A stretch of 64,000 nucleotides of DNA from a bacterium (GTDB lineage: Bacteria > Bacillota > Clostridia > Lachnospirales > Lachnospiraceae), in the NCBI GenBank assembly GCA_963623925.1, contig CAVFNN010000002.1, positions 78,247 to 142,246 on the forward strand. Reading direction: 5' to 3'. Positions within the stretch are counted from its first letter, which is position 1, and the number at the start of each line of letters is the position of its first letter. Below are positions 1 through 64,000 of this stretch, in pieces. Made by a program: the position numbers and the translations under genes. The notes below the pieces were generated by a model that was not told the origin of the DNA, searched no databases, and worked only from the letters and a program-made list of their open reading frames with translations.

Positions 1-359
1 TTTCTTCCACCTCCGGTATGTACGGCACACCGCAGCTGGCCACCTACTGTATGGCGAAGTGGGGCGTGCGTGGCCTCACCAAGACCCTGGCTCAGGAGCT
101 GAAGGGCACCGGTATTGTTGTGAACACGGTTTGTCCCACAAAGGTGAAGACACCCATGTGCGAGACTGAGAGCTATGTGAAGTTTATCAACGATCTGACC
201 GGTAAGAACTTTGCCAACTGGCAGGAAATGTATGACGGCATGCCTTTCCTCGAGGTGGCCGACATTTCCGATATGGTATACTGGCTCGGCACCAGCCGTG
301 CAGCCGGCAAGTTCAGCGGACGGGATCTGGGACTGGATCTCGGCACATTGCAGCAGTAA
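1..359 (+). CDS. SDR family NAD(P)-dependent oxidoreductase, 3' part only (5' end lies outside the window)
   Basis: Catalytic YxxxK (YCMAK) followed by SDR-typical GLTKTLAQEL...VNTVCP; frame is open to the window edge. Confidence 0.85.
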   Translation, partial: SSTSGMYGTPQLATYCMAKWGVRGLTKTLAQELKGTGIVVNTVCPTKVKTPMCETESYVKFINDLTGKNFANWQEMYDGMPFLEVADISDMVYWLGTSRAAGKFSGRDLGLDLGTLQQ

Positions 360-371
360 GGAGGCCGGAAT

Positions 372-1592
372 ATGAAAATCACCAAGGCAACACGCTGGCG
401 GGTTTTCGCCGGTGTCTGGATCCAGAGCCTTTTTACCTCGGCCACTGCATTTTTCAGTCTTTTTGCGCTACCGTTGACCACGAAGTTCGGCTGGAGCAGC
501 TCAGACTTTAGTATGGCCTACACCATTTACATGTTTGTGTACTGCGCCATGGGCTTTGTGGGCGGACTTCTGGCAGAGAAGCTGCAGCCCCGCGTGGCCA
601 TTTACCTGGGCCTCATTTTCTTCGCGGCAGGCTGGTTCCTGACAGGCTTTGCAAGCAGTATTCCACAGCTCTATCTGTTCTATGGCGTTATGGCGGGTGC
701 CGGCGCCGGTACCATTTACCCGGCCTGTCTGCCCACCGCACTGAAGTGGTTTCCGGACAAGAGCGGTTCCATCTCCGGTCTGGTACAGGCCGGTGCCTCC
801 TGCGGCCCCTTCATTATGTCCCCCATCGCCCAGTGGCTGATTGAAACCCAGGGCGCGCAGAATGCCTGCCGGATCCTGGCCATCGTATTCCTGATTGGCG
901 TCGGTGCTGTGGCATGGATGATCATTCCCTGTCCGGAAGGCTGGATGCCGGAGGGCTGGACTCCGACTGCTTCCCAGGCCAAGGAACTCAATGCACGGAA
1001 TTACAACATCCCGGCTATGGTGAAGACACCCGTCTTTTGGGTAATGTTGGTGATGTTCATTTTTGCCAACGCAGCCGGTACCATGATGGTCAGCGCCACT
1101 TCCCCCATCGCCCAGAACCAGATCGGTCAGAGTGCGATGACAGCGGCAATGTGTGTTTCCATCATGACCCTCGCCAATATGTGCGGCCGTATCGGTTTCG
1201 GCTTCATCTACGATCGTCTGAAGGGCTGGAACTCTCTGGTACTGGTACTGGTGCTGAATGGTTTGTCCATGTGCATGCTGACCATTGCCCATTCTCTGCC
1301 GTACTTCATTGCCTGCATCTGCCTGGTGGGCTTCTCCTTCGGCGGACTCCTGGTGGTGTTCGCACCGATTGTGAAGAATGTCTTCGGCAGCAAGTTCTAT
1401 AACCGGAACTACGGCCTTATCTTCATCGGCTACGGCGTCGGTGCCTTCGTGGGACCGAAGATCAGCGCCAGCTTCTATGACAGCACGGGTTCCTACGTGA
1501 TGGGCTATATCGGTTCCGCTATCCTGGCGGCTGCGGCTGTGGTGCTTGTCTTCGTAGCGCGGAAATTGACCGAAAAAATGCAGGAAGCATAA
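372..1592 (+). CDS. MFS transporter, oxalate/formate antiporter (OFA)-like
   Basis: 406 aa, about 12 hydrophobic segments, KWFPDKSGxxSG and FGxKxYxxNYG motifs typical of OFA-family MFS; GGAGG RBS. Confidence 0.8.
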   Translation: MKITKATRWRVFAGVWIQSLFTSATAFFSLFALPLTTKFGWSSSDFSMAYTIYMFVYCAMGFVGGLLAEKLQPRVAIYLGLIFFAAGWFLTGFASSIPQLYLFYGVMAGAGAGTIYPACLPTALKWFPDKSGSISGLVQAGASCGPFIMSPIAQWLIETQGAQNACRILAIVFLIGVGAVAWMIIPCPEGWMPEGWTPTASQAKELNARNYNIPAMVKTPVFWVMLVMFIFANAAGTMMVSATSPIAQNQIGQSAMTAAMCVSIMTLANMCGRIGFGFIYDRLKGWNSLVLVLVLNGLSMCMLTIAHSLPYFIACICLVGFSFGGLLVVFAPIVKNVFGSKFYNRNYGLIFIGYGVGAFVGPKISASFYDSTGSYVMGYIGSAILAAAAVVLVFVARKLTEKMQEA

Positions 1593-1679
1593 AATGTAAA
1601 CAGAATAAAAAGAAAGTTACAAGGACAGTAAAATCTGCTAAACTATAAAGAGAAGATATATGGGAGATAATGCAGAATC

Positions 1680-2699
1680 ATGAATTTACTGTCCTTATGG
1701 CTTATCAATTGCATACTGGTGGTGGTTTTTGCGCTGGCCTTTGTGGTGTCGGTGCGCAAGGAGCGGCGTCGCTTCCGCAATGCGGTTTTTCTGGGCGGCG
1801 CCATTCATTTTGCCATTTATGCCATCATGGAATATACACGTCCGAATTTACCCTTTGTGTTGATCCGCTTGGATATTTTTACCTTTGGTTTTTTGCTGGT
1901 GCTTCTGTTGGGTTCTGTAGTATTGTATGCAGACAGCTGGGTCCTGTGGCACCGGGAGGGACCGGGAAGAACAGCGTTGCTCCCGGCTGCGGCCGCCAGC
2001 ATTTCCCTGCTCCTGGCCTTCGGCTTCTTGGCCATCGCCCGGCTGACCTTCAACATTCTGTGGCTTAGGGTCATCAACATGACCATCATGTTTATCCTGT
2101 TCTTCAATACTTTTGTTTTTGTCACGTTGGTGTTGTATACGCTGATCTATTCTGGTATGCCGGTGCGGCGGGATTTTGACTATATCGTGATCCATGGCGC
2201 AGGGCTTCTGGGCGGCAATCGAATTTCCAAGCTTCTGGCATCCCGTATCGACAAGGCCATCGAGGTATATGAGCTCTGCGGACGGCGGGCGAAGCTGATT
2301 CCCTCCGGCGGAAAGGGCAGTGATGAGAGCATATCCGAGGCGGAAGCGATCCGGGACTATCTGCTGGAAAAGGGAATTCCGGCAGAGGATATCCTGATCG
2401 AAAATCGCTCTACCACAACCATGGAAAATCTGCGCTATTCCCGGGAACTCATCGAAGCCCGGGATACGAAACGTCCCTATCGCTGTGTCTTTGTCACCAG
2501 CAACTATCACGTGCTGCGGACGGCGGTATATGCCCGAAAGGCAGGGTTGAACGGGGAGTGCGTGGGTGCGCCTACCCGGATGTACTACTGGCTCAGTGCT
2601 TTTCTGCGGGAATACGCGGCGATTCTCGAGGCGAATAAGGCAGCGGCCATTCTGTGGATCATCGCCTGGTGGCTGTGGTTTTTGTGGGAACATGTATAA
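1680..2699 (+). CDS. YdcF/DUF218 (ElyC/SanA-like) membrane protein
   Basis: N-terminal TM helices, then IVIHGAG, SGGKGSDE, SEAEA, ENRSTTTMENL and VTSNYH motifs. Confidence 0.85.
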   Translation: MNLLSLWLINCILVVVFALAFVVSVRKERRRFRNAVFLGGAIHFAIYAIMEYTRPNLPFVLIRLDIFTFGFLLVLLLGSVVLYADSWVLWHREGPGRTALLPAAAASISLLLAFGFLAIARLTFNILWLRVINMTIMFILFFNTFVFVTLVLYTLIYSGMPVRRDFDYIVIHGAGLLGGNRISKLLASRIDKAIEVYELCGRRAKLIPSGGKGSDESISEAEAIRDYLLEKGIPAEDILIENRSTTTMENLRYSRELIEARDTKRPYRCVFVTSNYHVLRTAVYARKAGLNGECVGAPTRMYYWLSAFLREYAAILEANKAAAILWIIAWWLWFLWEHV

Positions 2700-2729
2700 T
2701 AAGTCGGTACGCGTGCTGCCGGTACAATG

Positions 2730-2760
2730 AAGAAGCCCCCGCGGAATGCGGGGGCTTCTT
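2730..2760. terminator. Putative bidirectional intrinsic terminator between convergent genes
   Basis: 13-bp perfect stem AAGAAGCCCCCGC-GGAAT-GCGGGGGCTTCTT between the ydcF-like and DUF1445 stop codons. Confidence 0.8.
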
Positions 2761-2779
2761 GTTGCTTTCTGACGGGGAA

Positions 2780-3607
2780 TTACTGCTTTCCCTGTTTCTT
2801 TTCTTCCAGATAATCGTTCAAGGTAGCATTGGGAATATCGGTGATGAACATATGTCCCGGGGCATGGGTGATGACGATGGGCGGCTTGGCATTTTCCACA
2901 GCGGCCTGGGGGGTCACACCACAGGGCCAGAATACCGGGATCTCACCCGGGTAAATGTCTACGGCCTCGCCGTAATCCGGCTTCATCACATCGGTAACGC
3001 CCACTTCCTTTGGATCGCCCATGTGGACCGGTGCACCGTGTACATTGGGCATCTTTACGGTGATGTCATAGGCCTTCTGTGCATTTTCCGGTGTCATGGG
3101 ACGCATGGAGCAAACCATGGGGCCGGAGAAAGGACCGGCGGGTACCGTCTGGATATTGGTTTTGAACATGGGAACGTTTCTTCCCTGGGCAATGTGGCGG
3201 ATTTCAATGCCTTCCCGCATCAGTGCTTCTTCAAAGGAGAAGGAGCAGCCGATCAGGAAGCCCACATAGCCTTCCTTCCAGTAGTCGGAGGCATCGGTGA
3301 TTTCCTTCACGAAAACACCATTTTCATAGATGCGGTACTTGGGAATGTCCGTGCAGATATTGCCGCCTTCGCCCATGTCATGGGTTTCCGGTGTGCCCTT
3401 GATGATCTCCAGGATGGGGCAGGGGAAGGGATTCTTCTTGGCATATTCCTCGAAATCTGCAGCGTATTCCGGCGGCAGAATCACGAGATTTGCCTGGGCA
3501 TAACCGCGGCACATACCGGCGGTGGGGAAGTCAATGACGCCTTCGCGGATCAGTGCGCGTACCGCACTGGGGGACATGTCTACATAGGGTGTGATGTCAA
3601 ATGCCAT
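2780..3607 (-). CDS. DUF1445/UPF0317 putative hydro-lyase (D-glutamate cyclase-like)
   Basis: QANLVILP, GFLIGCSFSFE, PVFWPCGVTPQ and ITHAPGHMFITD motifs; GGAGG RBS on the minus strand. Confidence 0.9.
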   Translation of the reverse strand: MAFDITPYVDMSPSAVRALIREGVIDFPTAGMCRGYAQANLVILPPEYAADFEEYAKKNPFPCPILEIIKGTPETHDMGEGGNICTDIPKYRIYENGVFVKEITDASDYWKEGYVGFLIGCSFSFEEALMREGIEIRHIAQGRNVPMFKTNIQTVPAGPFSGPMVCSMRPMTPENAQKAYDITVKMPNVHGAPVHMGDPKEVGVTDVMKPDYGEAVDIYPGEIPVFWPCGVTPQAAVENAKPPIVITHAPGHMFITDIPNATLNDYLEEKKQGKQ

Positions 3608-3682
3608 AGTACTACCTCCTGTTTAATGCTTTACAATGTTAAATTGCTAATAGCGTCATGATAATGAAAAATCGAACGAAAA

Positions 3683-4678
3683 TCAAGTCTCCGAAGAAAT
3701 TTCGTCAATAAGACGAAGTTCTTCTTCTGTGAAGGGTGCGGAATCGATGGCTTTCAGATTGTCGAGAATCTGTTGTGTCTTGGAAGCGCCGATCAATACA
3801 CTGGTGACCACCGGCTGCTGCAGAAGCCATGCCAAGGCCATATCCGCCAGCTTTTCACCCCGGGCTGTGGCGAGATCATTCAGGCGGCGGATCTGGGAGA
3901 GTCGTGCGTCTGTGAGGATACTCTCCTTCAGGAAGCGGCCATCGGTACGGATTCGGCTGTCTGCCGGGATGCCGTGGAGATAGCGGTCGGTCAGCTGACC
4001 CTGGGCCAGAGGACTGAAGGTAATGAGGCCCTTTTCCAGCTTGGCGGCCATTTTCTTGAGTCCGTTCTTCTCCACAGTACGATCAAAGATGGAGTAGCGG
4101 TTCTGGTTGATGACGAAGGGACAGTGCAGCTCTTGCAGAATGGCTGTGGCCTTCTCCAGGGTGGGGCCGTCATAATTGGAGAGACCGACATAGAGGGCCT
4201 TGCCGCTCTGCACCGCTGTGGCCAATGCGCCCATGCTTTCCTCCAGCGGGGTATTGGGATCCATCCGGTGATGGTAGAAAATATCCACGTAGTCAAGGCC
4301 CAGGCGTTTGAGACTCTGGTCCAGGCTCGCCAGCAGATATTTCCGGCTGCCCCAGTTGCCGTAGGGGCCGTTCCACATGACATAGCCTGCCTTGGTGGAG
4401 ATCAGAAGCTCATCCCGGTAGACGCCCAGATCCTCCTTCAGGATCCGACCGAAGTTTTTCTCGGCGCTGCCCGGCTCCGGGCCGTAGTTGTTGGCCAGGT
4501 CGAAGTGGGTGATGCCGTTGTCGAAGGCCGTGAAGCAGAGCTGCTTCATGTTCTCGAAATTGGACATGTCACCGAAATTGTGCCAGAGACCCAGGGAAAC
4601 CCGGGGCAGCTGCAGACCGCTGTGTCCTGCATAGGAATAGCGCATTTTGTCATATCTTTCACTCTTGGCTGTATACAT
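3683..4678 (-). CDS. Aldo/keto reductase, L-glyceraldehyde-3-phosphate reductase (Gpr/YghZ)-like
   Basis: SLGLWHNFG, THFDLANNYGP, STKAGY, GSRKYL, DYVDIFYHHR. Confidence 0.9.
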   Translation of the reverse strand: MYTAKSERYDKMRYSYAGHSGLQLPRVSLGLWHNFGDMSNFENMKQLCFTAFDNGITHFDLANNYGPEPGSAEKNFGRILKEDLGVYRDELLISTKAGYVMWNGPYGNWGSRKYLLASLDQSLKRLGLDYVDIFYHHRMDPNTPLEESMGALATAVQSGKALYVGLSNYDGPTLEKATAILQELHCPFVINQNRYSIFDRTVEKNGLKKMAAKLEKGLITFSPLAQGQLTDRYLHGIPADSRIRTDGRFLKESILTDARLSQIRRLNDLATARGEKLADMALAWLLQQPVVTSVLIGASKTQQILDNLKAIDSAPFTEEELRLIDEISSET

Positions 4679-4814
4679 GATTTGCCTCCTTTTTTGTCTT
4701 TTTCAGTATACATTTCAATTGCAGATTTGAAAAGGAGGGAATTTCCTGCACATATGGCGGTATCTTCGGAAAGATGCTATACTTAGCATCAAATTGTGTG
4801 AGATTAGGAGATAT

Positions 4815-6188
4815 ATGATGAAAAAAATGCGCACAATCTCATTCGCTATCCTGCTGATGTTGCTGACCTCACTCCTGCTGTCTTCCTGCGGCAGTCAGGA
4901 AATGGTAACCGTGACGCTATGGCATGTTTACGGTGTAGAAGAGGATTCGCCCTTGAACGATCTCGTAGACGAATTCAATGAAACGGTGGGAAAAGACAAG
5001 AACATCCGTGTGGAGGTCACCAGCGTTAGCGACACCAACAACATTCATGATAAGGTGTTGGCGGCGGCCAGGGGAGAAGAGGGAGCAGAGGATCTGCCCG
5101 ATATGTTCGTTTCCTATCCGAAGACCGTGCTGGCCATGCCGGACAGCTCGATTCTCGTGAACTACCGGGATTATTTTTCCAATGATGAACTCTCGAGATT
5201 TGTGCCGGAATTTATGCAGGAGGGCATGATCAACGGAAAAGAGCTGGTGCTGCCGGTGGCGAAGTCCACAGAAATCCTTTTCGTCAATAAGACTGCCTTT
5301 GATCGCTTCGCCAATGCCACAGGGGCACAGATTTCTGACCTGCGTACCTGGGAGGGACTTTTCAAGGTGGCACGGAAATATACCCAATGGCAGAAGCAGC
5401 GCACAAACAATGATAAAAATACCAAGGCTTTCCTAGCCCATGACAGCTATTTCGACTATTTCCAGGTGGGTGTGACTTCGCTGGGGGGCAGCTTCTTTAA
5501 CGATGAGGGTACCGCCATCAGTTACAGTCCTGTTTTCGACAGAGTATGGAGGTCCTATGCGGAGGCAGCTGCAGAGGGTGCGGTATGGCTCGGCAGTGGC
5601 TATGCGTCTCAGGCCATGAAGACCGGGGATGCCGTTGCTGTGGTGGCCTCTTCTGCCAGTGTGCGCTATTTCTCAGATACGGTGACCTATGCGGACAAAT
5701 CCACAGAGCAGATCAGCATCATCAGTCTTCCCAGCCCGACTTTTATCGGCGGTGAGAAGCTGACCATGCAGCGCGGTGCCGGCATTTGCACCGTGAAATC
5801 CACGCCCCGGCGAGAAAAGGCCTGTGTGACCTTCCTGAAGTGGCTGACAGAAACGGAAAGAAATGTGAAATTTGCGACGAGCCTTGGCTATATGCCGGTA
5901 AAGAAGGAAGCTTTTTCGTCTTATCTGCCCCAGGCCATCAGCGATTTGACAGACCCCATGTACATTTCCATGTATCAGGCCTTCATGCATGCAAAGGCAG
6001 AATACAAGTTCTATACGCCGCCCCAGTATGATGATTACCTGGATATGGAAACTGAATTTGAGGACATGGCCAGGGAAAAGCTGCAGATCGCGGCAGAGAG
6101 CTATGCGGAGGATTCTGGTCAGACGGCAGAGGAGCTGGCGGCGTTGTCCCTCCAGAGCTTTATTCGGGATTATGAGACAGAGAAGTAG
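4815..6188 (+). CDS. Extracellular solute-binding lipoprotein (SBP family 1)
   Basis: Lipobox LSSC, TVTLWH, FLKWLT and GYMPV; AGGAG RBS; extended -10 TGCTATACT upstream. Confidence 0.8.
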   Translation: MMKKMRTISFAILLMLLTSLLLSSCGSQEMVTVTLWHVYGVEEDSPLNDLVDEFNETVGKDKNIRVEVTSVSDTNNIHDKVLAAARGEEGAEDLPDMFVSYPKTVLAMPDSSILVNYRDYFSNDELSRFVPEFMQEGMINGKELVLPVAKSTEILFVNKTAFDRFANATGAQISDLRTWEGLFKVARKYTQWQKQRTNNDKNTKAFLAHDSYFDYFQVGVTSLGGSFFNDEGTAISYSPVFDRVWRSYAEAAAEGAVWLGSGYASQAMKTGDAVAVVASSASVRYFSDTVTYADKSTEQISIISLPSPTFIGGEKLTMQRGAGICTVKSTPRREKACVTFLKWLTETERNVKFATSLGYMPVKKEAFSSYLPQAISDLTDPMYISMYQAFMHAKAEYKFYTPPQYDDYLDMETEFEDMAREKLQIAAESYAEDSGQTAEELAALSLQSFIRDYETEK

Positions 6189-6204
6189 AGGAAAGTCAAA
6201 AGAT

Positions 6205-6948
6205 ATGAAGCAGAATTATAAGATGATTTTGAGCTATGACGGTTCACGATACTACGGCTGGGAGCATCAGCCCAATACAGAACTCACCATACAGGGAAAG
6301 CTGGAGACCGTGCTTTCCCGACTGACGGGAGAGGCGGTTACGGTCATTGGCGCGGGACGTACCGATGCGGGGGTGCATGCCCGGGGTATGTGTGCCAATG
6401 CTTTGCTGGACACAGAGCTGTCTGAGGACGAGATCCGGGCATATATGAACCGCTATCTGCCTGAGGACATCAGCATCAATGAGCTGAAGCGCTGCGGAGA
6501 CCGCTTTCATGCCCGCTTCAAGGCCAGCGGCAAGACCTATCGCTACAGCTGCTGGTATGGTGAGCAGAAACCCGTTTTTGAGCGGAAGTATGTCCGGGTA
6601 CTGGAGCAGAAGCCGGATATTGCGAAAATGAAGGCGGCGGCCCAATATCTCATCGGAGAGCATGATTTCAAGTCCTTCTGCGGCAATTCCAAAATGAAGA
6701 AGTCCACGGTGCGGAAGATCGACAGCATTGACATCACGGAAAATGGCTCCTATATCCGTTTCTATTTTCACGGCACGGGCTTTCTGCAGAACCAGGTGCG
6801 CATCATGACCGGCACTCTGCTGGAGGTGGGATTCGGGAAGCGTTCTCCGGAGGAAGTCGGGGAAATCCTGGAGAAGCGGGACCGGAAGGCGGCGGGCTTC
6901 ACGGCGGAGCCCCAGGGACTCTGTCTCATGAAGGTGGATTACGAGTAA
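6205..6948 (+). CDS. truA: tRNA pseudouridine(38-40) synthase
   Basis: SYDGSRYYGW, GAGRTDAGVHA, FHARF, HDFKSF, GFLQNQVR. Confidence 0.95.
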   Translation: MKQNYKMILSYDGSRYYGWEHQPNTELTIQGKLETVLSRLTGEAVTVIGAGRTDAGVHARGMCANALLDTELSEDEIRAYMNRYLPEDISINELKRCGDRFHARFKASGKTYRYSCWYGEQKPVFERKYVRVLEQKPDIAKMKAAAQYLIGEHDFKSFCGNSKMKKSTVRKIDSIDITENGSYIRFYFHGTGFLQNQVRIMTGTLLEVGFGKRSPEEVGEILEKRDRKAAGFTAEPQGLCLMKVDYE

Positions 6949-6969
6949 GGCGTCGTGCAGGGGAGAAAT

Positions 6970-8337
6970 ATGAAAAAGAAGCTTTGGAAGGGCTGTGGCA
7001 TTGCGGCCCTGGTGCTGCTCTCAGCTTACCTTCTGACCGCAGCCTTTTTTTATGAACGGATGATGCCGGGCACCTATGTGAACAACATCGATGTATCCCT
7101 CATCAGCCGGAGTGAAGTCGAGAATTTTCTGAACACCCACAGCGTGTCCGACTATTGTCTCACGGTGACGGACATCCACGGCGAGAATACAGCGATTCAG
7201 GCCGAAGACATTGGACTGAAGGAGCAGTATCATACGGAGAATCTGGCGTGGCAGAACCCGCTGCTGTTCCCGTGGTATATGTGGACCGGCAGCAATATGA
7301 CGGTAAACTACGACATCGTTTTTGACGAGGAAAAGCTCGCGGCGATCGTGCAGGAGAAGCTGCTGACGCCGGGAGAGGCGGGCTATACCGCGCCTAGAAA
7401 TGCCTATGTGTCTGACTATATTTATGGCAGCGGCTATATCATGGTGCCGCCGGATGATGGTGATACGCCCATTCCGGAGAAGGTGCAAAGCGTGGTGCAG
7501 GAGGCGGTTTACGCGGAATCTGCTGCGTTAAACCTGCAGGACATGGACTGTTATGAGAAGGCGGAGATCCGGGAGGATGATCCGGAACTCTTGCAGCTTC
7601 TCGCGCAGAAGCAATCCGAGGTGTCGGCGGTGATCACCTACCAGTTCGGTTCCGAGAGCCGGGTGGTGAATAGTGATGTGTACTATCCCTGGCTGACGGT
7701 CCATGAGGACGGCACGAAGGAATTGGACAAGGCAGCAGTGCGGGCCTATGTGGACGCCCTGAAGGAAGAGACGGATACCGCGGGCACAACGCGGGATTTC
7801 GTCACGGCGGATGGCCGCACGGTGCAGGTTACCGGACCCTTTGGTTACAAAATGTCCGCGAAGAAGGAGACAGCGCAGCTCATGGCGGATATCTTGTCCG
7901 GCGAGCAGATCACCCGGGAACCCATTTATACCCGTGTGGGGATTCAGCGGGATGCGCCGGAGTACGGCAGCTCCTATGTGGAGGTGGATCTCACGAAGCA
8001 GAAGGTCTATCTCTTTGTGGACGGGCAGCAGATCCTGGAAACGGACTGTGTCACCGGCAACGCGAGACGCCGGATGAACACGCCAGAGGGCATTTATTCC
8101 ATGACCTATAAGACGAAAAATGCCACACTGCGGGGGCCGGGATATGCCACCCACGTCAATTACTGGATGCCTTTCAATAAGGGAATCGGTCTTCATGACG
8201 CCACCTGGCGCAACAAGTTCGGCGGCGAAATCTATGCCCGCAACGGCTCCCATGGCTGCGTCAACCTGCCGCTGGAGGCCGCGAAGACCATTTATGAATA
8301 CGTGGGGAAGGGCTTCCCTGTGATTTGTCATGCTTAA
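6970..8337 (+). CDS. L,D-transpeptidase (YkuD domain) with N-terminal anchor and peptidoglycan-binding-type region
   Basis: N-terminal TM; C-terminal VEVDLTKQ, TPEG, IGLHDA...GSHGCVN catalytic His/Cys motif. Confidence 0.9.
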   Translation: MKKKLWKGCGIAALVLLSAYLLTAAFFYERMMPGTYVNNIDVSLISRSEVENFLNTHSVSDYCLTVTDIHGENTAIQAEDIGLKEQYHTENLAWQNPLLFPWYMWTGSNMTVNYDIVFDEEKLAAIVQEKLLTPGEAGYTAPRNAYVSDYIYGSGYIMVPPDDGDTPIPEKVQSVVQEAVYAESAALNLQDMDCYEKAEIREDDPELLQLLAQKQSEVSAVITYQFGSESRVVNSDVYYPWLTVHEDGTKELDKAAVRAYVDALKEETDTAGTTRDFVTADGRTVQVTGPFGYKMSAKKETAQLMADILSGEQITREPIYTRVGIQRDAPEYGSSYVEVDLTKQKVYLFVDGQQILETDCVTGNARRRMNTPEGIYSMTYKTKNATLRGPGYATHVNYWMPFNKGIGLHDATWRNKFGGEIYARNGSHGCVNLPLEAAKTIYEYVGKGFPVICHA

Positions 8338-8350
8338 GGAGTGATTTTTT

Positions 8351-9133
8351 ATGAAAAACAGAAGAATACAGAGGACTTTGCTGCTTGGGATAATGCTTTC
8401 GGCCCTCAGCTGCCCGGCTGTGGCCTACGCGGAGCTTGGCCCGGGGCTTGGGATGGCGTCAGCGGCGCAGGTGAATCAGAGCACCCAAAGTGCAGCAGTT
8501 GAGAATACAGCAGCCACAGACACTGTGTCGACGGGGACAACGTCCCGTCTGGCGTCACTTCTCCAGAACACGGCAACAGCGAAGAAAACAGATCAGATCA
8601 TCCTGGTGGTGGATCATCAGCTGAGTCTCTGGAACAAGCAGAGTGACGGCAGCTTTACAAATGCGCTGTCCTGCTATGCCGGTTATGGTCGGAATGGTCT
8701 TCGGCTTGCGGAAGAGCGGCATGAGGGAGACGGTACCACACCCATCGGCAGCTTCCCGATTCTCCTGGCCTTTGGCCAGGGCAGTAACCCGGGAACTTCC
8801 ATGACCTGGCGGCAGATCACCGCCCAGTCCTACTGGTCCGGCGAGGAAAGCACCTACAATACCTGGGTGGAGAGCAGTACGCCCATCGGCGGCGAGCACC
8901 TGCAGGACTACCAGGTCTGCTATGAATATGCCATGGCGGTGGGCTTCAACACGAATCCTACGGTATACAAGCGAGGCTCGGCCATCTTCCTGCATGTGAA
9001 GGACCCGGCGAGCTGGAGCTCCAGCGGCTGCGTCAGTGTGGAGAGAGAACAGATGCTGGCCCTTCTTTCCGCTTGCCATGACGGTGCCTATATCATGATC
9101 GTGCCGACTGCGGAAGATATTGCGGGATATTAA
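8351..9133 (+). CDS. Secreted YkuD-like L,D-transpeptidase family protein
   Basis: Signal peptide; EGDGTTPIG and GSAIFLH...SSGCV motifs. Confidence 0.8.
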   Translation: MKNRRIQRTLLLGIMLSALSCPAVAYAELGPGLGMASAAQVNQSTQSAAVENTAATDTVSTGTTSRLASLLQNTATAKKTDQIILVVDHQLSLWNKQSDGSFTNALSCYAGYGRNGLRLAEERHEGDGTTPIGSFPILLAFGQGSNPGTSMTWRQITAQSYWSGEESTYNTWVESSTPIGGEHLQDYQVCYEYAMAVGFNTNPTVYKRGSAIFLHVKDPASWSSSGCVSVEREQMLALLSACHDGAYIMIVPTAEDIAGY

Positions 9134-9191
9134 ATATCGCTCCGGGTTCAGCGACAGCTTTAAAGTCTACATACTATTTGAGGTTTAAGTT

Positions 9192-10076
9192 ATGCATTGG
9201 AAAAGATCTGCTGCCCGGGACTACCTGATGATGACCGTCGGGGTCTGTCTCATGGCGGTTGCCGGCAGCAATATTTATGATTCCATGGGACTCGTTACGG
9301 GAGGCGTAACGGGTCTCGCCATTATATTGAAAAAGCTGTTGGGGCTTCCCCTCTGGCTCAGCAATACCGTCATTAACATCCCGCTCTTTGTGGCGGGCTA
9401 TTTTGTCTGCGGCAAAAAATTTATCGGCCGCACCATCTACGCCACACTGTTCACCTCCCTGGTGTTTATGCTCCTTCCGGCGGTGGAATTGATCCCCAAT
9501 GAGGATCTGTTCCTGGGATCTGTCTTCGGCGGCATCCTTATGGGACTGGGCGGCGGTCTCGTCTTCATTGCCCATGCCACCACGGGCGGCACGGACCTTT
9601 TGGCGGCGATCCTCCAGAAGCTCTTCTTCCGGCATCTGAGTCTGCCCCAAGTCATGCAGGTATTGGACGGCATCATTGTCCTCATCGGTCTCGGTATTTT
9701 CGGCATTACCAATAGCCTCTATGCCATTGTTTCCATCTATATCTTCACGAAGATTTCCGACAGCCTCATCGACGGTATGCACTTCGCGAAGGCCGTTTAT
9801 ATCATTTCTCCGAAGACGAAGGAAATCGCGGACCGGATCCTGTCGGAGCTGGACCGGGGCGTGACGGGCATCGCCGCCCGGGGCATGTACTCGGATGAAA
9901 AACGGGAAATGCTGTACTGCGTATTGTCCAATCGGGAGACCACAACATTGAAGGACCTGGTATCGGAGATCGATCCCCAGGCCTTCGTCATTGTTTCGGA
10001 TGTGCGGGAGGCGCTGGGCGAGGGCTTTACCCGGGAAAAGGTATACAGAGAAGAGGAGAAAAGCAGCAAAACATGA
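9192..10076 (+). CDS. YitT family membrane protein (DUF161/DUF2179)
   Basis: TGGVTG, TTGGTD, RGVT and DPQAFV...EALGEGF motifs. Confidence 0.9.
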   Translation: MHWKRSAARDYLMMTVGVCLMAVAGSNIYDSMGLVTGGVTGLAIILKKLLGLPLWLSNTVINIPLFVAGYFVCGKKFIGRTIYATLFTSLVFMLLPAVELIPNEDLFLGSVFGGILMGLGGGLVFIAHATTGGTDLLAAILQKLFFRHLSLPQVMQVLDGIIVLIGLGIFGITNSLYAIVSIYIFTKISDSLIDGMHFAKAVYIISPKTKEIADRILSELDRGVTGIAARGMYSDEKREMLYCVLSNRETTTLKDLVSEIDPQAFVIVSDVREALGEGFTREKVYREEEKSSKT

Positions 10077-11062
10077 AATTCTACTATGCACCCATGGAGT
10101 CCATCACCGGTTATCCCCTGCGGAACACTCAGCATACCCTGTTCGGGGGACTGGACAAGTACTTTACCCCCTTTGTGTCGGCCAATGAAAGCGGACGCTT
10201 CACCGGTCGGGAGGGGCGGGATCTGGCCCCGGAAAATAACCAGGGGCTGTCTATCGTGCCCCAGATCCTGACCCGGAACCCGGAGCATTTCCTCTGGGCG
10301 GCAGAGAGCATGGCAAATCTTGGCTACCGGGAAATCAATTTTAACCTGGGCTGTCCCAGCGGTACGGTGGTGGCGAAGGGAAAGGGATCCGGCTTTCTCC
10401 GAGACCTGGACGGTCTGGATGAATTTTTCGAGACGCTGTTCACTTCCTTCGACAAGGCGGGACTTCCGATACAGCTTTCTGTGAAGACCCGCATCGGTGT
10501 CGTATCGCCTGCGGAAGCACCGGAGATACTGGCGGTTTACAACCGCTATCCCATTGCGGAGCTGACGGTACATCCCCGGTTGCAGAAGGACATGTACCGG
10601 AATTCCTGCAATTGGGAGGTGTTCCGGATGTTCTATGAGGAAAGCAAGGCACCCATCTGCTACAACGGTGACATCAATACGCCGGCGGATTACCGGCGAC
10701 TTTTGACCGCATTCCCGGATCTGTCGGCGCTGATGCTGGGCCGGGGACTGGTGCGGAATCCGGCGCTGGCACGTCAGCTTCGCGGCGGTGCCGCCCTGGG
10801 ACTTTCGGAGCTTAGGGATTATGTGCAGCTTCTGCTGGAAAAGTATCAGGCAGAGATTCAGGGCGAACGGAATGTGCTCTTTAAATTAAAGGAAAACTGG
10901 AACTACCTCGGGGATCTCTTCCCCGCGGACGAGCATTTCCGGAAGGAAATTCGGAAGTCACGAAATCTCATGGAATACAAGATCGCCGTGCGGTCCCTTC
11001 TCAACAGCGGCAGCTTTGCTGGAACCGAAGACGACGCGGCAGAAGGAGAAGCGGCATGCTGA
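10073..11062 (+). CDS. tRNA-dihydrouridine synthase (Dus) family protein
   Basis: APME, NFNLGCPS, SVKTRIG, TVHPR, NGDI, MLGRG; ATGA overlap with the upstream gene. Confidence 0.9.
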   Translation: MKFYYAPMESITGYPLRNTQHTLFGGLDKYFTPFVSANESGRFTGREGRDLAPENNQGLSIVPQILTRNPEHFLWAAESMANLGYREINFNLGCPSGTVVAKGKGSGFLRDLDGLDEFFETLFTSFDKAGLPIQLSVKTRIGVVSPAEAPEILAVYNRYPIAELTVHPRLQKDMYRNSCNWEVFRMFYEESKAPICYNGDINTPADYRRLLTAFPDLSALMLGRGLVRNPALARQLRGGAALGLSELRDYVQLLLEKYQAEIQGERNVLFKLKENWNYLGDLFPADEHFRKEIRKSRNLMEYKIAVRSLLNSGSFAGTEDDAAEGEAAC

Positions 11063-12252
11063 TCGAATATCCTTCTTATATGGAAGCTTTTCATTGCGTC
11101 GGCGGCGATTGTCCGGATACCTGCTGTGCCGGCTGGATCGTGGATGTGGACGAGGAAAGCTTCTATTACTATCAGACAGTACCGGGAGCCTTCGGTGAGC
11201 GGCTCCGGCAGCATCTTCGGGAGGAGGACGGAGCGAAATTCTTTCCCATGACGAAGGAGAAACGCTGTCCCTTTCTGAACCGGCAGAACCTCTGCGACAT
11301 CTTCACGGAACTCGGCGAGGACAGACTCTGCCAGGTCTGCACGGAATATCCCCGCTGGTACACCCGGGCCGGGTATTACGAACAGCAGGATCTGAGCCTT
11401 TCCTGTATGGAGGTGTCACGTCTCTTTTTTACTGCGCCGGAGATCTGTTATTGCAGGGCAATGTCGGCGGATCCGGGAGAAGAATTGACGCCGGAGGAAG
11501 AGGAAGCGCTGGTGTTTACCTTGGCCGTGCGGAATGAAGGATTGGAAATCCTCTCGGAGGCAAACCGGGAGGATTCACTGGCGGAAAAGCTGCAGAAGCT
11601 AGGGCGGCTGATCCGGGAAAGCCAGAAGACATCCCCGGCGATTCTCCGGGCGCTTTCGCATCTCAATGAACGCCTGCAGGCAGCAGAAGCGGAAGAGGAA
11701 GCTGAAGCGCAAGAGTGGGATGAAGATACATCTCAAACCGCGGCGCGAAAAGAGTACGAAGATCTGCCGTCGTGGCCTGTGGATAAGGCATTTTTATCTG
11801 CAGAAGCGGAGATTGCGCAGATGCCGCAGAAAATCGCGCGCTTGGCTAAGCTGGACCCACTGAATCCAGCCTGGGAAAGCATGATGCAGCAGCTCAAAAA
11901 GCTCTGCGAAACGCAGACCGAACGGGAAAGAACCGTGGAGGCGCTGCGGCAGTTCCGGGAACATCCGGAATATCCGGTCTGGTTTTCTCGACTTGGGAGC
12001 TATTTCTGGTTCCGCTATCTATTGGACGGGGTATTGCAGAATGACATGGAACGGGGCTATCGCATGCTGGTGCGGAGCCTTGAAAGCATAGAACTCATGT
12101 GTGCTTCCCGGATCCGGGAGAAAAATGAGGGAGTATGGCCGAAGACATTATCCACTGCCTTCAGAGTGGAGGACATGATGGACGTGGCGCATATCTTCTC
12201 CAAGGAAGTGGAGCACGACGCGGAAAATCTGGAGATTCTGCAGTGGCGTTAA
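11056..12252 (+). CDS. FliB-like (flagellin lysine-N-methylase family) Cys-cluster protein
   Basis: FHCVGGDCPDTCCAGW, CPFL...LC, LCQVCTEYPR, LSCME; C-terminal SKEVEH. Confidence 0.8.
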   Translation: MLIEYPSYMEAFHCVGGDCPDTCCAGWIVDVDEESFYYYQTVPGAFGERLRQHLREEDGAKFFPMTKEKRCPFLNRQNLCDIFTELGEDRLCQVCTEYPRWYTRAGYYEQQDLSLSCMEVSRLFFTAPEICYCRAMSADPGEELTPEEEEALVFTLAVRNEGLEILSEANREDSLAEKLQKLGRLIRESQKTSPAILRALSHLNERLQAAEAEEEAEAQEWDEDTSQTAARKEYEDLPSWPVDKAFLSAEAEIAQMPQKIARLAKLDPLNPAWESMMQQLKKLCETQTERERTVEALRQFREHPEYPVWFSRLGSYFWFRYLLDGVLQNDMERGYRMLVRSLESIELMCASRIREKNEGVWPKTLSTAFRVEDMMDVAHIFSKEVEHDAENLEILQWR

Positions 12253-12308
12253 AAAGGAAATGCGTGTTATACTTGGAAATCAGTTAAATGCGTATAACTG
12301 TGCTAGTT

Positions 12309-12577
12309 AACCCACAGGATAAATAAGGTAGACTTTGCTTTCGCAAAGTCTTCGATACGATTCATTTCGAGCCAGTAGCTCTCAATGAACTTGCCGTTGG
12401 CAAGCATGCATCTTTGATGCATGTCAGATCGTTACGAAGTTTGCCTGATGCAAACTTCTTCACTCTCGCCGCTAAGGCATCGCCTATCCCGTGGGCTTCG
12501 CGACAGCTTGGCTGGCGGGTGCCCACGGGATACTCACTGCCAACTAAGCTGTCGCTGAACCCACAGGATAATTAAGG
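12309..12577. repeat. About 270-bp multi-hairpin intergenic element bounded by a 20-bp direct repeat (MITE/REP-like or structured RNA)
   Basis: AACCCACAGGATAAATAAGG (12309-12328) and AACCCACAGGATAATTAAGG (12558-12577), 19/20 identical; at least seven internal inverted repeats. Confidence 0.7.
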
Positions 12578-12585
12578 AGGTAATC

Positions 12586-13641
12586 ATGCGTGAAATATTG
12601 CCGGGAATTTATGAATTTCCCCTGGAAAGTAAAAATGATCCGGGTGTGAAGGCCATCAAGCTGTTTCTCATTCCGGGAAAGCCAGGCAGCCGCAGCCTCC
12701 TTCTGGACACCGGATTCAAAACCGCCGACTGCCTCGAAAAGCTGCAGCAGGCACTGGATGAATTGCACATTTCCATTACGGATCTGGATGTCTTTCTGAC
12801 GCATCGGCATCACGACCACTGCGGCCTTTGCGGGATTCTTTCCAAGCAGGGAGCCCGGATTTTCATGAATCCGGATGAGGAGCGGCATCCATACGACTGC
12901 CTCAGCTACAAGCTGACGGCGGAAAGCTTGGAGGCCCAGAAGAAGGTGCTGCGCTCCGTGGGTGTTACCTATGCGTGTTCGCCGGAGATTTTCACATTCT
13001 TTCGGCGGATACAGGAGAAGATAGCAGCCCATGGCCAATGGGTTTTGGCCTCGGAGGCATTTCCCTACCAGGAAACCCGGGCGGGAGACTGCTTCGACTA
13101 CGGTGACTATCACTTCCGTGCCATGGCATTGCCGGGGCATACCCTGGGGCAGATGGGTCTCATTGAGCGGGACAAAAAAATTGTTTTTTCTGCCGATCAG
13201 CTGATCAACGGCATGTCCCCCATTGTGGCCACCACCTATCCGGATGAGCATCTGCTCCAGGGCTTTTTCCAGTCCCTCGAATGGATCAAGCACAACTGTC
13301 GGGAGGGCTGGCGGATATTCCCGGCCCACGGGGAGGAAATTCAGGATGTGGGCAGCGCGGTGGACCAGACGGTTTTTTCCTATCTGACAAAGCTTTCCAA
13401 AGCCCGGAACGTGCTGCGGACGGAGGGGATTTTGCCGGACGGCAGCCGCCGGGAGTTCACCTGTCGGCATATCGCGGAAGCGGTATACGGTATACAGAAG
13501 TATCCTGAAAACGAATCGGATTTTTTTAAATACAAGATGACCCTGACGAAAACCTACTCGCTCCTGGAATACCTCCACGATGAGGGATTCCTCACACGGC
13601 GGGAGCAGGACGGCATTTTCTTCTGGTCACTCAAGGCATAA
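12586..13641 (+). CDS. MBL-fold metallo-hydrolase
   Basis: LLDTG, THRHHDH, PGHT, SAD and PAHG metal-binding motifs; AAGGAGG RBS. Confidence 0.9.
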   Translation: MREILPGIYEFPLESKNDPGVKAIKLFLIPGKPGSRSLLLDTGFKTADCLEKLQQALDELHISITDLDVFLTHRHHDHCGLCGILSKQGARIFMNPDEERHPYDCLSYKLTAESLEAQKKVLRSVGVTYACSPEIFTFFRRIQEKIAAHGQWVLASEAFPYQETRAGDCFDYGDYHFRAMALPGHTLGQMGLIERDKKIVFSADQLINGMSPIVATTYPDEHLLQGFFQSLEWIKHNCREGWRIFPAHGEEIQDVGSAVDQTVFSYLTKLSKARNVLRTEGILPDGSRREFTCRHIAEAVYGIQKYPENESDFFKYKMTLTKTYSLLEYLHDEGFLTRREQDGIFFWSLKA

Positions 13642-13652
13642 AGGAGCGGAAT

Positions 13653-15572
13653 TTGGCAGCAAGTATTTTAAACATGGAGCATCTCAGCAAGGTGTTCACA
13701 GAACGACAGATCCTCGATGATGCGGATTTTTCCATTCAGGAGGGCGAGAAGGTGGCCCTCATCGGTGTCAACGGCACCGGCAAGTCCACCTTGCTCCGGA
13801 TGGTGGCAGGACTTGTGGAGCCGGATGAAGGAAGTGTTGTCCGTCGTCGTGGACTGAGCATCCGTTTCCTTCCCCAGAACCCGGAATTTCAGCCGGAGGA
13901 CAGCATTCTCGAGGCCATTGTTCATGACAATGAGGGAAAGCAGCACATCTATAACCTGGAGGCAGAGGCCCGGAAGCTGCTGAACCGCCTGGGCATCTCT
14001 GATTTTGAACAAAAGGTGGGAACCCTGTCCGGCGGACAGCGGAAGCGGGTGGCGCTGGCGTCTACTCTGCTGTCTACGGCGGATCTGCTGGTATTGGACG
14101 AGCCTACGAATCATCTGGACGGAGCCATGTCGGAGTGGCTGGAAACGTATCTTAAGAATTTCCGGGGCACGCTTCTCATGGTGACCCATGACCGCTATTT
14201 TCTGGACAGTGTTTGCAACCGTATCGTGGAGCTGGACCAGGGAAAGCTCTATTCCTATGAGAGCAATTATGAGGGATATCTCGCCCTGAAGGCGGAGCGG
14301 ATGGATATCGCCAAGGCCCAGGAGCGGACACGGCAGAATATCCTCCGGACGGAGCTTGCCTGGATCCGCCGGGGCGCGAAGGCCCGGACCACGAAGCAGA
14401 AGGGACGGATTCAGCGCTACGAGAAGCTGTCGGCCATGCATGGTCCCACGCCGGAGGAGGAGATGAAGCTGTCCTCCGTGACGACACGGCTCGGCAAGTC
14501 CACCATAGAGCTCGATCATGTGACGAAGGGCTACGAAGGAAAAACGCTGATCCGGGATTTTTCCTATAATTTCCTGCGGAATGACCGCATCGGCATCATC
14601 GGACCGAATGGTGTCGGAAAATCAACACTGGTGAAGCTGATCGCCGGATGGCAGCAGCCCGACAGCGGAGAGATCCGCATTGGCCAGACGGTACGCATTG
14701 CCTACTTCAGTCAGGAAAATGAGGAATTGGACGGCAGTCAGCGGGTGATCGATGCCGTGCGATCCATTGCGGAGTATGTCCATACCACGGACGGTCTGAT
14801 CAGCGCCAGCGTCATGCTGGACCGCTTTCTTTTCCCGCCTTCGCAGCAGTTCATGAAGGTGGAGAAGCTCTCCGGCGGCGAGAAGCGGCGGCTGTACCTT
14901 TTGCGGGTGCTTATGAGCGCGCCCAATGTCCTGATATTGGATGAGCCGACGAATGATCTGGACATTCGCACCATGACCATTCTCGAGGACTATCTGGACC
15001 GCTTCGCCGGGATCGTCATTACCGTGTCTCACGACCGCTATTTCCTGGACCGGGTGGTGAACCGCATCTTTGCCTTTGAAGGCGAGGGAAAGCTTTCGCA
15101 GTATGAAGGCGGTTTCACGGATTACCAGGTGGAGTTCCTGCGACGGCATCCGGAACTGGACAGTAGCCAGGGCATCTTCTCCCAGGCCGGCGCCATTGCC
15201 GGGATCGGCGGTGGTGCTTCAGCGGGGGCCGCAGGCAGCAGTGCTGGAAATACAGCCAATGTCGGCGCTTCCGCTGCCGGGACTGACCCGGAGGGACAAA
15301 GCGCGGGCGGCAAGAGCAAGGGTTGGTCCAGCCCCCACAAGCTGAAGATGAGCTACCAGGAGAAGAAGGACTGGGAGACCATCGAGGCGGATATCGAAGC
15401 GCTGGAGCAGAAGCTTTCGGACATCGAGGCGGAATATCTCAAGTATGCCAGCGATTTCCATAAGCTCGCCGAGCTCACGAAGGAGAAGGAAGAATTGGAG
15501 CAGGCCCTGGAGCAGAAGATGACGCGCTGGGAATACCTGACCGAGCTTCAGGAGAAAATCGACGCACAGTGA
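13653..15572 (+). CDS. ABC-F family ATP-binding protein (Uup-like)
   Basis: Two ABC cassettes (GVNGTGKS/LSGGQ/LDEPTNHLD and GPNGVGKS/LSGGE/LDEPTNDLD), no TM helices, C-terminal coiled coil KLKMSYQE...RWEYL; TTG start after AAGGAG. Confidence 0.92.
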   Translation: MAASILNMEHLSKVFTERQILDDADFSIQEGEKVALIGVNGTGKSTLLRMVAGLVEPDEGSVVRRRGLSIRFLPQNPEFQPEDSILEAIVHDNEGKQHIYNLEAEARKLLNRLGISDFEQKVGTLSGGQRKRVALASTLLSTADLLVLDEPTNHLDGAMSEWLETYLKNFRGTLLMVTHDRYFLDSVCNRIVELDQGKLYSYESNYEGYLALKAERMDIAKAQERTRQNILRTELAWIRRGAKARTTKQKGRIQRYEKLSAMHGPTPEEEMKLSSVTTRLGKSTIELDHVTKGYEGKTLIRDFSYNFLRNDRIGIIGPNGVGKSTLVKLIAGWQQPDSGEIRIGQTVRIAYFSQENEELDGSQRVIDAVRSIAEYVHTTDGLISASVMLDRFLFPPSQQFMKVEKLSGGEKRRLYLLRVLMSAPNVLILDEPTNDLDIRTMTILEDYLDRFAGIVITVSHDRYFLDRVVNRIFAFEGEGKLSQYEGGFTDYQVEFLRRHPELDSSQGIFSQAGAIAGIGGGASAGAAGSSAGNTANVGASAAGTDPEGQSAGGKSKGWSSPHKLKMSYQEKKDWETIEADIEALEQKLSDIEAEYLKYASDFHKLAELTKEKEELEQALEQKMTRWEYLTELQEKIDAQ

Positions 15573-15579
15573 GGGAGAG

Positions 15580-15669
15580 ATGGAAACCGTGCTGCTGGTG
15601 TCTCACCGCAAGTCCACCCTGGGCATTGCGGACGAGGTACTGGCGTTTGATACCGGCAGAGAAAGCTAG
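15580..15669 (+). pseudogene. Remnant of the extreme C-terminus of an ABC-transporter ATPase
   Basis: Reads METVLLVSHRKSTLGIADEVLAFDTGRES*, i.e. the H-switch (VSHR) and terminal strands of an ABC NBD, with the rest missing. Confidence 0.65.
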
Positions 15670-15823
15670 AGTTTAAACAGTATTGAACACAAAGCCTATT
15701 TTTGTCCATTCTGCACAGACAGCTGTAGGCTGGAAATGGACGAAATAGCCCATATGCATCACTGGTATAACTACTATGAATACGAGTTATCTATAGATTT
15801 CATGATAAAGCCGGGAAATTTAA

Positions 15824-15852
15824 TAGACAATTTTTTGACATAACGCTATAAT
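15824..15852 (+). promoter_or_regulatory. Putative sigma-A promoter of the opp operon
   Basis: TAGACA-17 bp-TATAAT. Confidence 0.65.
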
Positions 15853-15971
15853 TTCAAACGTGCGCAAGGAGGTGCTGAAAGAAGGTTCACAGCTTCTTGC
15901 GCATTTTGCGATACTGCAGCTTTAAAGCACTAAAGCGGTATCGCGGCAAACATAACAAGGAGGAAATAGTT

Positions 15972-17690
15972 ATGAAAAAGTCAACAAGAGCGCTTTCTGT
16001 TCTGACGGCTTCAGCTATGGTTCTGGGTCTTGCGGCTTGCGGAAGCTCCGCTTACCAGACACAGACAACAGCTGCTGCAGGTGAGACAGCGGCAGCAGGT
16101 GAGACAGCAGCAGCCGGCGAGGCTACCGGTTCTGTATCCACCGAGGATCTGAAGGTAATGCTGGAGACTCCGGTAGAGTCTCTTGACCCGCAGCAGGCGA
16201 CTGACGGTACATCCTTCGAGGTAATGGCCAACTACACCGATGGTCTGACCCAGATGGATGCTGACGGACAGGCTGTTCCGGCTATCGCAGAGTCCTGGGA
16301 GACCAGCGAGGATGGTCTGACATGGACCTTCCATCTGAGAGAGGATGCGAAGTGGTCCAACGGCGATCCCGTTACTGCTGCAGACTTCGTATTCGCATGG
16401 CAGAGAGCCGTTGATCCGGATGTGGCTTCCGAGTATGCTTACATGCTCAGCGACATCGGTCAGGTGAAGAACGCCGCTGAGATCATCGACGGCACTATGG
16501 ACAAGTCCGAGCTCGGCATCAAGGCTGTGGATGAGCACACCCTTGAGGTTCAGCTGGTGGCACCTGTCAGCTACTTCACATCTCTTATGTACTTCCCGAC
16601 CTTCTATCCGGTAAACGAGAAGTTCTTTGAGACCTGTGCAGATACCTACGGCACAAGCCCGGAGACAGCACTTTCCAACGGTGCTTTCATCCTGGATTCC
16701 TATGAGCCGGCTGCCACAGAGTTCCATCTCACAAAGAACCCGGATTACTACGATGCTGATAGAGTACAGCTTGCCGGTATCGATTATCAGGTTATCCAGG
16801 ATTCTCAGACCGCTCTGATGAGCTTCCAGAACGGCGAGCTTGACATGACACTGGTAAACGGTGATCAGGTTGACCAGGTGCAGGATGACCCGGCCTTCAA
16901 GGCAGTGGGTGCCGGTTACCTCTGGTATGTAACACCGAACATCTCCAAGGTTGAGGCCCTGCAGAATGACAACATCCGTAAGGCACTGACCTTCGCCATC
17001 GATCGTGAGGCCATCACCACAGACGTTCTGAAGGATGGTTCCAAGCCGACCTTCACTGCAGTTCCGATGGATTTCGCAGCAGGTCCGGACGGCTCTGATT
17101 TCTCTGCAGATCAGGAGCAGTTCTCCGATGTATGTGCTTACGATGCTGAGAAGGCCGTAGAGTACTGGAACAAGGGTCTCGAGGAGCTGGGCAAGGATTC
17201 CCTGGAGTTCGAGATGGTTGTTGACGCCGATGATGCACCGCAGAAGGTGGCTACCGTTCTTCAGGAGCAGTGGCAGACCACTCTGCCGGGTCTCACCATC
17301 AACATCAAGGTTGAGCCGAAGAAGCAGAGAGTACAGGATCTTCAGGACGGCAACTATGAGCTGGGTCTCACAAGATGGGGACCGGACTATGCGGATCCGA
17401 TGACCTACCTCGGCATGTGGGTAAGCAACAACTCCAACAACTACGGTCTCTGGAGCAACGATGAGTACGACAGCATCATCAAGGAGTGCACAGCCGGTGA
17501 GCTGGCTACCGATGCTGAGAAGCGTTGGGCAAGACTGTACGATGCAGAGAAGATCGTGATGGATGAGTCCGTGATCTTCCCGCTCTACACACAGTGCAAT
17601 GCCGAGATGGTTTCCACCAAGGTTAGCGGCGTTGAGTTCCATCCGGTGGCTCTGAACAGAGTTTACAAGGATGCCGTAAAGACAGACTAA
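15972..17690 (+). CDS. oppA: Oligopeptide ABC transporter substrate-binding lipoprotein
   Basis: Lipobox LAAC, SLDP, WTFHLREDAKWSNGDPVTAADF, WGPDYADPMTYL; AAGGAGG RBS. Confidence 0.93.
   Translation: MKKSTRALSVLTASAMVLGLAACGSSAYQTQTTAAAGETAAAGETAAAGEATGSVSTEDLKVMLETPVESLDPQQATDGTSFEVMANYTDGLTQMDADGQAVPAIAESWETSEDGLTWTFHLREDAKWSNGDPVTAADFVFAWQRAVDPDVASEYAYMLSDIGQVKNAAEIIDGTMDKSELGIKAVDEHTLEVQLVAPVSYFTSLMYFPTFYPVNEKFFETCADTYGTSPETALSNGAFILDSYEPAATEFHLTKNPDYYDADRVQLAGIDYQVIQDSQTALMSFQNGELDMTLVNGDQVDQVQDDPAFKAVGAGYLWYVTPNISKVEALQNDNIRKALTFAIDREAITTDVLKDGSKPTFTAVPMDFAAGPDGSDFSADQEQFSDVCAYDAEKAVEYWNKGLEELGKDSLEFEMVVDADDAPQKVATVLQEQWQTTLPGLTINIKVEPKKQRVQDLQDGNYELGLTRWGPDYADPMTYLGMWVSNNSNNYGLWSNDEYDSIIKECTAGELATDAEKRWARLYDAEKIVMDESVIFPLYTQCNAEMVSTKVSGVEFHPVALNRVYKDAVKTD
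16071..16124 (+). repeat. 3 x 18-bp in-frame tandem repeat (AAAGET) in the OppA N-terminal linker
   Basis: gctgctgcaggtgagaca / gcggcagcaggtgagaca / gcagcagccggcgaggct. Confidence 0.85.
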
Positions 17691-17713
17691 TCGGAAGAGA
17701 AATCTTCGATTGT

Positions 17714-17742
17714 GTGAGGAGGCAGTGGAACTGCCTCCTCAC
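17714..17742 (+). terminator. Stem-loop after oppA (partial terminator or mRNA stabiliser)
   Basis: 13-bp perfect stem GTGAGGAGGCAGT-GGA-ACTGCCTCCTCAC; only a weak U-tract. Confidence 0.6.
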
Positions 17743-17860
17743 CGCATTTCAGTCTGCCCCTGCGGGCTTCGGTGCGGGGCCCGGTTTTCCGGACCCGACC
17801 CCGAAGCCAGCAGACGATGCATTCGCCTGATGGCTGAAAATTAATCCTTAGGAGGTTCAA

Positions 17861-18796
17861 GTGAAAAAGTATGTCACAAAACGAGTGCTGACCTCATTGT
17901 TCACGCTGCTCGTCATTCTCCTGGTACTCTTTGTCCTGATGCAGCTCATGCCGGGTTCGCCCTTCAACGATGAGAAGCTGAACGACAGCCAGAGAGCGGC
18001 GCTGTATGCGAAGTACGGGCTGGATCAGCCGGTATTTACCCAGTTCATCCGCTATGTCAAGAACATGTTGACGGGTGACTTCGGTGTCAGCTACAACATT
18101 TCCAAGAATACCCCGATCTCTACCCTGATTCAGACCAGACTGCCCATTTCCATCCGCATCGGCGGACAGGCCGTGGCACTGGGCGCGGTGATGGGTCTGA
18201 TCCTGGGTCTCATCGCAGCGCTGAAGCACGATACCATTCTGGATACCCTCTGCACATTGATCTCTGTTATCGGTGTGTCGGTGCCTTCCTATGTATTCGC
18301 GCTGTTCCTGAGCTATCAGCTGGGATTCAAGATGCATCTCTTCCCCATGCTGTACAACGATAAGCTCCCCCAGATTTCTTCGGTGCTGCCCAGCATTTCC
18401 CTGTCTATGTTCACCATGGCCAGCATTGCCCGCTTCACCCGTTCCGAAATGCTGGAGGTGCTGGACAGTGACTACATGCTGCTGGCAGAGTCCAAGGGAA
18501 TTTCCGGCTTCGCGCTGATCTTCCGGCATGCCCTGCGGAATGCGCTGATTCCCATCATCACGGTGCTGGCACCGCTGATCGTCGATCTGATGACCGGTTC
18601 CCTCGTGGTGGAGAAGATCTTTGCCATCCCCGGTGTCGGTTCCCTGCTGGTGAATGCCATTCAGTCCAATGACTACAATGTGGTCATTTCCCTGAGCTTC
18701 ATCTACTCCGCACTGTATATCTTCATCATGCTTTTTGTGGATATTCTCTACGGCATCATTGATCCGCGAATCAGACTAGCAAAGGACGGAAACTAA
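17861..18796 (+). CDS. oppB: Oligopeptide ABC transporter permease
   Basis: MPGSPF, YGLDQP, GDFGVS, EAA-like loop, RHALRNALIP; GTG start with AGGAGG. Confidence 0.93.
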   Translation: MKKYVTKRVLTSLFTLLVILLVLFVLMQLMPGSPFNDEKLNDSQRAALYAKYGLDQPVFTQFIRYVKNMLTGDFGVSYNISKNTPISTLIQTRLPISIRIGGQAVALGAVMGLILGLIAALKHDTILDTLCTLISVIGVSVPSYVFALFLSYQLGFKMHLFPMLYNDKLPQISSVLPSISLSMFTMASIARFTRSEMLEVLDSDYMLLAESKGISGFALIFRHALRNALIPIITVLAPLIVDLMTGSLVVEKIFAIPGVGSLLVNAIQSNDYNVVISLSFIYSALYIFIMLFVDILYGIIDPRIRLAKDGN

Positions 18797-18797
18797 T

Positions 18798-19877
18798 ATG
18801 TTTGGAAAGAAAGCAAAAACTGCGGCCGTGCCTGTGGCAGCGGCTGCCGAGGCGGCCTATATTCCGGTGGACAGTGACTTCGTGCTGAAGGACAATGCCG
18901 GAGAGATCGCCATTGATACCAACTTCTCCTCCCAGTCCTTCTGGAAGGATGTGCAGAAGCGCTTCGTCAACAAGAAGAGCGCCGTGGTCGGCCTGGTTCT
19001 GGTGGTGCTCCTCTGCATCCTGGCCCTGGTTGGCCCCCACATGAACGGCTATTCCTACAGCGAGCAGACCAACGGCAAGAACCTGGCACCCCGTGTACAG
19101 CTGGTGGAGTATCTCGGTATCCTGGACGGCTCCGAGACCATGACCACCACCACCGGCACCAAGCTCACCAACGGCTATGCCGAGAAGCAGATGCTGGATG
19201 TGTTCCATTGGTTCGGTACCGATAAGTACGGCCGTGACATCTGGACCCGTACCTGGGTCGGCGCGAGAGTATCCCTCATCATCGCTGTAGCGGCTACCAT
19301 CATTGACATGGTCATCGGTATGTCCTATGGCCTGATTTCCGGCTACTTCGGCGGCAAGGTGGATATCATCATGCAGCGAATTCTGGAGATTTCCAATGGT
19401 ATCCCGAGACTCGTGATCGTGACCCTGCTGCTGCTCATTCTGAAGCCGGGTATGATCACCATCATCTTCGCCCTCATGCTGACAGAGTGGATCGGCATGT
19501 CCCGTATCGCGCGAGCGGAGATGCTGAAGCTGAAGGAGCAGGAATTCGTTCTAGCCTCCAAGACTTTGGGTGCAGGCTCTTTCTTCATTATCTTTAAGGA
19601 GATCCTGCCGAACATCATCGGCCCCATCATTACACAGGTAATGTTCTCCATTCCGACAGCTATCTTCACGGAGGCCTTCCTGTCCTTCGTGGGTCTCGGT
19701 ATTCCGGTGCCGCAGTGTTCCCTGGGTTCCCTGATTTCCGAAGGCTACAACAGCTTCACCACCCATCCCTATCAGATCGTGCCGCCCATCGTTATCATGG
19801 CACTGCTGATGCTGTGCTTCAACCTGGTGGCTGACGGTCTTCGTGAGGCCCTTGATCCTAAGATGAAGGAGATGTAA
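18798..19877 (+). CDS. oppC: Oligopeptide ABC transporter permease
   Basis: HWFGTDKYGRD, EFVLASKTLGA, EAFLSFVGLG, DGLREALDP. Confidence 0.93.
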   Translation: MFGKKAKTAAVPVAAAAEAAYIPVDSDFVLKDNAGEIAIDTNFSSQSFWKDVQKRFVNKKSAVVGLVLVVLLCILALVGPHMNGYSYSEQTNGKNLAPRVQLVEYLGILDGSETMTTTTGTKLTNGYAEKQMLDVFHWFGTDKYGRDIWTRTWVGARVSLIIAVAATIIDMVIGMSYGLISGYFGGKVDIIMQRILEISNGIPRLVIVTLLLLILKPGMITIIFALMLTEWIGMSRIARAEMLKLKEQEFVLASKTLGAGSFFIIFKEILPNIIGPIITQVMFSIPTAIFTEAFLSFVGLGIPVPQCSLGSLISEGYNSFTTHPYQIVPPIVIMALLMLCFNLVADGLREALDPKMKEM

Positions 19878-19882
19878 GGAAT

Positions 19883-20971
19883 ATGGAAAAAGAGAAAATT
19901 CTGGAAATCCGGAATCTGGATATCACCTTCAAGACCACTGCGGGCCCTGTCCATGCCATTCGCGGCGTAGACATTGACCTCCACAAGGGAGAGACGGTGG
20001 CCATCGTAGGTGAGTCCGGCTCCGGTAAGTCTGTGACAATGAAGGCGGCCATGGGTATCCTGGCAAAGAACGCCACTGTGAATTCCGGCAGTATTTCCTT
20101 CAGCTACACCCATGCGGACGGGCAGAAGGACACTGTGGAGATTCTGGAGAAGGACAAGAAGTGGATCCGGAAGCACATCAACGGCAAGCGGATCGCCATG
20201 GTCTTCCAGGACCCCATGACCAGTCTGGATCCCACCATGAGCATCGGCAAGCAGATCATGGAGGGTATGCTCTGGCACTTCAAGATGAAGAAGGAAGAGG
20301 CCTGGAAGCGCTCCTGTGAGCTTCTGCAGGAGGTTGGTATCGAGGACGCGGAGAAGCGTATGCGGCAGTACCCGCACCAGCTGTCCGGCGGTATGCGGCA
20401 GAGAGTGGTTATCGCCATTGCCCTGGCCTGCAACCCGGATCTTCTGATCTGTGACGAGCCCACCACTGCACTGGACGTGACCATCCAGGCGAAGATTCTG
20501 GAGCTCATCATGAAGATCCAGCGGGAGAGAGGCATCAGCGTCATCTACATTACCCACGACCTCGGTGTGGTGGCGAAGGTAGCCGACTATGTCAATGTTA
20601 TGTATGCCGGAAAGATCGTGGAGAAGGGCACCATCAACGAAATCTTCTACGATCCGAAGCATCCTTATACCTGGGGACTTCTGTCCGCGATGCCGGATCT
20701 GGAGACGGATGACGAGCGTCTCTATGCAATTCCCGGTTCACCGCCCAACCTGCTTCATGAGCGGGCCGGTGATGCCTTTGCACCGAGAAACCGCTATGCG
20801 CTGGAGATCGACGACAAGGTGGATCCGCCGATGTTTAAGGTGACGGATACCCATTATGCAGCTACCTGGCTCCTGGATCCCCGGGCACCGAAGGTGGAGA
20901 TGCCGAAGGAGCTGGCGCTCCGTATCGAGCGTATGAAGGAAGGAGCAGAAAAGTATGGCAGTAAATTATGA
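19883..20971 (+). CDS. oppD: Oligopeptide ABC transporter ATP-binding protein
   Basis: GESGSGKS, YPHQLSGGMRQR, DEPTTALD, PKHPYT. Confidence 0.93.
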   Translation: MEKEKILEIRNLDITFKTTAGPVHAIRGVDIDLHKGETVAIVGESGSGKSVTMKAAMGILAKNATVNSGSISFSYTHADGQKDTVEILEKDKKWIRKHINGKRIAMVFQDPMTSLDPTMSIGKQIMEGMLWHFKMKKEEAWKRSCELLQEVGIEDAEKRMRQYPHQLSGGMRQRVVIAIALACNPDLLICDEPTTALDVTIQAKILELIMKIQRERGISVIYITHDLGVVAKVADYVNVMYAGKIVEKGTINEIFYDPKHPYTWGLLSAMPDLETDDERLYAIPGSPPNLLHERAGDAFAPRNRYALEIDDKVDPPMFKVTDTHYAATWLLDPRAPKVEMPKELALRIERMKEGAEKYGSKL

Positions 20972-21914
20972 TGCAAAACCGCTCCTTGAGGTCACGGGGC
21001 TGAAGCAGTATTTCAAGGTTTCCAAGAGCTTCACGGTGAAGGCGGTTGACGATGTGAGCTTCAAGATCTATCCCGGCGAGACCTATGGTCTGGTGGGAGA
21101 GTCCGGCTCCGGAAAGTCCACCATCGGACGTTCCATCATTCGTCTCTACAATCCCACTGAGGGAAAGATCCTCTTCAATGATACGGAGATCAGCGGTCGT
21201 CTGAATAAGGAAAGTAACAACATGCTGCGCACCCAGATGCAGATGATCTTCCAGGATCCCATGGCCTCCCTGAACCCGCGTAAGAAGGTGGAGGACATCA
21301 TCGGTGAGGGTCTGGACATTCACGGTACCTGCAAGACCCGCGAGGAGAGAGACGCCAAGGTGAAGGCCATCTTGAAGAAGGTGGGTCTGGCACCGGAGCA
21401 TGCCACCCGTTATCCCCATCAGTTCTCCGGCGGACAGCGGCAGCGTGTCGGCATTGCCCGGGCGCTGATCATGAACCCGAAGCTGATCATCGCGGATGAG
21501 TGTATCTCCGCACTGGACGTGTCCATTCAGGCCCAGGTGGTGAACCTCATGAAGGACATTCAGGAGGAGACCGGCACGGCTTACCTCTTCATCGCCCATG
21601 ATCTGTCCATGGTCAAGTACATTTCCGACCGTATCGGCGTACTGCACCTCGGACATCTGCTGGAGACCGGCACCACTGACGAGATTTTCTCGCATCCGGT
21701 GCATCCCTACACCCGGTCTCTGCTGTCGGCGATCCCGTCCCCGAATCCGGTGGTGGAGAAGAAGAGAATCGCGGAGAGCTATGATTACAAGACCTCCGGT
21801 ATCGACTATTCCAAGGGAACCGATCATCTGGTGGAAGGCTCACATTATGTGCGTTGCACCGATGCCGAGTTCGAAGACTGGATGAAGCGGAAGCCGCTGG
21901 AGTACGACGCCTGA
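20955..21914 (+). CDS. oppF: Oligopeptide ABC transporter ATP-binding protein
   Basis: GESGSGKST, YPHQFSGGQRQR, SALDVSIQAQ, HPYT. Confidence 0.93.
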   Translation: MAVNYDAKPLLEVTGLKQYFKVSKSFTVKAVDDVSFKIYPGETYGLVGESGSGKSTIGRSIIRLYNPTEGKILFNDTEISGRLNKESNNMLRTQMQMIFQDPMASLNPRKKVEDIIGEGLDIHGTCKTREERDAKVKAILKKVGLAPEHATRYPHQFSGGQRQRVGIARALIMNPKLIIADECISALDVSIQAQVVNLMKDIQEETGTAYLFIAHDLSMVKYISDRIGVLHLGHLLETGTTDEIFSHPVHPYTRSLLSAIPSPNPVVEKKRIAESYDYKTSGIDYSKGTDHLVEGSHYVRCTDAEFEDWMKRKPLEYDA

Positions 21915-22156
21915 CATATCGGAAAATTCTATCGATGCCATTGTGAACTTTCAATAGCATTTAGCTATCACTAACGACCTTTCTTGTGCTACAGTTATGC
22001 ATATTTCTTGACTGTAAAGAGCATTCTGCGCAGGAAAGGCCGACGGATAGGATAATAAGATGTAAGCGGAGATTGGATATACATTGTATATCCTTTCCTG
22101 CGTATATCGTATATTCATAAGCCCACTCCTCTGCAGCAATGCAGGGGAGTATTTTT

Positions 22157-22915
22157 ATGCTGAAAATTGCAATCTATGGTAAGGGCGGCATCGGCAAATC
22201 CACGGTGACCTCCAATCTGGCGGCCGCCTTCGCGGTACGGGGAAAGCGCGTGATCCAGATCGGCTGTGATCCCAAGGCGGATTCCACGGGAAATCTCTTG
22301 TCCGGTGAACCGCTCATGCCGGTCATGAATTATATGCGGGAGTATGACCGGGATCCGGAAAGTCTCGAGGAGATCAGCCGCCGGGGCTTCGGCAATGTGC
22401 TCTGCATCGAAACCGGCGGTCCGACACCGGGCATGGGCTGTGCCGGTCGGGGCATCATCAGCACATTTAATCTTCTGGACGAGCTGCAGCTCTTGGAAAC
22501 GGAGCAGCCGGACGTGGTGCTCTTCGATGTTCTGGGCGATGTGGTCTGCGGTGGTTTTGCCGCACCCATCCGGGAGGGCTATGCCGAGAAGGTGCTGATT
22601 GTCACCAGCGGCGAGAAGATGGCGCTCTATGCCGCCAACAACATCAACACAGCGGTACAGAATTTCGAGGACCGCGGGTATGCCCGGGTCGAAGGCATTG
22701 TCCTGAACCGGAGGAACATTCCGGAGGAGGAGAGCCGTGTCAGAAAATTCGCAGAGGAGCGGGGGCTTCGCATCGCGGCGGATCTTCCCCGGAGCGACGA
22801 GATCAACCTGGCGGAGGACCAGGGGAAAACCGTCATCGAGGCCTATCCGGATTCCGCCATTGCAGAGAAATTCCTGAAGCTTTGTGATGACCTGCTTCGG
22901 GAGGATAAAGCATGA
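22157..22915 (+). CDS. NifH/BchL/CfbC-family nitrogenase iron-protein-like reductase
   Basis: [19 protein letters not shown], both 4Fe-4S ligands ([17 protein letters not shown]), MALYAANNI. Confidence 0.93.
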
Positions 22916-24192
22916 AAGCGCTGAGCTTCACAGTGGCAGAGCTTGCCGCGCTGGGGCCTGAAAAGTTGCCCGCAGAATTCAAAAACGATACGCATCTCAT
23001 CTACAGTTCCCCGGCCACCCTGGCCTTTAACTCGCCGGGCGCCGAGGGCTTCGGAGTGAAGCGGGCGGGCCTTTCCATTCCCGGCTCCGTTATGCTGATC
23101 ATTTCCCCGGGCTGCTGCGGACGAAACACGGGGGAGATCACCCGAATTCCCGGCTATGAGAACCGTTTCTTTTATCTTCTCATGGATGAGACGGATCTCG
23201 TGACGGGACGGCATCTCCGGAAAATTCCCGAGGCGGTGCAGGAAATCGTGGATTTTCTGCCCGAGAAGCCCTCGGTGGTGATGCTCTGCATTACCTGTGT
23301 GGATGCGCTGCTGGGCACCGACATGGAGCGGGTTTCCCGGAAGGCCGAGGAGGCCGCCGGAGTGCGCGTTCGTCCCTGTTATATGTATGCCCTGACCCGG
23401 GAGGGCCGGAAGCCGCCCATGGTGCATGTCCGGGAGTCCCTGTATTCTCTCGTGGAAAAGCAGAAAAAGCGGGGCAGCACCGTGAATCTTTTGGGCTTTT
23501 TCGCACAGCTGCAGGATGACTTCGAGCTCTATGAGATGCTGCGGCACATCGGTGTGAAGCAAATCAATGAAATGGGTCGCTGCGAGACTTACAGCGACTT
23601 TCAGCGCTTCGGCGAGGCGAATTTTTCTCTGGTGCTGAACCGGGAGGCGGTACCGGCGGCGCTGGATATGGAAAAGCGGCTGGGCATTCCCTTCATTTTG
23701 CTGGCACGTTTTTATGACATTGATGCGGTGCAGCGGCAGTATCAGGCCTTGGCGCAGGCCTTGAATCTTCCGCTGGAGACGGATCTAGGCTATGCCCAGG
23801 CAAAGGATGCGATTGAAAAGCTGAAAAAGGCCCGTCCTTCCCTGTGTTTCAATGTCGGCGAGTCCATGAACGGGAATCCTTTCGAGATGTCGGCGGCGCT
23901 GGTGAAGTATGGCTTCCGGGTGGGCGAGATCTACGGCAATCCCACGGCAGAGGATTTCCGGTACCTGCAGTTCCTGGCGGAGAAGAGTCCCGAAACCCGG
24001 GTTCTCTCCAACATGGAACCCACCATGCTGTACTATGACAGCAGTACCTGCCCCTGTGATGTGACCCTTGGCAAGGATGCGGCTTTCTATCAGCCGCAGG
24101 CAAAGCATGTGCGCTTTTCTGAAGACGAGCAGCCCTACGGCTATGCCGGAATCCGGCGGCTGATGGAAGAGATTCTGGAAGGAGTGAAGTGA
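22912..24192 (+). CDS. Nitrogenase component 1-like protein (pair 1, 'alpha'-type)
   Basis: [35 protein letters not shown] overlap with the nifH-like gene. Confidence 0.8.
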
Positions 24193-24193
24193 G

Positions 24194-25459
24194 ATGGTGC
24201 GCGGACTTCGAAAATATCTGACACCCTTCGCGCCGGATCAGTCCGGTGCGGTGTCTCTCCTGTATGAGCTGGGCGGCATGGTGGTGATCCTGGATGCGGG
24301 CGGCTGCACCGGCAATATCTGCGGCTTTGACGAACCCCGCTGGAGCAGCGAACGATCTGCCATTTTCAGCGCCGGACTTCGGGATATGGATGCCATCATG
24401 GGCCGGGACCGGGCGCTGGTGGAGAAAATTGCGAAGGCCCAGGAAAAGCTTGACGCAAAGTTCATCGCCATTGTGGGCACACCGGTACCGGCGGTCATCG
24501 GCACGGATTACCAGGCCCTCCGCCGGATGCTGCAGAAAAAGGTCAGTGTGCCCATCCTCTGCATCGAAACGAACGGCATGAAAAGCTTTGAATACGGCGC
24601 GGAAAAGACCTATCTTGCTCTGCTCGAGGCCTTCGCCTATCCCGCTTCGGAGGAAGAGGATAATGCAGGCGATGCGGAAAACCGGACGAAAGCCACTCGC
24701 ATCGGTGTCTTCGGCACCTTTCCCATGACGGAGAGTGATGCCGAGGAACGCAGTCACATCGCAGCGGGATTTACAGAGCAGCGGTTGGACCGGGACCTAT
24801 CTGATCACGCGTTTTCAGATGCTGGATTTTCCGGTGCCGGAGAGCCGGATCTCTGTTTTTATGGCCACGGCGCAAGTCTTGCGGATTATCGTCACTGTGG
24901 GCAGAACCGGCTGAATCTGGTGACCGCCGTGCCGGGAATGGTGGCAGCGAAGGCCCTGGAAAAACGCTTCGGCACGCCTTATAAAATCGGTCATTCCGGT
25001 GCCGGACGGCTCTTGCAAGCGGCCTGGGAGAAGCTTTCCGAAGTAGAGAAAGAGAAGCTTCGACACTTGCAGCATCCCCGGATCTTGATCGTGCAGGAGC
25101 AGATACTGGGGAATAGCCTACGGGATAGCCTGCGGGCAGCACCAGAGGGATTGTCCGCGCCGGGCGGACAAAAAAGCTGCGCAGAGGGAGAGCAGATTCT
25201 GGCATCAGATGAAGCAGGCCTCCAAAATCCAGAGATCCAGGTGATGAGCTTTTTCAAAATGCTGCCGGAGCTGATGGAAGCGGGAGACCGTTTCCTGGCG
25301 GAGGAAGCGGAGCTTTGGGAGTTGCTGCAAACAAGCTATGACCTGATCCTGGGCGATCCGGTGCTGCAGAAGATGTTGCCGAAGGATTTTAGCGGCTGCT
25401 TTTTGGCCATTCCGGAGCCCGCCATTTCCGGCTTTCCGGCCCTCACGATGGGAGAGTAA
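24194..25459 (+). CDS. Nitrogenase component 1-like protein (pair 1, 'beta'-type)
   Basis: DAGGC, SAGLRDMDAIMG, GTPVPAVIGTD, ETNG, AKALEKRFGTPY. Confidence 0.75.
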   Translation: MVRGLRKYLTPFAPDQSGAVSLLYELGGMVVILDAGGCTGNICGFDEPRWSSERSAIFSAGLRDMDAIMGRDRALVEKIAKAQEKLDAKFIAIVGTPVPAVIGTDYQALRRMLQKKVSVPILCIETNGMKSFEYGAEKTYLALLEAFAYPASEEEDNAGDAENRTKATRIGVFGTFPMTESDAEERSHIAAGFTEQRLDRDLSDHAFSDAGFSGAGEPDLCFYGHGASLADYRHCGQNRLNLVTAVPGMVAAKALEKRFGTPYKIGHSGAGRLLQAAWEKLSEVEKEKLRHLQHPRILIVQEQILGNSLRDSLRAAPEGLSAPGGQKSCAEGEQILASDEAGLQNPEIQVMSFFKMLPELMEAGDRFLAEEAELWELLQTSYDLILGDPVLQKMLPKDFSGCFLAIPEPAISGFPALTMGE

Positions 25460-25460
25460 G

Positions 25461-28001
25461 ATGGGTGAAACGTTTATGACAAAAAAATTTCATATCTATG
25501 GTGTGGTGCAGGGCGTCGGTTTCCGGCCCACCGTGGCACGGCATGCCGCGGAGAGCGGTATCACCGGCATGGTTTCCAATCGTGGTCCCTATGTGGAGAT
25601 TTTTGCCGAGGGAAGCGAGGAACAGCTCACGCATTTCCGGGCGCTAGTCCTGCAAAAGCCGCCGAAGAGAGCCACGATTTTGAAACTCACGGAGCTGCCC
25701 CTTTCCGAAGTGGAGAAGCAGCTGCATTTCCAAGACTTCCGCATCGTGGAGAGCGAGAAAACCACGGGAGAGATCTTTGTCTCCCCGGACATCGCCATGT
25801 GTCCGGAATGTGAGGCAGAGCTGATGGACCCGCAGAATCGCCGCTACCTGCATCCCTTCATCAACTGCACCTGCTGCGGCCCGAGGCTCAGTATATTGGA
25901 CAGCCTTCCCTACGACCGGGAGCGCACCTCCATGCAGCACTTTCCCATGTGTCCGGATTGCGAAAAGGAATACCACGATCCCGCGGATCGGCGCTACGAC
26001 GCCCAGCCCGTCTGCTGTCCCCACTGCGGTCCGGAATTGTATCTCCTGGGCAAGCCGGAGATCCGGGGCGCAGAGGCCTTGCAGCAAACCCGGAGAGTGA
26101 TCCGGGAGGGCGGCATTGTGGCCATCAAGGGCATCGGCGGCTTCCATCTCTGCTGCGACGCCACATCAGAAGTGGCAGTGCAGAAGCTGCGGGTGCAGAA
26201 AAATAGACCCGCGAAGCCCTTTGCCGTTATGGCCCGGAATCTGTCTGCGGCCGAAGACATTTGCGTAATCGACAGTCAGGAGAGAGAGATTCTGACGGGG
26301 CACCAGAAGCCCATTTTGCTGCTCCGAAAGCGGAAAAATATCGCTATTGCGGACGCTGTGGCGCCGGAGAATCCCTATCTCGGCGTGATGCTTCCCTACG
26401 CGCCGGTACAGCGGCTGCTCTTTGACTTCCCGGACGGCGTGGAAATGCCGTCGGTGCTCATCATGACCAGCGGAAACCATGCCGGGGCACCGATCTGCCG
26501 CGACGATGCGAGCGCGGCGCGGGAGCTAGGAGGTATTGCGGATCTGATCCTGTCCAACGACCGGGACATCCGCATGCGGGCGGACGACTCCGTCATGCAG
26601 ATCTTCCGGGGCGAGCCGCTGATGCTGCGGCGCTCCCGGGGCTATGCGCCGCTTCCCTATATGCTTTCCCGACCGGACGATGCGCATACAGCTGCGGGAA
26701 AAGAGCCGACAAATGCAAAGCGCCAGGTACTGGCCATCGGTGGTGAGTTGAAAAACACCTTCTGCTTTGGCGCGGGCGAGCTTTTCTATCCGGGCAGCTA
26801 TGTGGGCGACCTCACGGACCTTCGCACTTGTGACGCCCTGCGTGAGTCGGCAGAACGTATGGAGACGCTATTGGAGGCGAAACCGGAAATCATCGCCTGC
26901 GACCTCCATCCTCGTTACAATTCCACAACAGTGGCGGAGGAAATCGCGGAGGAACGGGGCCTTCCCTTGCTGCGCGTGCAGCATCACTATGCGCATATCG
27001 TATCCTGCATGGCGGAAAACGACCATCCCCAGCCGGTTATCGGCATTGCACTGGACGGCACGGGCTACGGCACCGACGGCAGCATCTGGGGTGGCGAAAT
27101 TCTCCTGGCGGACTACCGGCACTTCCGTCGCATTGCCAGTATGAAACCCTTCCTGCAGATCGGCGGCGACACGGCTTCCCGGGAGGGATGGCGCATCGCG
27201 GTGTCCATGATTTACAGTCTGGAAAAGGCGGAGAACCGGCTGGATTCGGACATCGGCGGCTTCGTGGCCCGGAACCGCACCGAGGAAATCGTTCGGCAGC
27301 TGGGCCTGGCGGACCAGAACACCCTGCGGGCGCAGTTCATGCTCCATGATCGGAATCTGAACGCCATCACCTCCACGAGCTGCGGTAGGCTCTTCGATGC
27401 TGTCAGTGCGCTGCTGGGGATTCGGCTGCATTCCACGTATGAGGGCGAGGGGGCCATTCAGCTTATGTATCAGGCCCTTGCGGCGGATCCGGAAAGTGCA
27501 CTTTCGCTGACGGCAGAATTTGATGCATTCCGGAAAAAGATGCAGCAAAAGGAAGAGGCCCTCGGCCAGAGCAGCATTGAAGAGGAAGGCATCTGGGAGG
27601 ATACGGAGGAAGCGGCAGCCAATGAGCTAGATGCGGAGGCGGATCGTCTCATCGTGCGGACGGACCTTTTGTTCCGCTTCCTACTGGAGAAGCGATTGAT
27701 GCTGACAGCCAAAAATCGGAAAGCGGATAATGTCTTCGGTGTGAATGAACTGGCCTATTTCTTTCATGAAGGGCTGGCGCGGCTGCTCACAGAAGCGGCG
27801 GCACAGCTGGCGGAAGAGAACAAGGTAGATACGGTGGCCCTGTCCGGCGGCAGCTTCCAGAACACCCTGCTTTTAGGGCTTATGGAGGACAAGCTTCAGG
27901 ACCGGGGACTGAAGGTGCTGAAGCATCATCTGATTCCCGCCAACGACGGAGGCGTCGCATTGGGACAGGCCGTTGTCGCCCGTTGGGCCGCGGAATTTTG
28001 A
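25461..28001 (+). CDS. hypF: Carbamoyltransferase HypF
   Basis: GVVQGVGFRP acylphosphatase domain, two Zn fingers (CPEC..NCTCCGPR; CPDC..CCPHCGP), KGIGGFHL, QHHYAH, PANDGGVALGQ. Confidence 0.97.
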   Translation: MGETFMTKKFHIYGVVQGVGFRPTVARHAAESGITGMVSNRGPYVEIFAEGSEEQLTHFRALVLQKPPKRATILKLTELPLSEVEKQLHFQDFRIVESEKTTGEIFVSPDIAMCPECEAELMDPQNRRYLHPFINCTCCGPRLSILDSLPYDRERTSMQHFPMCPDCEKEYHDPADRRYDAQPVCCPHCGPELYLLGKPEIRGAEALQQTRRVIREGGIVAIKGIGGFHLCCDATSEVAVQKLRVQKNRPAKPFAVMARNLSAAEDICVIDSQEREILTGHQKPILLLRKRKNIAIADAVAPENPYLGVMLPYAPVQRLLFDFPDGVEMPSVLIMTSGNHAGAPICRDDASAARELGGIADLILSNDRDIRMRADDSVMQIFRGEPLMLRRSRGYAPLPYMLSRPDDAHTAAGKEPTNAKRQVLAIGGELKNTFCFGAGELFYPGSYVGDLTDLRTCDALRESAERMETLLEAKPEIIACDLHPRYNSTTVAEEIAEERGLPLLRVQHHYAHIVSCMAENDHPQPVIGIALDGTGYGTDGSIWGGEILLADYRHFRRIASMKPFLQIGGDTASREGWRIAVSMIYSLEKAENRLDSDIGGFVARNRTEEIVRQLGLADQNTLRAQFMLHDRNLNAITSTSCGRLFDAVSALLGIRLHSTYEGEGAIQLMYQALAADPESALSLTAEFDAFRKKMQQKEEALGQSSIEEEGIWEDTEEAAANELDAEADRLIVRTDLLFRFLLEKRLMLTAKNRKADNVFGVNELAYFFHEGLARLLTEAAAQLAEENKVDTVALSGGSFQNTLLLGLMEDKLQDRGLKVLKHHLIPANDGGVALGQAVVARWAAEF

Positions 28002-28023
28002 TAGTAGAAGAGGGAGTAAATCT

Positions 28024-28236
28024 ATGTGTGTAGGACTTTCAGCAAAGGTAATTCAGGTTTCCAATGGCATGGCGCTGGTGTCGGCAGACGGCGCGAAGCG
28101 CAGCGTTTCTGCGGCGCTGCTTGACCAGCTGCAGCCCGGGGATTATGTCATGGTGCATGCCGGTGCAGCCATTGCCCGGATTTCGGATTCGGACGTGGAG
28201 GAGACGGACGCACTGCTGGAGGAAGGACTGAAGTAA
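28024..28236 (+). CDS. hypC: HypC/HupF chaperone
   Basis: N-terminal MC, PGDYVMVHAG; 70 aa between hypF and hypD. Confidence 0.92.
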   Translation: MCVGLSAKVIQVSNGMALVSADGAKRSVSAALLDQLQPGDYVMVHAGAAIARISDSDVEETDALLEEGLK

Positions 28237-28237
28237 G

Positions 28238-29329
28238 ATGGATACACTGGAACAGGCAAAAAAGATCCTGCGGGAATACAAGGGACCGAAATGCCGGATC
28301 ATGGAGGTCTGCGGCACCCATACCCACGAAATTTTCCGTCTGGGTATCCGACAGCTTTTGTCGGAAAATATCCAGCTGATTTCCGGCCCGGGCTGCCCGG
28401 TCTGTGTGACGCCGGTTTCCTATATTGATGAAGCGATCTGGCTCGCAGAAGAAAAGGGATGCACGATCTGCACCTTCGGCGACCTCGTGCGGGTGCCGGG
28501 AAGCCACAGCTCGCTGCAGCTGAGCCGCGGAAGGGGCAGTGACATCCGGGTGGTGTATTCTCCCTTGGATGCGGTAACGCTCGCAGAAAAGCATCCGGAA
28601 AAAGAGGTGGTTTTCCTCTCCGTGGGCTTCGAAACCACCACACCGGCCAGCTGCCTCGCGGTGCAGAAGGCTCAGGAAGAGGGACTGCATAACTTTTCCC
28701 TCCTCACCGCCAACAAAACCATGCCCGGGGCCATTGAGGCCATGGCAGGCTCCACAGACCTCTTCCTCTACCCGGGGCACGTATTGGCCATCACCGGCAC
28801 CGCCTATTATGAGGAGCTGGCGCGCCGGGGCATCAGCGGTGTCTGCGCCGGGTTCACGGGACGGGAATTATTGACGGCACTGGCCATCGCCGTGACGGAA
28901 TTTTCCAAGCTTCCGGCAGCAGAGGATAATGCCGTCGGCCCGCAGCAGCCGGGTTTCTTCCGGAATTGCTATCCGCGGGTGGTGACCAGTGCGGGCAGCC
29001 CCAATGCACAGAAAATGACGGCGGAGATGCTGGAGGCCGTGGACGCGGAGTGGCGCGGCATCGGCGTGATCCCGGGATCGGGCCTTGCTCTGAAGGAAAG
29101 CTTTTCGGACTATGACGCCCGGCGGAAGTACGAGATTCCGAAGCTTGACAGCCGCTACAAGACCGCCTGCCGTTGCGGTGAGGTATTGACAGGAAAGATT
29201 CGTTCCGCGGAATGTCCGCTTTTCGGCAAGACCTGTACACCGGAGCATCCTGTGGGGGCCTGCATGGTGTCCTCGGAGGGCGCCTGTGCGGCCTGGTACA
29301 GTTATGGCGGAGAAGTTAGCATCCATTAA
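28238..29329 (+). CDS. hypD: Hydrogenase formation protein HypD
   Basis: MEVCGTHTH, GPGCPVCVTP, GFETT, PGHV, C-terminal CRCG...CPLFG..CTP..PVGACMVSSEGAC. Confidence 0.97.
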   Translation: MDTLEQAKKILREYKGPKCRIMEVCGTHTHEIFRLGIRQLLSENIQLISGPGCPVCVTPVSYIDEAIWLAEEKGCTICTFGDLVRVPGSHSSLQLSRGRGSDIRVVYSPLDAVTLAEKHPEKEVVFLSVGFETTTPASCLAVQKAQEEGLHNFSLLTANKTMPGAIEAMAGSTDLFLYPGHVLAITGTAYYEELARRGISGVCAGFTGRELLTALAIAVTEFSKLPAAEDNAVGPQQPGFFRNCYPRVVTSAGSPNAQKMTAEMLEAVDAEWRGIGVIPGSGLALKESFSDYDARRKYEIPKLDSRYKTACRCGEVLTGKIRSAECPLFGKTCTPEHPVGACMVSSEGACAAWYSYGGEVSIH

Positions 29330-29365
29330 TGTTGCAGCGATTGGCGATACGATTAGGAGGAAAAA

Positions 29366-30373
29366 ATGAATTCTTCAGTGGTGACCCTGGCCCATGGGGC
29401 CGGCGGCAAGCAGACAAGCGAGCTGATTCATCAGGTATTTCAGGCACATTTTCAAAATCCCTATTTCACGGCGGACGACGCCTCGGTGCTGCCGGTGCCA
29501 AAAGGAAGGATGGCCATGACCACAGACGGCTTCATCGTTTCCCCGGCCTTTTTCCCGGGCGGCAACATCGGCAAGCTGTCCATCTGTGGCACCGTCAATG
29601 ACCTGGCCTGCATGGGCGCCCGGCCCCTGTACATGACCTGTGCCTTTGTCATCGAAGAGGGCTTCCCCATGGACAAGCTGGAGGAAATTGCTGCTGCCAT
29701 GGAGAAAACCGCCAAAGAAGTGGGCGTATGTCTCGTGGCGGGAGATACCAAGGTGGCCGGCAAGGGACAGTGTGACGGTCTCTTCATCACCACCACCGGC
29801 GTGGGCGAGCTTCTGCCGGAGGTGGAGACCTCCGGCAAGCTTGCGAGACCTGGCGACGACATCATCGTGACCGGTGATGTGGGACGGCATGGCTGCACCA
29901 TTCTCCTTGCTAGGGATGAATATGGCATCGAAGCAGAGGTTAGCTCCGATTGTGCCCCTCTCTGGAAGCCGGTGGAGGCAGCACTCACGGCGGTAAAAGA
30001 TATCCACGTCATCCGGGATGCTACCCGGGGCGGTGTCGGCACCGTATTGTATGAAATTGCGGCGGAGAGTCAGGTGGGTATTCACCTGGACCGGGCGGCC
30101 ATTCCTGTGGATCCGGCAGTGGCCGGCACGACCGGTATGCTGGGCCTGGAGCCCCTGTATCTGGCCTGTGAGGGCCGCCTGGTGATCTTTGTGCCCCACG
30201 AAGAAAGCGAGAAGTTGCTGTCTGTGCTGCGCGAACAGTCCTATACAAGTGGTGCGGCCATTATCGGTCAGGTGACCGAGAAGAACCCCGGCAAGGTCGT
30301 TATGCGCACCGAGATCGGCTCCGAAACCCTCCTCCCCGAACCGGGGAATGAATTACTTCCTAGGATTTGTTAA
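29366..30373 (+). CDS. hypE: Carbamoyl dehydratase HypE
   Basis: LAHGAGG, GTVNDL, GDTKV, RDATRGG and C-terminal PRIC. Confidence 0.97.
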   Translation: MNSSVVTLAHGAGGKQTSELIHQVFQAHFQNPYFTADDASVLPVPKGRMAMTTDGFIVSPAFFPGGNIGKLSICGTVNDLACMGARPLYMTCAFVIEEGFPMDKLEEIAAAMEKTAKEVGVCLVAGDTKVAGKGQCDGLFITTTGVGELLPEVETSGKLARPGDDIIVTGDVGRHGCTILLARDEYGIEAEVSSDCAPLWKPVEAALTAVKDIHVIRDATRGGVGTVLYEIAAESQVGIHLDRAAIPVDPAVAGTTGMLGLEPLYLACEGRLVIFVPHEESEKLLSVLREQSYTSGAAIIGQVTEKNPGKVVMRTEIGSETLLPEPGNELLPRIC

Positions 30374-30382
30374 GGGGGCATT

Positions 30383-30628
30383 ATGGACACACGCGTAGCC
30401 GTATTGGCCATTATCATTGAAAACCCGGATTCTGTGGCGGCCGTGAATGCCGCACTGCATGAGAGCCGGGACTACATCATCGGCCGCATGGGCATTCCCT
30501 ACCGGGCCAAGGGCATCAGCATCATCAGCATTGCCGTGGATGCGCCCCAGCCCCTGGTGTCTGCCCTGTCCGGCAAGCTGGGACAGCTCTCCGGCGTCAG
30601 CTGCAAGGCCGTTTATTCGAAGGTATAA
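30383..30628 (+). CDS. TM1266-family ACT-like protein (putative iron-only hydrogenase system regulator)
   Basis: 81 aa, MDTRVAVLAIIIE...IIGRMGIPY...ALSGKLGQLSGV. Confidence 0.85.
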   Translation: MDTRVAVLAIIIENPDSVAAVNAALHESRDYIIGRMGIPYRAKGISIISIAVDAPQPLVSALSGKLGQLSGVSCKAVYSKV

Positions 30629-30630
30629 GC

Positions 30631-32091
30631 ATGCAATACAATTGCCCTGTTCATGAAAGCTGGAATATTGTGCACATCGGGAGCCTCCTGCCGGAGAGCC
30701 ATGCCATCTACGTCTGCGGCGACAACTGTCTCCGGGGCGTGGTGATGACCGCGGCGGAAATGGGATTGACGTCCCGCTTTTCGGCGGTGATGCCCACGGA
30801 AGCGGAACTTCTGGACGGCCGCCTGGAAGAGGTGACCATTCAGGGCACGGCGAATCTGATCCGGAAATTAGCCTATCGGCCGAAGGCGGTGCTGCTCTTT
30901 CTGGTCTGCATGCACCACATGGTGGGCGCGGATGAAAACTATATTTTCCGCACATTAGAACAGGAATTTCCCGACATCTGTTTCCTGCGCTGTTGGATGG
31001 ATCCGGCCATGCAGAAGCTCGGCCCCAGTCCCGACATGAAGCTGCGCAGGGAAATGCTTTCGCCGCTAAAGGCCGGGAAACGGACTCAGGAAATGGAAAA
31101 CCAGACAGAAGAGGCCTTCGTTGCGCTGGTATCGGATAACCTGCCTCTGCCAACGGAAAGTACACTGGCGCTTTTTCTGCGAGAATTGGGCATTCCCTAT
31201 CGCCAGCCCCAGGATTGCACCAGCTTCTTGGACTATCAGTCCCTGGGAAAAGCTTCCCTGTTCCTGACCCGCAGTCCGGCTGCCCGTTTCGGCCTCCGGA
31301 AGTTCACCGCGGAGGAGCACAAGGAGGGGCTGTACCTTCCGGTCAAGCTTGCTTATGAGAGCATCCGGGAAAATTTGCAGCTTTTGTTGGAAAAGTTGTG
31401 GACACAGGGGCTTTTAAAAACACCAGTACGTTTATTACTTGCGCCACAGCGAGAAGAGATGCCGGAGGGACAGACAACACCAACCATTGCAGAAGCCGCA
31501 TCTTTAGAGGAATGGTACAGCTGGCTGTCGGATTTCTGTCAGACAGAAGAAGACAGCTGTGAAGCGGCCTTTATGTCACTGCCGTCTTCTCTGTATCAGA
31601 CCGAAATCAGTCTGGACGGTGTGGGCTTGGTGCAGCCTCTAAGTGCGGCGCGGTTGCTCTTAAGCCACGGTCTCCCGGTGAAGCGTATTTATCTGGATGC
31701 GCCGCTTCCTGAGGAGGAAGCAGATCTTCAGTGGCTGCAAGGCCGTGCGTCGGAGGTGGAGATCCTCAGTGTCAGCGATGTCGAGGCCTTCAACCGCGCC
31801 AGAGCGGGTGCGGCGCAAAGGCAGGATGAAAGCGCCTGCGGAACGGGAGATATTGCGGAACAGATGTTTCTGCGCCGGCCCCTGCGCCTTGCCCTGGGAC
31901 CGGTGGCGGCCTTTTATGAGGACACGCCGTATTTTGTGAACCAGATCGAAAACCGGGGAAATTGGGGCTATCAGGCTGTCCGGCAGCTGCTTCAGGACAT
32001 GACAGAAGCCATGGCAAAGGAAAAGTCTGCAGAGGAGCTGGTGCAGCGGAAGGGATGGGGCCTGCCCAGCCTGGTGGAGCCGCTGCCCTGA
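30631..32091 (+). CDS. Nitrogenase component 1-like protein (pair 2, 'alpha'-type)
   Basis: CGDNCLRG, TEAELLDG, PKAVLLFLVCMHHMVGAD, RCWMDP; alignable by eye with 22912-24192. Confidence 0.7.
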   Translation: MQYNCPVHESWNIVHIGSLLPESHAIYVCGDNCLRGVVMTAAEMGLTSRFSAVMPTEAELLDGRLEEVTIQGTANLIRKLAYRPKAVLLFLVCMHHMVGADENYIFRTLEQEFPDICFLRCWMDPAMQKLGPSPDMKLRREMLSPLKAGKRTQEMENQTEEAFVALVSDNLPLPTESTLALFLRELGIPYRQPQDCTSFLDYQSLGKASLFLTRSPAARFGLRKFTAEEHKEGLYLPVKLAYESIRENLQLLLEKLWTQGLLKTPVRLLLAPQREEMPEGQTTPTIAEAASLEEWYSWLSDFCQTEEDSCEAAFMSLPSSLYQTEISLDGVGLVQPLSAARLLLSHGLPVKRIYLDAPLPEEEADLQWLQGRASEVEILSVSDVEAFNRARAGAAQRQDESACGTGDIAEQMFLRRPLRLALGPVAAFYEDTPYFVNQIENRGNWGYQAVRQLLQDMTEAMAKEKSAEELVQRKGWGLPSLVEPLP

Positions 32092-32160
32092 TGCTCAAGG
32101 CATTAGAAAATTCTCTGGCAGAGCAAAGTAAAAATGCCGGGCAGGAGAAAGAGGGGAAGA

Positions 32161-33369
32161 ATGAAGGAAGTCTATAGAGTGGCGCCGGTACCGGCGGGAG
32201 ATGTCTCCGGCATCTGTTCGGCATTGTATGAAATGGGCGGCATGATTGTGATGCACGATCCCTCCGGCTGCAACTCCACCTACAATACCCACGATGAGCT
32301 CCGCTGGTACCGAAAGCCCGCCAACATTTTCATCAGCGGCTGCAGCATGCGGGATCTGGTGCTGGGACGAGACGATAAGCTAATGGATGACATCACAGTG
32401 GCCTTCGGGAACATTTCTCCCAGACCGCGCTTTATCGCCCTCTGCAATTCACCGCTACCTTATCTCAATGGTACAGATTTTCGGGGGATCTGCCGGCAGC
32501 TGGAAAAGCACTGCGGCGTTCCCTGTTTCTATGTGCCCAGCAACGGCATGCATGATTATGTGACGGGCGTCGGTGAAGCATGGCTGCAATATGCCAAATC
32601 GCCGGCCAGTGGATTCACTGCCGCTGCGGATCTTCGCCGGAGAGAAAACGAACACGCTGCGATCGGTCAGACAGGTGTGCAAACCATTTCCGTGAACCTT
32701 TTGGGCCTCACGCCTCTGGATTATCCCAACCCGGAGAATGTGCGGCGATTGTATACACTGCTGCAGAAAAATGGCTTTTCCGTGCTGGCAAATTTCGCCT
32801 ACGAAACCGAAATCGAGAAGCTTTGCCGGGCGCCGGAAGCCGCCGTGAACCTGTTGCTTTCTGCGACCGGCCAGCCACTGGCGGCGTATATGCTTAAGGA
32901 ATATGGCGTTCCCTATGTCATCGGCGCACCGGTACAGGGCTTTTCGACTGTGGTGCTGCGTGCCCTGCGCAGGGCGGCTGAAGGAAGCGAAACCGCCGTT
33001 ATCAGCTACGCCCGGGCAATGGATTCCCGGCCGGTGGAAGCCGTCTTTATTGGGGAAGCGGTTTTGATGGATTCGCTTGCCAGGGCCTGGGAGCTTGCCC
33101 ATGGGAAACGCGCCTATGTGCTCTGTCCCCTGGAAAAGAGTGCGTCTTTGCTGCCGCCGTCCCTTGGCCGTTGTGTAGAGGGAGAGGAGGGACTCGAACA
33201 AGTCCTGCAAATGCTGGCCGAAGACATTGCCCTGAAAGACCGGACGTTGCCGGTTTACGCGGACCCGCTGTACCAGCCCATTCTGCCGCAGCACTGTATT
33301 TTGCAGCCCGTGCCGAGTCTCGGAATTTCCGGACGACTCTACAGAAGCAGCTTTCCGAAATTTTTTTGA
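32161..33369 (+). CDS. Nitrogenase component 1-like protein (pair 2, 'beta'-type)
   Basis: LYEMGGMIVMHDPSGC, DLVLGRD, NSPLPYLNGTD, SNGM, VNLLG, EYGVPY; clear paralogue of 24194-25459. Confidence 0.78.
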   Translation: MKEVYRVAPVPAGDVSGICSALYEMGGMIVMHDPSGCNSTYNTHDELRWYRKPANIFISGCSMRDLVLGRDDKLMDDITVAFGNISPRPRFIALCNSPLPYLNGTDFRGICRQLEKHCGVPCFYVPSNGMHDYVTGVGEAWLQYAKSPASGFTAAADLRRRENEHAAIGQTGVQTISVNLLGLTPLDYPNPENVRRLYTLLQKNGFSVLANFAYETEIEKLCRAPEAAVNLLLSATGQPLAAYMLKEYGVPYVIGAPVQGFSTVVLRALRRAAEGSETAVISYARAMDSRPVEAVFIGEAVLMDSLARAWELAHGKRAYVLCPLEKSASLLPPSLGRCVEGEEGLEQVLQMLAEDIALKDRTLPVYADPLYQPILPQHCILQPVPSLGISGRLYRSSFPKFF

Positions 33370-33473
33370 GCGGGTGTGTCTCTTTTGTGTCTTGCAGGAT
33401 GCTATAGTGTCGCCTGTAAGTGAAACAGATTAGGGATCGATAAACGCGTCAAAAATAAAAAGGAGAAAAAATT

Positions 33474-35660
33474 ATGTGGTACAGTATTCCGACAACTGAA
33501 GAGGAACAGAAGCAGGCCCTGAAGCTGATCTTTGGCAAGAATGATGCTGAAAGAGAGACCGTGGCGGATTTGCTGTCGGCCTATACGACACTGGATAACC
33601 AGCAGATCAACGGATTGAAGGATGAGCTTTATGACCAGCTGTATAAGGCGTATCAGGATGCCGGTATGACCGAGGGAAAGACGAAGGATGCGCTTTTCCC
33701 GGCGGAGACCCGGATACCCGGAAATTTCAAAAAGGCCTTCGAAACTCTGTGGCATACGCTTTCCTATCAGGAGTTGTATCAGACCATTGAAGTGGCTCCG
33801 CTGGATGCGGACATCGAGGCGCTGTTAAAGGTTTCGGATGCACTGGAAGCCAAGGGAATGGTGACGCACAGTGATATGAAGACCATTTTCTCGGATCTTC
33901 TGGATTTGAAGGATCAGTACGGGGATGCGTATTTTGCCAGAAGGAATAAGTGGCCGTACAATCCGGTGGATATCGTGGAGTCTATGCTGGGCAATGGCTC
34001 GCACGCGAGGGAAATCACGGAGGCCCTGAGCAAGGGAGAAATCCATGCAGCGGATTACCTGCAGAGCCGCATCAAGCTTTTGCAGATGGCATCGGAAAAT
34101 TTCGTAGATTCCTTTGCACCGCTGTTCTCCTTCTATGATCCCAGAACCATGGATAAGCAGAAGGATCCTTCCGTAGGGGAGATCCAGACCTATCTTGCGG
34201 ATCTGAAGGCTGCCAAGGAGAGCTTGGCTGCAGCCCAGAATGAATTTTCCGCCCAGAATGTTTCTGCCCGGAGGGGGGTGGAGAATGCCGATGCACAGCT
34301 TGCGGAGCTGGAGGACTTCAGGAAGTATGAGGAAAGTGTTCGTTTTGAGGATTGCTCCGACGCAGAGCGTTCTGCGTTTGGCAGACTGGCGGGAGCTGTA
34401 CAGGATAATCAGACGCTGGCGCTGAATATAGAGCTCGGTAACGAGTGCGTTCAATACAATATACTCCGCGACAAAAACGAGGATATGCTGAGAAGTCTCG
34501 AATATCTCGTGAATAAAGGACTGACACCGGAGAGCGAGCAGGCTGCGGAGAAGTTGAATGCGTACAGAGAGCAGTTCAATGCACTGGATGTGCAGCTGCC
34601 TGCATTCAAGCACTTCGATGAGGATGCCCTCAAGGCCTATATGGCGGCAGAGGACAAGCTCGTGAATACCATTGTTGACAACAACCGGGAGACCTTCTCT
34701 TATCGTTTCGCCCTGGAGGAGGCAAATAACAACATTCAGGAGATTCAGCTGACCCAGGAGACGCTGAAGAAGAAAATGAAGGCTGCTGACCAGCAGACAC
34801 CGGAGCGTCTGAAGGAAGCCGCGAAGCAGCAGGAAGCTTTGACCATTGCTCTGCAGGAGCAGATGCAGAAGCGGGACGAGGCACAGAGTGGGCTGGAGAA
34901 GGTTATGCCGTCCTGCCGGAAAAATTTTGAGGATGCCCGCAATGCGCTGAAGGACGTTAAGAATAACGGACTGGATCATCTCTTCCCCGAAGCATACAAG
35001 GAGCAGCTGAAGACAGAGATCCGGCAGCAGAAGCAGCAGAAGATGGCAGCTCTGCAGGAAAATCTGGACAAGATCAAGGAGACCGCGCAGGATCTCAGCA
35101 TGGCCTACAGAAGAGAGGGAAATCTTCGCGAGCTGGCGGACACCTTCCATGCGGTGAGCAACAGCACAGAGAGACATTGGTATGGCACAGTCAAGAAGAC
35201 ACCGAAGGTATATACGGACCTGAAAGAGGCCATGGAGAATTATCTGCAGGATAAGACCGCAGAAAATGCCAAGCGTGCTTATGAGGAGTGCCGGAATTAT
35301 CTCACCAGCTATATGAAGGAAGACGGCAAGGGGCTGAAGCACGGATCCAATCTTGAGAATGCCCGTCATCAGAGCGTTGTGAGAATGCTGGAGATCATGG
35401 AGGATATTAAGGAATTCCAGCCGCTTCTGCAGAAGGATCTGCAGAAGGAGAAGGCACCGGATGGCTGGGAGGTCGTGCATGAAAAAGAGGATGCCCTGAA
35501 GTACAAAAAGCTGAACTTCAGTGATCTGGAGAAGTCACTGGCGAAGCACTCTTCCAAGGTGAAGAATAGACAAAATCAGGCAGAGGATGCCCAGAAGTCC
35601 AAGGCCTTTTCTGACCTCAACAAGCGCATTGAAAAGAAGGCAAAGCAGAGAGCAAAGTAA
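33474..35660 (+). CDS. Hypothetical large alpha-helical/coiled-coil protein
   Basis: 728-aa ORF with AAAGGAG RBS, E/K/Q/A-rich, no signal peptide or recognisable catalytic motif. Confidence 0.85.
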   Translation: MWYSIPTTEEEQKQALKLIFGKNDAERETVADLLSAYTTLDNQQINGLKDELYDQLYKAYQDAGMTEGKTKDALFPAETRIPGNFKKAFETLWHTLSYQELYQTIEVAPLDADIEALLKVSDALEAKGMVTHSDMKTIFSDLLDLKDQYGDAYFARRNKWPYNPVDIVESMLGNGSHAREITEALSKGEIHAADYLQSRIKLLQMASENFVDSFAPLFSFYDPRTMDKQKDPSVGEIQTYLADLKAAKESLAAAQNEFSAQNVSARRGVENADAQLAELEDFRKYEESVRFEDCSDAERSAFGRLAGAVQDNQTLALNIELGNECVQYNILRDKNEDMLRSLEYLVNKGLTPESEQAAEKLNAYREQFNALDVQLPAFKHFDEDALKAYMAAEDKLVNTIVDNNRETFSYRFALEEANNNIQEIQLTQETLKKKMKAADQQTPERLKEAAKQQEALTIALQEQMQKRDEAQSGLEKVMPSCRKNFEDARNALKDVKNNGLDHLFPEAYKEQLKTEIRQQKQQKMAALQENLDKIKETAQDLSMAYRREGNLRELADTFHAVSNSTERHWYGTVKKTPKVYTDLKEAMENYLQDKTAENAKRAYEECRNYLTSYMKEDGKGLKHGSNLENARHQSVVRMLEIMEDIKEFQPLLQKDLQKEKAPDGWEVVHEKEDALKYKKLNFSDLEKSLAKHSSKVKNRQNQAEDAQKSKAFSDLNKRIEKKAKQRAK

Positions 35661-35693
35661 GCCATACACAAAAGCTTTTTCAGGAGGAAAACA

Positions 35694-37049
35694 ATGAGTC
35701 TGCAGAACACGCCGTCTTCAGAACGGCTCCATATCGGCTTTTTCGGCCGCCGGAACGTAGGTAAGTCAAGTCTTGTGAATCGCGTCACGGAGCAGGAACT
35801 CTCCGTGGTCAGCGATACACTGGGCACCACGACGGACCCGGTACAGAAGGCCATGGAGCTGTTGCCCATCGGTCCGGTGGTCATCATTGATACACCGGGT
35901 TATGACGATATCGGTGCGCTGGGAGAGAAGCGGGTTCGAAAGACGAAAGAAATCCTGAACCGGGTGGACATCGCCGTTCTGGTCACCGACGAGACGACGC
36001 TGTCCAATCCTGTGGACCGGGAGCTCCTGCAGATTTTCCGGGAGAAAAAGATTCCTTATGTGATCTGTTACAACAAATCGGAGACGCTTCCGGCCTTTCA
36101 GGACAATGCCTTCGGCATCGTCAACGATGAGACCCAGGCATTTCCGGCAGCGCTGCTGTCTTCCCTGATTCATCTCCAGGAGGAAAGTGTAGAGACAGAC
36201 TTTGTCAGGGAAGCTGCGCCGAAGACATTGGAAAAGGGGGCAGCAGAGGAGAAGCTGCGCTACGGCGAAATTCAGGTCAGCGCCCTCACAAACCAGAATG
36301 TCTATCTCCTGAAGGCACTGATCGGGCGACTGGGAAAGTCCGTACTGGAAACAAAGGACCTGTTGGAGGGCCTGGTGGCACCGGAGGACCTCTTCATTCT
36401 GGTGATCCCTGTGGACAGCTCGGCACCGAAGGGAAGACTGATCCTGCCGCAGCAGATGGTGCTGGCGGAGATCCTCAACAACCATGCGCGGGCCATCTGC
36501 TGTCAGCCGGAGGAGCTTGGAGATACAATTGCGCTTGTGAACCAGGACGGAAGGAACCACATCCGTCTGGTGATCACCGACAGTCAGGCTTTCCAGACAG
36601 TCAGCCGTATTGTGCCCCGGGAGGTAATGCTGACATCCTTCTCCATCCTTATGGCCCGGTACAAGGGCTTTCTCAAGGAAGCGTTGAAGGGCGTGGCGGC
36701 CATTGAAACTTTGCAGGATGGCGACCGGGTGCTGATTTCCGAGGGCTGTACCCACCATCGCATGTGTGACGACATCGGCAGCTTTAAAATTCCAAACTGG
36801 CTACGTAAATATACGGGAAAAGCGTTGGAATTTGAGACCACCAGCGGCCACGGCTTCCCGGAGGAGCTGGGAGGGTACAAGCTGATCATTCACTGCGGCG
36901 CCTGCATGCTGAACGACCGGGAGGTGTTGTTCCGTATGAAGCAGGCCCAGGACCAGGGCGTGCCCTTCACGAACTACGGCACCTGCATTTCCTTTATGAA
37001 TGGAATTCTGGCGCGGTCCACAGAAATGCTGGAGGGCTATGAACTGTGA
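35694..37049 (+). CDS. hydF: [FeFe]-hydrogenase H-cluster maturation GTPase HydF
   Basis: GRRNVGKSS, GTTTD, DTPG, APKGRLILPQ, ITDSQ, EGCTHH...HCGACM cluster motif. Confidence 0.96.
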   Translation: MSLQNTPSSERLHIGFFGRRNVGKSSLVNRVTEQELSVVSDTLGTTTDPVQKAMELLPIGPVVIIDTPGYDDIGALGEKRVRKTKEILNRVDIAVLVTDETTLSNPVDRELLQIFREKKIPYVICYNKSETLPAFQDNAFGIVNDETQAFPAALLSSLIHLQEESVETDFVREAAPKTLEKGAAEEKLRYGEIQVSALTNQNVYLLKALIGRLGKSVLETKDLLEGLVAPEDLFILVIPVDSSAPKGRLILPQQMVLAEILNNHARAICCQPEELGDTIALVNQDGRNHIRLVITDSQAFQTVSRIVPREVMLTSFSILMARYKGFLKEALKGVAAIETLQDGDRVLISEGCTHHRMCDDIGSFKIPNWLRKYTGKALEFETTSGHGFPEELGGYKLIIHCGACMLNDREVLFRMKQAQDQGVPFTNYGTCISFMNGILARSTEMLEGYEL

Positions 37050-38104
37050 CGAACAAAGAACTGATCCAGCAGCTTGCTGCGGAGGGAAATCTTTCCGACG
37101 CAGCGCTGCTGCAGCTTCTGAACGAGCATACGGAAGAGGACAAGGAATTCTTGTTTTCTCTGGCCCGGGAGAAGCGGGAAAGATATTACGGGAAAGAAAT
37201 CTACCTCCGGGGACTCATTGAGTTCTCGAACTATTGCAAGAATGATTGCAGGTACTGCGGCATCCGTTGCAGCAATGGTCACGCGGAGCGTTACCGCCTT
37301 AGCAAAGGGGAAATACTGGATTGCTGTACCCAGGGTTATGCCCTGGGCTTTCGCACGTTTGTATTGCAGAGCGGTGAGGACCTTCACTACAGCACGAAGG
37401 ACATCTGTGATATTGTATACCATATCCGCAGCCGTTTCCCGGACTGTGCTGTGACACTGTCCATCGGTGAGAAAAGCCGGGCGGACTACCAGGCCTACTT
37501 CGATGCGGGTGCGGAGCGGTATCTGCTGCGGCATGAGACCGCAGATAAGGCGCATTACCGGCATTTGCACCCTGAAGTGCTTTCGCTGGAAAACCGGATC
37601 CGCTGTCTCTATGATCTGAAAGAAATCGGTTATCAGGTGGGCTGCGGCATGATGGTGGGGGCACCGGGGCAGACAAAGGAATGCCTGCTTTCCGACTTCC
37701 GCTTCATGCAGGAATTGCAGCCGGAGATGATCGGTATTGGGCCCTTCATTGCCCACCACGACACGCCTTTCCGCGATATGCCCAACGGGACGGTGGAGGA
37801 AACCTTGTGGCTCCTGGGGCTTTTGCGGCTCTTCTTCCCCTATGCGCTGCTGCCGGCCACCACGGCCCTCGGTACACTGGACCCCCTGGGCCGGGAAAAG
37901 GGCGTTCTGGCTGGTGCCAATGTCGTCATGCCGAATCTTTCTCCCCGGGGCGTACGAAAGAAGTACCTCCTCTATGACGGAAAGATCTGCACCGGCGATG
38001 AGGCGGCTGAGTGCCGCCGCTGCATGTCTCTCCGCATGGAAAGAATCGGCTACCAGGTGGTGGAGAAGAGAGGGGATTGTTATCTGCACGGCCCTGTGTT
38101 ATGA
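37046..38104 (+). CDS. hydE: [FeFe]-hydrogenase maturation radical SAM protein HydE
   Basis: RGLIEFSNYCKNDCRYCG (CX3CX2C), RYLLRHET, MIGIGPF, PATTAL, GANVVMPN, YLLYDGK; GTGA overlap with hydF. Confidence 0.9.
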   Translation: MTNKELIQQLAAEGNLSDAALLQLLNEHTEEDKEFLFSLAREKRERYYGKEIYLRGLIEFSNYCKNDCRYCGIRCSNGHAERYRLSKGEILDCCTQGYALGFRTFVLQSGEDLHYSTKDICDIVYHIRSRFPDCAVTLSIGEKSRADYQAYFDAGAERYLLRHETADKAHYRHLHPEVLSLENRIRCLYDLKEIGYQVGCGMMVGAPGQTKECLLSDFRFMQELQPEMIGIGPFIAHHDTPFRDMPNGTVEETLWLLGLLRLFFPYALLPATTALGTLDPLGREKGVLAGANVVMPNLSPRGVRKKYLLYDGKICTGDEAAECRRCMSLRMERIGYQVVEKRGDCYLHGPVL

Positions 38105-38182
38105 TGTAAAAAAGCGTAAAATTTTTGCTGATGTGCACAAAAACTGTAAGAGATTCCTGTGCCTTTCTGGCAGAGGGATCTC

Positions 38183-38331
38183 TTTTGATTCATAGGAAAG
38201 AGCATCCTATGAATCAAAAAACGCTCCGCGCGGATCGCACTGCGGCGGCAAAGAAACATGTCGCTTTCGCGACCCGCCGCAGGCGGAGAATGTGCCAAGG
38301 CACATTCTTTCTTGTTCATAGGAAAGTGCAT
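38183..38331. repeat. Palindromic REP/MITE-like intergenic element
   Basis: 15-bp perfect IR (38183-38197/38205-38219); nested stems CTGCGGCGG/CCGCCGCAG and GTCGC-TTTC-GCGAC; AGAATGTGCC-AA-GGCACATTCT; 17-bp direct repeat TTCATAGGAAAGWGCAT (38189-38205, 38315-38331). Confidence 0.7.
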
Positions 38332-38357
38332 TATTCAGAGATAGGGAGAAAAGGGAA

Positions 38358-40187
38358 ATGAGAATGGGGATACGTTGGCTGTCCGGGATATTGGCCGGTG
38401 TTTTGGCGATTGCCGGTTTAAGCGCTTGCAGTGGCATGAAGGAAGCGGCACAGGAGGAAAAACCGCTCACCATTTATCTGTGGGATGCGGATCAGATGCA
38501 ACTGCTCATTCCCTATCTGCATGAGCAACTGCCGGACAAGGATCTTGAGATCATCGGCGGCTGCAATGACACAGATCTCTACAGCTACCTTCGTGAGAAT
38601 GGAGAACTTCCGGATATCATAACGGTGCGCCGCTACTCCGGAACGGACGCGAAGGACCTGCAGCCCTATCTTCTGGATCTCGGTGCCTATAATGTGGTTT
38701 CCGCGTACTATTCTTATGCCCTGCAGTACTATAAAAATGAGGACGGCAGCATTAACTGGCTGCCGGTATGCGGCATTCCACAGACCATCATTGCCAACAA
38801 GACCTTGTTTGATCAATACGGGCTGGCGCTGCCGGAGAGCTACGAAGACTATGTGGATGTCTGCCAGGCCTTCTATGACCATGGCATCAAGCCCTATGCC
38901 ATGGATCTTGCCAATGACTGGTCCGGGCATGAGGCGATTCAGGCCGGCGGTATCGGAGAATTCACGAGTCTTGCGGGAATCGCCTGGCGAAACGAAGCAG
39001 AAAGCGCCCAGGGGGACATTCCCTTTGACGATGCCATGTGGAAGCGTGTTTTTACAGAAACGGAAAACTTCCTGCGGGATTCCCATTTCACAGAGGAAGA
39101 CCTTTCCTATGGCATAGAGGAAGCGCAGCAGCTCTTTGTGGAGGGGAAGGCCGCGATGTTCCATGGCACGCAGGGAAATATGCAGGAGTGCCAGAAGTAC
39201 ATGGATGCGGAGCTGGTGCGAATCCCGTATTTTTCCCAGAACTCCGGTGAAGGCTTCGTTTACATGAATCCGTCCCTGAATGTGGCATTGAACAAGGAAT
39301 TGGAAGAGGACAGTGAACGACTGGAAACCGCCATGCAGGTACTGGATTGCATGATTTCAGAGGAAGGACAAAAGCTGATCGGCTATGGCGGCGGTGCCGT
39401 TTCCTTCAATCCGGGAATTTCCCTGGCAGCAGAAGGCATGGAGGGGCTTGAGACAGAAATCGAGAACAATGCGTACTATATCCGCTACTCGGGACAGAAG
39501 TCATTTGCGGCGAGCTATGAGGCGGTGCAGGGACTTTTGACGGGAAAAATGGATGTGGACACGGCTTATGAGACTTTCCGTCAGGTGATGAACAAAAAGG
39601 AAAATACGCCGGAGGTGACGGCGCATTTTGACCAGGGCTATTCTCTTTCGCTGAATGCCAAGGGTGGACGGGATGCGGCATCTTCCATTTTGACCACGGT
39701 GCGGGAGGAGTTGGACGCGGAGCTTGCTCTTTCATCCTATTATCACTTTAGTTCCTCTATTTATGCGGGAGACTGCACCGGCAAGCGGGTGAAAATGATG
39801 GTGGCCTATACGCCGGGAATGTACCGTGAAAACCTAAGCGGTGCGGAGATCAAGGCGCTGGCGGCGGCATGTCTGACAGGAAATGCAGGCAGTTTTCAAC
39901 CCCTGCGCCGTTATGAGCTGCCCATCGCCTCCGGCATGCGGCTTGTGATCAACGAAAAGGATGGATTCACACTGGAAGATATTCTGGTGGATGGAAAATC
40001 GATAGATGAAGAGAAGCAGTATGCCATTCTTCTGGTGGATGCCGTAGGAGAGGTATTGCAGAATCTGTATCCGGAAGGCGGCTATGGCACGCTGACGGAA
40101 TGCAATCTGTCCTCTGCCTGGGTCGATGCGGTGGAAAAGGGACGTCAGCCGGCGGAACCGGAAGACTATATCGAAATCCGGAAGTAG
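38358..40187 (+). CDS. Extracellular solute-binding lipoprotein with a C-terminal 5'-nucleotidase-C-like domain
   Basis: Lipobox LSAC, TIYLW, ELPDII, NKTLFDQYGL, FVEGKAAM; C-terminal LSGAEIK...SGM...DGKSIDEEKQY pattern. Confidence 0.7.
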   Translation: MRMGIRWLSGILAGVLAIAGLSACSGMKEAAQEEKPLTIYLWDADQMQLLIPYLHEQLPDKDLEIIGGCNDTDLYSYLRENGELPDIITVRRYSGTDAKDLQPYLLDLGAYNVVSAYYSYALQYYKNEDGSINWLPVCGIPQTIIANKTLFDQYGLALPESYEDYVDVCQAFYDHGIKPYAMDLANDWSGHEAIQAGGIGEFTSLAGIAWRNEAESAQGDIPFDDAMWKRVFTETENFLRDSHFTEEDLSYGIEEAQQLFVEGKAAMFHGTQGNMQECQKYMDAELVRIPYFSQNSGEGFVYMNPSLNVALNKELEEDSERLETAMQVLDCMISEEGQKLIGYGGGAVSFNPGISLAAEGMEGLETEIENNAYYIRYSGQKSFAASYEAVQGLLTGKMDVDTAYETFRQVMNKKENTPEVTAHFDQGYSLSLNAKGGRDAASSILTTVREELDAELALSSYYHFSSSIYAGDCTGKRVKMMVAYTPGMYRENLSGAEIKALAAACLTGNAGSFQPLRRYELPIASGMRLVINEKDGFTLEDILVDGKSIDEEKQYAILLVDAVGEVLQNLYPEGGYGTLTECNLSSAWVDAVEKGRQPAEPEDYIEIRK

Positions 40188-40194
40188 AGTGGGC

Positions 40195-42468
40195 ATGGAA
40201 AACATGAAAAACAAAAGAAAAGTTATCGCAGTCTTTCTTCTTCTTCTTCTTCTGCTTTGTTCTGCCGGAATCATGAGGATACTGCTGCATAGTATGGACT
40301 GTTCCATTGAAGAAAACGGAAAGATCAGTGTGCAGGCCGTGGTGGAGCAGATCCAGCAGACCTATGAATTGCAGGTAGAGAATTATTACAGTCGTCTTCG
40401 CATGGTGGAGAGTTATGCTGTCCATGGAGAGGAGAATTTTCTGGATGATGAGAAGATTATGCATCTTCTGCGAAAATTAGAGGAAGAAACCGGCGCAAAG
40501 ATCTATTTCATCAAGGAGAATGGCGCGGCGCTTACCATTGACAAAAAGAAATCCAGACTGGAAATCCCCAGTTCCCTGCTACTGAATCTGCAGGCGAAGC
40601 AGAGTATCGCCAAACTGGTTTCGCATCATGAGGAAGGCATGGCGGAAGACGGATTTCTTCTGGCGGTTCCCAGTGATGCCTACTATATTGACGGAGAAAA
40701 GTATACCGCTGTTGGTGCCCTAGTGAATCGCTCCCGGATGGATTCTGTTCTGAGTCTCTACGTCTATGGCGGAAATGCCTATCTCTTTATGCTGGATGAA
40801 GAGGGTGAGGTACTCTATACCAATCAGAAGGATGAAATTCTCTTTCGAAATTATGCATTGCTGAAGCATTTGCAAAAGGAAAATGCCATCACGGCGGAAG
40901 AAACGGAAACGCTGCAGAGGGCATTTGACGCGAAAGATAGCGGCGTGGTCCGATTGGGCGGAGAACGGGCCTATTATCTGGGTTACTGTCCCATCAAAAG
41001 CAACAATGCAACATTGGTGTGCATTGTGTCGAAGGGAATCGTGGAAAATGCGCTGATGGCATATCAGAAGACCATCCTGCAGGCGGCCATGATCATGGCG
41101 GCTGTGCTCCTTTTGCTGTTTGCGTGCCTGGTTTACGCGGTTTCGCGTGTGAACTTTGCCAATAAAAAGGCAGCATACGAAAAACGCAACCGGGAGCTGC
41201 AGCAGGAAAATATGAAGAAGCTGGAAATGCTGAATCGGGATCTTGCGGAAGCACAGACAGTGACCGCGGAGGCATTGCAGGCGGCGGAAACCGCCAACCA
41301 GGCCAAGACAAACTTCCTTTCCAATATGTCCCATGATATCCGTACGCCGATGAATGCGATCATCGGCATGACGGCATTGATCGAACATGATGCGGGAAAT
41401 GAAGAAAAGGTGCGGGAGTATATCGGAAAGATTGCGCTGTCCTCCCAGAATCTGCTGGGCATCATCAACAATGTACTGGACATGAACAAGATCGAGGCTG
41501 GAAAGACCATACTGAAGTATGCGGATTTTTCGCTCTCGAAGTGGATACAGGAAATGGATGATCTGTTCCGTCCCCAGGCGGAGGCAAGGCAGCAGATCTT
41601 TGAGATCCGGATAGAGAATATCCGCCATGAATGGCTGAACGGTGATGCGGTTCGCCTGACGCAGGTGTTCAGCAATCTCTTGTCCAATGCGATCAAATAC
41701 ACCCGGGATGGCGGAAGAATTCAGTTCCTGATTGAGGAACGACCGGGTCGTTCTGCAAGCTATGCCAAATACCGTTTTCTGGTGAAGGACAATGGCATCG
41801 GCATGGCGACGGATTTTCAGAACAAGATATTTGATGCCTTTACCCGGGAGGAAAGTTCTCTGACAAACAAGGTACAGGGAACCGGACTGGGCATGGCCAT
41901 TGCCCGGAATGTGATTGAACTCATGGGCGGCACCATCAAGGTCGACAGCGTGAAGGACAAGGGCAGCTGTTTTGAGGTGATGCTGGACTTGAAGATTGCA
42001 GCGGAACGGCAGCCATTGGCACATACGGAAGCAGAGAAAGCGGAGGAGGAAAATCCGCTGCAGGGCATGTGCTTCCTTTGCGCGGAGGACAATGAACTGA
42101 ACGCGGAAATCCTGACGGAGCTTCTGCGGATGGAAGGCGCAAGGTGCTGCATCTATGACAATGGTGAGCGGGTTGTCAAGGCATTCGAAACGTCAAAGCC
42201 GGGGGATTATGATATGATCCTCATGGATGTGCAGATGCCGGTGATGAATGGTTATGAAGCCACCCGCGCCATCCGGAACAGCAGCCATCCCCTGGCAAAG
42301 TGCATGCCCATCATTGCCATGACCGCCAATGCCTTTTCTGAGGATATTCAGACTTCCCTCGCGGCCGGCATGGATGCCCATGTTTCGAAGCCGGTGGACA
42401 TGGAAGTACTGAAAAAGACCATTCGGAATCTGCGCGGCAAGCAGGAAAAAACACAGGACAGCGCCTGA
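40195..42468 (+). CDS. Hybrid sensor histidine kinase/response regulator
   Basis: Two TM helices, FLSNMSHDIRTPMN H-box, NLLSNAIKYT, DNGIG, GTGLG, receiver AEDN...MDVQMP...SKP. Confidence 0.95.
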   Translation: MENMKNKRKVIAVFLLLLLLLCSAGIMRILLHSMDCSIEENGKISVQAVVEQIQQTYELQVENYYSRLRMVESYAVHGEENFLDDEKIMHLLRKLEEETGAKIYFIKENGAALTIDKKKSRLEIPSSLLLNLQAKQSIAKLVSHHEEGMAEDGFLLAVPSDAYYIDGEKYTAVGALVNRSRMDSVLSLYVYGGNAYLFMLDEEGEVLYTNQKDEILFRNYALLKHLQKENAITAEETETLQRAFDAKDSGVVRLGGERAYYLGYCPIKSNNATLVCIVSKGIVENALMAYQKTILQAAMIMAAVLLLLFACLVYAVSRVNFANKKAAYEKRNRELQQENMKKLEMLNRDLAEAQTVTAEALQAAETANQAKTNFLSNMSHDIRTPMNAIIGMTALIEHDAGNEEKVREYIGKIALSSQNLLGIINNVLDMNKIEAGKTILKYADFSLSKWIQEMDDLFRPQAEARQQIFEIRIENIRHEWLNGDAVRLTQVFSNLLSNAIKYTRDGGRIQFLIEERPGRSASYAKYRFLVKDNGIGMATDFQNKIFDAFTREESSLTNKVQGTGLGMAIARNVIELMGGTIKVDSVKDKGSCFEVMLDLKIAAERQPLAHTEAEKAEEENPLQGMCFLCAEDNELNAEILTELLRMEGARCCIYDNGERVVKAFETSKPGDYDMILMDVQMPVMNGYEATRAIRNSSHPLAKCMPIIAMTANAFSEDIQTSLAAGMDAHVSKPVDMEVLKKTIRNLRGKQEKTQDSA

Positions 42469-42504
42469 ACCGGATCAACGGAAATTTTGGAGATGAATTT
42501 TAAA

Positions 42505-43020
42505 ATGAACTTCACGAAAAACAAACAGGCAAAGAAACTGCTGCAGCTCCTTTTGCTTCTCTGGATCGGTTTCATCTGGCTGCACTCTGCCATTCCGGCC
42601 TCCGGTTCATCGGAGGAGAGCCGCATCGTCGGGAACATCCTCCGGCCCTTTCTGGAGCTTTTTCTTGGAAAGGGCAATCTGACAGATCATATCGTGCGAA
42701 AACTGGCGCATTTCACGGAATATACAGTGCTTGGCCTTTTGATGGGTGCCAATGTTGCCACGCTGACGACGCAGCTGGGAAGCCGGATGACGATTTCTCG
42801 CCGGACATCCTTTTTCTGCTGGAGCTATGGGTTCTTGCTCACGATGGCGACGGCCCTCATGGACGAAAGCATACAGATCTTTTCTCCGGGCAGAAGTCCC
42901 CAGGTGACGGACGTGCTCCTGGATACGGCGGGAAGCACAGTAGGATTGCTGTTGATCTTTCTCTTGCTGCAGATCTTCATTAGGGCAGGAAAAGCTGGGG
43001 AGAATTCACTTGCATCTTAA
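42505..43020 (+). CDS. VanZ family membrane protein (start uncertain; 42493 also possible)
   Basis: VRKLAHFTEY, DESIQIFSPGR...DVLLD. Confidence 0.88.
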   Translation: MNFTKNKQAKKLLQLLLLLWIGFIWLHSAIPASGSSEESRIVGNILRPFLELFLGKGNLTDHIVRKLAHFTEYTVLGLLMGANVATLTTQLGSRMTISRRTSFFCWSYGFLLTMATALMDESIQIFSPGRSPQVTDVLLDTAGSTVGLLLIFLLLQIFIRAGKAGENSLAS

Positions 43021-43038
43021 ATTTGAATATTGTATAAT
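43010..43038 (+). promoter_or_regulatory. Putative sigma-A promoter of the MATE gene
   Basis: TTGCAT-17 bp-TATAAT. Confidence 0.65.
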
Positions 43039-43161
43039 CCACTCGCTCATCGGAGGGTGACGTGTTGAGAAAAAGCACGCGCTGGATAAGATGACAGGTT
43101 AAGGCCTGCGTTTTATCCAACGCGTGCTTTTCGTTTTCAATGCTTGTTTTAGGGAGGAAAC

Positions 43162-44505
43162 ATGAAAAAGACAAGAAGTTTCACAGAGGGCGGCATTCTT
43201 CTGCCGCTGGTACAGTTTGCACTGCCGGTACTGCTGGCGCTGTTCCTGCAGGCCATGTACGGGGCAGTGGATCTCCTGGTGGTGGGAAAGTTCGGGAGCT
43301 CTGCGGATGTGTCTGCCGTCTCCAGCGGTTCCCAGATCATGACCACATTGACCAATCTGGTCAGCAGCTTTGCCATGGGCACCACCATTCTGCTGGGGCA
43401 GCAGATCGGCTGCGGAGAGCGGAAGAAGGGCGGCCGCACCGTGGGCACGGCCATTGTGATGTTCACCATACTGGCCATTATCATGACCTTACTGCTGGTA
43501 TGCAATGCACCGGTGATCAGCCAGACGGTGCATGCACCGGCGGAGGCCTTTTCTCAGACCGTTTCCTATGTGCGCATCTGCGGTGCCGGCATGCTGGTGA
43601 TTGTGGCCTACAATCTCATCGGCTGTATTTTTCGGGGCCTGGGCGATTCCAGAACGCCGCTGCTCACGGTGGCCATTGCCTGTGTCATCAACATTGCGGG
43701 AGATCTGCTGCTTTGTGCGGTCTTCAAAATGGGCACCAGCGGTGCGGCATTGGCAACGGTATTTGCCCAGGTGGTCAGTGTCGTCATTTCCTTCGGTCTG
43801 ATCCGAAAAAGAGAGCTGCCCTTTGCATTCTCCGTCAGTGACCTGCGCCTGCATAGGGGAAGCCTTAAGCGCATGAGCAGTTTGGGAGCCCCCATTGCTT
43901 TGCAGGATCTTCTGGTGAATGTTTCCTTTCTCATCATCCTGGCCATTGTCAATAACATGGGTGTCACGGCTTCGGCTGGTGTGGGTGTGGCAGAAAAGGT
44001 CTGTGTCTTCATCATGCTGATCTCCACGGCCTTCATGCAGTCCATTTCGGCCTTTGTGGCCCAGAACTACGGTGCCGGCAAGCTGGACCGGGCCTTGCAG
44101 GCACTGCGCTGCGCTGTTTGCATATCCTTCGGCATCGGTGTTCTCATGTTTGTGCTTTCCTACTTCCATGGTCAGCTCTTTGCCCGTGTGTTTTCTTCCG
44201 ATGCAGAGGTGGTAGAGGCGGCCGGTGACTATCTGCGGGCCTATGGCATTGACTGTTTGTTTACGTCTGTTTTCTTCTGCTTCACCGGTTTCTTCAACGG
44301 CATCGGACAGACACGTTTCGTGATGCTTCAGGGCATTGTGGGGTCCCTTCTCGTGCGTGTGCCGGTATCCTGGCTCATGAGCCGTGGAGAGGGGGCTACG
44401 CTGTTCCATATTGGTCTCGCCACGCCCTGCTCCTCATTGCTGCAGCTTTTGCTTTGTCTGGGCTTTTTCTTTTGGATTGTGAAAAAACTGAAAAAGTTGA
44501 CATAG
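43162..44505 (+). CDS. MATE family efflux transporter
   Basis: FALP..LQAMYGAVD, RGLGDSRTPL, INIAGD, GAALATVFAQ, AQNYGAG; about 12 TM. Confidence 0.93.
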   Translation: MKKTRSFTEGGILLPLVQFALPVLLALFLQAMYGAVDLLVVGKFGSSADVSAVSSGSQIMTTLTNLVSSFAMGTTILLGQQIGCGERKKGGRTVGTAIVMFTILAIIMTLLLVCNAPVISQTVHAPAEAFSQTVSYVRICGAGMLVIVAYNLIGCIFRGLGDSRTPLLTVAIACVINIAGDLLLCAVFKMGTSGAALATVFAQVVSVVISFGLIRKRELPFAFSVSDLRLHRGSLKRMSSLGAPIALQDLLVNVSFLIILAIVNNMGVTASAGVGVAEKVCVFIMLISTAFMQSISAFVAQNYGAGKLDRALQALRCAVCISFGIGVLMFVLSYFHGQLFARVFSSDAEVVEAAGDYLRAYGIDCLFTSVFFCFTGFFNGIGQTRFVMLQGIVGSLLVRVPVSWLMSRGEGATLFHIGLATPCSSLLQLLLCLGFFFWIVKKLKKLT

Positions 44506-44606
44506 GATAAAGGCTGTGTCTGTTTTGTGACTTTTTTTGTGCTATGATACCGACATCAAAAGAAGAACAGGGCGATCCCGAAGGGAACGTCAGAAAGGAT
44601 AAAGCT

Positions 44607-46766
44607 ATGGCAGGCAATGTGAAGCAGTTAAAAGAAGATCTCAAGGCGTATTATGAGGAGATGACCAAGCTCCCGCAGGAAACAAAGGCGGTGCTGTTTG
44701 AGAGTGAGAGAAATTACAAGGAATACTGCAAGCAAATCAAAAATGCATATAAAGCTGTGGACAATGTGAAGACCAAGGGCACCGTGCGCGAGAAGGATCG
44801 TCAGGTGGCTGAGCTTGTGGATTCCATGATGGACATTGCGGCGCTTAATTTTGCGCCGAAGAATCGAAATGTAAAGCTTGGTAAGCTTACGATTGCAAAG
44901 CATGCCGCCATTGTTGGAGAAGTGTCCGATTTTGCCGCTGCACTCAAGGATCTCAAAGTCGGCGGAAGGATGGAGAGTCTTTCGGAAAAGCTGAAGGAAA
45001 AGCAGGACAAGCGGGAGTTGAATCGCTATATGGCATCGGCCGACAAGCAGTCCCGGACAGGAACATCGGAAAAGTTTAACGATGTGGCTTATCAGAAACT
45101 TCGTGCGAACAAGATGCTGAAATTCCTGAATGACACAAAGCATGCCCTGCTGCCGGATTCAGATCACTTCAAGGCTCTGGAGAACAGTCTGAAGGCGTTC
45201 AAGGCGGTTACGGATAAGCTTCCAGCGGGACAGGAGAAGCTGAACAATGAGCAGGCTAGAGCGCTGCGTGAGGAATATCAGAAGATATATAAGGCAGCCG
45301 ATGCCTATATCAATCGGAGCGACGGCAGTCATGCCAGAGCGGAACGGATGGATATGGCCAGACTGATCCGTGATGCGGTGCGGGAAAGTGCGGCCTTCCC
45401 GCGTAGCGAGCTTTTTTCAGACGCGAGAATGAAGCCGGAAAATGATGCCGCAAATGCGGATAAGCGACTCAATTACTACAGAAGAATGGTCGGTACAGGA
45501 AAGACCGATATCTGGGAGCGGCAGCCGGGCTGGGCGGCGAGTGAAAAAGCGGTTGCCAAAGGCAAAGGGGATCATGTGCCGACGGCGGTGACGAAACCGG
45601 CGGACTTCTCGGAGGAACAGATGCGCGGTCTGATCGCTTGCTCTGCTTTTTCGGATCACTGCATGACGGTTGAAAATTTCGAGAAGGACAAGACTGCAAC
45701 GCTGGTGGATAATTATCTTCCGGATCGTAAAAAGGCACGGGACTTTATTCTGGATTCCCATCGGTGCCTTTTGCTGGAAAACACGCTGTCGCTGTCAAGC
45801 GATGGTCGTTCCGTGGGCAATTCCCATGTTGCATTGCAGCAAGGACGGGAGTATGTCAATGAAATCATGAAAATGGAACCGGAAAAAAGAAATCAGACCA
45901 TCGGTGCCACGATCACGGAAGGTATTCGCCACGTTACAAATTTGATGAAGGAAGTGACGGATATTAGGACCTTTGGTGTTGGTGCGGATATACTGCGAGA
46001 GTCGCTTGCTATGACAGAGGCGGAGGGAATCAGTGCGCATGTTACGCTTACAGAGGAAGAAAAGAGAGTAGCCAGAGGCTACATAGAGCTTGCCAAGGTA
46101 ATCAATACCGAAGAAAATCTGGGGATGCTGCTGGATGGTGGCCTGGACATGGAAACACGGAATGAAAGACTGGCCGCACTTCTTGCGAATGAGTTAATCA
46201 AAGCGGCATATGCGAAAGATATAGGGGAAGAAAGAATCAGGGAGCTGGAGAAATTCCGTGAGAGGGAAATGGAGTATCTCGCGAAGCGGGATGATGTAGC
46301 CGAGGAGACAACAGGCACGCCACTCTTGGTCAAGGGAAGTGATGAGTACAACATCGCAATGGCGGAATATGCATGTGATACTGTTTTGGATCCCAAGTTG
46401 AAAAATGTGCTTCCGACAGTGCCGATGTTTGCAGATCACAGAGAGGAGATCGAGAATCAGGTCGAGTCACTGATCAAGAACAGCGACAGCTTCAAAGAAA
46501 TGAAGAGGATGACGAGCTATGAGCTTCTGAACAAAATGGCGTGCAGCAACGGTTTTATGACGGAGAATATCGTCAAAGCATATCTTGGGGATCCGAAAAT
46601 CAGAAAGCAGGTTCGAGAGATCATGACGCACGGAAGAGCTTCCATTTCCCAAAGGGATCTCGCAGAGAAGCTCGGACAGAGCGGTACCGATCTGTCCGAC
46701 AGCAGAATCTCTTTCAAGTCCACAGCGATGCAGAAACAGAGGAATTCGCTTGCATCGCAGATGTGA
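44607..46766 (+). CDS. Hypothetical large alpha-helical protein
   Basis: About 719-aa ORF with AAGGA RBS, charged and helical, no signal peptide or known motif. Confidence 0.82.
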   Translation: MAGNVKQLKEDLKAYYEEMTKLPQETKAVLFESERNYKEYCKQIKNAYKAVDNVKTKGTVREKDRQVAELVDSMMDIAALNFAPKNRNVKLGKLTIAKHAAIVGEVSDFAAALKDLKVGGRMESLSEKLKEKQDKRELNRYMASADKQSRTGTSEKFNDVAYQKLRANKMLKFLNDTKHALLPDSDHFKALENSLKAFKAVTDKLPAGQEKLNNEQARALREEYQKIYKAADAYINRSDGSHARAERMDMARLIRDAVRESAAFPRSELFSDARMKPENDAANADKRLNYYRRMVGTGKTDIWERQPGWAASEKAVAKGKGDHVPTAVTKPADFSEEQMRGLIACSAFSDHCMTVENFEKDKTATLVDNYLPDRKKARDFILDSHRCLLLENTLSLSSDGRSVGNSHVALQQGREYVNEIMKMEPEKRNQTIGATITEGIRHVTNLMKEVTDIRTFGVGADILRESLAMTEAEGISAHVTLTEEEKRVARGYIELAKVINTEENLGMLLDGGLDMETRNERLAALLANELIKAAYAKDIGEERIRELEKFREREMEYLAKRDDVAEETTGTPLLVKGSDEYNIAMAEYACDTVLDPKLKNVLPTVPMFADHREEIENQVESLIKNSDSFKEMKRMTSYELLNKMACSNGFMTENIVKAYLGDPKIRKQVREIMTHGRASISQRDLAEKLGQSGTDLSDSRISFKSTAMQKQRNSLASQM

Positions 46767-46877
46767 ATATTGTTATGGCCTGTAAGATCCCACGGAAAGC
46801 AGTTGGACTTGTGTATCCTGTAAAACTGTGCTATAGTGGAGCGCAAACGAAGCCGGAAATAAGGAGAGAAGAGGCTT

Positions 46878-47020
46878 CGTTAGCGCCAGGGCCGGAAACG
46901 GCCGACGAGGTGGGCAGTGATCGAAAGATTCGGCGGATGCTGCCCCGGAGTAGTGAATCGACAGAGAAAAAGAAAAAAGCGGAATCAAAACCGTAACAGA
47001 GCTTTTCTCATCACCGGAAA
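46878..47020 (+). ncRNA. glmS ribozyme (GlcN6P-activated); 3' boundary approximate
   Basis: Core AGCGCCAG-[P1 GGCCG-GAAA-CGGCC]-GACGAGG-TGGGCAGTG-ATCGAAAGATTCGGCGGATG-CTGCCCCGG matches the glmS consensus; lies directly upstream of glmS, after TTGTGT-17-TATAGT. Confidence 0.93.
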
Positions 47021-47145
47021 CAGAGCATGCAGCAAAAGAAGGATCATAGGATCCTCTTTTTGCGGTGCATGTGATTTGATTGCGGATGCAAGTGTCTTCG
47101 CGCAAGACGGCATTTGCATCCCTCGGTGAGAGAGGAGTTCTTTTT

Positions 47146-48984
47146 ATGTGCGGAATTGTAGGTTTTGTTGGTCAGGGGCAGGCGGCACCCATTCTTCTGG
47201 ATGGTCTTTCGAAGCTGGAGTACCGGGGCTATGACTCAGCGGGCATTGCGGTGCGCAACGGCAGCGATGCCATTCAGGTGGTGAAGGCCATGGGACGGCT
47301 TAAGAATCTGTCGGAGAAGACAGCGGGCGGTCATGCCGTCAAGGGAAGCTGCGGTATTGGCCATACTCGTTGGGCAACCCACGGTGAGCCTTCTGAAAAC
47401 AATGCCCATCCCCATGTGGCCATGGGCGGTGCTGTTGTTGCTGTGCACAACGGCATCATTGAAAACTATCAGGAACTGAAGGAAAAGCTGGGACGCCACG
47501 GCTATCAGTTCTATTCACAGACCGACACAGAAATTGCGGTCAATCTCATTGACTATTATTATAAGAAGACAGAGAAGAATCCGGTAGAAGCGCTGTCCCG
47601 GGCCATGATGCGGATCCGGGGTTCCTATGCTCTGGCCGTATTGTTCATGGATTTCCCGGAGGCCATCTATGCGGCCCGGAAGGATAGCCCCATGATCCTC
47701 GGCATTTCCGGTGCGGACAGCTTCCTGGCTTCCGATGTACCGGCCATTCTGAAGTATACGCGTAATGTCTACTATATCGGCAATCTGGAAATCGCCAAGC
47801 TTACCGGCGGTGCCGTGTCCTTCTACAACATTGACCAGGAACCCATTGAGAAGGAGCTGGTGGAGATTGAGATGGATGCTGAAGCAGCGGAAAAGGGCGG
47901 CTATGAGCACTTCATGATGAAGGAGATCCACGAGCAGCCGAAGGCCGTGAGAGATACGCTGCATTCGGTATTGAAGGATGAAAGCATTAACCTCAGCGCG
48001 ATGGGACTGGACGAGGAGACCCTGCGGGGCATTTCACAGATCTATGTGGTGGCCTGCGGCAGCGCCTATCATGTGGGCATGGTGATGCAATATGTGATTG
48101 AGGGACTGGCCCGGATCCCGGTGCGGGTGGAGCTGGCGTCAGAGTTCCGCTATCGGAATCCCATCCTGGATCCGGCAGGGCTCGTGGTGATTGTCAGCCA
48201 GTCCGGGGAGACCGCAGATTCGCTGGCAGCGCTTCGGGAAGCAAAGCAGAGAGGCCTGAAGACGCTGGGCATCGTGAATGTGGTGGGTTCCTCCATTGCC
48301 CGGGAAGCAGACCATGTGTTCTATACGCTGGCGGGCCCGGAAATCGCTGTGGCCACCACCAAGGCCTACAGCACCCAGCTGATTGCGGGCTATGCCCTGG
48401 CACTGGAACTTGCCCGGGTACGGAACACCATCACGGAACAGAAGTATCGTGAGCTGATCCGTGAGTTGGAGAGCATCCCGGAGAAGATCGAGACCATCCT
48501 GAAGGACAAGGAGCGGATCCAGTGGTTTGCCGCAAAGCACGCCAATGCCCAGGACGTGTTCTTCATCGGAAGAGGCATCGACTATGCCATCGGTCTGGAG
48601 GGGTCTCTTAAGCTGAAGGAGATCAGCTACATTCATTCCGAAGCCTATGCGGCGGGTGAACTGAAGCACGGCACCATCAGCCTGATTGAAAAAGGTACTT
48701 TGGTGGTGGGCATCCTGACCCAGCCGGAGCTCTTTGAGAAGACGGTGTCCAACATGGTGGAGGTGAAGAGCCGCGGTGGCTTCCTGATGGCCCTCACCAG
48801 CAGCGGCAACTATAATATAGAAGATACGGCAAATTTCACCGTCTATGTGCCTGCGGCAGATCCGTACTTTGCCACCAGTCTGGCAGTGATCCCGCTGCAG
48901 CTTCTGGCCTACTATGTCAGCGTGGCTAAGGGCCTTGATGTGGACAAACCTCGGAACCTTGCAAAGTCTGTAACAGTTGAATAA
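47146..48984 (+). CDS. glmS: Glutamine--fructose-6-phosphate transaminase (isomerizing)
   Basis: MCGIVG, LEYRGYDSAG, GHTRWATHG, SQSGETAD, C-terminal DKPRNLAKSVTVE. Confidence 0.98.
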   Translation: MCGIVGFVGQGQAAPILLDGLSKLEYRGYDSAGIAVRNGSDAIQVVKAMGRLKNLSEKTAGGHAVKGSCGIGHTRWATHGEPSENNAHPHVAMGGAVVAVHNGIIENYQELKEKLGRHGYQFYSQTDTEIAVNLIDYYYKKTEKNPVEALSRAMMRIRGSYALAVLFMDFPEAIYAARKDSPMILGISGADSFLASDVPAILKYTRNVYYIGNLEIAKLTGGAVSFYNIDQEPIEKELVEIEMDAEAAEKGGYEHFMMKEIHEQPKAVRDTLHSVLKDESINLSAMGLDEETLRGISQIYVVACGSAYHVGMVMQYVIEGLARIPVRVELASEFRYRNPILDPAGLVVIVSQSGETADSLAALREAKQRGLKTLGIVNVVGSSIAREADHVFYTLAGPEIAVATTKAYSTQLIAGYALALELARVRNTITEQKYRELIRELESIPEKIETILKDKERIQWFAAKHANAQDVFFIGRGIDYAIGLEGSLKLKEISYIHSEAYAAGELKHGTISLIEKGTLVVGILTQPELFEKTVSNMVEVKSRGGFLMALTSSGNYNIEDTANFTVYVPAADPYFATSLAVIPLQLLAYYVSVAKGLDVDKPRNLAKSVTVE

Positions 48985-49050
48985 ATTGCTATAGGTATTC
49001 CGAAATGGCTTGTATTGATTGAACATATGAAATTGTACTGATATTTGTAC

Positions 49051-49079
49051 AAAATAGCGCCCTTCGGGGCGCTTTTTTT
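49051..49079 (+). terminator. Intrinsic terminator of glmS
   Basis: AGCGCCC-TTCG-GGGCGCT followed by a T-tract. Confidence 0.85.
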
Positions 49080-49199
49080 ATAAGGTTTTGTGGGAATTGT
49101 ATAAGAAAAATGTTCGTTAAATGATTATCATCCCTTTATTTTGCGTAAAGAATTCGTTATAATACGGTGTAGTCTATTGATAAACAGGAGGTATACAAA

Positions 49200-50576
49200 A
49201 TGGGGGTATCCACTTTCAAGGGTGGCGTCCATCCCTATGACGGCAAAGAGCTGGCGAAGGATCAGGCAATCGTCGAGCTGAAGCCGCAGGGACTTATGGT
49301 ATATCCGCTGTCTCAGCACATCGGTGCACCTGCAAAGCCCATCGTGGCCAAGGGTGACCATGTTCTGGTAGGTCAGAAGATCGCAGAGGCGGGGGGCTTT
49401 ATTTCTGCACCCGTTCTTTCTGCCGTTTCCGGTACCGTAAAGGGAATCGAGAAGCGTCTGACAGCCGGCGGAGCAATGATGGATGCCATTGTTGTTGAAA
49501 ATGATCAGCAGTATGATGCGATCCCGGGCTTTGGTGAGCCGAGAGACTACACCAAGCTCACAAGGGATGAGATTGTCAACATCGTAAAGGAGGCAGGAAT
49601 CGTCGGACTCGGCGGTGCGGGCTTCCCCACCAATGTGAAGCTCATGCCGAAGAACATCGACAAGATTGATCATTTCTTAGTGAACGGCGCGGAGTGCGAG
49701 CCGTATCTCACATCTGATTACAGAGACATGATCGAGACACCGGATGAAATCATCGGGGGTCTCAAGGTTGTGCTGTCCATTTTTCCGAATGCCAAGGGAA
49801 TCATCTGCATTGAGGACAACAAGCCGGATGCGATCCAGAAGCTCACAGAGCTCTGCAAGAACGAAGAGCGGATTTCTGTGGCGGCCCTGAAGACCAAGTA
49901 TCCCCAGGGTGGTGAGCGTCAGCTGATCTATGCCGTAACCGGCAGAAAGATCAATTCTTCCATGCTGCCGGCGGATGCTGGTGTCGTGGTGGACAATGCC
50001 GATACCCTGGTGGCCATTTATGAGGCTGTCTGCCTGCAGAAGCCGCTGGTCAGAAAGATTCTGACCGTGACCGGCGATGCGGTGGTGAAGCCGGGAAATT
50101 TCAAGGTTCCTCTCGGAACAAATTACCAGGAAATCGTGGCCGCTGCCGGCGGCTTCAAGGCAGATCCGGAGAAGATCATTTCCGGTGGTCCTATGATGGG
50201 TATTCCCATGTTCAAGCTGGATGTTCCTCTGGTGAAGAATTCCAGCTCTATTCTGGCGTTTTTGCATGATCCGGTATCTGCACAGCCCACCACAGCCTGC
50301 ATCAACTGCGGCCGCTGCGTGAGTGCATGCCCGGAGAATCTGATCCCCACAATGCTGATGAAGGCAGCGCTGCACAAAAACACAGCGGATTTTGCCAGCC
50401 TTCAGGGTATGGAGTGTATCGAGTGCGGTTGCTGCGCCTATGCATGTCCCGCTAAGCGTCCTTTGACTCAGGGCTTCAAAATGATGAAGCGCCTCGTGGG
50501 TGCGGAGAGACGTGCCGCTGCCGCTAAGGCAAAGGCCCAGGAAGAAGCCAAGAAGAATGAGGAGGTAAAGAAATGA
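49200..50576 (+). CDS. rnfC: Rnf complex subunit C
   Basis: FKGGVHP, QHIGAP, GLGGAGFPT, NGAECEPYLTSD, GGPMMG, CINCGRC..CP, CIECGCC..CP. Confidence 0.96.
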   Translation: MGVSTFKGGVHPYDGKELAKDQAIVELKPQGLMVYPLSQHIGAPAKPIVAKGDHVLVGQKIAEAGGFISAPVLSAVSGTVKGIEKRLTAGGAMMDAIVVENDQQYDAIPGFGEPRDYTKLTRDEIVNIVKEAGIVGLGGAGFPTNVKLMPKNIDKIDHFLVNGAECEPYLTSDYRDMIETPDEIIGGLKVVLSIFPNAKGIICIEDNKPDAIQKLTELCKNEERISVAALKTKYPQGGERQLIYAVTGRKINSSMLPADAGVVVDNADTLVAIYEAVCLQKPLVRKILTVTGDAVVKPGNFKVPLGTNYQEIVAAAGGFKADPEKIISGGPMMGIPMFKLDVPLVKNSSSILAFLHDPVSAQPTTACINCGRCVSACPENLIPTMLMKAALHKNTADFASLQGMECIECGCCAYACPAKRPLTQGFKMMKRLVGAERRAAAAKAKAQEEAKKNEEVKK

Positions 50577-51517
50577 GTAAAATGCTGAATCTCTCTGCCA
50601 ATCCTCATGTTCGCGACGACATTACCACATCCGCCATCATGAGAGATGTGGTGATTGCCATGATTCCGACAGCCCTGTACGGCATTGCCCAGTGGGGATT
50701 TAATGCTGCGCTGGTGGTGATCTTGACCACACTGGCTGCCGTTCTGGCGGAGTTTGTTTATGAGAAGCTGATGAAGCTGCCCATCACCGTGGGTGATTTC
50801 TCTGCAGCAGTCACCGGTCTGATTCTGGCATTGAACTGCCCGCCGGATATCCCGGTATGGATTCCGGTGCTGGGCGCTTTCTTTGCCATCATCGTGGTAA
50901 AGCAGCTGTACGGCGGTCTGGGCTGCAACTTCATGAACCCGGCCCTGGCAGCTCGTTGTTTCCTGCTGATTTCCTTTGCCGGCAAGATGACCAGCTTTAC
51001 CGGTGTGGGTGTGGATGCCACATCCTCTGCAACACCGCTGGCGTTGATGAAGACAGCCGGAGAAAGACAGGAGCTTCTGGATATGTTCCTGGGCAGAATT
51101 CCGGGCACCATCGGTGAGGTTTCCAAGATCTGTCTTTTGATTGGTGCGCTGTATCTCATTGTGCGGAAGGTGATCTCTCCGAAGATTCCGCTGATCTACA
51201 TTGCGACAGTGGCTGTGTTCACCCTGATCTTCGGCGGCAGAGGCTTCGACCTTTATTATGTTGCCTGCGAGATCTGCGGCGGTGGTTTGATTTTTGGTGC
51301 CTTCTTCATGGCAACCGATTATGTAACATCTCCGATCACACCCAACGGACAGATCGTGTTCGCAATTGTGCTCGGCCTTTTGACTGGAATTTTCAGATTG
51401 TTCGGCGGTTCGGCTGAGGGCGTTTCCTATGCCATCATCCTCACCAATATTCTGGTACCGACCATCAATAAGATGACCATTCCCAAGGCATTCGGAAGGG
51501 AGGGCGAGAAGAAATGA
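50573..51517 (+). CDS. rnfD: Rnf complex subunit D
   Basis: KQLYGGLG.NFMNPA, SATPL flavinylation motif, FMATDYVTSP, EGVSYAI. Confidence 0.95.
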   Translation: MSKMLNLSANPHVRDDITTSAIMRDVVIAMIPTALYGIAQWGFNAALVVILTTLAAVLAEFVYEKLMKLPITVGDFSAAVTGLILALNCPPDIPVWIPVLGAFFAIIVVKQLYGGLGCNFMNPALAARCFLLISFAGKMTSFTGVGVDATSSATPLALMKTAGERQELLDMFLGRIPGTIGEVSKICLLIGALYLIVRKVISPKIPLIYIATVAVFTLIFGGRGFDLYYVACEICGGGLIFGAFFMATDYVTSPITPNGQIVFAIVLGLLTGIFRLFGGSAEGVSYAIILTNILVPTINKMTIPKAFGREGEKK

Positions 51518-52125
51518 AGCAGGATTCTTTCGTAAAGGACGCCCTGGTACTGACCGGTATCACACTGGTTTCCGGTCTCCTTCTGGGCGGTGTCTATGGC
51601 ATGACCAAGGACACCATTGAAGCGGCAAACAATGCCTCCACTATCGCTTCCTATCAGGAGGTTATGGCGGCCAGCGAATACGACGACGATACCTATGCGG
51701 CCGTGCTCGATCAGGCCAATGCTGACGGCACCATCGGTGCGGACAACGGCGGCGCAAAGCTGATTTCCATCGTGGCCGCGAAGGACGAGAGCGGCGCGGA
51801 GATTGGCTACATTGTTAAGGGCTCCTGTGCAGGCTACGGCGGTGACGTAGTTGTCGTTGTGGGTGTAAATCCGGATCTCACAGTGTCCGGCATTTCCTTC
51901 CCGGAGACGCTTCCGGAGACGGCAGGTCTCGGTCAGAAGGCCACAGAGCCGGATTTTTACGAGCAGTTTGCCGGTAAGGGCATGCACCTTTCTGTTGTGA
52001 AGACCGGCGCAGCCGGAGAAGATGAGATCGACGCCATTTCCGGTGCCACCATCACCTCCACAGCCGTTACCAATACGGTCAATGCGGCAACAGACTTCGT
52101 TTCGCAGTACGTTGAAAATAACTGA
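51514..52125 (+). CDS. rnfG: Rnf complex subunit G
   Basis: N-terminal TM, GYGG, ETAGLG, DAISGATITS FMN site. Confidence 0.93.
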   Translation: MKQDSFVKDALVLTGITLVSGLLLGGVYGMTKDTIEAANNASTIASYQEVMAASEYDDDTYAAVLDQANADGTIGADNGGAKLISIVAAKDESGAEIGYIVKGSCAGYGGDVVVVVGVNPDLTVSGISFPETLPETAGLGQKATEPDFYEQFAGKGMHLSVVKTGAAGEDEIDAISGATITSTAVTNTVNAATDFVSQYVENN

Positions 52126-52139
52126 GGAGGCCGAGATAA

Positions 52140-52838
52140 ATGAATAAGTATTTAGAAAGAATTTATAACGGCATCATCAAGGAAAACCCCACCTTCATCA
52201 TCATGCTGGGTATGTGTCCGACTCTGGCCACCACCACCAGCGCCATCAATGGTCTGGGCATGGGACTTTCCACCACTGCCGTTCTGATGTTCTCAAACAT
52301 GCTGATTTCAGCACTGCGCCGGGTGATTCCGGAGCGCATGAGACTGCCGGGCGAGATCGTGATCGTTGCATCCCTGGTGACCATTGTACAGCTCCTGATT
52401 CAGGCCTATGTGCCGGCACTGTATTCTGCACTGGGCATCTACATTCCGCTGATCGTGGTAAACTGTATCATCCTTGGCCGTGCGGAGTCCTATGCACTGT
52501 TCAACACACCGGTACTGTCCTTCTGCGACGGTCTGGGCATGGGTCTCGGATTCTCTATGGCACTGACCATCATCGGCGCTGTGCGTGAACTCCTCGGCTC
52601 TGGCTGCATCTTCGGTTTCCGTCTGATTCCGGAGGCTTACAGCATTAGCATTTTCGTACTCGCACCGGGCGCATTCCTGGTACTCGCCGTACTGACAGCC
52701 ATTCAGAACAAGCTGAAGCTGCCTTCCGCAACCAACGGCGACGCACCGCAGGATTTCGTCTGCAGCGGCAACTGCATGGGCTGCTTCTCAGATTGTCAGA
52801 CAGAAGAGAAAAAAGCTCCTGAGAAGAAGGAGGCCTGA
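52140..52838 (+). CDS. rnfE: Rnf complex subunit E
   Basis: ENP..LGMCPTLA, PLIVVNCIILGRAE, RELLGSG, LAPGAF. Confidence 0.95.
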   Translation: MNKYLERIYNGIIKENPTFIIMLGMCPTLATTTSAINGLGMGLSTTAVLMFSNMLISALRRVIPERMRLPGEIVIVASLVTIVQLLIQAYVPALYSALGIYIPLIVVNCIILGRAESYALFNTPVLSFCDGLGMGLGFSMALTIIGAVRELLGSGCIFGFRLIPEAYSISIFVLAPGAFLVLAVLTAIQNKLKLPSATNGDAPQDFVCSGNCMGCFSDCQTEEKKAPEKKEA

Positions 52839-52840
52839 GC

Positions 52841-53455
52841 ATGCTGAATTTATTATTGATTGCCATTAAGTATTCCCTTGTCAGCAACGTTGTGCTGTCC
52901 CAGTTCCTGGGTATCTGCCCCTTCCTCGGTGTTTCGAAGAAGACAGAGTCCAGTAAGGGTATGGGCGCAGCCGTTATCTTCGTTATTGCCATCGCCTCTG
53001 TGGTGACCCATGCCATTTATGTGGTTTTCCTCAAGACGACGAGCCCGCTGTGCACCGCCCTTGGCCTGAAGGATGGTCTGGAATTCCTGAACACCATCGT
53101 GTTCATTCTGGTCATTGCGTCGCTGGTGCAGTTTGTAGAGATGTTCATGAAGAAGAGCATGCCGGCGCTCTATGAGTCCCTGGGCGTGTATCTGCCCCTC
53201 ATCACCACAAACTGTGCTGTGCTGGGTGTTGCCCTGAACAATGTAACCTACGGCTATAATTTCGTGGAGTGCCTGGTCTATGGCCTTGGCATTTCCTTCG
53301 GTTTTGCACTTGCAATGATCTTGATGGCCACCATCCGGGAGAACATCATTGAGGGCAACGATCACATTCCTCATTCATTCCAGGGATCTCCGATCGTCCT
53401 CATCACAGCAAGTCTTATGGCCATTGCATTTTTCGGATTCAGCGGCTTGATCTAA
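52841..53455 (+). CDS. rnfA: Rnf complex subunit A
   Basis: NVVLSQFLGICPFLGVS, FILVIASLVQ, LPLITTNCAVLG. Confidence 0.95.
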   Translation: MLNLLLIAIKYSLVSNVVLSQFLGICPFLGVSKKTESSKGMGAAVIFVIAIASVVTHAIYVVFLKTTSPLCTALGLKDGLEFLNTIVFILVIASLVQFVEMFMKKSMPALYESLGVYLPLITTNCAVLGVALNNVTYGYNFVECLVYGLGISFGFALAMILMATIRENIIEGNDHIPHSFQGSPIVLITASLMAIAFFGFSGLI

Positions 53456-53466
53456 GGAGGTAAGCG

Positions 53467-54381
53467 ATGATTGGAACAATCGTTATTGTCGCTGCCGTCA
53501 TGGTCGGCGCGACCGGATTGATCCTCGGCCTCTTCCTCGGTGTGGCTTCCGAGAAATTCAAGGTTGAGGTGGATGAGAAGGAGGCGCAGGTTCGTGCCGC
53601 GCTTCCCGGAAACAACTGTGGTGCCTGCGGATTCCCCGGATGTGACGGCTGTGCGAAGGCCATCGCCCAGGGCGAGGCACCGGTGAACCAGTGTCCCGTA
53701 GGCGGCGCTGCGGCGGCAGAAAAGATCGCGTCCATTATGGGTGCGGATAATGTCGGCGCTACCGAGAAGAAGGTAGCGTTCGTCAGATGTCAGGGCTCCT
53801 GTGACAAGGCAAAGCAGACCTACAGCTACACCGGTATTGCAGACTGTACAGAGCTTTCTGTGGTGCCCAACGGCTCCGAGAAGGAATGTCCTTATTCCTG
53901 CTGCGGCTACGGTACCTGTGTGAAGGCATGTAAGTTTGATGCCATCCATATCGTAAACGGCGTGGCCGTTGTGGATAAGGAGAAGTGCGCCGGCTGCGGT
54001 GCCTGCAGCAAGGCCTGCCCGAAGCATATCATTGATATGGTTCCGGCAAAGAAGAAGCACATCGTGGCTTGCCAGAACCATCTGAAGGGCAAGCAGGTGA
54101 AGGATGCCTGCGCCGTTGGCTGTATCGCCTGCGGTATGTGTGAGCGTACCTGTAAGCTCGACGGTATTCATATCGTGGACAATCTGGCCGTGATGAATGA
54201 GAACTGTAAGGACTGTGGTCTTTGTGCCCAGAAGTGTCCGACCGGTGCCATCACTGGCAAGCGTCCGGTAAAACCGGCAGCGCCGAAGCCCGCAGCAGCA
54301 CCTGCACCGGCAGCTCCCGCTGCGCCGAAGGCAGAGGGAAAACCGGCAGAAGAGGTGAAACCGGCTGAAAAGGAAGCATAA
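53467..54381 (+). CDS. rnfB: Rnf complex subunit B
   Basis: LPGNNCGACGFPGC, several CxxCxxCxxxC ferredoxin motifs, Pro/Ala-rich tail. Confidence 0.95.
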   Translation: MIGTIVIVAAVMVGATGLILGLFLGVASEKFKVEVDEKEAQVRAALPGNNCGACGFPGCDGCAKAIAQGEAPVNQCPVGGAAAAEKIASIMGADNVGATEKKVAFVRCQGSCDKAKQTYSYTGIADCTELSVVPNGSEKECPYSCCGYGTCVKACKFDAIHIVNGVAVVDKEKCAGCGACSKACPKHIIDMVPAKKKHIVACQNHLKGKQVKDACAVGCIACGMCERTCKLDGIHIVDNLAVMNENCKDCGLCAQKCPTGAITGKRPVKPAAPKPAAAPAPAAPAAPKAEGKPAEEVKPAEKEA

Positions 54382-54432
54382 ATTTCTGATTTGCTGTATA
54401 CAAAAAATAAATATCCTTTTCAAAAAATGATG

Positions 54433-54470
54433 AAGGAGGCTATGGCATTTTTGCTGTGGCCTCCTTTTTT
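54433..54470 (+). terminator. Intrinsic terminator of the rnf operon
   Basis: AAGGAGGCTATGGCA...TGCTGTGGCCTCCTT followed by a T-tract. Confidence 0.75.
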
Positions 54471-54660
54471 CTTACTTATTTTTTGAATTCAAACAATGCT
54501 TTTGTTCACTAAGTTATGGGTTAGCAATAGCTAATTTGGCCTTTATTGTGCGTTTTTGTTGAAACCTGTCTGTTTTTGTACCTAAAAAATTTTTAGGTAC
54601 CATGTATCGAAATGACAGAATACAGCGAAGATGTATTGGTGAATGTGCACGAAAGTCGAG

Positions 54661-54689
54661 TTGACAAAAAGATAACAATGCGATAGATT
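54661..54689 (+). promoter_or_regulatory. Putative sigma-A promoter of the V/A-ATPase operon
   Basis: TTGACA-17 bp-TAGATT. Confidence 0.6.
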
Positions 54690-54747
54690 CGAACTGTTAT
54701 CTAAAAAAAATTAAGACTCACTTGTCTTAAGAGAGGAGGTCGGAGAC

Positions 54748-55059
54748 TTGGCGAAGGAAACGATGGACAGGATTCGTGCCGCCGAGCAGGAGGCCGATGA
54801 AATGGTGCGGCAGGCATCGGAAGATGCCCAGAAGCTGGTGCAGCAGGCGAAGCAGAAGGCATCGGAGATCCGGGATGCTGCCGAGCGGGAAGCCCAGGCT
54901 TTGCTTTCGGAAAAGAAAGAGAAGGCTGAAAAAGATGGGCAGGCAGAGTTGGAGACAGCACTGAAACAGGCGGAAGGTGACTGCGCAACCCTGGCATTGC
55001 AGGCGCGGCAGCGGGAAGCCGAAGCGGTCCGTCAGGTGCTTGCATACCTGAAGCTCTAG
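54748..55059 (+). CDS. V/A-type ATPase peripheral-stalk subunit (G/H, NtpF-like)
   Basis: 103-aa Ala/Glu/Lys coiled coil, first gene of the operon; TTG start after GGAGG. Confidence 0.75.
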   Translation: MAKETMDRIRAAEQEADEMVRQASEDAQKLVQQAKQKASEIRDAAEREAQALLSEKKEKAEKDGQAELETALKQAEGDCATLALQARQREAEAVRQVLAYLKL

Positions 55060-55075
55060 GAAGGAGGTTTCTGCA

Positions 55076-57572
<2,497 letters not shown>

Positions 57573-57608
57573 ACGCGTGAGGGGATTTTTAGTATAAGGA
57601 GAAACGAA

Positions 57609-58211
57609 ATGTCGGGACTTGAAAAAATACTGAATGAAATTCACAGCGATGCCGAACGCGAGTCTCGTGAGATTCTGGAAAAGGCCCAGGCGGAGGAGAA
57701 GGACATCCTGGCCCGGGCAGAGAAGGAAGCCGCAGAGGTGAAGGCGGCCGCCCAGGAAAAAGGAAAGCAGCTTCTGGCTTCCCAGAGAGAACGGAGTCAG
57801 TCTGCTGCGGCACTGCGGGTGCGGCAGAGAATGCTGCGCGAGAAGCAGGCCCTGGTGCAGGAGACGCTTGCCCTGGCAGAGAAGCAGCTTCTGGAACGGC
57901 CGGCGGCAGAGTACTTCGGAAATCTGCTGTCGCTCCTAAAGGAAGCCGTGCAGTCGGGGAATGGCATACTATATCTTTCGGAGCGGGATCTCAAGAGACT
58001 GCCGGAGGGCTTTTCCGGGCAGATGGCGGCTGTCGCTGCAGCGAAGGGCGGCAGTCTGACGCTGGCTTCGGAACCCAGGAAGATCAACGGCGGCTTCATA
58101 CTGGAGTATGGCGGCATCGAGGAGAACTGCTCCTATGCGGCCATGTTCACAGCAGAGCGGGAGCGGCTGGAGGATATCATTTCCGCGCAGCTTTTCGCGG
58201 AATCAGAATAA
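57609..58211 (+). CDS. ntpE: V/A-type ATPase subunit E
   Basis: MSGLEKIL coiled coil, GGFILEYGGIEENCS; operon position. Confidence 0.9.
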   Translation: MSGLEKILNEIHSDAERESREILEKAQAEEKDILARAEKEAAEVKAAAQEKGKQLLASQRERSQSAAALRVRQRMLREKQALVQETLALAEKQLLERPAAEYFGNLLSLLKEAVQSGNGILYLSERDLKRLPEGFSGQMAAVAAAKGGSLTLASEPRKINGGFILEYGGIEENCSYAAMFTAERERLEDIISAQLFAESE

Positions 58212-58223
58212 GGAGGGATGCGG

Positions 58224-59195
58224 ATGGCAGCAAACAATTATGCCTATGCCGTGACGCGCATCCGTGTGAAAGAGAACACCCTGCTGACCGCAGGAGACAT
58301 GCAGCGTATGCTGGCGGCCATGGATGAGGGTGCCGTGCGGCAGATTCTCCGGGACAAGGGCTGGGAGGCAGCGCCTTCTATGGAAATGCAGTCGATCCTG
58401 CAAAAGGAAAAGGCCAAAACCTGGTCGCTCATGCGTGAACTCCTGAAGGAGGATATTCACAGACTGGATGTGTTCCTCTATGCGGATGACTACCTGAATC
58501 TGAAGTCAGCGGTGAAGGAAACGCGGCTCGAAAAGGAATATGACGGCATCTTTTCTGCCGGTGGCTCTATTCCGGCGGAGCAGATCCGCCAGGCGGTCAG
58601 CAAAAAACGCTTTGAGCTGCTGCCGGAGGAGATGGCAAAAGCAGCCCGGGAGGCACTGGATGTGTATCTTCGAACCGGAGACGGACAGCTTTCTGATATC
58701 CTACTGGATCGGGCGGCCCTCGACAGCATTTACTTGGCAGGGCAGAAGGCCCACTCGGAATTTTTAAAGCTGTATGCGGAAATTACGGTGGCCGGTGCAG
58801 ATCTGAAAATCGCATTGCGGGCCCAGCGTACGGGAAAGACGAAGGACTTTTATGAAAAGGCCATAGCAGAATGCGATACACTGGACAAGAAGGCATTGAT
58901 CGCAGCAGCCATGAGCGGAATCGATGCGCTTTCGGCATATCTGGAAAATACCTGCTACGCAGCGGGCGCGGAGAAGTTCCGCAGCTCCATGGCGGCCTTT
59001 GAGAAGTGGTGTGATGATCTTCTGATGGAGAAAATTCGTCCGCAGAAGTATCAGCCCTTCGGCATTGAGCCTCTGGCGGCCTACGTGCTGGCCCGGGAGA
59101 GCGAGATGAAATCGGTGCGCATCATTCTTTCCGGCAAGCTGAACCAGCTGCCGGCGGAGATCATTAAGGAAAGGATCAGGGAAACCTATGCATAA
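58224..59195 (+). CDS. ntpC: V/A-type ATPase subunit C (d)
   Basis: [31 protein letters not shown]. Confidence 0.92.
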   Translation: MAANNYAYAVTRIRVKENTLLTAGDMQRMLAAMDEGAVRQILRDKGWEAAPSMEMQSILQKEKAKTWSLMRELLKEDIHRLDVFLYADDYLNLKSAVKETRLEKEYDGIFSAGGSIPAEQIRQAVSKKRFELLPEEMAKAAREALDVYLRTGDGQLSDILLDRAALDSIYLAGQKAHSEFLKLYAEITVAGADLKIALRAQRTGKTKDFYEKAIAECDTLDKKALIAAAMSGIDALSAYLENTCYAAGAEKFRSSMAAFEKWCDDLLMEKIRPQKYQPFGIEPLAAYVLARESEMKSVRIILSGKLNQLPAEIIKERIRETYA

Positions 59196-59508
59196 GATTG
59201 CGGTGATGGGAGACAGAGATTCCATCTACGGCTTTGCCGCCCTTGGCATGGAACCGTTTCCCGTGACGGAGCGGGAAACCGCCGCCCGGACACTGCATCA
59301 GCTCTGTGAGGGCGGATATGCCGTGATTTATATGACGGAGAAGCTGGGAGACATGCTGGACAGAGAACTGCAGCATTACCGCTCCCAGGGGCTTCCGGCC
59401 ATCATATTGATTCCGGGTGTCAGCGGCAATACCGGAAATGGAATGAATGCAGTGAGACAGTCGGTGCTTCGGGCCGTGGGATCGGATATCCTGAGCGAGA
59501 AGAAGTGA
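59188..59508 (+). CDS. ntpG: V/A-type ATPase subunit F
   Basis: KIAVMGD.DSIYGF, PAIILIP, AVGSDI. Confidence 0.9.
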
Positions 59509-59566
59509 GACAAGACTGCGGAGCAAGAGAAAAGAGACTGCAGAAGCAGTCATGGAGGATAGTGGA

Positions 59567-61342
59567 ATGAGCGAAGGAAGGATCAAGAAGGTAGCCGGCC
59601 CGCTGGTGATTGCCGAGGGAATGCGCGCTGCCAATCTGTCCGATGTGGTTCGTGTCAGTGAAAAGAGACTGATCGGTGAGATCATTGAGATGCACGGAGA
59701 TCAGGCTTCGATTCAGGTATACGAGGAGACATCAGGCCTCGGACCCGGTGCCCCGGTGGTATCTACCGGCGCGCCAATGAGCGTAGAGCTGGGACCGGGA
59801 CTGATCGGCTCCATTTATGATGGTATTCAGCGACCCCTGAACGCCATCGTGGAAGCAACCCATTCAAATCTTCTGCACCGGGGCGTGGAGGTGCCGCCCC
59901 TGGATCGCGAGAAGAAATGGCATTTTGACGCGCTGCTTTCTGTGGGCACAGAGGTGGAAAGCGGCGACATCATCGGTACGGTACAGGAAACCGAGGTGGT
60001 GCTGCAGAAAATCATGGTACCCTACGGCGTTTCCGGTACGATCGTGAAACTGGAAAGCGGCGACTACAACATTACCGAAACCGTCTGCCTGGTGAAGGAC
60101 GCAGAGGGAACGGAACATGAGGTCAAGCTGGCCCAGCGCTGGCCGGTGCGTAAGGGACGTCCTTACCGCCAGAAGCTGTCACCGGACAGACCGCTGATCA
60201 CCGGTCAGAGAGTCATTGACACCCTATTCCCCATCGCGAAGGGCGGTGTGGCTGCGGTTCCCGGTCCCTTCGGTTCCGGAAAGACTGTGGTGCAGCACCA
60301 GCTGGCCAAGTGGGCAGATGCGGATATCGTGGTCTATATCGGCTGCGGCGAGCGTGGCAACGAGATGACGGACGTACTGAACGAGTTCCCGGAGCTGAAG
60401 GACCCGAAGACCGGAAAGTCGCTGATGCAGAGAACGGTATTGATTGCCAATACCTCGGATATGCCCTTTGCGGCCAGAGAGGCTTCTATCTATACCGGTA
60501 TTACCATCGCTGAGTATTTCCGTGACATGGGCTATTCTGTGGCGCTGATGGCGGATTCCACCTCTCGTTGGGCAGAGGCCCTGCGTGAGATGTCCGGCCG
60601 TCTGGAAGAGATGCCCGGTGAGGAAGGCTATCCCGCGTACCTCGGTTCTCGTCTGGCCGGTTTCTATGAGCGGGCAGGCCGTGTGATTTCCCTCGGCAAA
60701 GAGGGAAGAGAGGGCGCACTGTCCGTGATCGGTGCCGTGAGCCCTGCCGGCGGTGATATTTCCGAGCCGGTGACCCAGGCAACACTGCGGATCGTCAAGG
60801 TATTCTGGGGATTGGACGCATCCCTTGCGTACCAAAGACATTTCCCTGCTATCAACTGGTTGAGCTCCTATTCCAACTATCTGGATCAGCTGACGGCATG
60901 GTTCAACGGAAATGTGGAGAATGACTGGATGAAGCTACGGGGACGTATCATGAGTCTTCTGCAGGATGAGTCGGAGATCGAGGAAATTGTCAAGCTCGTG
61001 GGTATGGATGCGATTTCGGCATCAGACCGACTGAAGCTGGAGGCGGCCCGCTCCATCCGAGAGGACTTCCTGCACCAGAATGCCTTCCATGAGATCGATA
61101 CCTACTCTTCCTTGAAAAAGCAGCTAATGATGATGAAGCTGATTCTGATGTATTATGATCAGGGCAGAGAGGCGCTGGAGAAGGGCGCTTCCATCGATAA
61201 GCTGGCGGCGCTTCCGGTGCGGGAACAGATCGGCCGTTTCAAATACACGGAGGAGTCGGCACTGGATCAGGCGTTCGCGGAGACGGAGACAGAGCTTATG
61301 AAGCAGCTGGATACGGTGCTTCGTGAGAAGGAGGAGTACTGA
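59567..61342 (+). CDS. ntpA: V/A-type ATPase catalytic subunit A
   Basis: [35 protein letters not shown]. Confidence 0.97.
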
Positions 61343-61343
61343 T

Positions 61344-62723
61344 ATGCCGAAGGAATACAGAACGATAGAGGAGGTTGCGGGCCCGCTGATGTTGGTGAAG
61401 GGCGTCGAAAACGTGACCTACGATGAGATGGCGGAGATCACCCTGTCCAGCGGTGAGAAGCGGCGCTGTAAGGTGCTGGAGATCGACGGCGGCAATGCCC
61501 TGGTGCAGCTCTATGATGCTTCCACGGGTATTAACCTGGAAACCAGCAAGGTGCGTTTCCTGGGACATACCATGGAGCTGGGCGTCTCCCCGGATATGCT
61601 GGGACGTGTCTTCGATGGTATGGGCCGCCCGATCGACGGCGGTCCGGAGTTGTTGCCGGAGAAACGCATGGACATCAACGGACTGCCGATGAATCCGGCG
61701 GCCCGGGCCTACCCGCAGGAGTTTATCCAGACCGGTATTTCGGCCATCGATGGACTGAATACCTTGGTGCGTGGCCAGAAGCTGCCGATTTTCTCCGGCT
61801 CCGGCCTTCCGCATAACCAGCTGGCGGCGCAGATTGCCCGGCAGGCAAAGGTGCGGGGAACCGATGAAAACTTTGCTGTGGTTTTTGCGGCCATGGGTAT
61901 CACCTTTGAGGAAGCAAACTTCTTCCAGGAGAGCTTCCGGGAGACCGGTGCCATTGACCGTTCGGTGATGTTCATCAACTTGGCCAATGATGCCGCGGTA
62001 GAGCGTATTTCTACGCCGCGTCTTGCGCTGACGGCAGCAGAATATCTGGCCTTTGACCAGGGCATGCACGTCCTCGTTATCATGACGGATATCACGAACT
62101 ATGCCGATGCACTCCGGGAGATCTCCGCTGCGAAGAAGGAGGTTCCCGGTCGCCGCGGTTATCCCGGCTACATGTATACGGATCTGGCTTCCCTGTACGA
62201 GAGAGCCGGACGACAGAGAGGAAAGAATGGTTCCATTACGCTGATCCCGATTCTTTCCATGCCGGAGGATGACAAGACCCACCCGATCCCGGATCTTACC
62301 GGATACATCACCGAGGGACAGATCATTTTGAGCCGAAATCTTTATCGCCGGGGCATCACGCCGCCCATCGATGTACTGCCGTCTCTTTCTCGTCTGAAGG
62401 ATAAGGGTATCGGTAAGGGACGTACCCGTGAGGATCACTCCAATACCATGAACCAGCTGTTTGCGGCCTATGCCCGCGGCAAGGACGCGAAGGAACTGCA
62501 GGTTATCCTGGGTGAAGCGGCACTGACGGAGATGGATAAGCTGTATGCGAAGTTTGCCGATGCCTTTGAGGATAAGTACATTTCCCAGGGCTACCAAACG
62601 GATCGTTCCATCGAGGAAACCCTGGATCTTGGCTGGGAGCTGCTGCGCATCCTGCCGCGGTCCGAGCTGAAGCGAATCGATGACCGTCTCCTGGATCAGT
62701 ATTACGAGAAGAAAGAAGGCTGA
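61344..62723 (+). CDS. ntpB: V/A-type ATPase subunit B
   Basis: [39 protein letters not shown]. Confidence 0.97.
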
Positions 62724-62725
62724 GC

Positions 62726-63385
62726 ATGGCATCCACAACAGTAATGGCGACGCGGATGGAGCTGACCCGGCTGAAAAAGAAGCTGGTGACGGCCCGCCGC
62801 GGACATAAGCTTCTGAAGGATAAGCGGGATGAGCTCATGCGCCGTTTCATGGAGCTGGTGCGGGAAAACCAGGCCCTTCGCGAGAAGGTGGAATCCGGCA
62901 TCCGTGCCGCGAACCAGAATTTCGTGCTGGCGCGTTCTGCCATGTCGGAGGAGCTTCTGAACAATGCGCTGATGGCGCCGAAGCAGGAGATTCTGCTGGA
63001 GGCAGGCACCCGGAATGTCATGTCCGTGGAAGTTCCGGTGTTCAAGGCGCAAACCCGGACCGAGGATCCCAACGACATTTACGCCTATGGCTATGCCTTC
63101 ACCTCTGCGGACCTCGATGATGCGGTGCACAGCCTGGCGGAGATTCTGCCGGATATGCTGCGGCTGGCCGAAATCGAAAAGAGCTGCCAGCTGATGGCGG
63201 ACGCCATTGAGGAAACCCGGCGAAGAGTCAATGCCCTGGAACATGTGACCATTCCCGAGACGGCGGAAATGATTCATACCATCAGCATGAAACTGGATGA
63301 GAATGAACGTTCTTCACAGGTGCGGCTGATGAAGGTGAAGGACATGCTGCTGGAGGAAGCGCATAAGTATTCGGAGAAGCAGTGA
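62726..63385 (+). CDS. ntpD: V/A-type ATPase subunit D
   Basis: TRMEL, RGHKLLKDKRD, TRRRVNALEH. Confidence 0.96.
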   Translation: MASTTVMATRMELTRLKKKLVTARRGHKLLKDKRDELMRRFMELVRENQALREKVESGIRAANQNFVLARSAMSEELLNNALMAPKQEILLEAGTRNVMSVEVPVFKAQTRTEDPNDIYAYGYAFTSADLDDAVHSLAEILPDMLRLAEIEKSCQLMADAIEETRRRVNALEHVTIPETAEMIHTISMKLDENERSSQVRLMKVKDMLLEEAHKYSEKQ

Positions 63386-63393
63386 AATTAGAG

Positions 63394-63431
63394 AGAAGGA
63401 AGTTTCTGCGCCAGCAGAGACTTTCTTTTTT
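63394..63431 (+). terminator. Putative intrinsic terminator of the ATPase operon
   Basis: AAGGAAGTTTCTGC...GCAGAGACTTTCTT imperfect stem with T-tract. Confidence 0.55.
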
Positions 63432-63497
63432 CGTATGCAGCTTCCTCTGTCCGCAGAGGGAATTCTCTGGTATAATCATGCGGCAAGGAGGCGTAAG

Positions 63498-64000
63498 ATG
63501 GTAAGACGAAATACGAATGACAGAACGAGGAGCGGACAGGGAACGTCGCGGAGAACCAGCAGCCGCAGAACGGCCCCCCGTTACCGTGAACGATATGATG
63601 TCGATAGATATGAGGATGTCGAAGATCGTTGGGCAGGGGAGGAATACCTCGATGACGATTATGAGGATTACGAGGACTATACAGAGCCGCGATATTCCCG
63701 GCAGCTGCGGGAAGAAAACGTCAGCAGTCGAAATGCCCGGAGTGGACGGAGTACGCAGAGCAGTCGGAGAAGCCGGAATCAGGAGAGCCAGAGCCGGAGT
63801 GGCCAGAGTCGAAGCAGTCGCACGGGAAAACGGCGCAAAAAGAAGCATCCGTTTCTCAAAATCGTGCTTTTCCTGGTACTGGCGATCGTGATCTGCAATG
63901 TGGCCTGGTCCTTTATTTCCCCTTACCTGGGGGAGCGCTACTGGACCATAGCGGTGTTCGGCGTTGATTCCCGGGATGGAAATCTGGATGCCGGAGCGCT
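63498..64000 (+). CDS. LCP (LytR-CpsA-Psr) family protein, 5' part (truncated by the window end; not in the ORF track)
   Basis: AAGGAGG RBS; R/S/D/E-rich cytoplasmic N-terminus, KRRKKK, one TM helix, then YWTIAVFGVDSRDG. Confidence 0.8.
   Translation, partial: MVRRNTNDRTRSGQGTSRRTSSRRTAPRYRERYDVDRYEDVEDRWAGEEYLDDDYEDYEDYTEPRYSRQLREENVSSRNARSGRSTQSSRRSRNQESQSRSGQSRSSRTGKRRKKKHPFLKIVLFLVLAIVICNVAWSFISPYLGERYWTIAVFGVDSRDGNLDAGA

Follow-up and report, generated by a model that had tools for sequence, protein, structure and literature searches.

A compact run of thirteen co-oriented, tightly packed genes occupies positions 22157-38104 on the plus strand of the window, the whole 64,000-nucleotide stretch of Lachnospiraceae DNA analysed here. 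The run encodes a NifH-like ATPase, two pairs of component-1-like subunits (D1K1 and D2K2), HypF, HypC, HypD, HypE, a TM1266-family protein, HydF, HydE, and one insert outside the core set (Table 1). An earlier note, made from the sequence alone, had described this run correctly: all thirteen genes are present, on one strand and densely spaced, the motifs it named in HypE, HypD, HydF, HydE, and the NifH-like protein are all found, and its start at 22157 is the NifH start conserved among homologues. Its hypC is also present, but the TTG start at 27973 is corrected to 28024 (MCVG...). Among its four component-1-like genes, D1, K1, and K2 match Oxidored_nitro, whereas D2 is assigned by fold and profile only and matches no family model. 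The gene it called an orphan does lie within the run but falls outside the conserved set.

Table 1. Genes and upstream hairpin of the locus, in window coordinates.
Feature	Coordinates	Strand	Basis
Hairpin and T-run	22125..22150	+	Adjoins NifH-like start codon, upstream
NifH-like ATPase / Fe protein (NflH1)	22157..22915	+	Fer4_NifH 282 bits
D1, NifE/NifD-like component-1 subunit, module 1	22912..24192	+	Oxidored_nitro 101 bits
K1, NifN/NifK-like partner of D1	24194..25459	+	Oxidored_nitro 68 bits
HypF carbamoyltransferase	25461..28001	+	TIGR00143 722 bits, cut-off 466
HypC chaperone, 70 aa	28024..28236	+	TIGR00074 60.5 bits, cut-off 48
HypD	28238..29329	+	TIGR00075 377 bits, cut-off 193; CGTH, GPGCPVC motifs
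HypE	29366..30373	+	TIGR02124 413 bits, cut-off 252
TM1266-family small protein	30383..30628	+	TIGR03959 106 bits, cut-off 61
D2, very divergent component-1-like subunit, module 2, system marker	30631..32091	+	Predicted fold, profile comparison
K2, partner of D2	32134..33369	+	Oxidored_nitro 85 bits
728-aa Lys/Glu/Gln-rich gene	33474..35660	+	No family match
HydF GTPase scaffold	35694..37049	+	TIGR03918 502 bits, cut-off 326
HydE radical-SAM maturase	37046..38104	+	TIGR03956 557 bits, cut-off 255

NflH1 scores 297.5 bits against CfbC (cut-off 402) and 295.6 bits against nifH, both under the curated cut-offs, and its GKGGIGKS Walker A motif, C101, and C137 are invariant in 32/32 homologues. NflH1 is the sole copy in the genome, so D1K1 and D2K2 presumably share it. 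The best solved relatives of D1 by profile are NifE chains (1.3e-14), with C129 aligned to the NifE cluster cysteine; conserved residues are C68, C69, H101, C126, and C129 in D1 and C38 and C43 in K1. Profile comparison relates D1 to D2 (E 3e-35) and K1 to K2 (E 7e-63). D2 has no Pfam, NCBIfam, or PDB sequence match, and its predicted structure (pLDDT 83) has VnfK, NifK, NifE, NifN, and ChlB as top Foldseek matches (probability 1.0), predicting a nitrogenase/NifEN/DPOR-like fold. Histidines are prominent among the conserved residues of D2 (H8, H15, C29, C33, C93, H95, H96) and K2 (H41, C46, H53, H140).

HypF has its full domain set, including both HypF zinc fingers, HypC begins with Met-Cys (Cys2) in 38/38 homologues, and the C-terminal PRIC of HypE is retained in 40/40. 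HydF carries EGCTHH (CxH) and HCGAC (HCxxC), and HydE carries CKNDCRYC (CX3CX2C). The TM1266-family protein, which may regulate [FeFe]-hydrogenase systems, is found in most related loci. The Lys/Glu/Gln-rich gene is an insertion outside the conserved system: it has no Pfam or NCBIfam match, a protein atlas gave no lead, paralogues lie on contigs C32 and C63, and it occurs only in near relatives at varying positions, being placed differently in locus L009 and missing from locus L008 and from all distant loci. The hairpin upstream of the run, which holds a GGGGAG ribosome-binding site inside its 3' arm and matched no family in an Rfam search, may act as a terminator for the opp operon upstream or, alternatively, form a leader structure.

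HydG, a radical-SAM enzyme, is the normal maker of the Fe(CO)2(CN)-cysteine precursor and supposedly an essential maturase. The earlier note had reported hydG, hypA, hypB, and nifB missing from the 64 kb, and these absences hold across the 2.30-Mb, 97.8%-complete assembly: the sole HydG match is HydE itself (66.7 bits, cut-off 312), the sole HypB-like match is UreG, and no NifB, HypA, or [NiFe] large subunit is found. The note's further statement that no hydrogenase catalytic subunit is present is true of the 64 kb but not of the genome, in which other contigs encode two HydA with intact H-cluster motifs (TSCCP, MPCxxKK, CxxGCxxG). Of the counter-evidence it had named, neither a canonical hydG nor a [NiFe] hydrogenase with hypAB turned up elsewhere in the genome, yet two intact hydA did. 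Every cluster gene is single copy genome-wide, the insert excepted.

The gene set is conserved across several families, as the neighbourhood comparison proposed in the earlier note bears out. Among 41 related loci, 29 hold all 11 core genes in a single run, an arrangement far beyond chance; in some, order is permuted, modules are split, or genes are fused. Module 1 comprises NifH1-D1-K1-HypF-C-D-E, and module 2 comprises TM1266-(NifH2)-D2-K2 with HydF/HydE. The two modules are swapped in one genome (G182) and lie on two separate contigs in another (G284), and HydE is located elsewhere in three (G325, G229, G225). D1 and K1 form one open frame in 22/36 loci, NifH2 and D2 are fused in 12/22, and D2 and K2 are fused in one (L011); many database proteins confirm the NifH-D2 fusions. 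In 3/52 loci hydA adjoins the system: hydA genes immediately flank it in the two Sharpea isolates, and one follows it in Lachnospiraceae NK3A20.

Phylogenetic profiles tie D2 to the absence of HydG. HydG scores above cut-off in 0/55 D2-bearing genomes, cultured isolates included, and HydA is present in 55/55, most surveyed genomes being metagenome bins of unknown completeness. A family sample of 151 genomes contains HydE in 84, HydG in 71, and strong D2 in 14. Among the 84 with HydE, 70 have HydG without strong D2, and the 14 without HydG are exactly the D2 genomes, so that the anti-correlation with hydG that the earlier note proposed to test is strict; the Fisher p of 3e-16 overstates it because relatives are not independent. 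HypD is found in only 12 of these 14. Of the 70 canonical genomes, 41 have HydG no more than 10 kb away from HydE. An order sample of 151 genomes has HydG in 76 and HydE in 81, with the cluster in 2/5 genomes that carry HydE without HydG. HydG loss is not always tied to the D2/Hyp system, since three genomes of one genus (g31) encode two HydA, HydE, and HydF but are missing HydG, HypD, and D2/D1 alike. No [NiFe] large subunit is found in 28/42 Hyp-bearing cluster genomes tested, leaving Hyp without its conventional client there. A short [NiFe]-large-subunit-like ORF (PF00374 positions 1-70, 360-403 aa) is present in 14/36 distant cluster genomes, where Hyp might serve it.

The HydE tree places 38/45 HydE from D2-bearing genomes, spanning six labelled families, in one group whose SH-aLRT support is 91, below 95. 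The remaining D2-genome HydE fall among HydG-partnered HydE, with that of G325 sister to the HydE of a HydG-bearing genome, and the D2/HydG label switches at least 4 times. These repeated changes suggest that an ordinary HydE can work with the D2 system, which argues that the product of the system resembles that of HydG.

The cluster can be set beside several known systems. As in HydE/HydF/HydG maturation, HydE and HydF exceed their equivalog cut-offs with motifs intact, a TM1266 companion is present, and HydA targets are encoded in the genome; the difference is that about nine genes of two other metallocofactor systems stand in place of the missing HydG. The Hyp proteins F, C, D, and E exceed their cut-offs and conserve the catalytic cysteines of [NiFe] maturation, but HypA, HypB, and a [NiFe] large subunit are missing here, and the cluster's Hyp genes always stand behind NifH1-D1-K1. 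Like NifEN with NifH, the cluster pairs component-1-like proteins (D1 nearest NifE with one cluster cysteine aligned, D2 of predicted component-1 fold) with an ATP-binding Fe protein that has both cluster cysteines; unlike it, there is no NifB or nitrogenase, scores fall far under the nifE, nifN, nifD, and nifH cut-offs, and D2 and K2 are His-rich, with NifH-D2 fusions known. The two-component, ATP-driven design is that of the NFL superfamily (CfbCD, DPOR/COR, methylthio-alkane reductase, isethionate reductase, Group VI), and NflH1 scores best against CfbC, but below its cut-off and in a gene context of hydrogenase maturation, not of tetrapyrrole or sulfur metabolism. According to the available text of a 2026 NFL review (PMC13474568), no function is known for several NFL groups; the terms "hydrogenase maturation," HydF, HypD, and HypF are all missing from that text. 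The literature searched yielded no published description of a D2/Hyp/HydEF system.

Taken together, comparison across genomes suggests, with a probability of roughly 60%, that the cluster is a HydG-independent route to the Fe-CO-CN precursor of the H-cluster, an island that would supply the di-iron part of [FeFe] hydrogenases. The profile, the conservation, and the genome-wide absences thus support the earlier idea that a Hyp-containing cluster stands in for HydG, with the amendment that Hyp is not universal. Two genomes (G199 and G244) carry NifH2-D2-K2, HydE, HydF, and a FecCD-type ABC importer without HypD or D1, and their type is probably part of a much larger operon family. In 80 importer-variant loci, ordered TM1266-FecCD-ABC-HydE-NifH-D2-K2-PBP-HydF, NifH and D2 occur in 80, K2 in 76, PBP in 66, TM1266 in 64, ABC in 61, FecCD in 60, HydE in 53, HydF in 29, and HypD in 1; a HydG query against them gave 0 matches. 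Since G199, G244, and 79/80 importer loci lack Hyp, Hyp cannot be a universal HydG substitute, and since the variant lacks both Hyp and D1K1, it is the second nitrogenase-like module that consistently accompanies HydE/HydF.

These loci bring forward a somewhat unlikely alternative, in which NifH-D2-K2 itself substitutes for HydG, making or processing the Fe-CO-CN precursor; its substrate would arrive by different roads, with Hyp as an optional feeder. The road would be Hyp plus D1K1 in the window and, in the variant, the importer, which would take up or salvage an iron complex or some different precursor and whose ATPase is fused with TM1266. The presence of D2 in 14/14 family-sample genomes with HydE and without HydG, against 12 for HypD, fits this account. 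Against it, the genome-wide HydG status of the variant comes from just 2 genomes, a cyanide source is not evident without Hyp or HydG, and the link between importer and nitrogenase-like proteins may reflect an older, unrelated function, given more distant NifH-D-K-PBP-FecCD-ABC operons, with or without HydG, that have no HydE/F.

It is more doubtful still that, as the earlier note had alternatively suggested, the cluster builds a new cofactor, Fe-CO/CN or other, for D1K1 or D2K2 as a catalytic enzyme, with Hyp, HydE, and HydF recruited to that end and HydA matured otherwise. Two complete NifH-D-K sets do seem more than a simple carrier role needs, the conserved His-rich sites of D2 and K2 might bind metal in a non-standard way, the missing NifB means that such a cofactor would differ from FeMo-co, and the g31 genomes manage with HydA, HydE, and HydF but neither HydG nor the cluster. 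Yet this account does not explain why D2 and HydG are exactly complementary among genomes with HydE, why HydA is present in 55/55 genomes, or why hydA flanks the cluster in Sharpea, and the nearest solved relatives of D1 are NifE scaffolds, not catalytic NifD. The reading that three unrelated systems lie together by chance or merely as physical neighbours (Hyp for [NiFe], HydEF for [FeFe], and nitrogenase-like proteins for sulfur or tetrapyrroles, with HydG missed in incomplete assemblies) could appeal to the [NiFe]-like ORF of the distant genomes and to the preponderance of draft bins, but is already contradicted by a 97.8%-complete genome without [NiFe] large subunit, HypA, or HypB, by the lack of HydG in 55/55 genomes, isolates among them, against its presence in 70/84 HydE-bearing family-sample genomes, and by a gene set retained despite permutation, splitting, and fusion.

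For the HydG-independent route, we infer the suppliers of CO, CN, and electrons by comparison with the known systems. As in [NiFe] maturation, carbamoyl phosphate would be the source of cyanide, which HypF and HypE would produce and transfer to the iron bound by HypC/HypD. The NifEN-like D1K1 and the ATP-driven NifH-like protein would work alongside them. Against this route, the product of HypCD is normally Fe(CN)2(CO), whereas the known substrate of HydE has (CO)2(CN), so that a hypothetical ligand-adjusting step is needed. The likeliest role of D1K1 would be as a source of low-potential electrons, used to make or load CO and to tune the CO:CN ratio. The His-rich D2K2, served by the shared NifH-like protein here and elsewhere by a dedicated NifH2 that is often fused, may then rework the Fe-CO-CN unit, or pass it on, such that HydE can activate it. 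HydE and HydF would complete the 2Fe subcluster and deliver it to the two HydA encoded elsewhere in the genome, with TM1266 as a possible small regulatory or ligand-sensing protein. HydA can be matured without HydG from a synthetic Fe(Cys)(CO)2(CN) complex with HydE and HydF, as described in the available text of PMC11256358. Because the cluster is found only in HydA-bearing bacteria without HydG, it probably represents an undescribed route of H-cluster assembly.

The nitrogenase-like, Hyp and Hyd genes of the window are closely packed and share one orientation, all on the plus strand. The cluster is real as observed: the ORF listing and family scans recover the compact, co-oriented run reported in the earlier note, and every motif named there is found in the translated genes. 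HypC, HypD, HypE and HypF each exceed an equivalog or subfamily cut-off and keep their catalytic-residue motifs. Family scans place an Opp-type ABC transporter upstream of the cluster; a solute-binding protein lies downstream, together with a hybrid histidine kinase. Promoter-like sites in the window number 10 (7.8 +/- 3.1 in shuffled sequence) and terminator-like sites 21 (15.9 +/- 3.8), counts that tell little beyond pointing to one hairpin. A hairpin with an 11-bp stem and a T-run ends 6 nt 5' of the NifH start codon and contains the GGGGAG ribosome-binding site of that gene; it could be an upstream terminator or a translational control element. An Rfam scan of the whole window finds no match in the cluster leader, the sole match in the window being a glmS ribozyme/riboswitch.

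Coordinates of the cluster genes, neighbouring features and related loci
Feature	Position	Strand	Basis
Hairpin	22125-22150		11-bp stem, T-run
NifH-like	22157-22915	+	nitrogenase superfamily (family scans)
D1	22912-24192	+	Oxidored_nitro
K1	24194-25459	+	Oxidored_nitro
HypF	25461-28001	+	above NCBI curated cut-off
HypC	28024-28236	+	above NCBI curated cut-off
HypD	28238-29329	+	above NCBI curated cut-off
HypE	29366-30373	+	above NCBI curated cut-off
TM1266	30383-30628	+	above NCBI curated cut-off
D2	30631-32091	+	no Pfam/NCBIfam/PDB sequence match; profile and predicted fold
K2	32134-33369	+	Oxidored_nitro
728-aa gene without family	33474-35660	+	no family match
HydF	35694-37049	+	TIGR03918, 502 bits (cut-off 326); CxH...HCxxC motifs
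HydE	37046-38104	+	TIGR03956, 557 bits (cut-off 255); CX3CX2C motif
glmS ribozyme/riboswitch	46871-47019	+	RF00234, 63 bits (gathering score 37)
728-aa gene copies, own genome	C32:2590-4761; C63:1335-2345
UreG, own genome	C16:17333-17911		356 bits
Flanking hydA genes, locus L038	589-2307; 14696-15997
Flanking hydA genes, locus L040	590-2308; 14699-16000
Flanking hydA gene, locus L011	16786-18249
Importer-variant locus L120	G199:C2:10000-29900
Importer-variant locus L121	G244:C9:2000-21900
Further importer-variant loci	L127-L206
B12-binding radical-SAM/DUF4080 gene, locus L057	12056-13798

The 728-aa gene was considered as a core component and rejected. It is confined to near relatives, where its insertion point differs (between D2 and K2 in loci L007 and L009), and belongs to a small multi-copy family of Lys/Glu/Gln-rich products with paralogues on two other contigs of the own genome. 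A protein-atlas search with its product gave a best score of 0.76 and no lead, and no family was found. Every other cluster gene is single copy in the own genome.

The assembly (2.30 Mb, 75 contigs, 97.8% complete) has clients for [FeFe]-hydrogenase maturation and no HydG. Two HydA genes, on contigs C17 and C32, each encode all three H-cluster-binding motifs, and the sole six-frame match to the HydG model in this genome is HydE (66.7 bits, cut-off 312). Profile searches of the same genome find no HypA, and neither PF00374 nor PF00346 detects a [NiFe] large subunit. The only HypB-like GTPase ORF is UreG, which marks the presence of a urease accessory system. The whole-genome check proposed in the earlier note thus finds no HydG, HypA, HypB or [NiFe] large subunit, and two HydA. 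Compared with the canonical HydEFG system, the window genome shares HydE, HydF and the HydA client but lacks HydG; compared with the HypABCDEF system, the cluster shares HypC, HypD, HypE and HypF, whereas the genome is without HypA, HypB and a [NiFe] large subunit.

The absence of HydG extends to related genomes. HydA is present in 55/55 genomes bearing D2, the marker of the system (the own genome, 5 near relatives, 36 distant genomes, genome G182 and 12 from a family sample), and HydG exceeds its cut-off in 0/55, counts that describe a pattern and not a probability because relatives are non-independent and most genomes are bins. The family sample comprises 151 genomes from the family of genome G024, of which 150 are unbiased because G024 alone was picked as the centre for having the cluster. 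In this sample HydE occurs in 84 genomes, HydG in 71 and strong D2 (above 380 bits) in 14. The HydE-positive, HydG-negative set is exactly the 14 D2 genomes, and none of the 70 genomes with both HydE and HydG has a strong D2, the anti-correlation with hydG for which the earlier note had proposed a test. Three weaker D-like matches (200-250 bits) represent another NFL type, one of them in a HydG-positive genome. Of the 70 canonical genomes, 41 carry HydG no more than 10 kb from HydE. A second sample, 151 genomes from the order of the window, contains HydG in 76 and HydE in 81; its five HydE-positive, HydG-negative members are the own genome and G182, both cluster-bearing, plus three from a single genus, g31.

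The weaker matches to the HydG model in D2-bearing genomes are HydE or ThiH. ThiH was rejected as a hidden HydG: the 170-180-bit matches are ThiH-like proteins of about 420 aa without the HydG C-terminal Cys motif, and they occur in HydG-positive genomes as well. A 52-bit C-terminal match in genome G041 was also rejected, being the end of ThiH within a thi operon. No [NiFe] large subunit is found in 28 of the 42 Hyp-type cluster genomes tested, all 5 near relatives among them; a short PF00374-like ORF occurs in 14/36 distant cluster genomes.

A HydE tree of 90 rows (45 D2-bearing genomes, 42 HydG-positive genomes and three from g31) places 38 of the 45 HydE proteins of D2-bearing genomes in a single group (SH-aLRT 91) that spans labelled families and splits the window HydE from HydE of same-family HydG-positive genomes. 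This grouping is consistent with the island having been transferred as a whole. The other seven fall among HydG-partnered HydE, with that of genome G325 sister to the one of HydG-positive genome G287. The HydG/D2 label changes at least 4 times on the tree, indicating that HydG and the D2 system were swapped repeatedly. Ordinary HydE is evidently compatible with the D2 system, which argues that the HydE substrate is much the same.

The gene set recurs in other genomes, a check set by the earlier note. A D2 search over one genome per species yields 41 loci, labelled in their source records as Lachnospiraceae, Eubacteriaceae (Pseudoramibacter), Coprobacillaceae, Erysipelotrichaceae (Sharpea, Faecalitalea), Atopobiaceae and Oscillospiraceae. 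All 11 core genes form a single run in 29/41, the remaining 12 being truncated at contig ends or rearranged in part. A second NifH gene (NifH2) lies 5' of D2 in 21/41 loci and is absent from the window and its near relatives. The closest cluster relatives, loci L006-L009 (87-99% protein identity), come from bins labelled Parolsenella (Actinomycetota), Clostridiales, Lachnospiraceae and Dysosmobacter, a spread reflecting either unreliable labels or bins or very recent movement of the island.

Judged by gene order, the set behaves as two modules, NifH1-D1-K1-HypFCDE and TM1266-(NifH2)-D2-K2 with HydF and HydE. Genome G182 has the order TM1266-HydF-HydE-NifH2-D2-K2 followed by NifH1-D1-K1-HypFCDE; genome G284 carries NifH2-D2-K2 and NifH1-D1-K1-HypFCDE-HydE on separate contigs; and in G325, G229 and G225 HydE, with or without HydF, lies away from the cluster. 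Fused open frames join D1 and K1 in 22/36 loci, NifH2 and D2 in 12/22 (about 728 aa; L024-L033, L035 and L045) and D2 and K2 in L011. Among the database relatives of D2, proteins of 724-756 aa that combine Fer4_NifH with Oxidored_nitro are frequent; to our knowledge, a NifH-NifD-type fusion has no earlier description. A hydA gene flanks the cluster in 3/52 loci: Sharpea porci and S. azabuensis both have hydA immediately 5' of NifH and a second hydA-like gene immediately 3' of HydE, and Lachnospiraceae NK3A20 has hydA 3' of HydE.

A variant of the system dispenses with the Hyp proteins. Genomes G199 and G244 are HydG-negative, lack HypD and D1, and contain 4 and 7 HydA matches, respectively; their locus encodes a FecCD permease, an ABC ATPase, HydE, NifH2, D2, K2, Peripla_BP_2 and HydF. 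The TM1266 domain is fused to the ABC ATPase in G244 and often across loci of this importer variant. In general form this larger sister operon, devoid of Hyp and D1K1, comprises TM1266, FecCD permease, ABC ATPase, HydE, NifH, D2, K2, Peripla_BP_2 and HydF. A search of species-representative genomes with the G199 D2 returns 299 matching stretches. The best 80 loci, many cut by contig ends, contain NifH (80), D2 (80), K2 (76), the periplasmic-binding protein (66), TM1266 (64), ABC ATPase (61), FecCD (60), HydE (53), HydF (29) and HypD (1), and HydG occurs within 10 kb of none of them. More distant NifH-D-K-PBP-FecCD-ABC operons without TM1266, HydE or HydF occur in five genomes (loci L052-L056; G091, G154, G115, G135 and G183), and genomes carrying such operons include both HydG-positive and HydG-negative members.

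The three g31 genomes each have two HydA and a TM1266-HydE-HydF operon, with no HydG, HypD, D1 or D2. In all three, a B12-binding radical-SAM/DUF4080 gene lies immediately 3' of HydF (copies in L058 and L059 are 95-96% identical to that of L057); this gene is not in the HydEF loci of two HydG-positive congeners and may represent a third HydG-less route. The comparative tests proposed in the earlier note all came out as its main reading predicts, so far as genome comparison can speak to that reading. Its proposal that Hyp proteins may replace HydG has comparative support, but the Hyp-less importer variant and g31 show a wider picture.

The NifH-like protein, D1, K1 and K2 are members of the nitrogenase superfamily, yet their scores stay far below all curated nif, Cfb and DPOR thresholds. 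The NifH-like protein reaches 295.6 against the nifH model (threshold 394), and cluster proteins reach 59.6, 45.1 and 42.2 against the nifE model (threshold 505). Against the CfbCD system, the NifH-like protein scores 297.5 with the CfbC model (threshold 402), and the CfbD model matches K1 only (29, threshold 268). Fe-protein motifs and the component-1 fold are shared with the nitrogenase/NifEN system, but the window genome is without NifB (best match 22.7 bits, cut-off 344). The Walker A motif GKGGIGKS, both switch regions, C101 and C137 of NifH1 are invariant in 32/32 homologues; the two cysteines we take to be NifH Cys97 and Cys132.

D2 has no sequence match in Pfam, NCBIfam or PDB, but its profile matches that of D1 (E 3e-35). 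Its AlphaFold model (pLDDT 83) matches VnfK, NifK, NifE, NifN and ChlB in Foldseek at probability 1.0, with TM 0.55-0.62. Among solved structures, the basis of comparison for D1 and D2, NifE scaffolds are the closest relatives of D1 (1.3e-14). Conserved residues are C68, C69, H101, C126 and C129 in D1, where C129 falls on the NifE cluster Cys in the alignment, and C38 and C43 in K1. D2 conserves H8, H15, C29, C33, C93, H95 and H96, and K2 conserves H41, C46, H53 and H140. Three D2 cysteines and one K2 cysteine would suit an interface [4Fe-4S] cluster like that of NifEN or DPOR, and the additional histidines could form a further metal site. A complex prediction of HypC with D1 and K1 scored 0.00, a result that gives no verdict and counts neither way.

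HydG makes Fe(Cys)(CO)2(CN), which HydE and HydF convert to the 2Fe subcluster, and in the Hyp system HypEF produce CN from carbamoyl phosphate, with HypCD assembling Fe(CN)2CO. A passage on synthetic maturation describes how HydG is bypassed by a synthetic Fe(Cys)(CO)2(CN) complex (PMC11256358). In our main reading, HydE would most likely receive an equivalent Fe-CO-CN unit from the island, with module 1 (Hyp and NifH-D1K1) as the endogenous source and module 2 (NifH-D2K2) as a constant adaptor beside HydE and HydF. The nitrogenase-like sets would supply ATP-driven low-potential electrons for CO formation, C-S cleavage of HypE-thiocyanate or ligand adjustment. We infer this chemistry from genome comparison. 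A bolder reading, with a chance of about one in four, is that NifH-D2K2, helped in the window by NifH-D1K1 and Hyp, is an organometallic synthase that places CO and CN on iron, the ATP-driven low-potential electrons being used for CO/CN loading. One possible chemistry for the synthase would be reductive C-S cleavage of HypE-thiocyanate or free thiocyanate together with reduction of CO2 to CO, and the widespread importer-type operon would then represent a salvage or uptake form of this pathway.

HydG is regarded as one of three indispensable [FeFe]-hydrogenase maturases, and an alternative route is an acknowledged question. Full-text searches of open-access papers and bioRxiv preprints find no work linking nitrogenase-like genes to Hyp plus HydE/HydF, and none on a HydG-independent bacterial pathway. 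The HydG-free cluster system appears undescribed, and the earlier note, which knew of no characterised system of this composition, finds no counterexample in that literature. A Chem Rev review of 2026 on NFL proteins has none of 'hydrogenase maturation', HydF, HypD or HypF in its text, and ties NFL genes by gene context only to sulfur and tetrapyrrole metabolism (PMC13474568). In some Clostridium acetogens hydG is unidentified, and the passage reporting this proposes no replacement (PMC9431212). The maturases are missing from most archaea that have [FeFe] hydrogenases and from some eukaryotes, and an alternative pathway is called 'likely' in the section concerned (PMC11216029).

The cluster is a concrete, conserved candidate gene set for the replacement of HydG, and it is directly testable because cultured gut and rumen isolates carry it. 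Such a role would be of a new kind for the NFL superfamily and would give Hyp proteins a client beyond [NiFe] enzymes. It would also alter how H2 production is predicted for gut and rumen bacteria from their genomes, in which the lack of hydG might otherwise be taken for a dead pathway. If the synthase reading is true, bacteria would have a second, tyrosine-independent route to the H-cluster, HydG would not be universally required, and the cluster would offer candidate genes for alternative maturation in HydG-less archaea and eukaryotes.

Follow-up and report, generated by a model that had tools for sequence, protein, structure and literature searches.

The CO and CN ligands in the H-cluster of [FeFe]-hydrogenases are commonly regarded as coming from HydG, and the diiron subcluster is made from complex B by HydE and HydF. 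In the maturation of [NiFe]-hydrogenases, HypF and HypE form the cyanide ligands and HypC and HypD assemble Fe(CN)2(CO). According to the pertinent passages of an in vitro study, HydG is fully replaced by synthetic complex B, which has a lifetime of minutes only (PMC11256358). Anaerobes without HydG are a known puzzle; the section of a 2022 survey that deals with them reports that five of eight acetogenic Clostridium genomes have no hydG and that HypCDEF occur in five while HypAB are missing (PMC9431212). Passages of a 2012 paper (Dos Santos 2012; PMC3464626) describe a NifHEN-like clade of gut bacteria with two linked copies, in which the alpha subunit has two Cys and the beta subunit one. 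The copies lie beside hydrogenase maturation genes, and one sentence suggests a role in the assembly of an active-site metallocluster. These passages name neither the hydrogenase class, nor HydG, nor an importer-linked short form, and they report no test.

By description, the two linked copies, the 2+1 Cys pattern and the hydrogenase maturation neighbours of that clade recur in the locus analysed here, and Coprococcus and Dorea loci are among our matches as they are in the clade. All coordinates are positions in the window, the whole 64,000-nt stretch of DNA under study. The locus comprises the following features:

21999..22046, + strand: leader RNA upstream of the operon, conserved and structured, without Rfam match
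22125..22160, + strand: terminator-like hairpin of 11 pairs with a T-rich tail, a consensus match only, ending at the nifH start
22157..22915, + strand: nifH, NifH-like Fe protein of the a1-linked (H1) clade (PF00142, tree)
22912..24192, + strand: a1, alpha-type component-1 subunit (PF00148; conserved C68, C69, C126, C129, C156, C224)
24194..25459, + strand: b1, beta-type subunit (PF00148; conserved D15, D34, C38, C43)
25461..28001, + strand: HypF carbamoyltransferase (TIGR00143, 722 bits, cut-off 466; motifs intact)
28024..28236, + strand: HypC (Cys2 and His45 invariant in 50/50 aligned)
28238..29329, + strand: HypD scaffold (TIGR00075, 377 bits, cut-off 193; motifs intact)
29366..30373, + strand: HypE with C-terminal PRIC (TIGR02124, 413 bits, cut-off 252)
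30383..30628, + strand: TM1266-family iron-only hydrogenase system protein (TIGR03959, 106 bits, cut-off 61; PF21699)
30631..32091, + strand: a2, alpha-type subunit (conserved H15, C29, C33, C93, H95, H96, C121, C196)
32161..33369, + strand: b2, beta-type subunit (PF00148; conserved D14, H32, D33, C37, H44)
33474..35660, + strand: 728-aa ORF, an unrelated insertion in the operon, outside the conserved system
35694..37049, + strand: HydF GTPase scaffold (TIGR03918, 502 bits, cut-off 326)
37046..38104, + strand: HydE radical SAM maturase of ordinary sequence (TIGR03956, 557 bits, cut-off 255)

The conserved operon order is nifH-a1-b1-hypFCDE-TM1266-(nifH2)-a2-b2-hydF-hydE. Compared with the HydG-HydE-HydF system and its TM1266 protein, HydE, HydF and TM1266 pass their cut-offs and presumably lead to an identical end product, but HydG is missing and the operon contains HypCDEF and two nitrogenase-like pairs instead. 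Compared with the [NiFe] system, all four Hyp proteins pass their cut-offs with their motifs kept; unlike there, neither HypA nor a large subunit is present in this genome, and these Hyp genes go with a1b1, being retained next to a second, [NiFe]-linked set in most carriers that own a [NiFe] enzyme. The nifH product retains the Walker A motif and both cluster Cys motifs and scores below the cut-offs of the NifH, CfbC, BchL and BchX models (CfbC 298 versus 402 bits). The a2 of the window lacks a roughly 30-residue N-terminal arm and a C-terminal Cys motif found in most relatives, and the b2 start at 32161 is backed by M1, which at least 95% of 64 relatives share. The 728-aa ORF matched no Pfam or NCBIfam family; it has paralogues in the same genome on contigs C32 and C63, and homologues in 3 of 80 related loci, there located after a2.

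A sequence-only reading had picked out the four component-1-like ORFs by their motifs, and all of them were recovered in place. Its view of b1 and b2 as paralogues (BLASTP E 1e-26) and of a1 and a2 as one diverged type (E 1e-13; in a profile-profile comparison, probability 100 and E 2e-42 across 392 columns) holds. PF00148 is passed by a1, b1 and b2 and by 38/43 members of the a2 alignment; the a2 of the window fails it, and its structure model matches nitrogenase component-1 folds. Ligand columns were read from a MAFFT L-INS-i alignment that also contained annotated NifD/K/E/N and BchN/B/Y/Z. The betas lack the first P-cluster Cys and have a conserved Asp, as had been noticed, but the Asp lies one column later and the Cys column itself is Pro, Gly or Ala; the third position is Pro, as read before. 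In the alpha types, too, the first Cys is missing, and an extra conserved Cys lies beside the second (a1 C68; a2 C29). Three of six P-cluster positions per pair are occupied by Cys. The Cys275 column is Asn, Ser or Ala in the paralogues, and the His442 motif is absent.

The earlier conclusion that the pairs do not fix N2 is borne out by NCBIfam nitrogenase and NifEN scores far under the cut-offs, by the lack of Cys275 and His442 equivalents and by the lack of NifB. That the pairs might belong, as divergent members, to a known class (nitrogenase, NifEN, MAR, ISR, DPOR/COR or CfbD) and act on the substrate of that class is extremely improbable. The fold is the same, and the beta ligand pattern resembles that of BchZ and NifN in having the second Cys only. 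With NifEN, DPOR, COR and CfbD they further share the Fe-protein partner, the second and third alpha Cys, the second beta Cys and the lack of the FeMoco His, but they differ in the missing first alpha Cys, the extra Cys beside the second, their own clades and a context free of tetrapyrrole and nif genes. No family model scores above roughly a ninth of its cut-off, and identity to solved structures is 12-18% for a1 and 9-15% for a2. Unlike NifDK, VnfDK and AnfDK, the pairs have neither the six P-cluster Cys nor Cys275/His442, and NifB is missing. The best NifEN score is 59.6 versus 505 bits, with the first Cys missing and a position outside the Nif clades. The DPOR (BchNB) and COR (BchYZ) models give at most 37 bits versus 490-509; the betas have Cys at the second position, where BchB has Asp, and the alphas lack the first Cys. 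TIGR03282 (CfbD) gives 29 versus 268 bits, and the pairs are heteromeric in contrast to homodimeric CfbD. The complete P-cluster Cys set, the Cys275 equivalent and the MarB/NifB of MAR (MarDK) and Nfa are all missing, and identity to 9fmg/9d9u is 13-16%. Group VI NFL, as described in part of a review (PMC13474568), likewise have no NifB, no Cys275/His442, at most 4/6 P-cluster Cys and very divergent sequences; they occur in Elusimicrobia in a tetrapyrrole context, unlike the pairs here. Placement inside a characterised clade, which had been named as the refuting outcome, was not seen: for the classes on the tree (LG+G4 without a mixture model; one sequence each of DPOR and COR, on long branches; CfbD, named MarDK, ISR and Group VI absent), the paralogues group in a clade of their own, apart from Nif and DPOR/COR.

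Two alpha/beta pairs, as first proposed, are borne out by natural fusions, 15 of a1 with b1 and one of a2 with b2. The single asymmetric tetramer offered as an option is unlikely to be obligate, as five genomes have a2b2 without a1b1. The ligand set would suit the simple [4Fe-4S] site suggested earlier, with a2 C29, C33 and C93 and b2 C37 as predicted ligands. One Fe protein serving both pairs describes this genome, which has one NifH-like gene, but is not a general feature. The single copy here is, on this comparison of loci, a secondary loss, because in 39/62 related loci a further NifH precedes a2 and because a quick NifH tree places the window copy in the a1-linked clade.

The sequence-only reading gave the pairs no substrate; gene order and distribution narrow this and point to a role, in place of HydG, in making the H-cluster of [FeFe]-hydrogenases. 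The genome is 97.8% complete and encodes two [FeFe]-hydrogenases, of groups A and B1; the sole match of a HydG search in it is HydE itself (66.7 bits, cut-off 312). In a family sample of 201 genomes, HydF, HypD and HydE occur in 18/18 operon carriers and HydG in 0/18, versus HydG in 87 of the 95 other HydF genomes; none of 88 genomes without HydF carries the operon. The Fisher value of this association, 2e-14, is overstated since kin are not independent. HydG is missing from 26 of the 113 HydF genomes, 22 to 23 of which carry the module in its long or short form. Weak a1 matches had been excluded before counting as non-orthologues (G390, G491 and G500 in the family sample, E 1e-41 to 1e-52; G500 has HydG); G152 of the phylum sample (33%), which also has HydG, was likewise set aside. 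In the phylum sample of 281 genomes, the module occurs in eight of nine HydF-positive, HydG-negative genomes, and no a1 orthologue was found in the 151 HydG genomes. Among 50 further carriers HydG occurs in one; sub-cut-off "HydG" matches in 27 of the 50 were read as ThiH, and two of these, L085 and L087, printed in full, presumably belong to thiamine gene clusters. G288 combines the operon with TM1266-hydE-hydG. Four HydF-positive, HydG-negative genomes, G460, G501, G254 and G378 (hydG broken, HydE absent), lack the module, which is therefore not the sole way round HydG. Seven of the 50 carriers show no [FeFe] match at E 1e-70, a limit below which group B scores. All 66 loci long enough to show it (14 of 80 are too short) have hypF, C, D and E after a1; hydE and hydF are often distant from the operon. 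Records of Blautia, Dorea, Coprococcus and Roseburia are among the loci matched. Three genomes titled Blautia luti or B. schinkii (G313, G319, G326) have the operon and neither HydG nor the [NiFe] subunit; passages of one paper report hydrogenase activity in both species, in strains that may differ from those sequenced (PMC12773636). An a1 scan of viral contigs returned three pattern matches, no relative among them.

The Hyp genes might mature a [NiFe]-hydrogenase missed by the assemblies, their clustering reflecting co-regulation only. This is very improbable. Many genomes are indeed incomplete bins, and a [NiFe] subunit is present in 6/50 carriers and in 5/6 distant carriers. Yet neither a [NiFe] large subunit nor HypA was found in the 97.8% complete genome of the window, and large subunits occur in 14 of 15 operon-free HypD genomes as opposed to 2 of 18 with the operon. 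Each of these two has a further hypD next to the [NiFe] gene, and six in seven [NiFe]-bearing carriers checked have a second hypD. These counts largely refute the explanation. In G026, a [NiFe]-bearing carrier, the only hypD is that of the operon; there and in the [NiFe]-bearing distant carriers, the operon's Hyp proteins may act for [NiFe] as well.

We conclude that the two pairs, as ATP-driven reductases, together with HypCDEF probably replace HydG and provide HydE with its Fe(CO)2(CN) starter for the H-cluster, as gene content and distribution suggest. In the first step, HypCDEF, assumed to act as in [NiFe] maturation, would yield Fe(CN)2(CO). NifH1 and a1b1, the constant companions of HypCDEF, would then take Fe(CN)2(CO) instead of the [NiFe] large subunit or, alternatively, provide CO by CO2 reduction; the product would be a fairly stable Fe-CO-CN precursor. 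No CODH was found in this genome as a CO source; its only prismane-family gene, considered as a candidate, is a hybrid-cluster protein. In the third step, NifH2 and a2b2, which travel with HydE and HydF, would put CO and cysteine in the place of one cyanide to give complex B or an equivalent, using low-potential electrons from the alpha/beta-interface [4Fe-4S] site and a His-rich pocket. HydE and HydF would finally convert complex B to the diiron subcluster. With NifH1 alone in this genome, it would have to serve both pairs. The exact chemistry of the second and third steps is doubtful, and we know of no nitrogenase-like enzyme that performs a ligand exchange of this kind.

A short operon type in other HydG-less genomes consists of a2b2 and a metal-chelate importer (FecCD permease and PF01497 binding protein), without Hyp; here the importer would bring the precursor from outside. 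The short life of complex B leaves it in doubt what is imported. It is quite possible, if short of probable, that Fe(CN)2(CO) from HypCDEF is remodelled for HydE by two ATP-driven reductases and that elsewhere a stable intermediate is imported and finished by a2b2 alone; three metalloenzyme assembly lines would then converge in one pathway.

The importer also suits a simpler role. The nearest relatives of both pairs adjoin iron-chelate importers of the FecCD type, once near TonB-dependent receptor genes, with no hyd genes, which allows a plainer function in iron release; for this importer-linked sister group, ATP-driven reduction of iron chelates is likely, judged by gene context. If the pairs of the operon likewise just freed iron from chelates, Fe(II) would go to HypD or HydE, and CO and CN would come from Hyp alone or as free ligands. 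HydE and HydF alone give about 1% activation, increased by free CO or CN, as stated in a passage of the survey (PMC9431212). Such a role is nevertheless unlikely for the operon: the long form, without importer, keeps two distinct pairs, the short form would have no cyanide source unless the imported chelate bears the ligands, and HydG genomes also need iron yet lack the module.

Rather unlikely, too, is a view close to the sequence-only reading, namely that the pairs are end enzymes, with a Fe-CO-CN cofactor built by Hyp, HydE and HydF inserted in a1b1 or a2b2 for the reduction of an unknown substrate. A Hyp set without [NiFe] target in most carriers, the many conserved His of a2 and b2, the several extra Cys of a1, and a maturase pair beside a catalytic pair, as in NifEN/NifDK, speak for it. 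On this view HydG would not be expected to be excluded, the carriers hold [FeFe] enzymes needing a cofactor, and hydE and hydF are often at a distance from the operon. A specialised HydE was looked for in the carriers and not found: no residue is diagnostic of their HydE, which is mixed in among HydG-partnered sequences (17 label changes, of which at least 10 are forced).

The gene cluster, its ligand pattern and its hydrogenase-maturation neighbourhood were already noted in 2012 (PMC3464626); no paper on HydG replacement was found. If right, replacement of HydG by the pairs and HypCDEF would explain active hydrogenase in common H2 cyclers of the gut, the genera recorded above, the family counted being one of gut and rumen. 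It would also give a function to a nitrogenase-like clade left undiscussed in the relevant part of a 2026 review, offer biotechnology a tyrosine-independent maturation route, and warn that such NifH-like genes do not signal nitrogen fixation.

The hairpin before nifH is a possible attenuator, to judge by its form. The core of the leader RNA is present in 51 of 77 leaders, with covariation. Its model scores 39.9 bits on the window, a match by construction, and a comparison with Rfam gave merely a chance match, no family being near its cut-off. On 1.3-kb stretches upstream of 16 canonical hydE genes E exceeds 0.6; the one match to a canonical hyd operon lies upstream of TM1266-hydE-hydG in G288 (E 0.014).

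A sequence-only reading had placed four nitrogenase component-1-like open reading frames in the window, and all four were found there together with the motifs quoted for them. They form two alpha/beta pairs, a1 with b1 and a2 with b2, and an inserted reading frame follows the second pair:

22912-24192, + strand: a1, with a Pfam PF00148 match
24194-25459, + strand: b1, with a Pfam PF00148 match
30631-32091, + strand: a2, without a PF00148 match of its own; 38 of the 43 members of its alignment have one
32161-33369, + strand: b2, with a Pfam PF00148 match
33474-35660, + strand: inserted 728-aa ORF, unrelated to the system and of no known family

They belong to a single run of + strand genes, nifH-like, a1, b1, hypF, hypC, hypD, hypE, TM1266, a2, b2, the inserted ORF, hydF and hydE, in which hypC and TM1266 are short genes filling the spaces between longer ORFs. 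a2 is a full-length paralogue of a1. The predicted structures (pLDDT 86.5 for a1, 85.9 for a2) match nitrogenase-family chains, with identities of 12-18% for a1 and 9-15% for a2, and none of the curated nitrogenase, NifEN, DPOR and CfbD models came near its cut-off with the window proteins. The genome, 97.8% complete, contains one group A and one group B1 [FeFe]-hydrogenase and one NifH-like gene; searches of it for HydG, a [NiFe] or complex-I-type large subunit, HypA and CODH found none of them. The 728-aa ORF has paralogues elsewhere in the genome, and a homologue sits after a2 in L004, L005 and L007 but is missing from the related locus L006. Other long orphan ORFs of a similar kind occur in the window, e.g. 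at 44544-46766.

Natural fusions, a1-b1 in 15 instances and a2-b2 in one, define the two pairs as proposed. In an 84-row component-1 tree, obtained by a quick search and leaving out CfbD, named Mar, Isr and Group VI sequences, a1, a2 and the importer-linked alphas formed one group and b1, b2 and the importer-linked betas another, each with a support of 100. Both groups were separate from Nif, other Nif-like pairs and Bch, which on the tree check that the sequence-only reading had suggested puts the pairs outside the Nif and Bch clades. Cluster ligands were read from alignments of 64-88 sequences per subunit and from an alignment that included annotated NifD/K/E/N and BchN/B/Y/Z. Of the three P-cluster cysteines, the first is missing from the alphas, which have the second (a1 C69; a2 C33) and the third (a1 C129; a2 C93); in the betas the second alone is present (b1 C38; b2 C37). 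Of the beta replacements originally read, Pro at the third position was confirmed, but the first Cys position is occupied by Pro, Gly or Ala, and the conserved Asp comes just after it. An extra conserved Cys lies near the second alpha Cys (a1 C68 in 88/88 sequences, a2 C29 in 72/73) and could complete a predicted four-Cys [4Fe-4S] site. Conserved histidines occur in the second pair (a2 H15, H95 and H96; b2 H32 and H44). No equivalent of Cys275 or His442 was seen in these alignments, NifB was not found in the 97.8% complete genome and the nitrogenase models scored far under cut-off, all of which upholds the view that the pairs do not fix nitrogen.

At least 2548 a1 homologues were recognized among 7998 candidates scored. 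In a GTDB scan 582 of 599 were confirmed among the matches listed, and 80 loci were kept. The gene order of the window recurs among them: hypF, C, D and E follow a1 in 66/66 loci of sufficient length. A second NifH precedes a2 in 39 of the 62 loci that reach a2, and in a quick tree the window's NifH clusters with the a1-linked copies (H1), the second copies (H2) grouping loosely with NifH of the short operon described below. The single Fe protein that had been assigned to both pairs is thus not a general feature but a secondary loss in the window. Most relatives of the window's a2 have an N-terminal arm, some 30 residues long, and a C-terminal Cys motif, both of which are missing from it. This a2 lies on a long branch, and its peculiarities accompany the loss of the second NifH; a2, b1 and HydF of the window carry lineage-specific insertions. 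Two a1 relatives with 38-43% identity, P0147 and P0148, come from bins labelled Desulfovibrionaceae by their sources, and the a1 family may therefore extend past Bacillota.

The occurrence of the operon was then compared with that of HydG in a 201-genome sample of the G290 family, many of the genomes compared being incomplete bins. Eighteen genomes had an a1 orthologue at E below 1e-100, after exclusion of three weaker matches; 113 had HydF, 87 HydG and 33 HypD. All 18 carriers of the long operon possess HydF, HypD and HydE and none possesses HydG; no carrier occurs among the 88 HydF-less genomes. Among HydF genomes, leaving out the centre genome, HydG was present in 0 and absent from 17 carriers, versus 87 and 8 of the others, kin not being independent. 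Four of these eight (G337, G443, G455, G461) contain a short operon consisting of a FecCD-type importer, nifH, a2-like, b2-like and hydF; three of the four also have TM1266 and two have hydE, and HypD was searched for in all four and not found. In G491 the a2/b2-like pair is split, in G378 hydG is broken and HydE is lacking, and in G460 and G501 neither operon form was found. The G378 locus (L102:7752-9983), where a truncated hydG is fused to a TM1266-like start and hydF is split, is a decaying canonical operon. In a phylum sample of 281 genomes, 159 had HydF and 151 had a HydG that scored over its cut-off; comparison of the two lists by hand yielded nine HydF-positive, HydG-negative genomes, seven with long operons (G000 among them), one with a short operon (G147) and one with neither (G254). 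Fifty genomes of the 80 GTDB loci, selected by the length of their contigs, had HydG in 1/50, a [NiFe] subunit in 6/50 (the four inspected being Ech-type by motif) and a strong [FeFe] match in 43/50. Against the pattern stand one exception, G288, with both the long operon and TM1266-hydE-hydG (L217, L084), and four HydG-less HydF genomes without either operon.

Loci L094, L095, L096, L097 and L106, all in HydG-less genomes, have the short form, mostly with TM1266, often with hydE and without Hyp; in L096 and L106 an ABC ATPase is fused with a TM1266-like domain. In a third form (L101:6479-10575 and L160:2029-6536) an SsuA/NMT1-type ABC importer adjoins hydF, accompanied by TM1266 or by a divergent HydE under its cut-off; HydG and the nitrogenase-like pair are both absent, and a later precursor is possibly imported. 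In G518 (L113:5491-18727) the operon lies directly next to genes that, read from sequence, apparently encode an electron-bifurcating HydABC hydrogenase.

A [NiFe] large subunit occurs in 14/15 family HypD genomes without the operon versus 2/18 with it, and in both of the latter another hypD adjoins the [NiFe] gene. Among distant carriers 5/6 have the subunit, four of the five with a second hypD (one partial) and G026 without a second one. Almost all of the 71-77 operon copies have intact Hyp motifs. No diagnostic HydE residue distinguished 29 genomes with either operon from 32 HydG genomes, and in a FastTree HydE tree the two sets were interleaved: the label changed 17 times, and strong branches forced at least 10 of these changes. 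The supplier upstream of HydE appears to have been exchanged repeatedly, with HydE itself remaining ordinary.

According to PMC11256358, HydG makes [Fe(CO)2(CN)(cysteinate)] (complex B), the substrate of HydE, and a synthetic analogue substitutes fully for HydG; Fe(CN)2CO is made by HypCDEF (PMC9431212). In the operons a1b1 is associated with HypCDEF and a2b2 with HydE/HydF, the whole set is almost fully exclusive of HydG, and the short form has an importer in place of Hyp and a1b1. Judged from gene content, the system is likely to form the core of a so far uncharacterised route to the H-cluster that does not depend on HydG. Hyp with H1/a1b1 would form an Fe-CO-CN precursor, which H2/a2b2 would convert to the HydE substrate; for either pair the candidate reactions are reduction of CO2 to CO or of an iron complex, and the removal of a cyanide. 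It is also possible that the pairs serve plain iron release, since sister pairs keep company with iron-chelate importers and not with hyd genes. Such sister nifH and alpha/beta cassettes were seen at L103, L104, L105, L177 and L178, adjoined by these importers in four of the five, and one cassette has TonB-dependent receptor genes and an alpha/beta hydrolase nearby. They are candidates for ATP-driven reductive metal release from chelates.

Dos Santos et al. 2012 (PMC3464626) already reported that two copies occur linked to each other beside hydrogenase maturation genes and show a 2+1 Cys pattern, and suggested a role in metallocluster assembly; the gene map may already be in its supplements. 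In the available text of a 2026 review (PMC13474568) "hydrogenase" occurs three times, never about this gene cluster, and the portions seen of PMC12552129 and PMC12578642 contain nothing on it. PMC9431212, in the part available, reports acetogens with HydG missing and with orphan HypCDEF and leaves the two facts unlinked. No paper on HydG replacement was found in the literature covered, mostly non-subscription papers. Blautia luti produces and uses H2 and has two [FeFe] enzymes in its genome, and B. schinkii shows high hydrogenase activity (PMC12773636); genomes bearing these names, which may be of other strains than those assayed, have the operon and lack HydG and the [NiFe] subunit.

An oligopeptide-type ABC operon (15897-21914) lies immediately upstream of the cluster, outside its conserved part as far as seen. 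Between the two lies an RNA element:

21999-22046: structured leader RNA hairpin with covarying pairs, upstream of a terminator-like hairpin (element span 21999-22160)

It had no match in Rfam and is a candidate riboswitch or protein-binding attenuator. Run against canonical operons, the leader model matched one TM1266-hydE-hydG operon (E 0.014), and 16 other upstream stretches gave nothing below E 0.6. In G288 the model matches ahead of both the long operon and TM1266-hydE-hydG (L217, L084).
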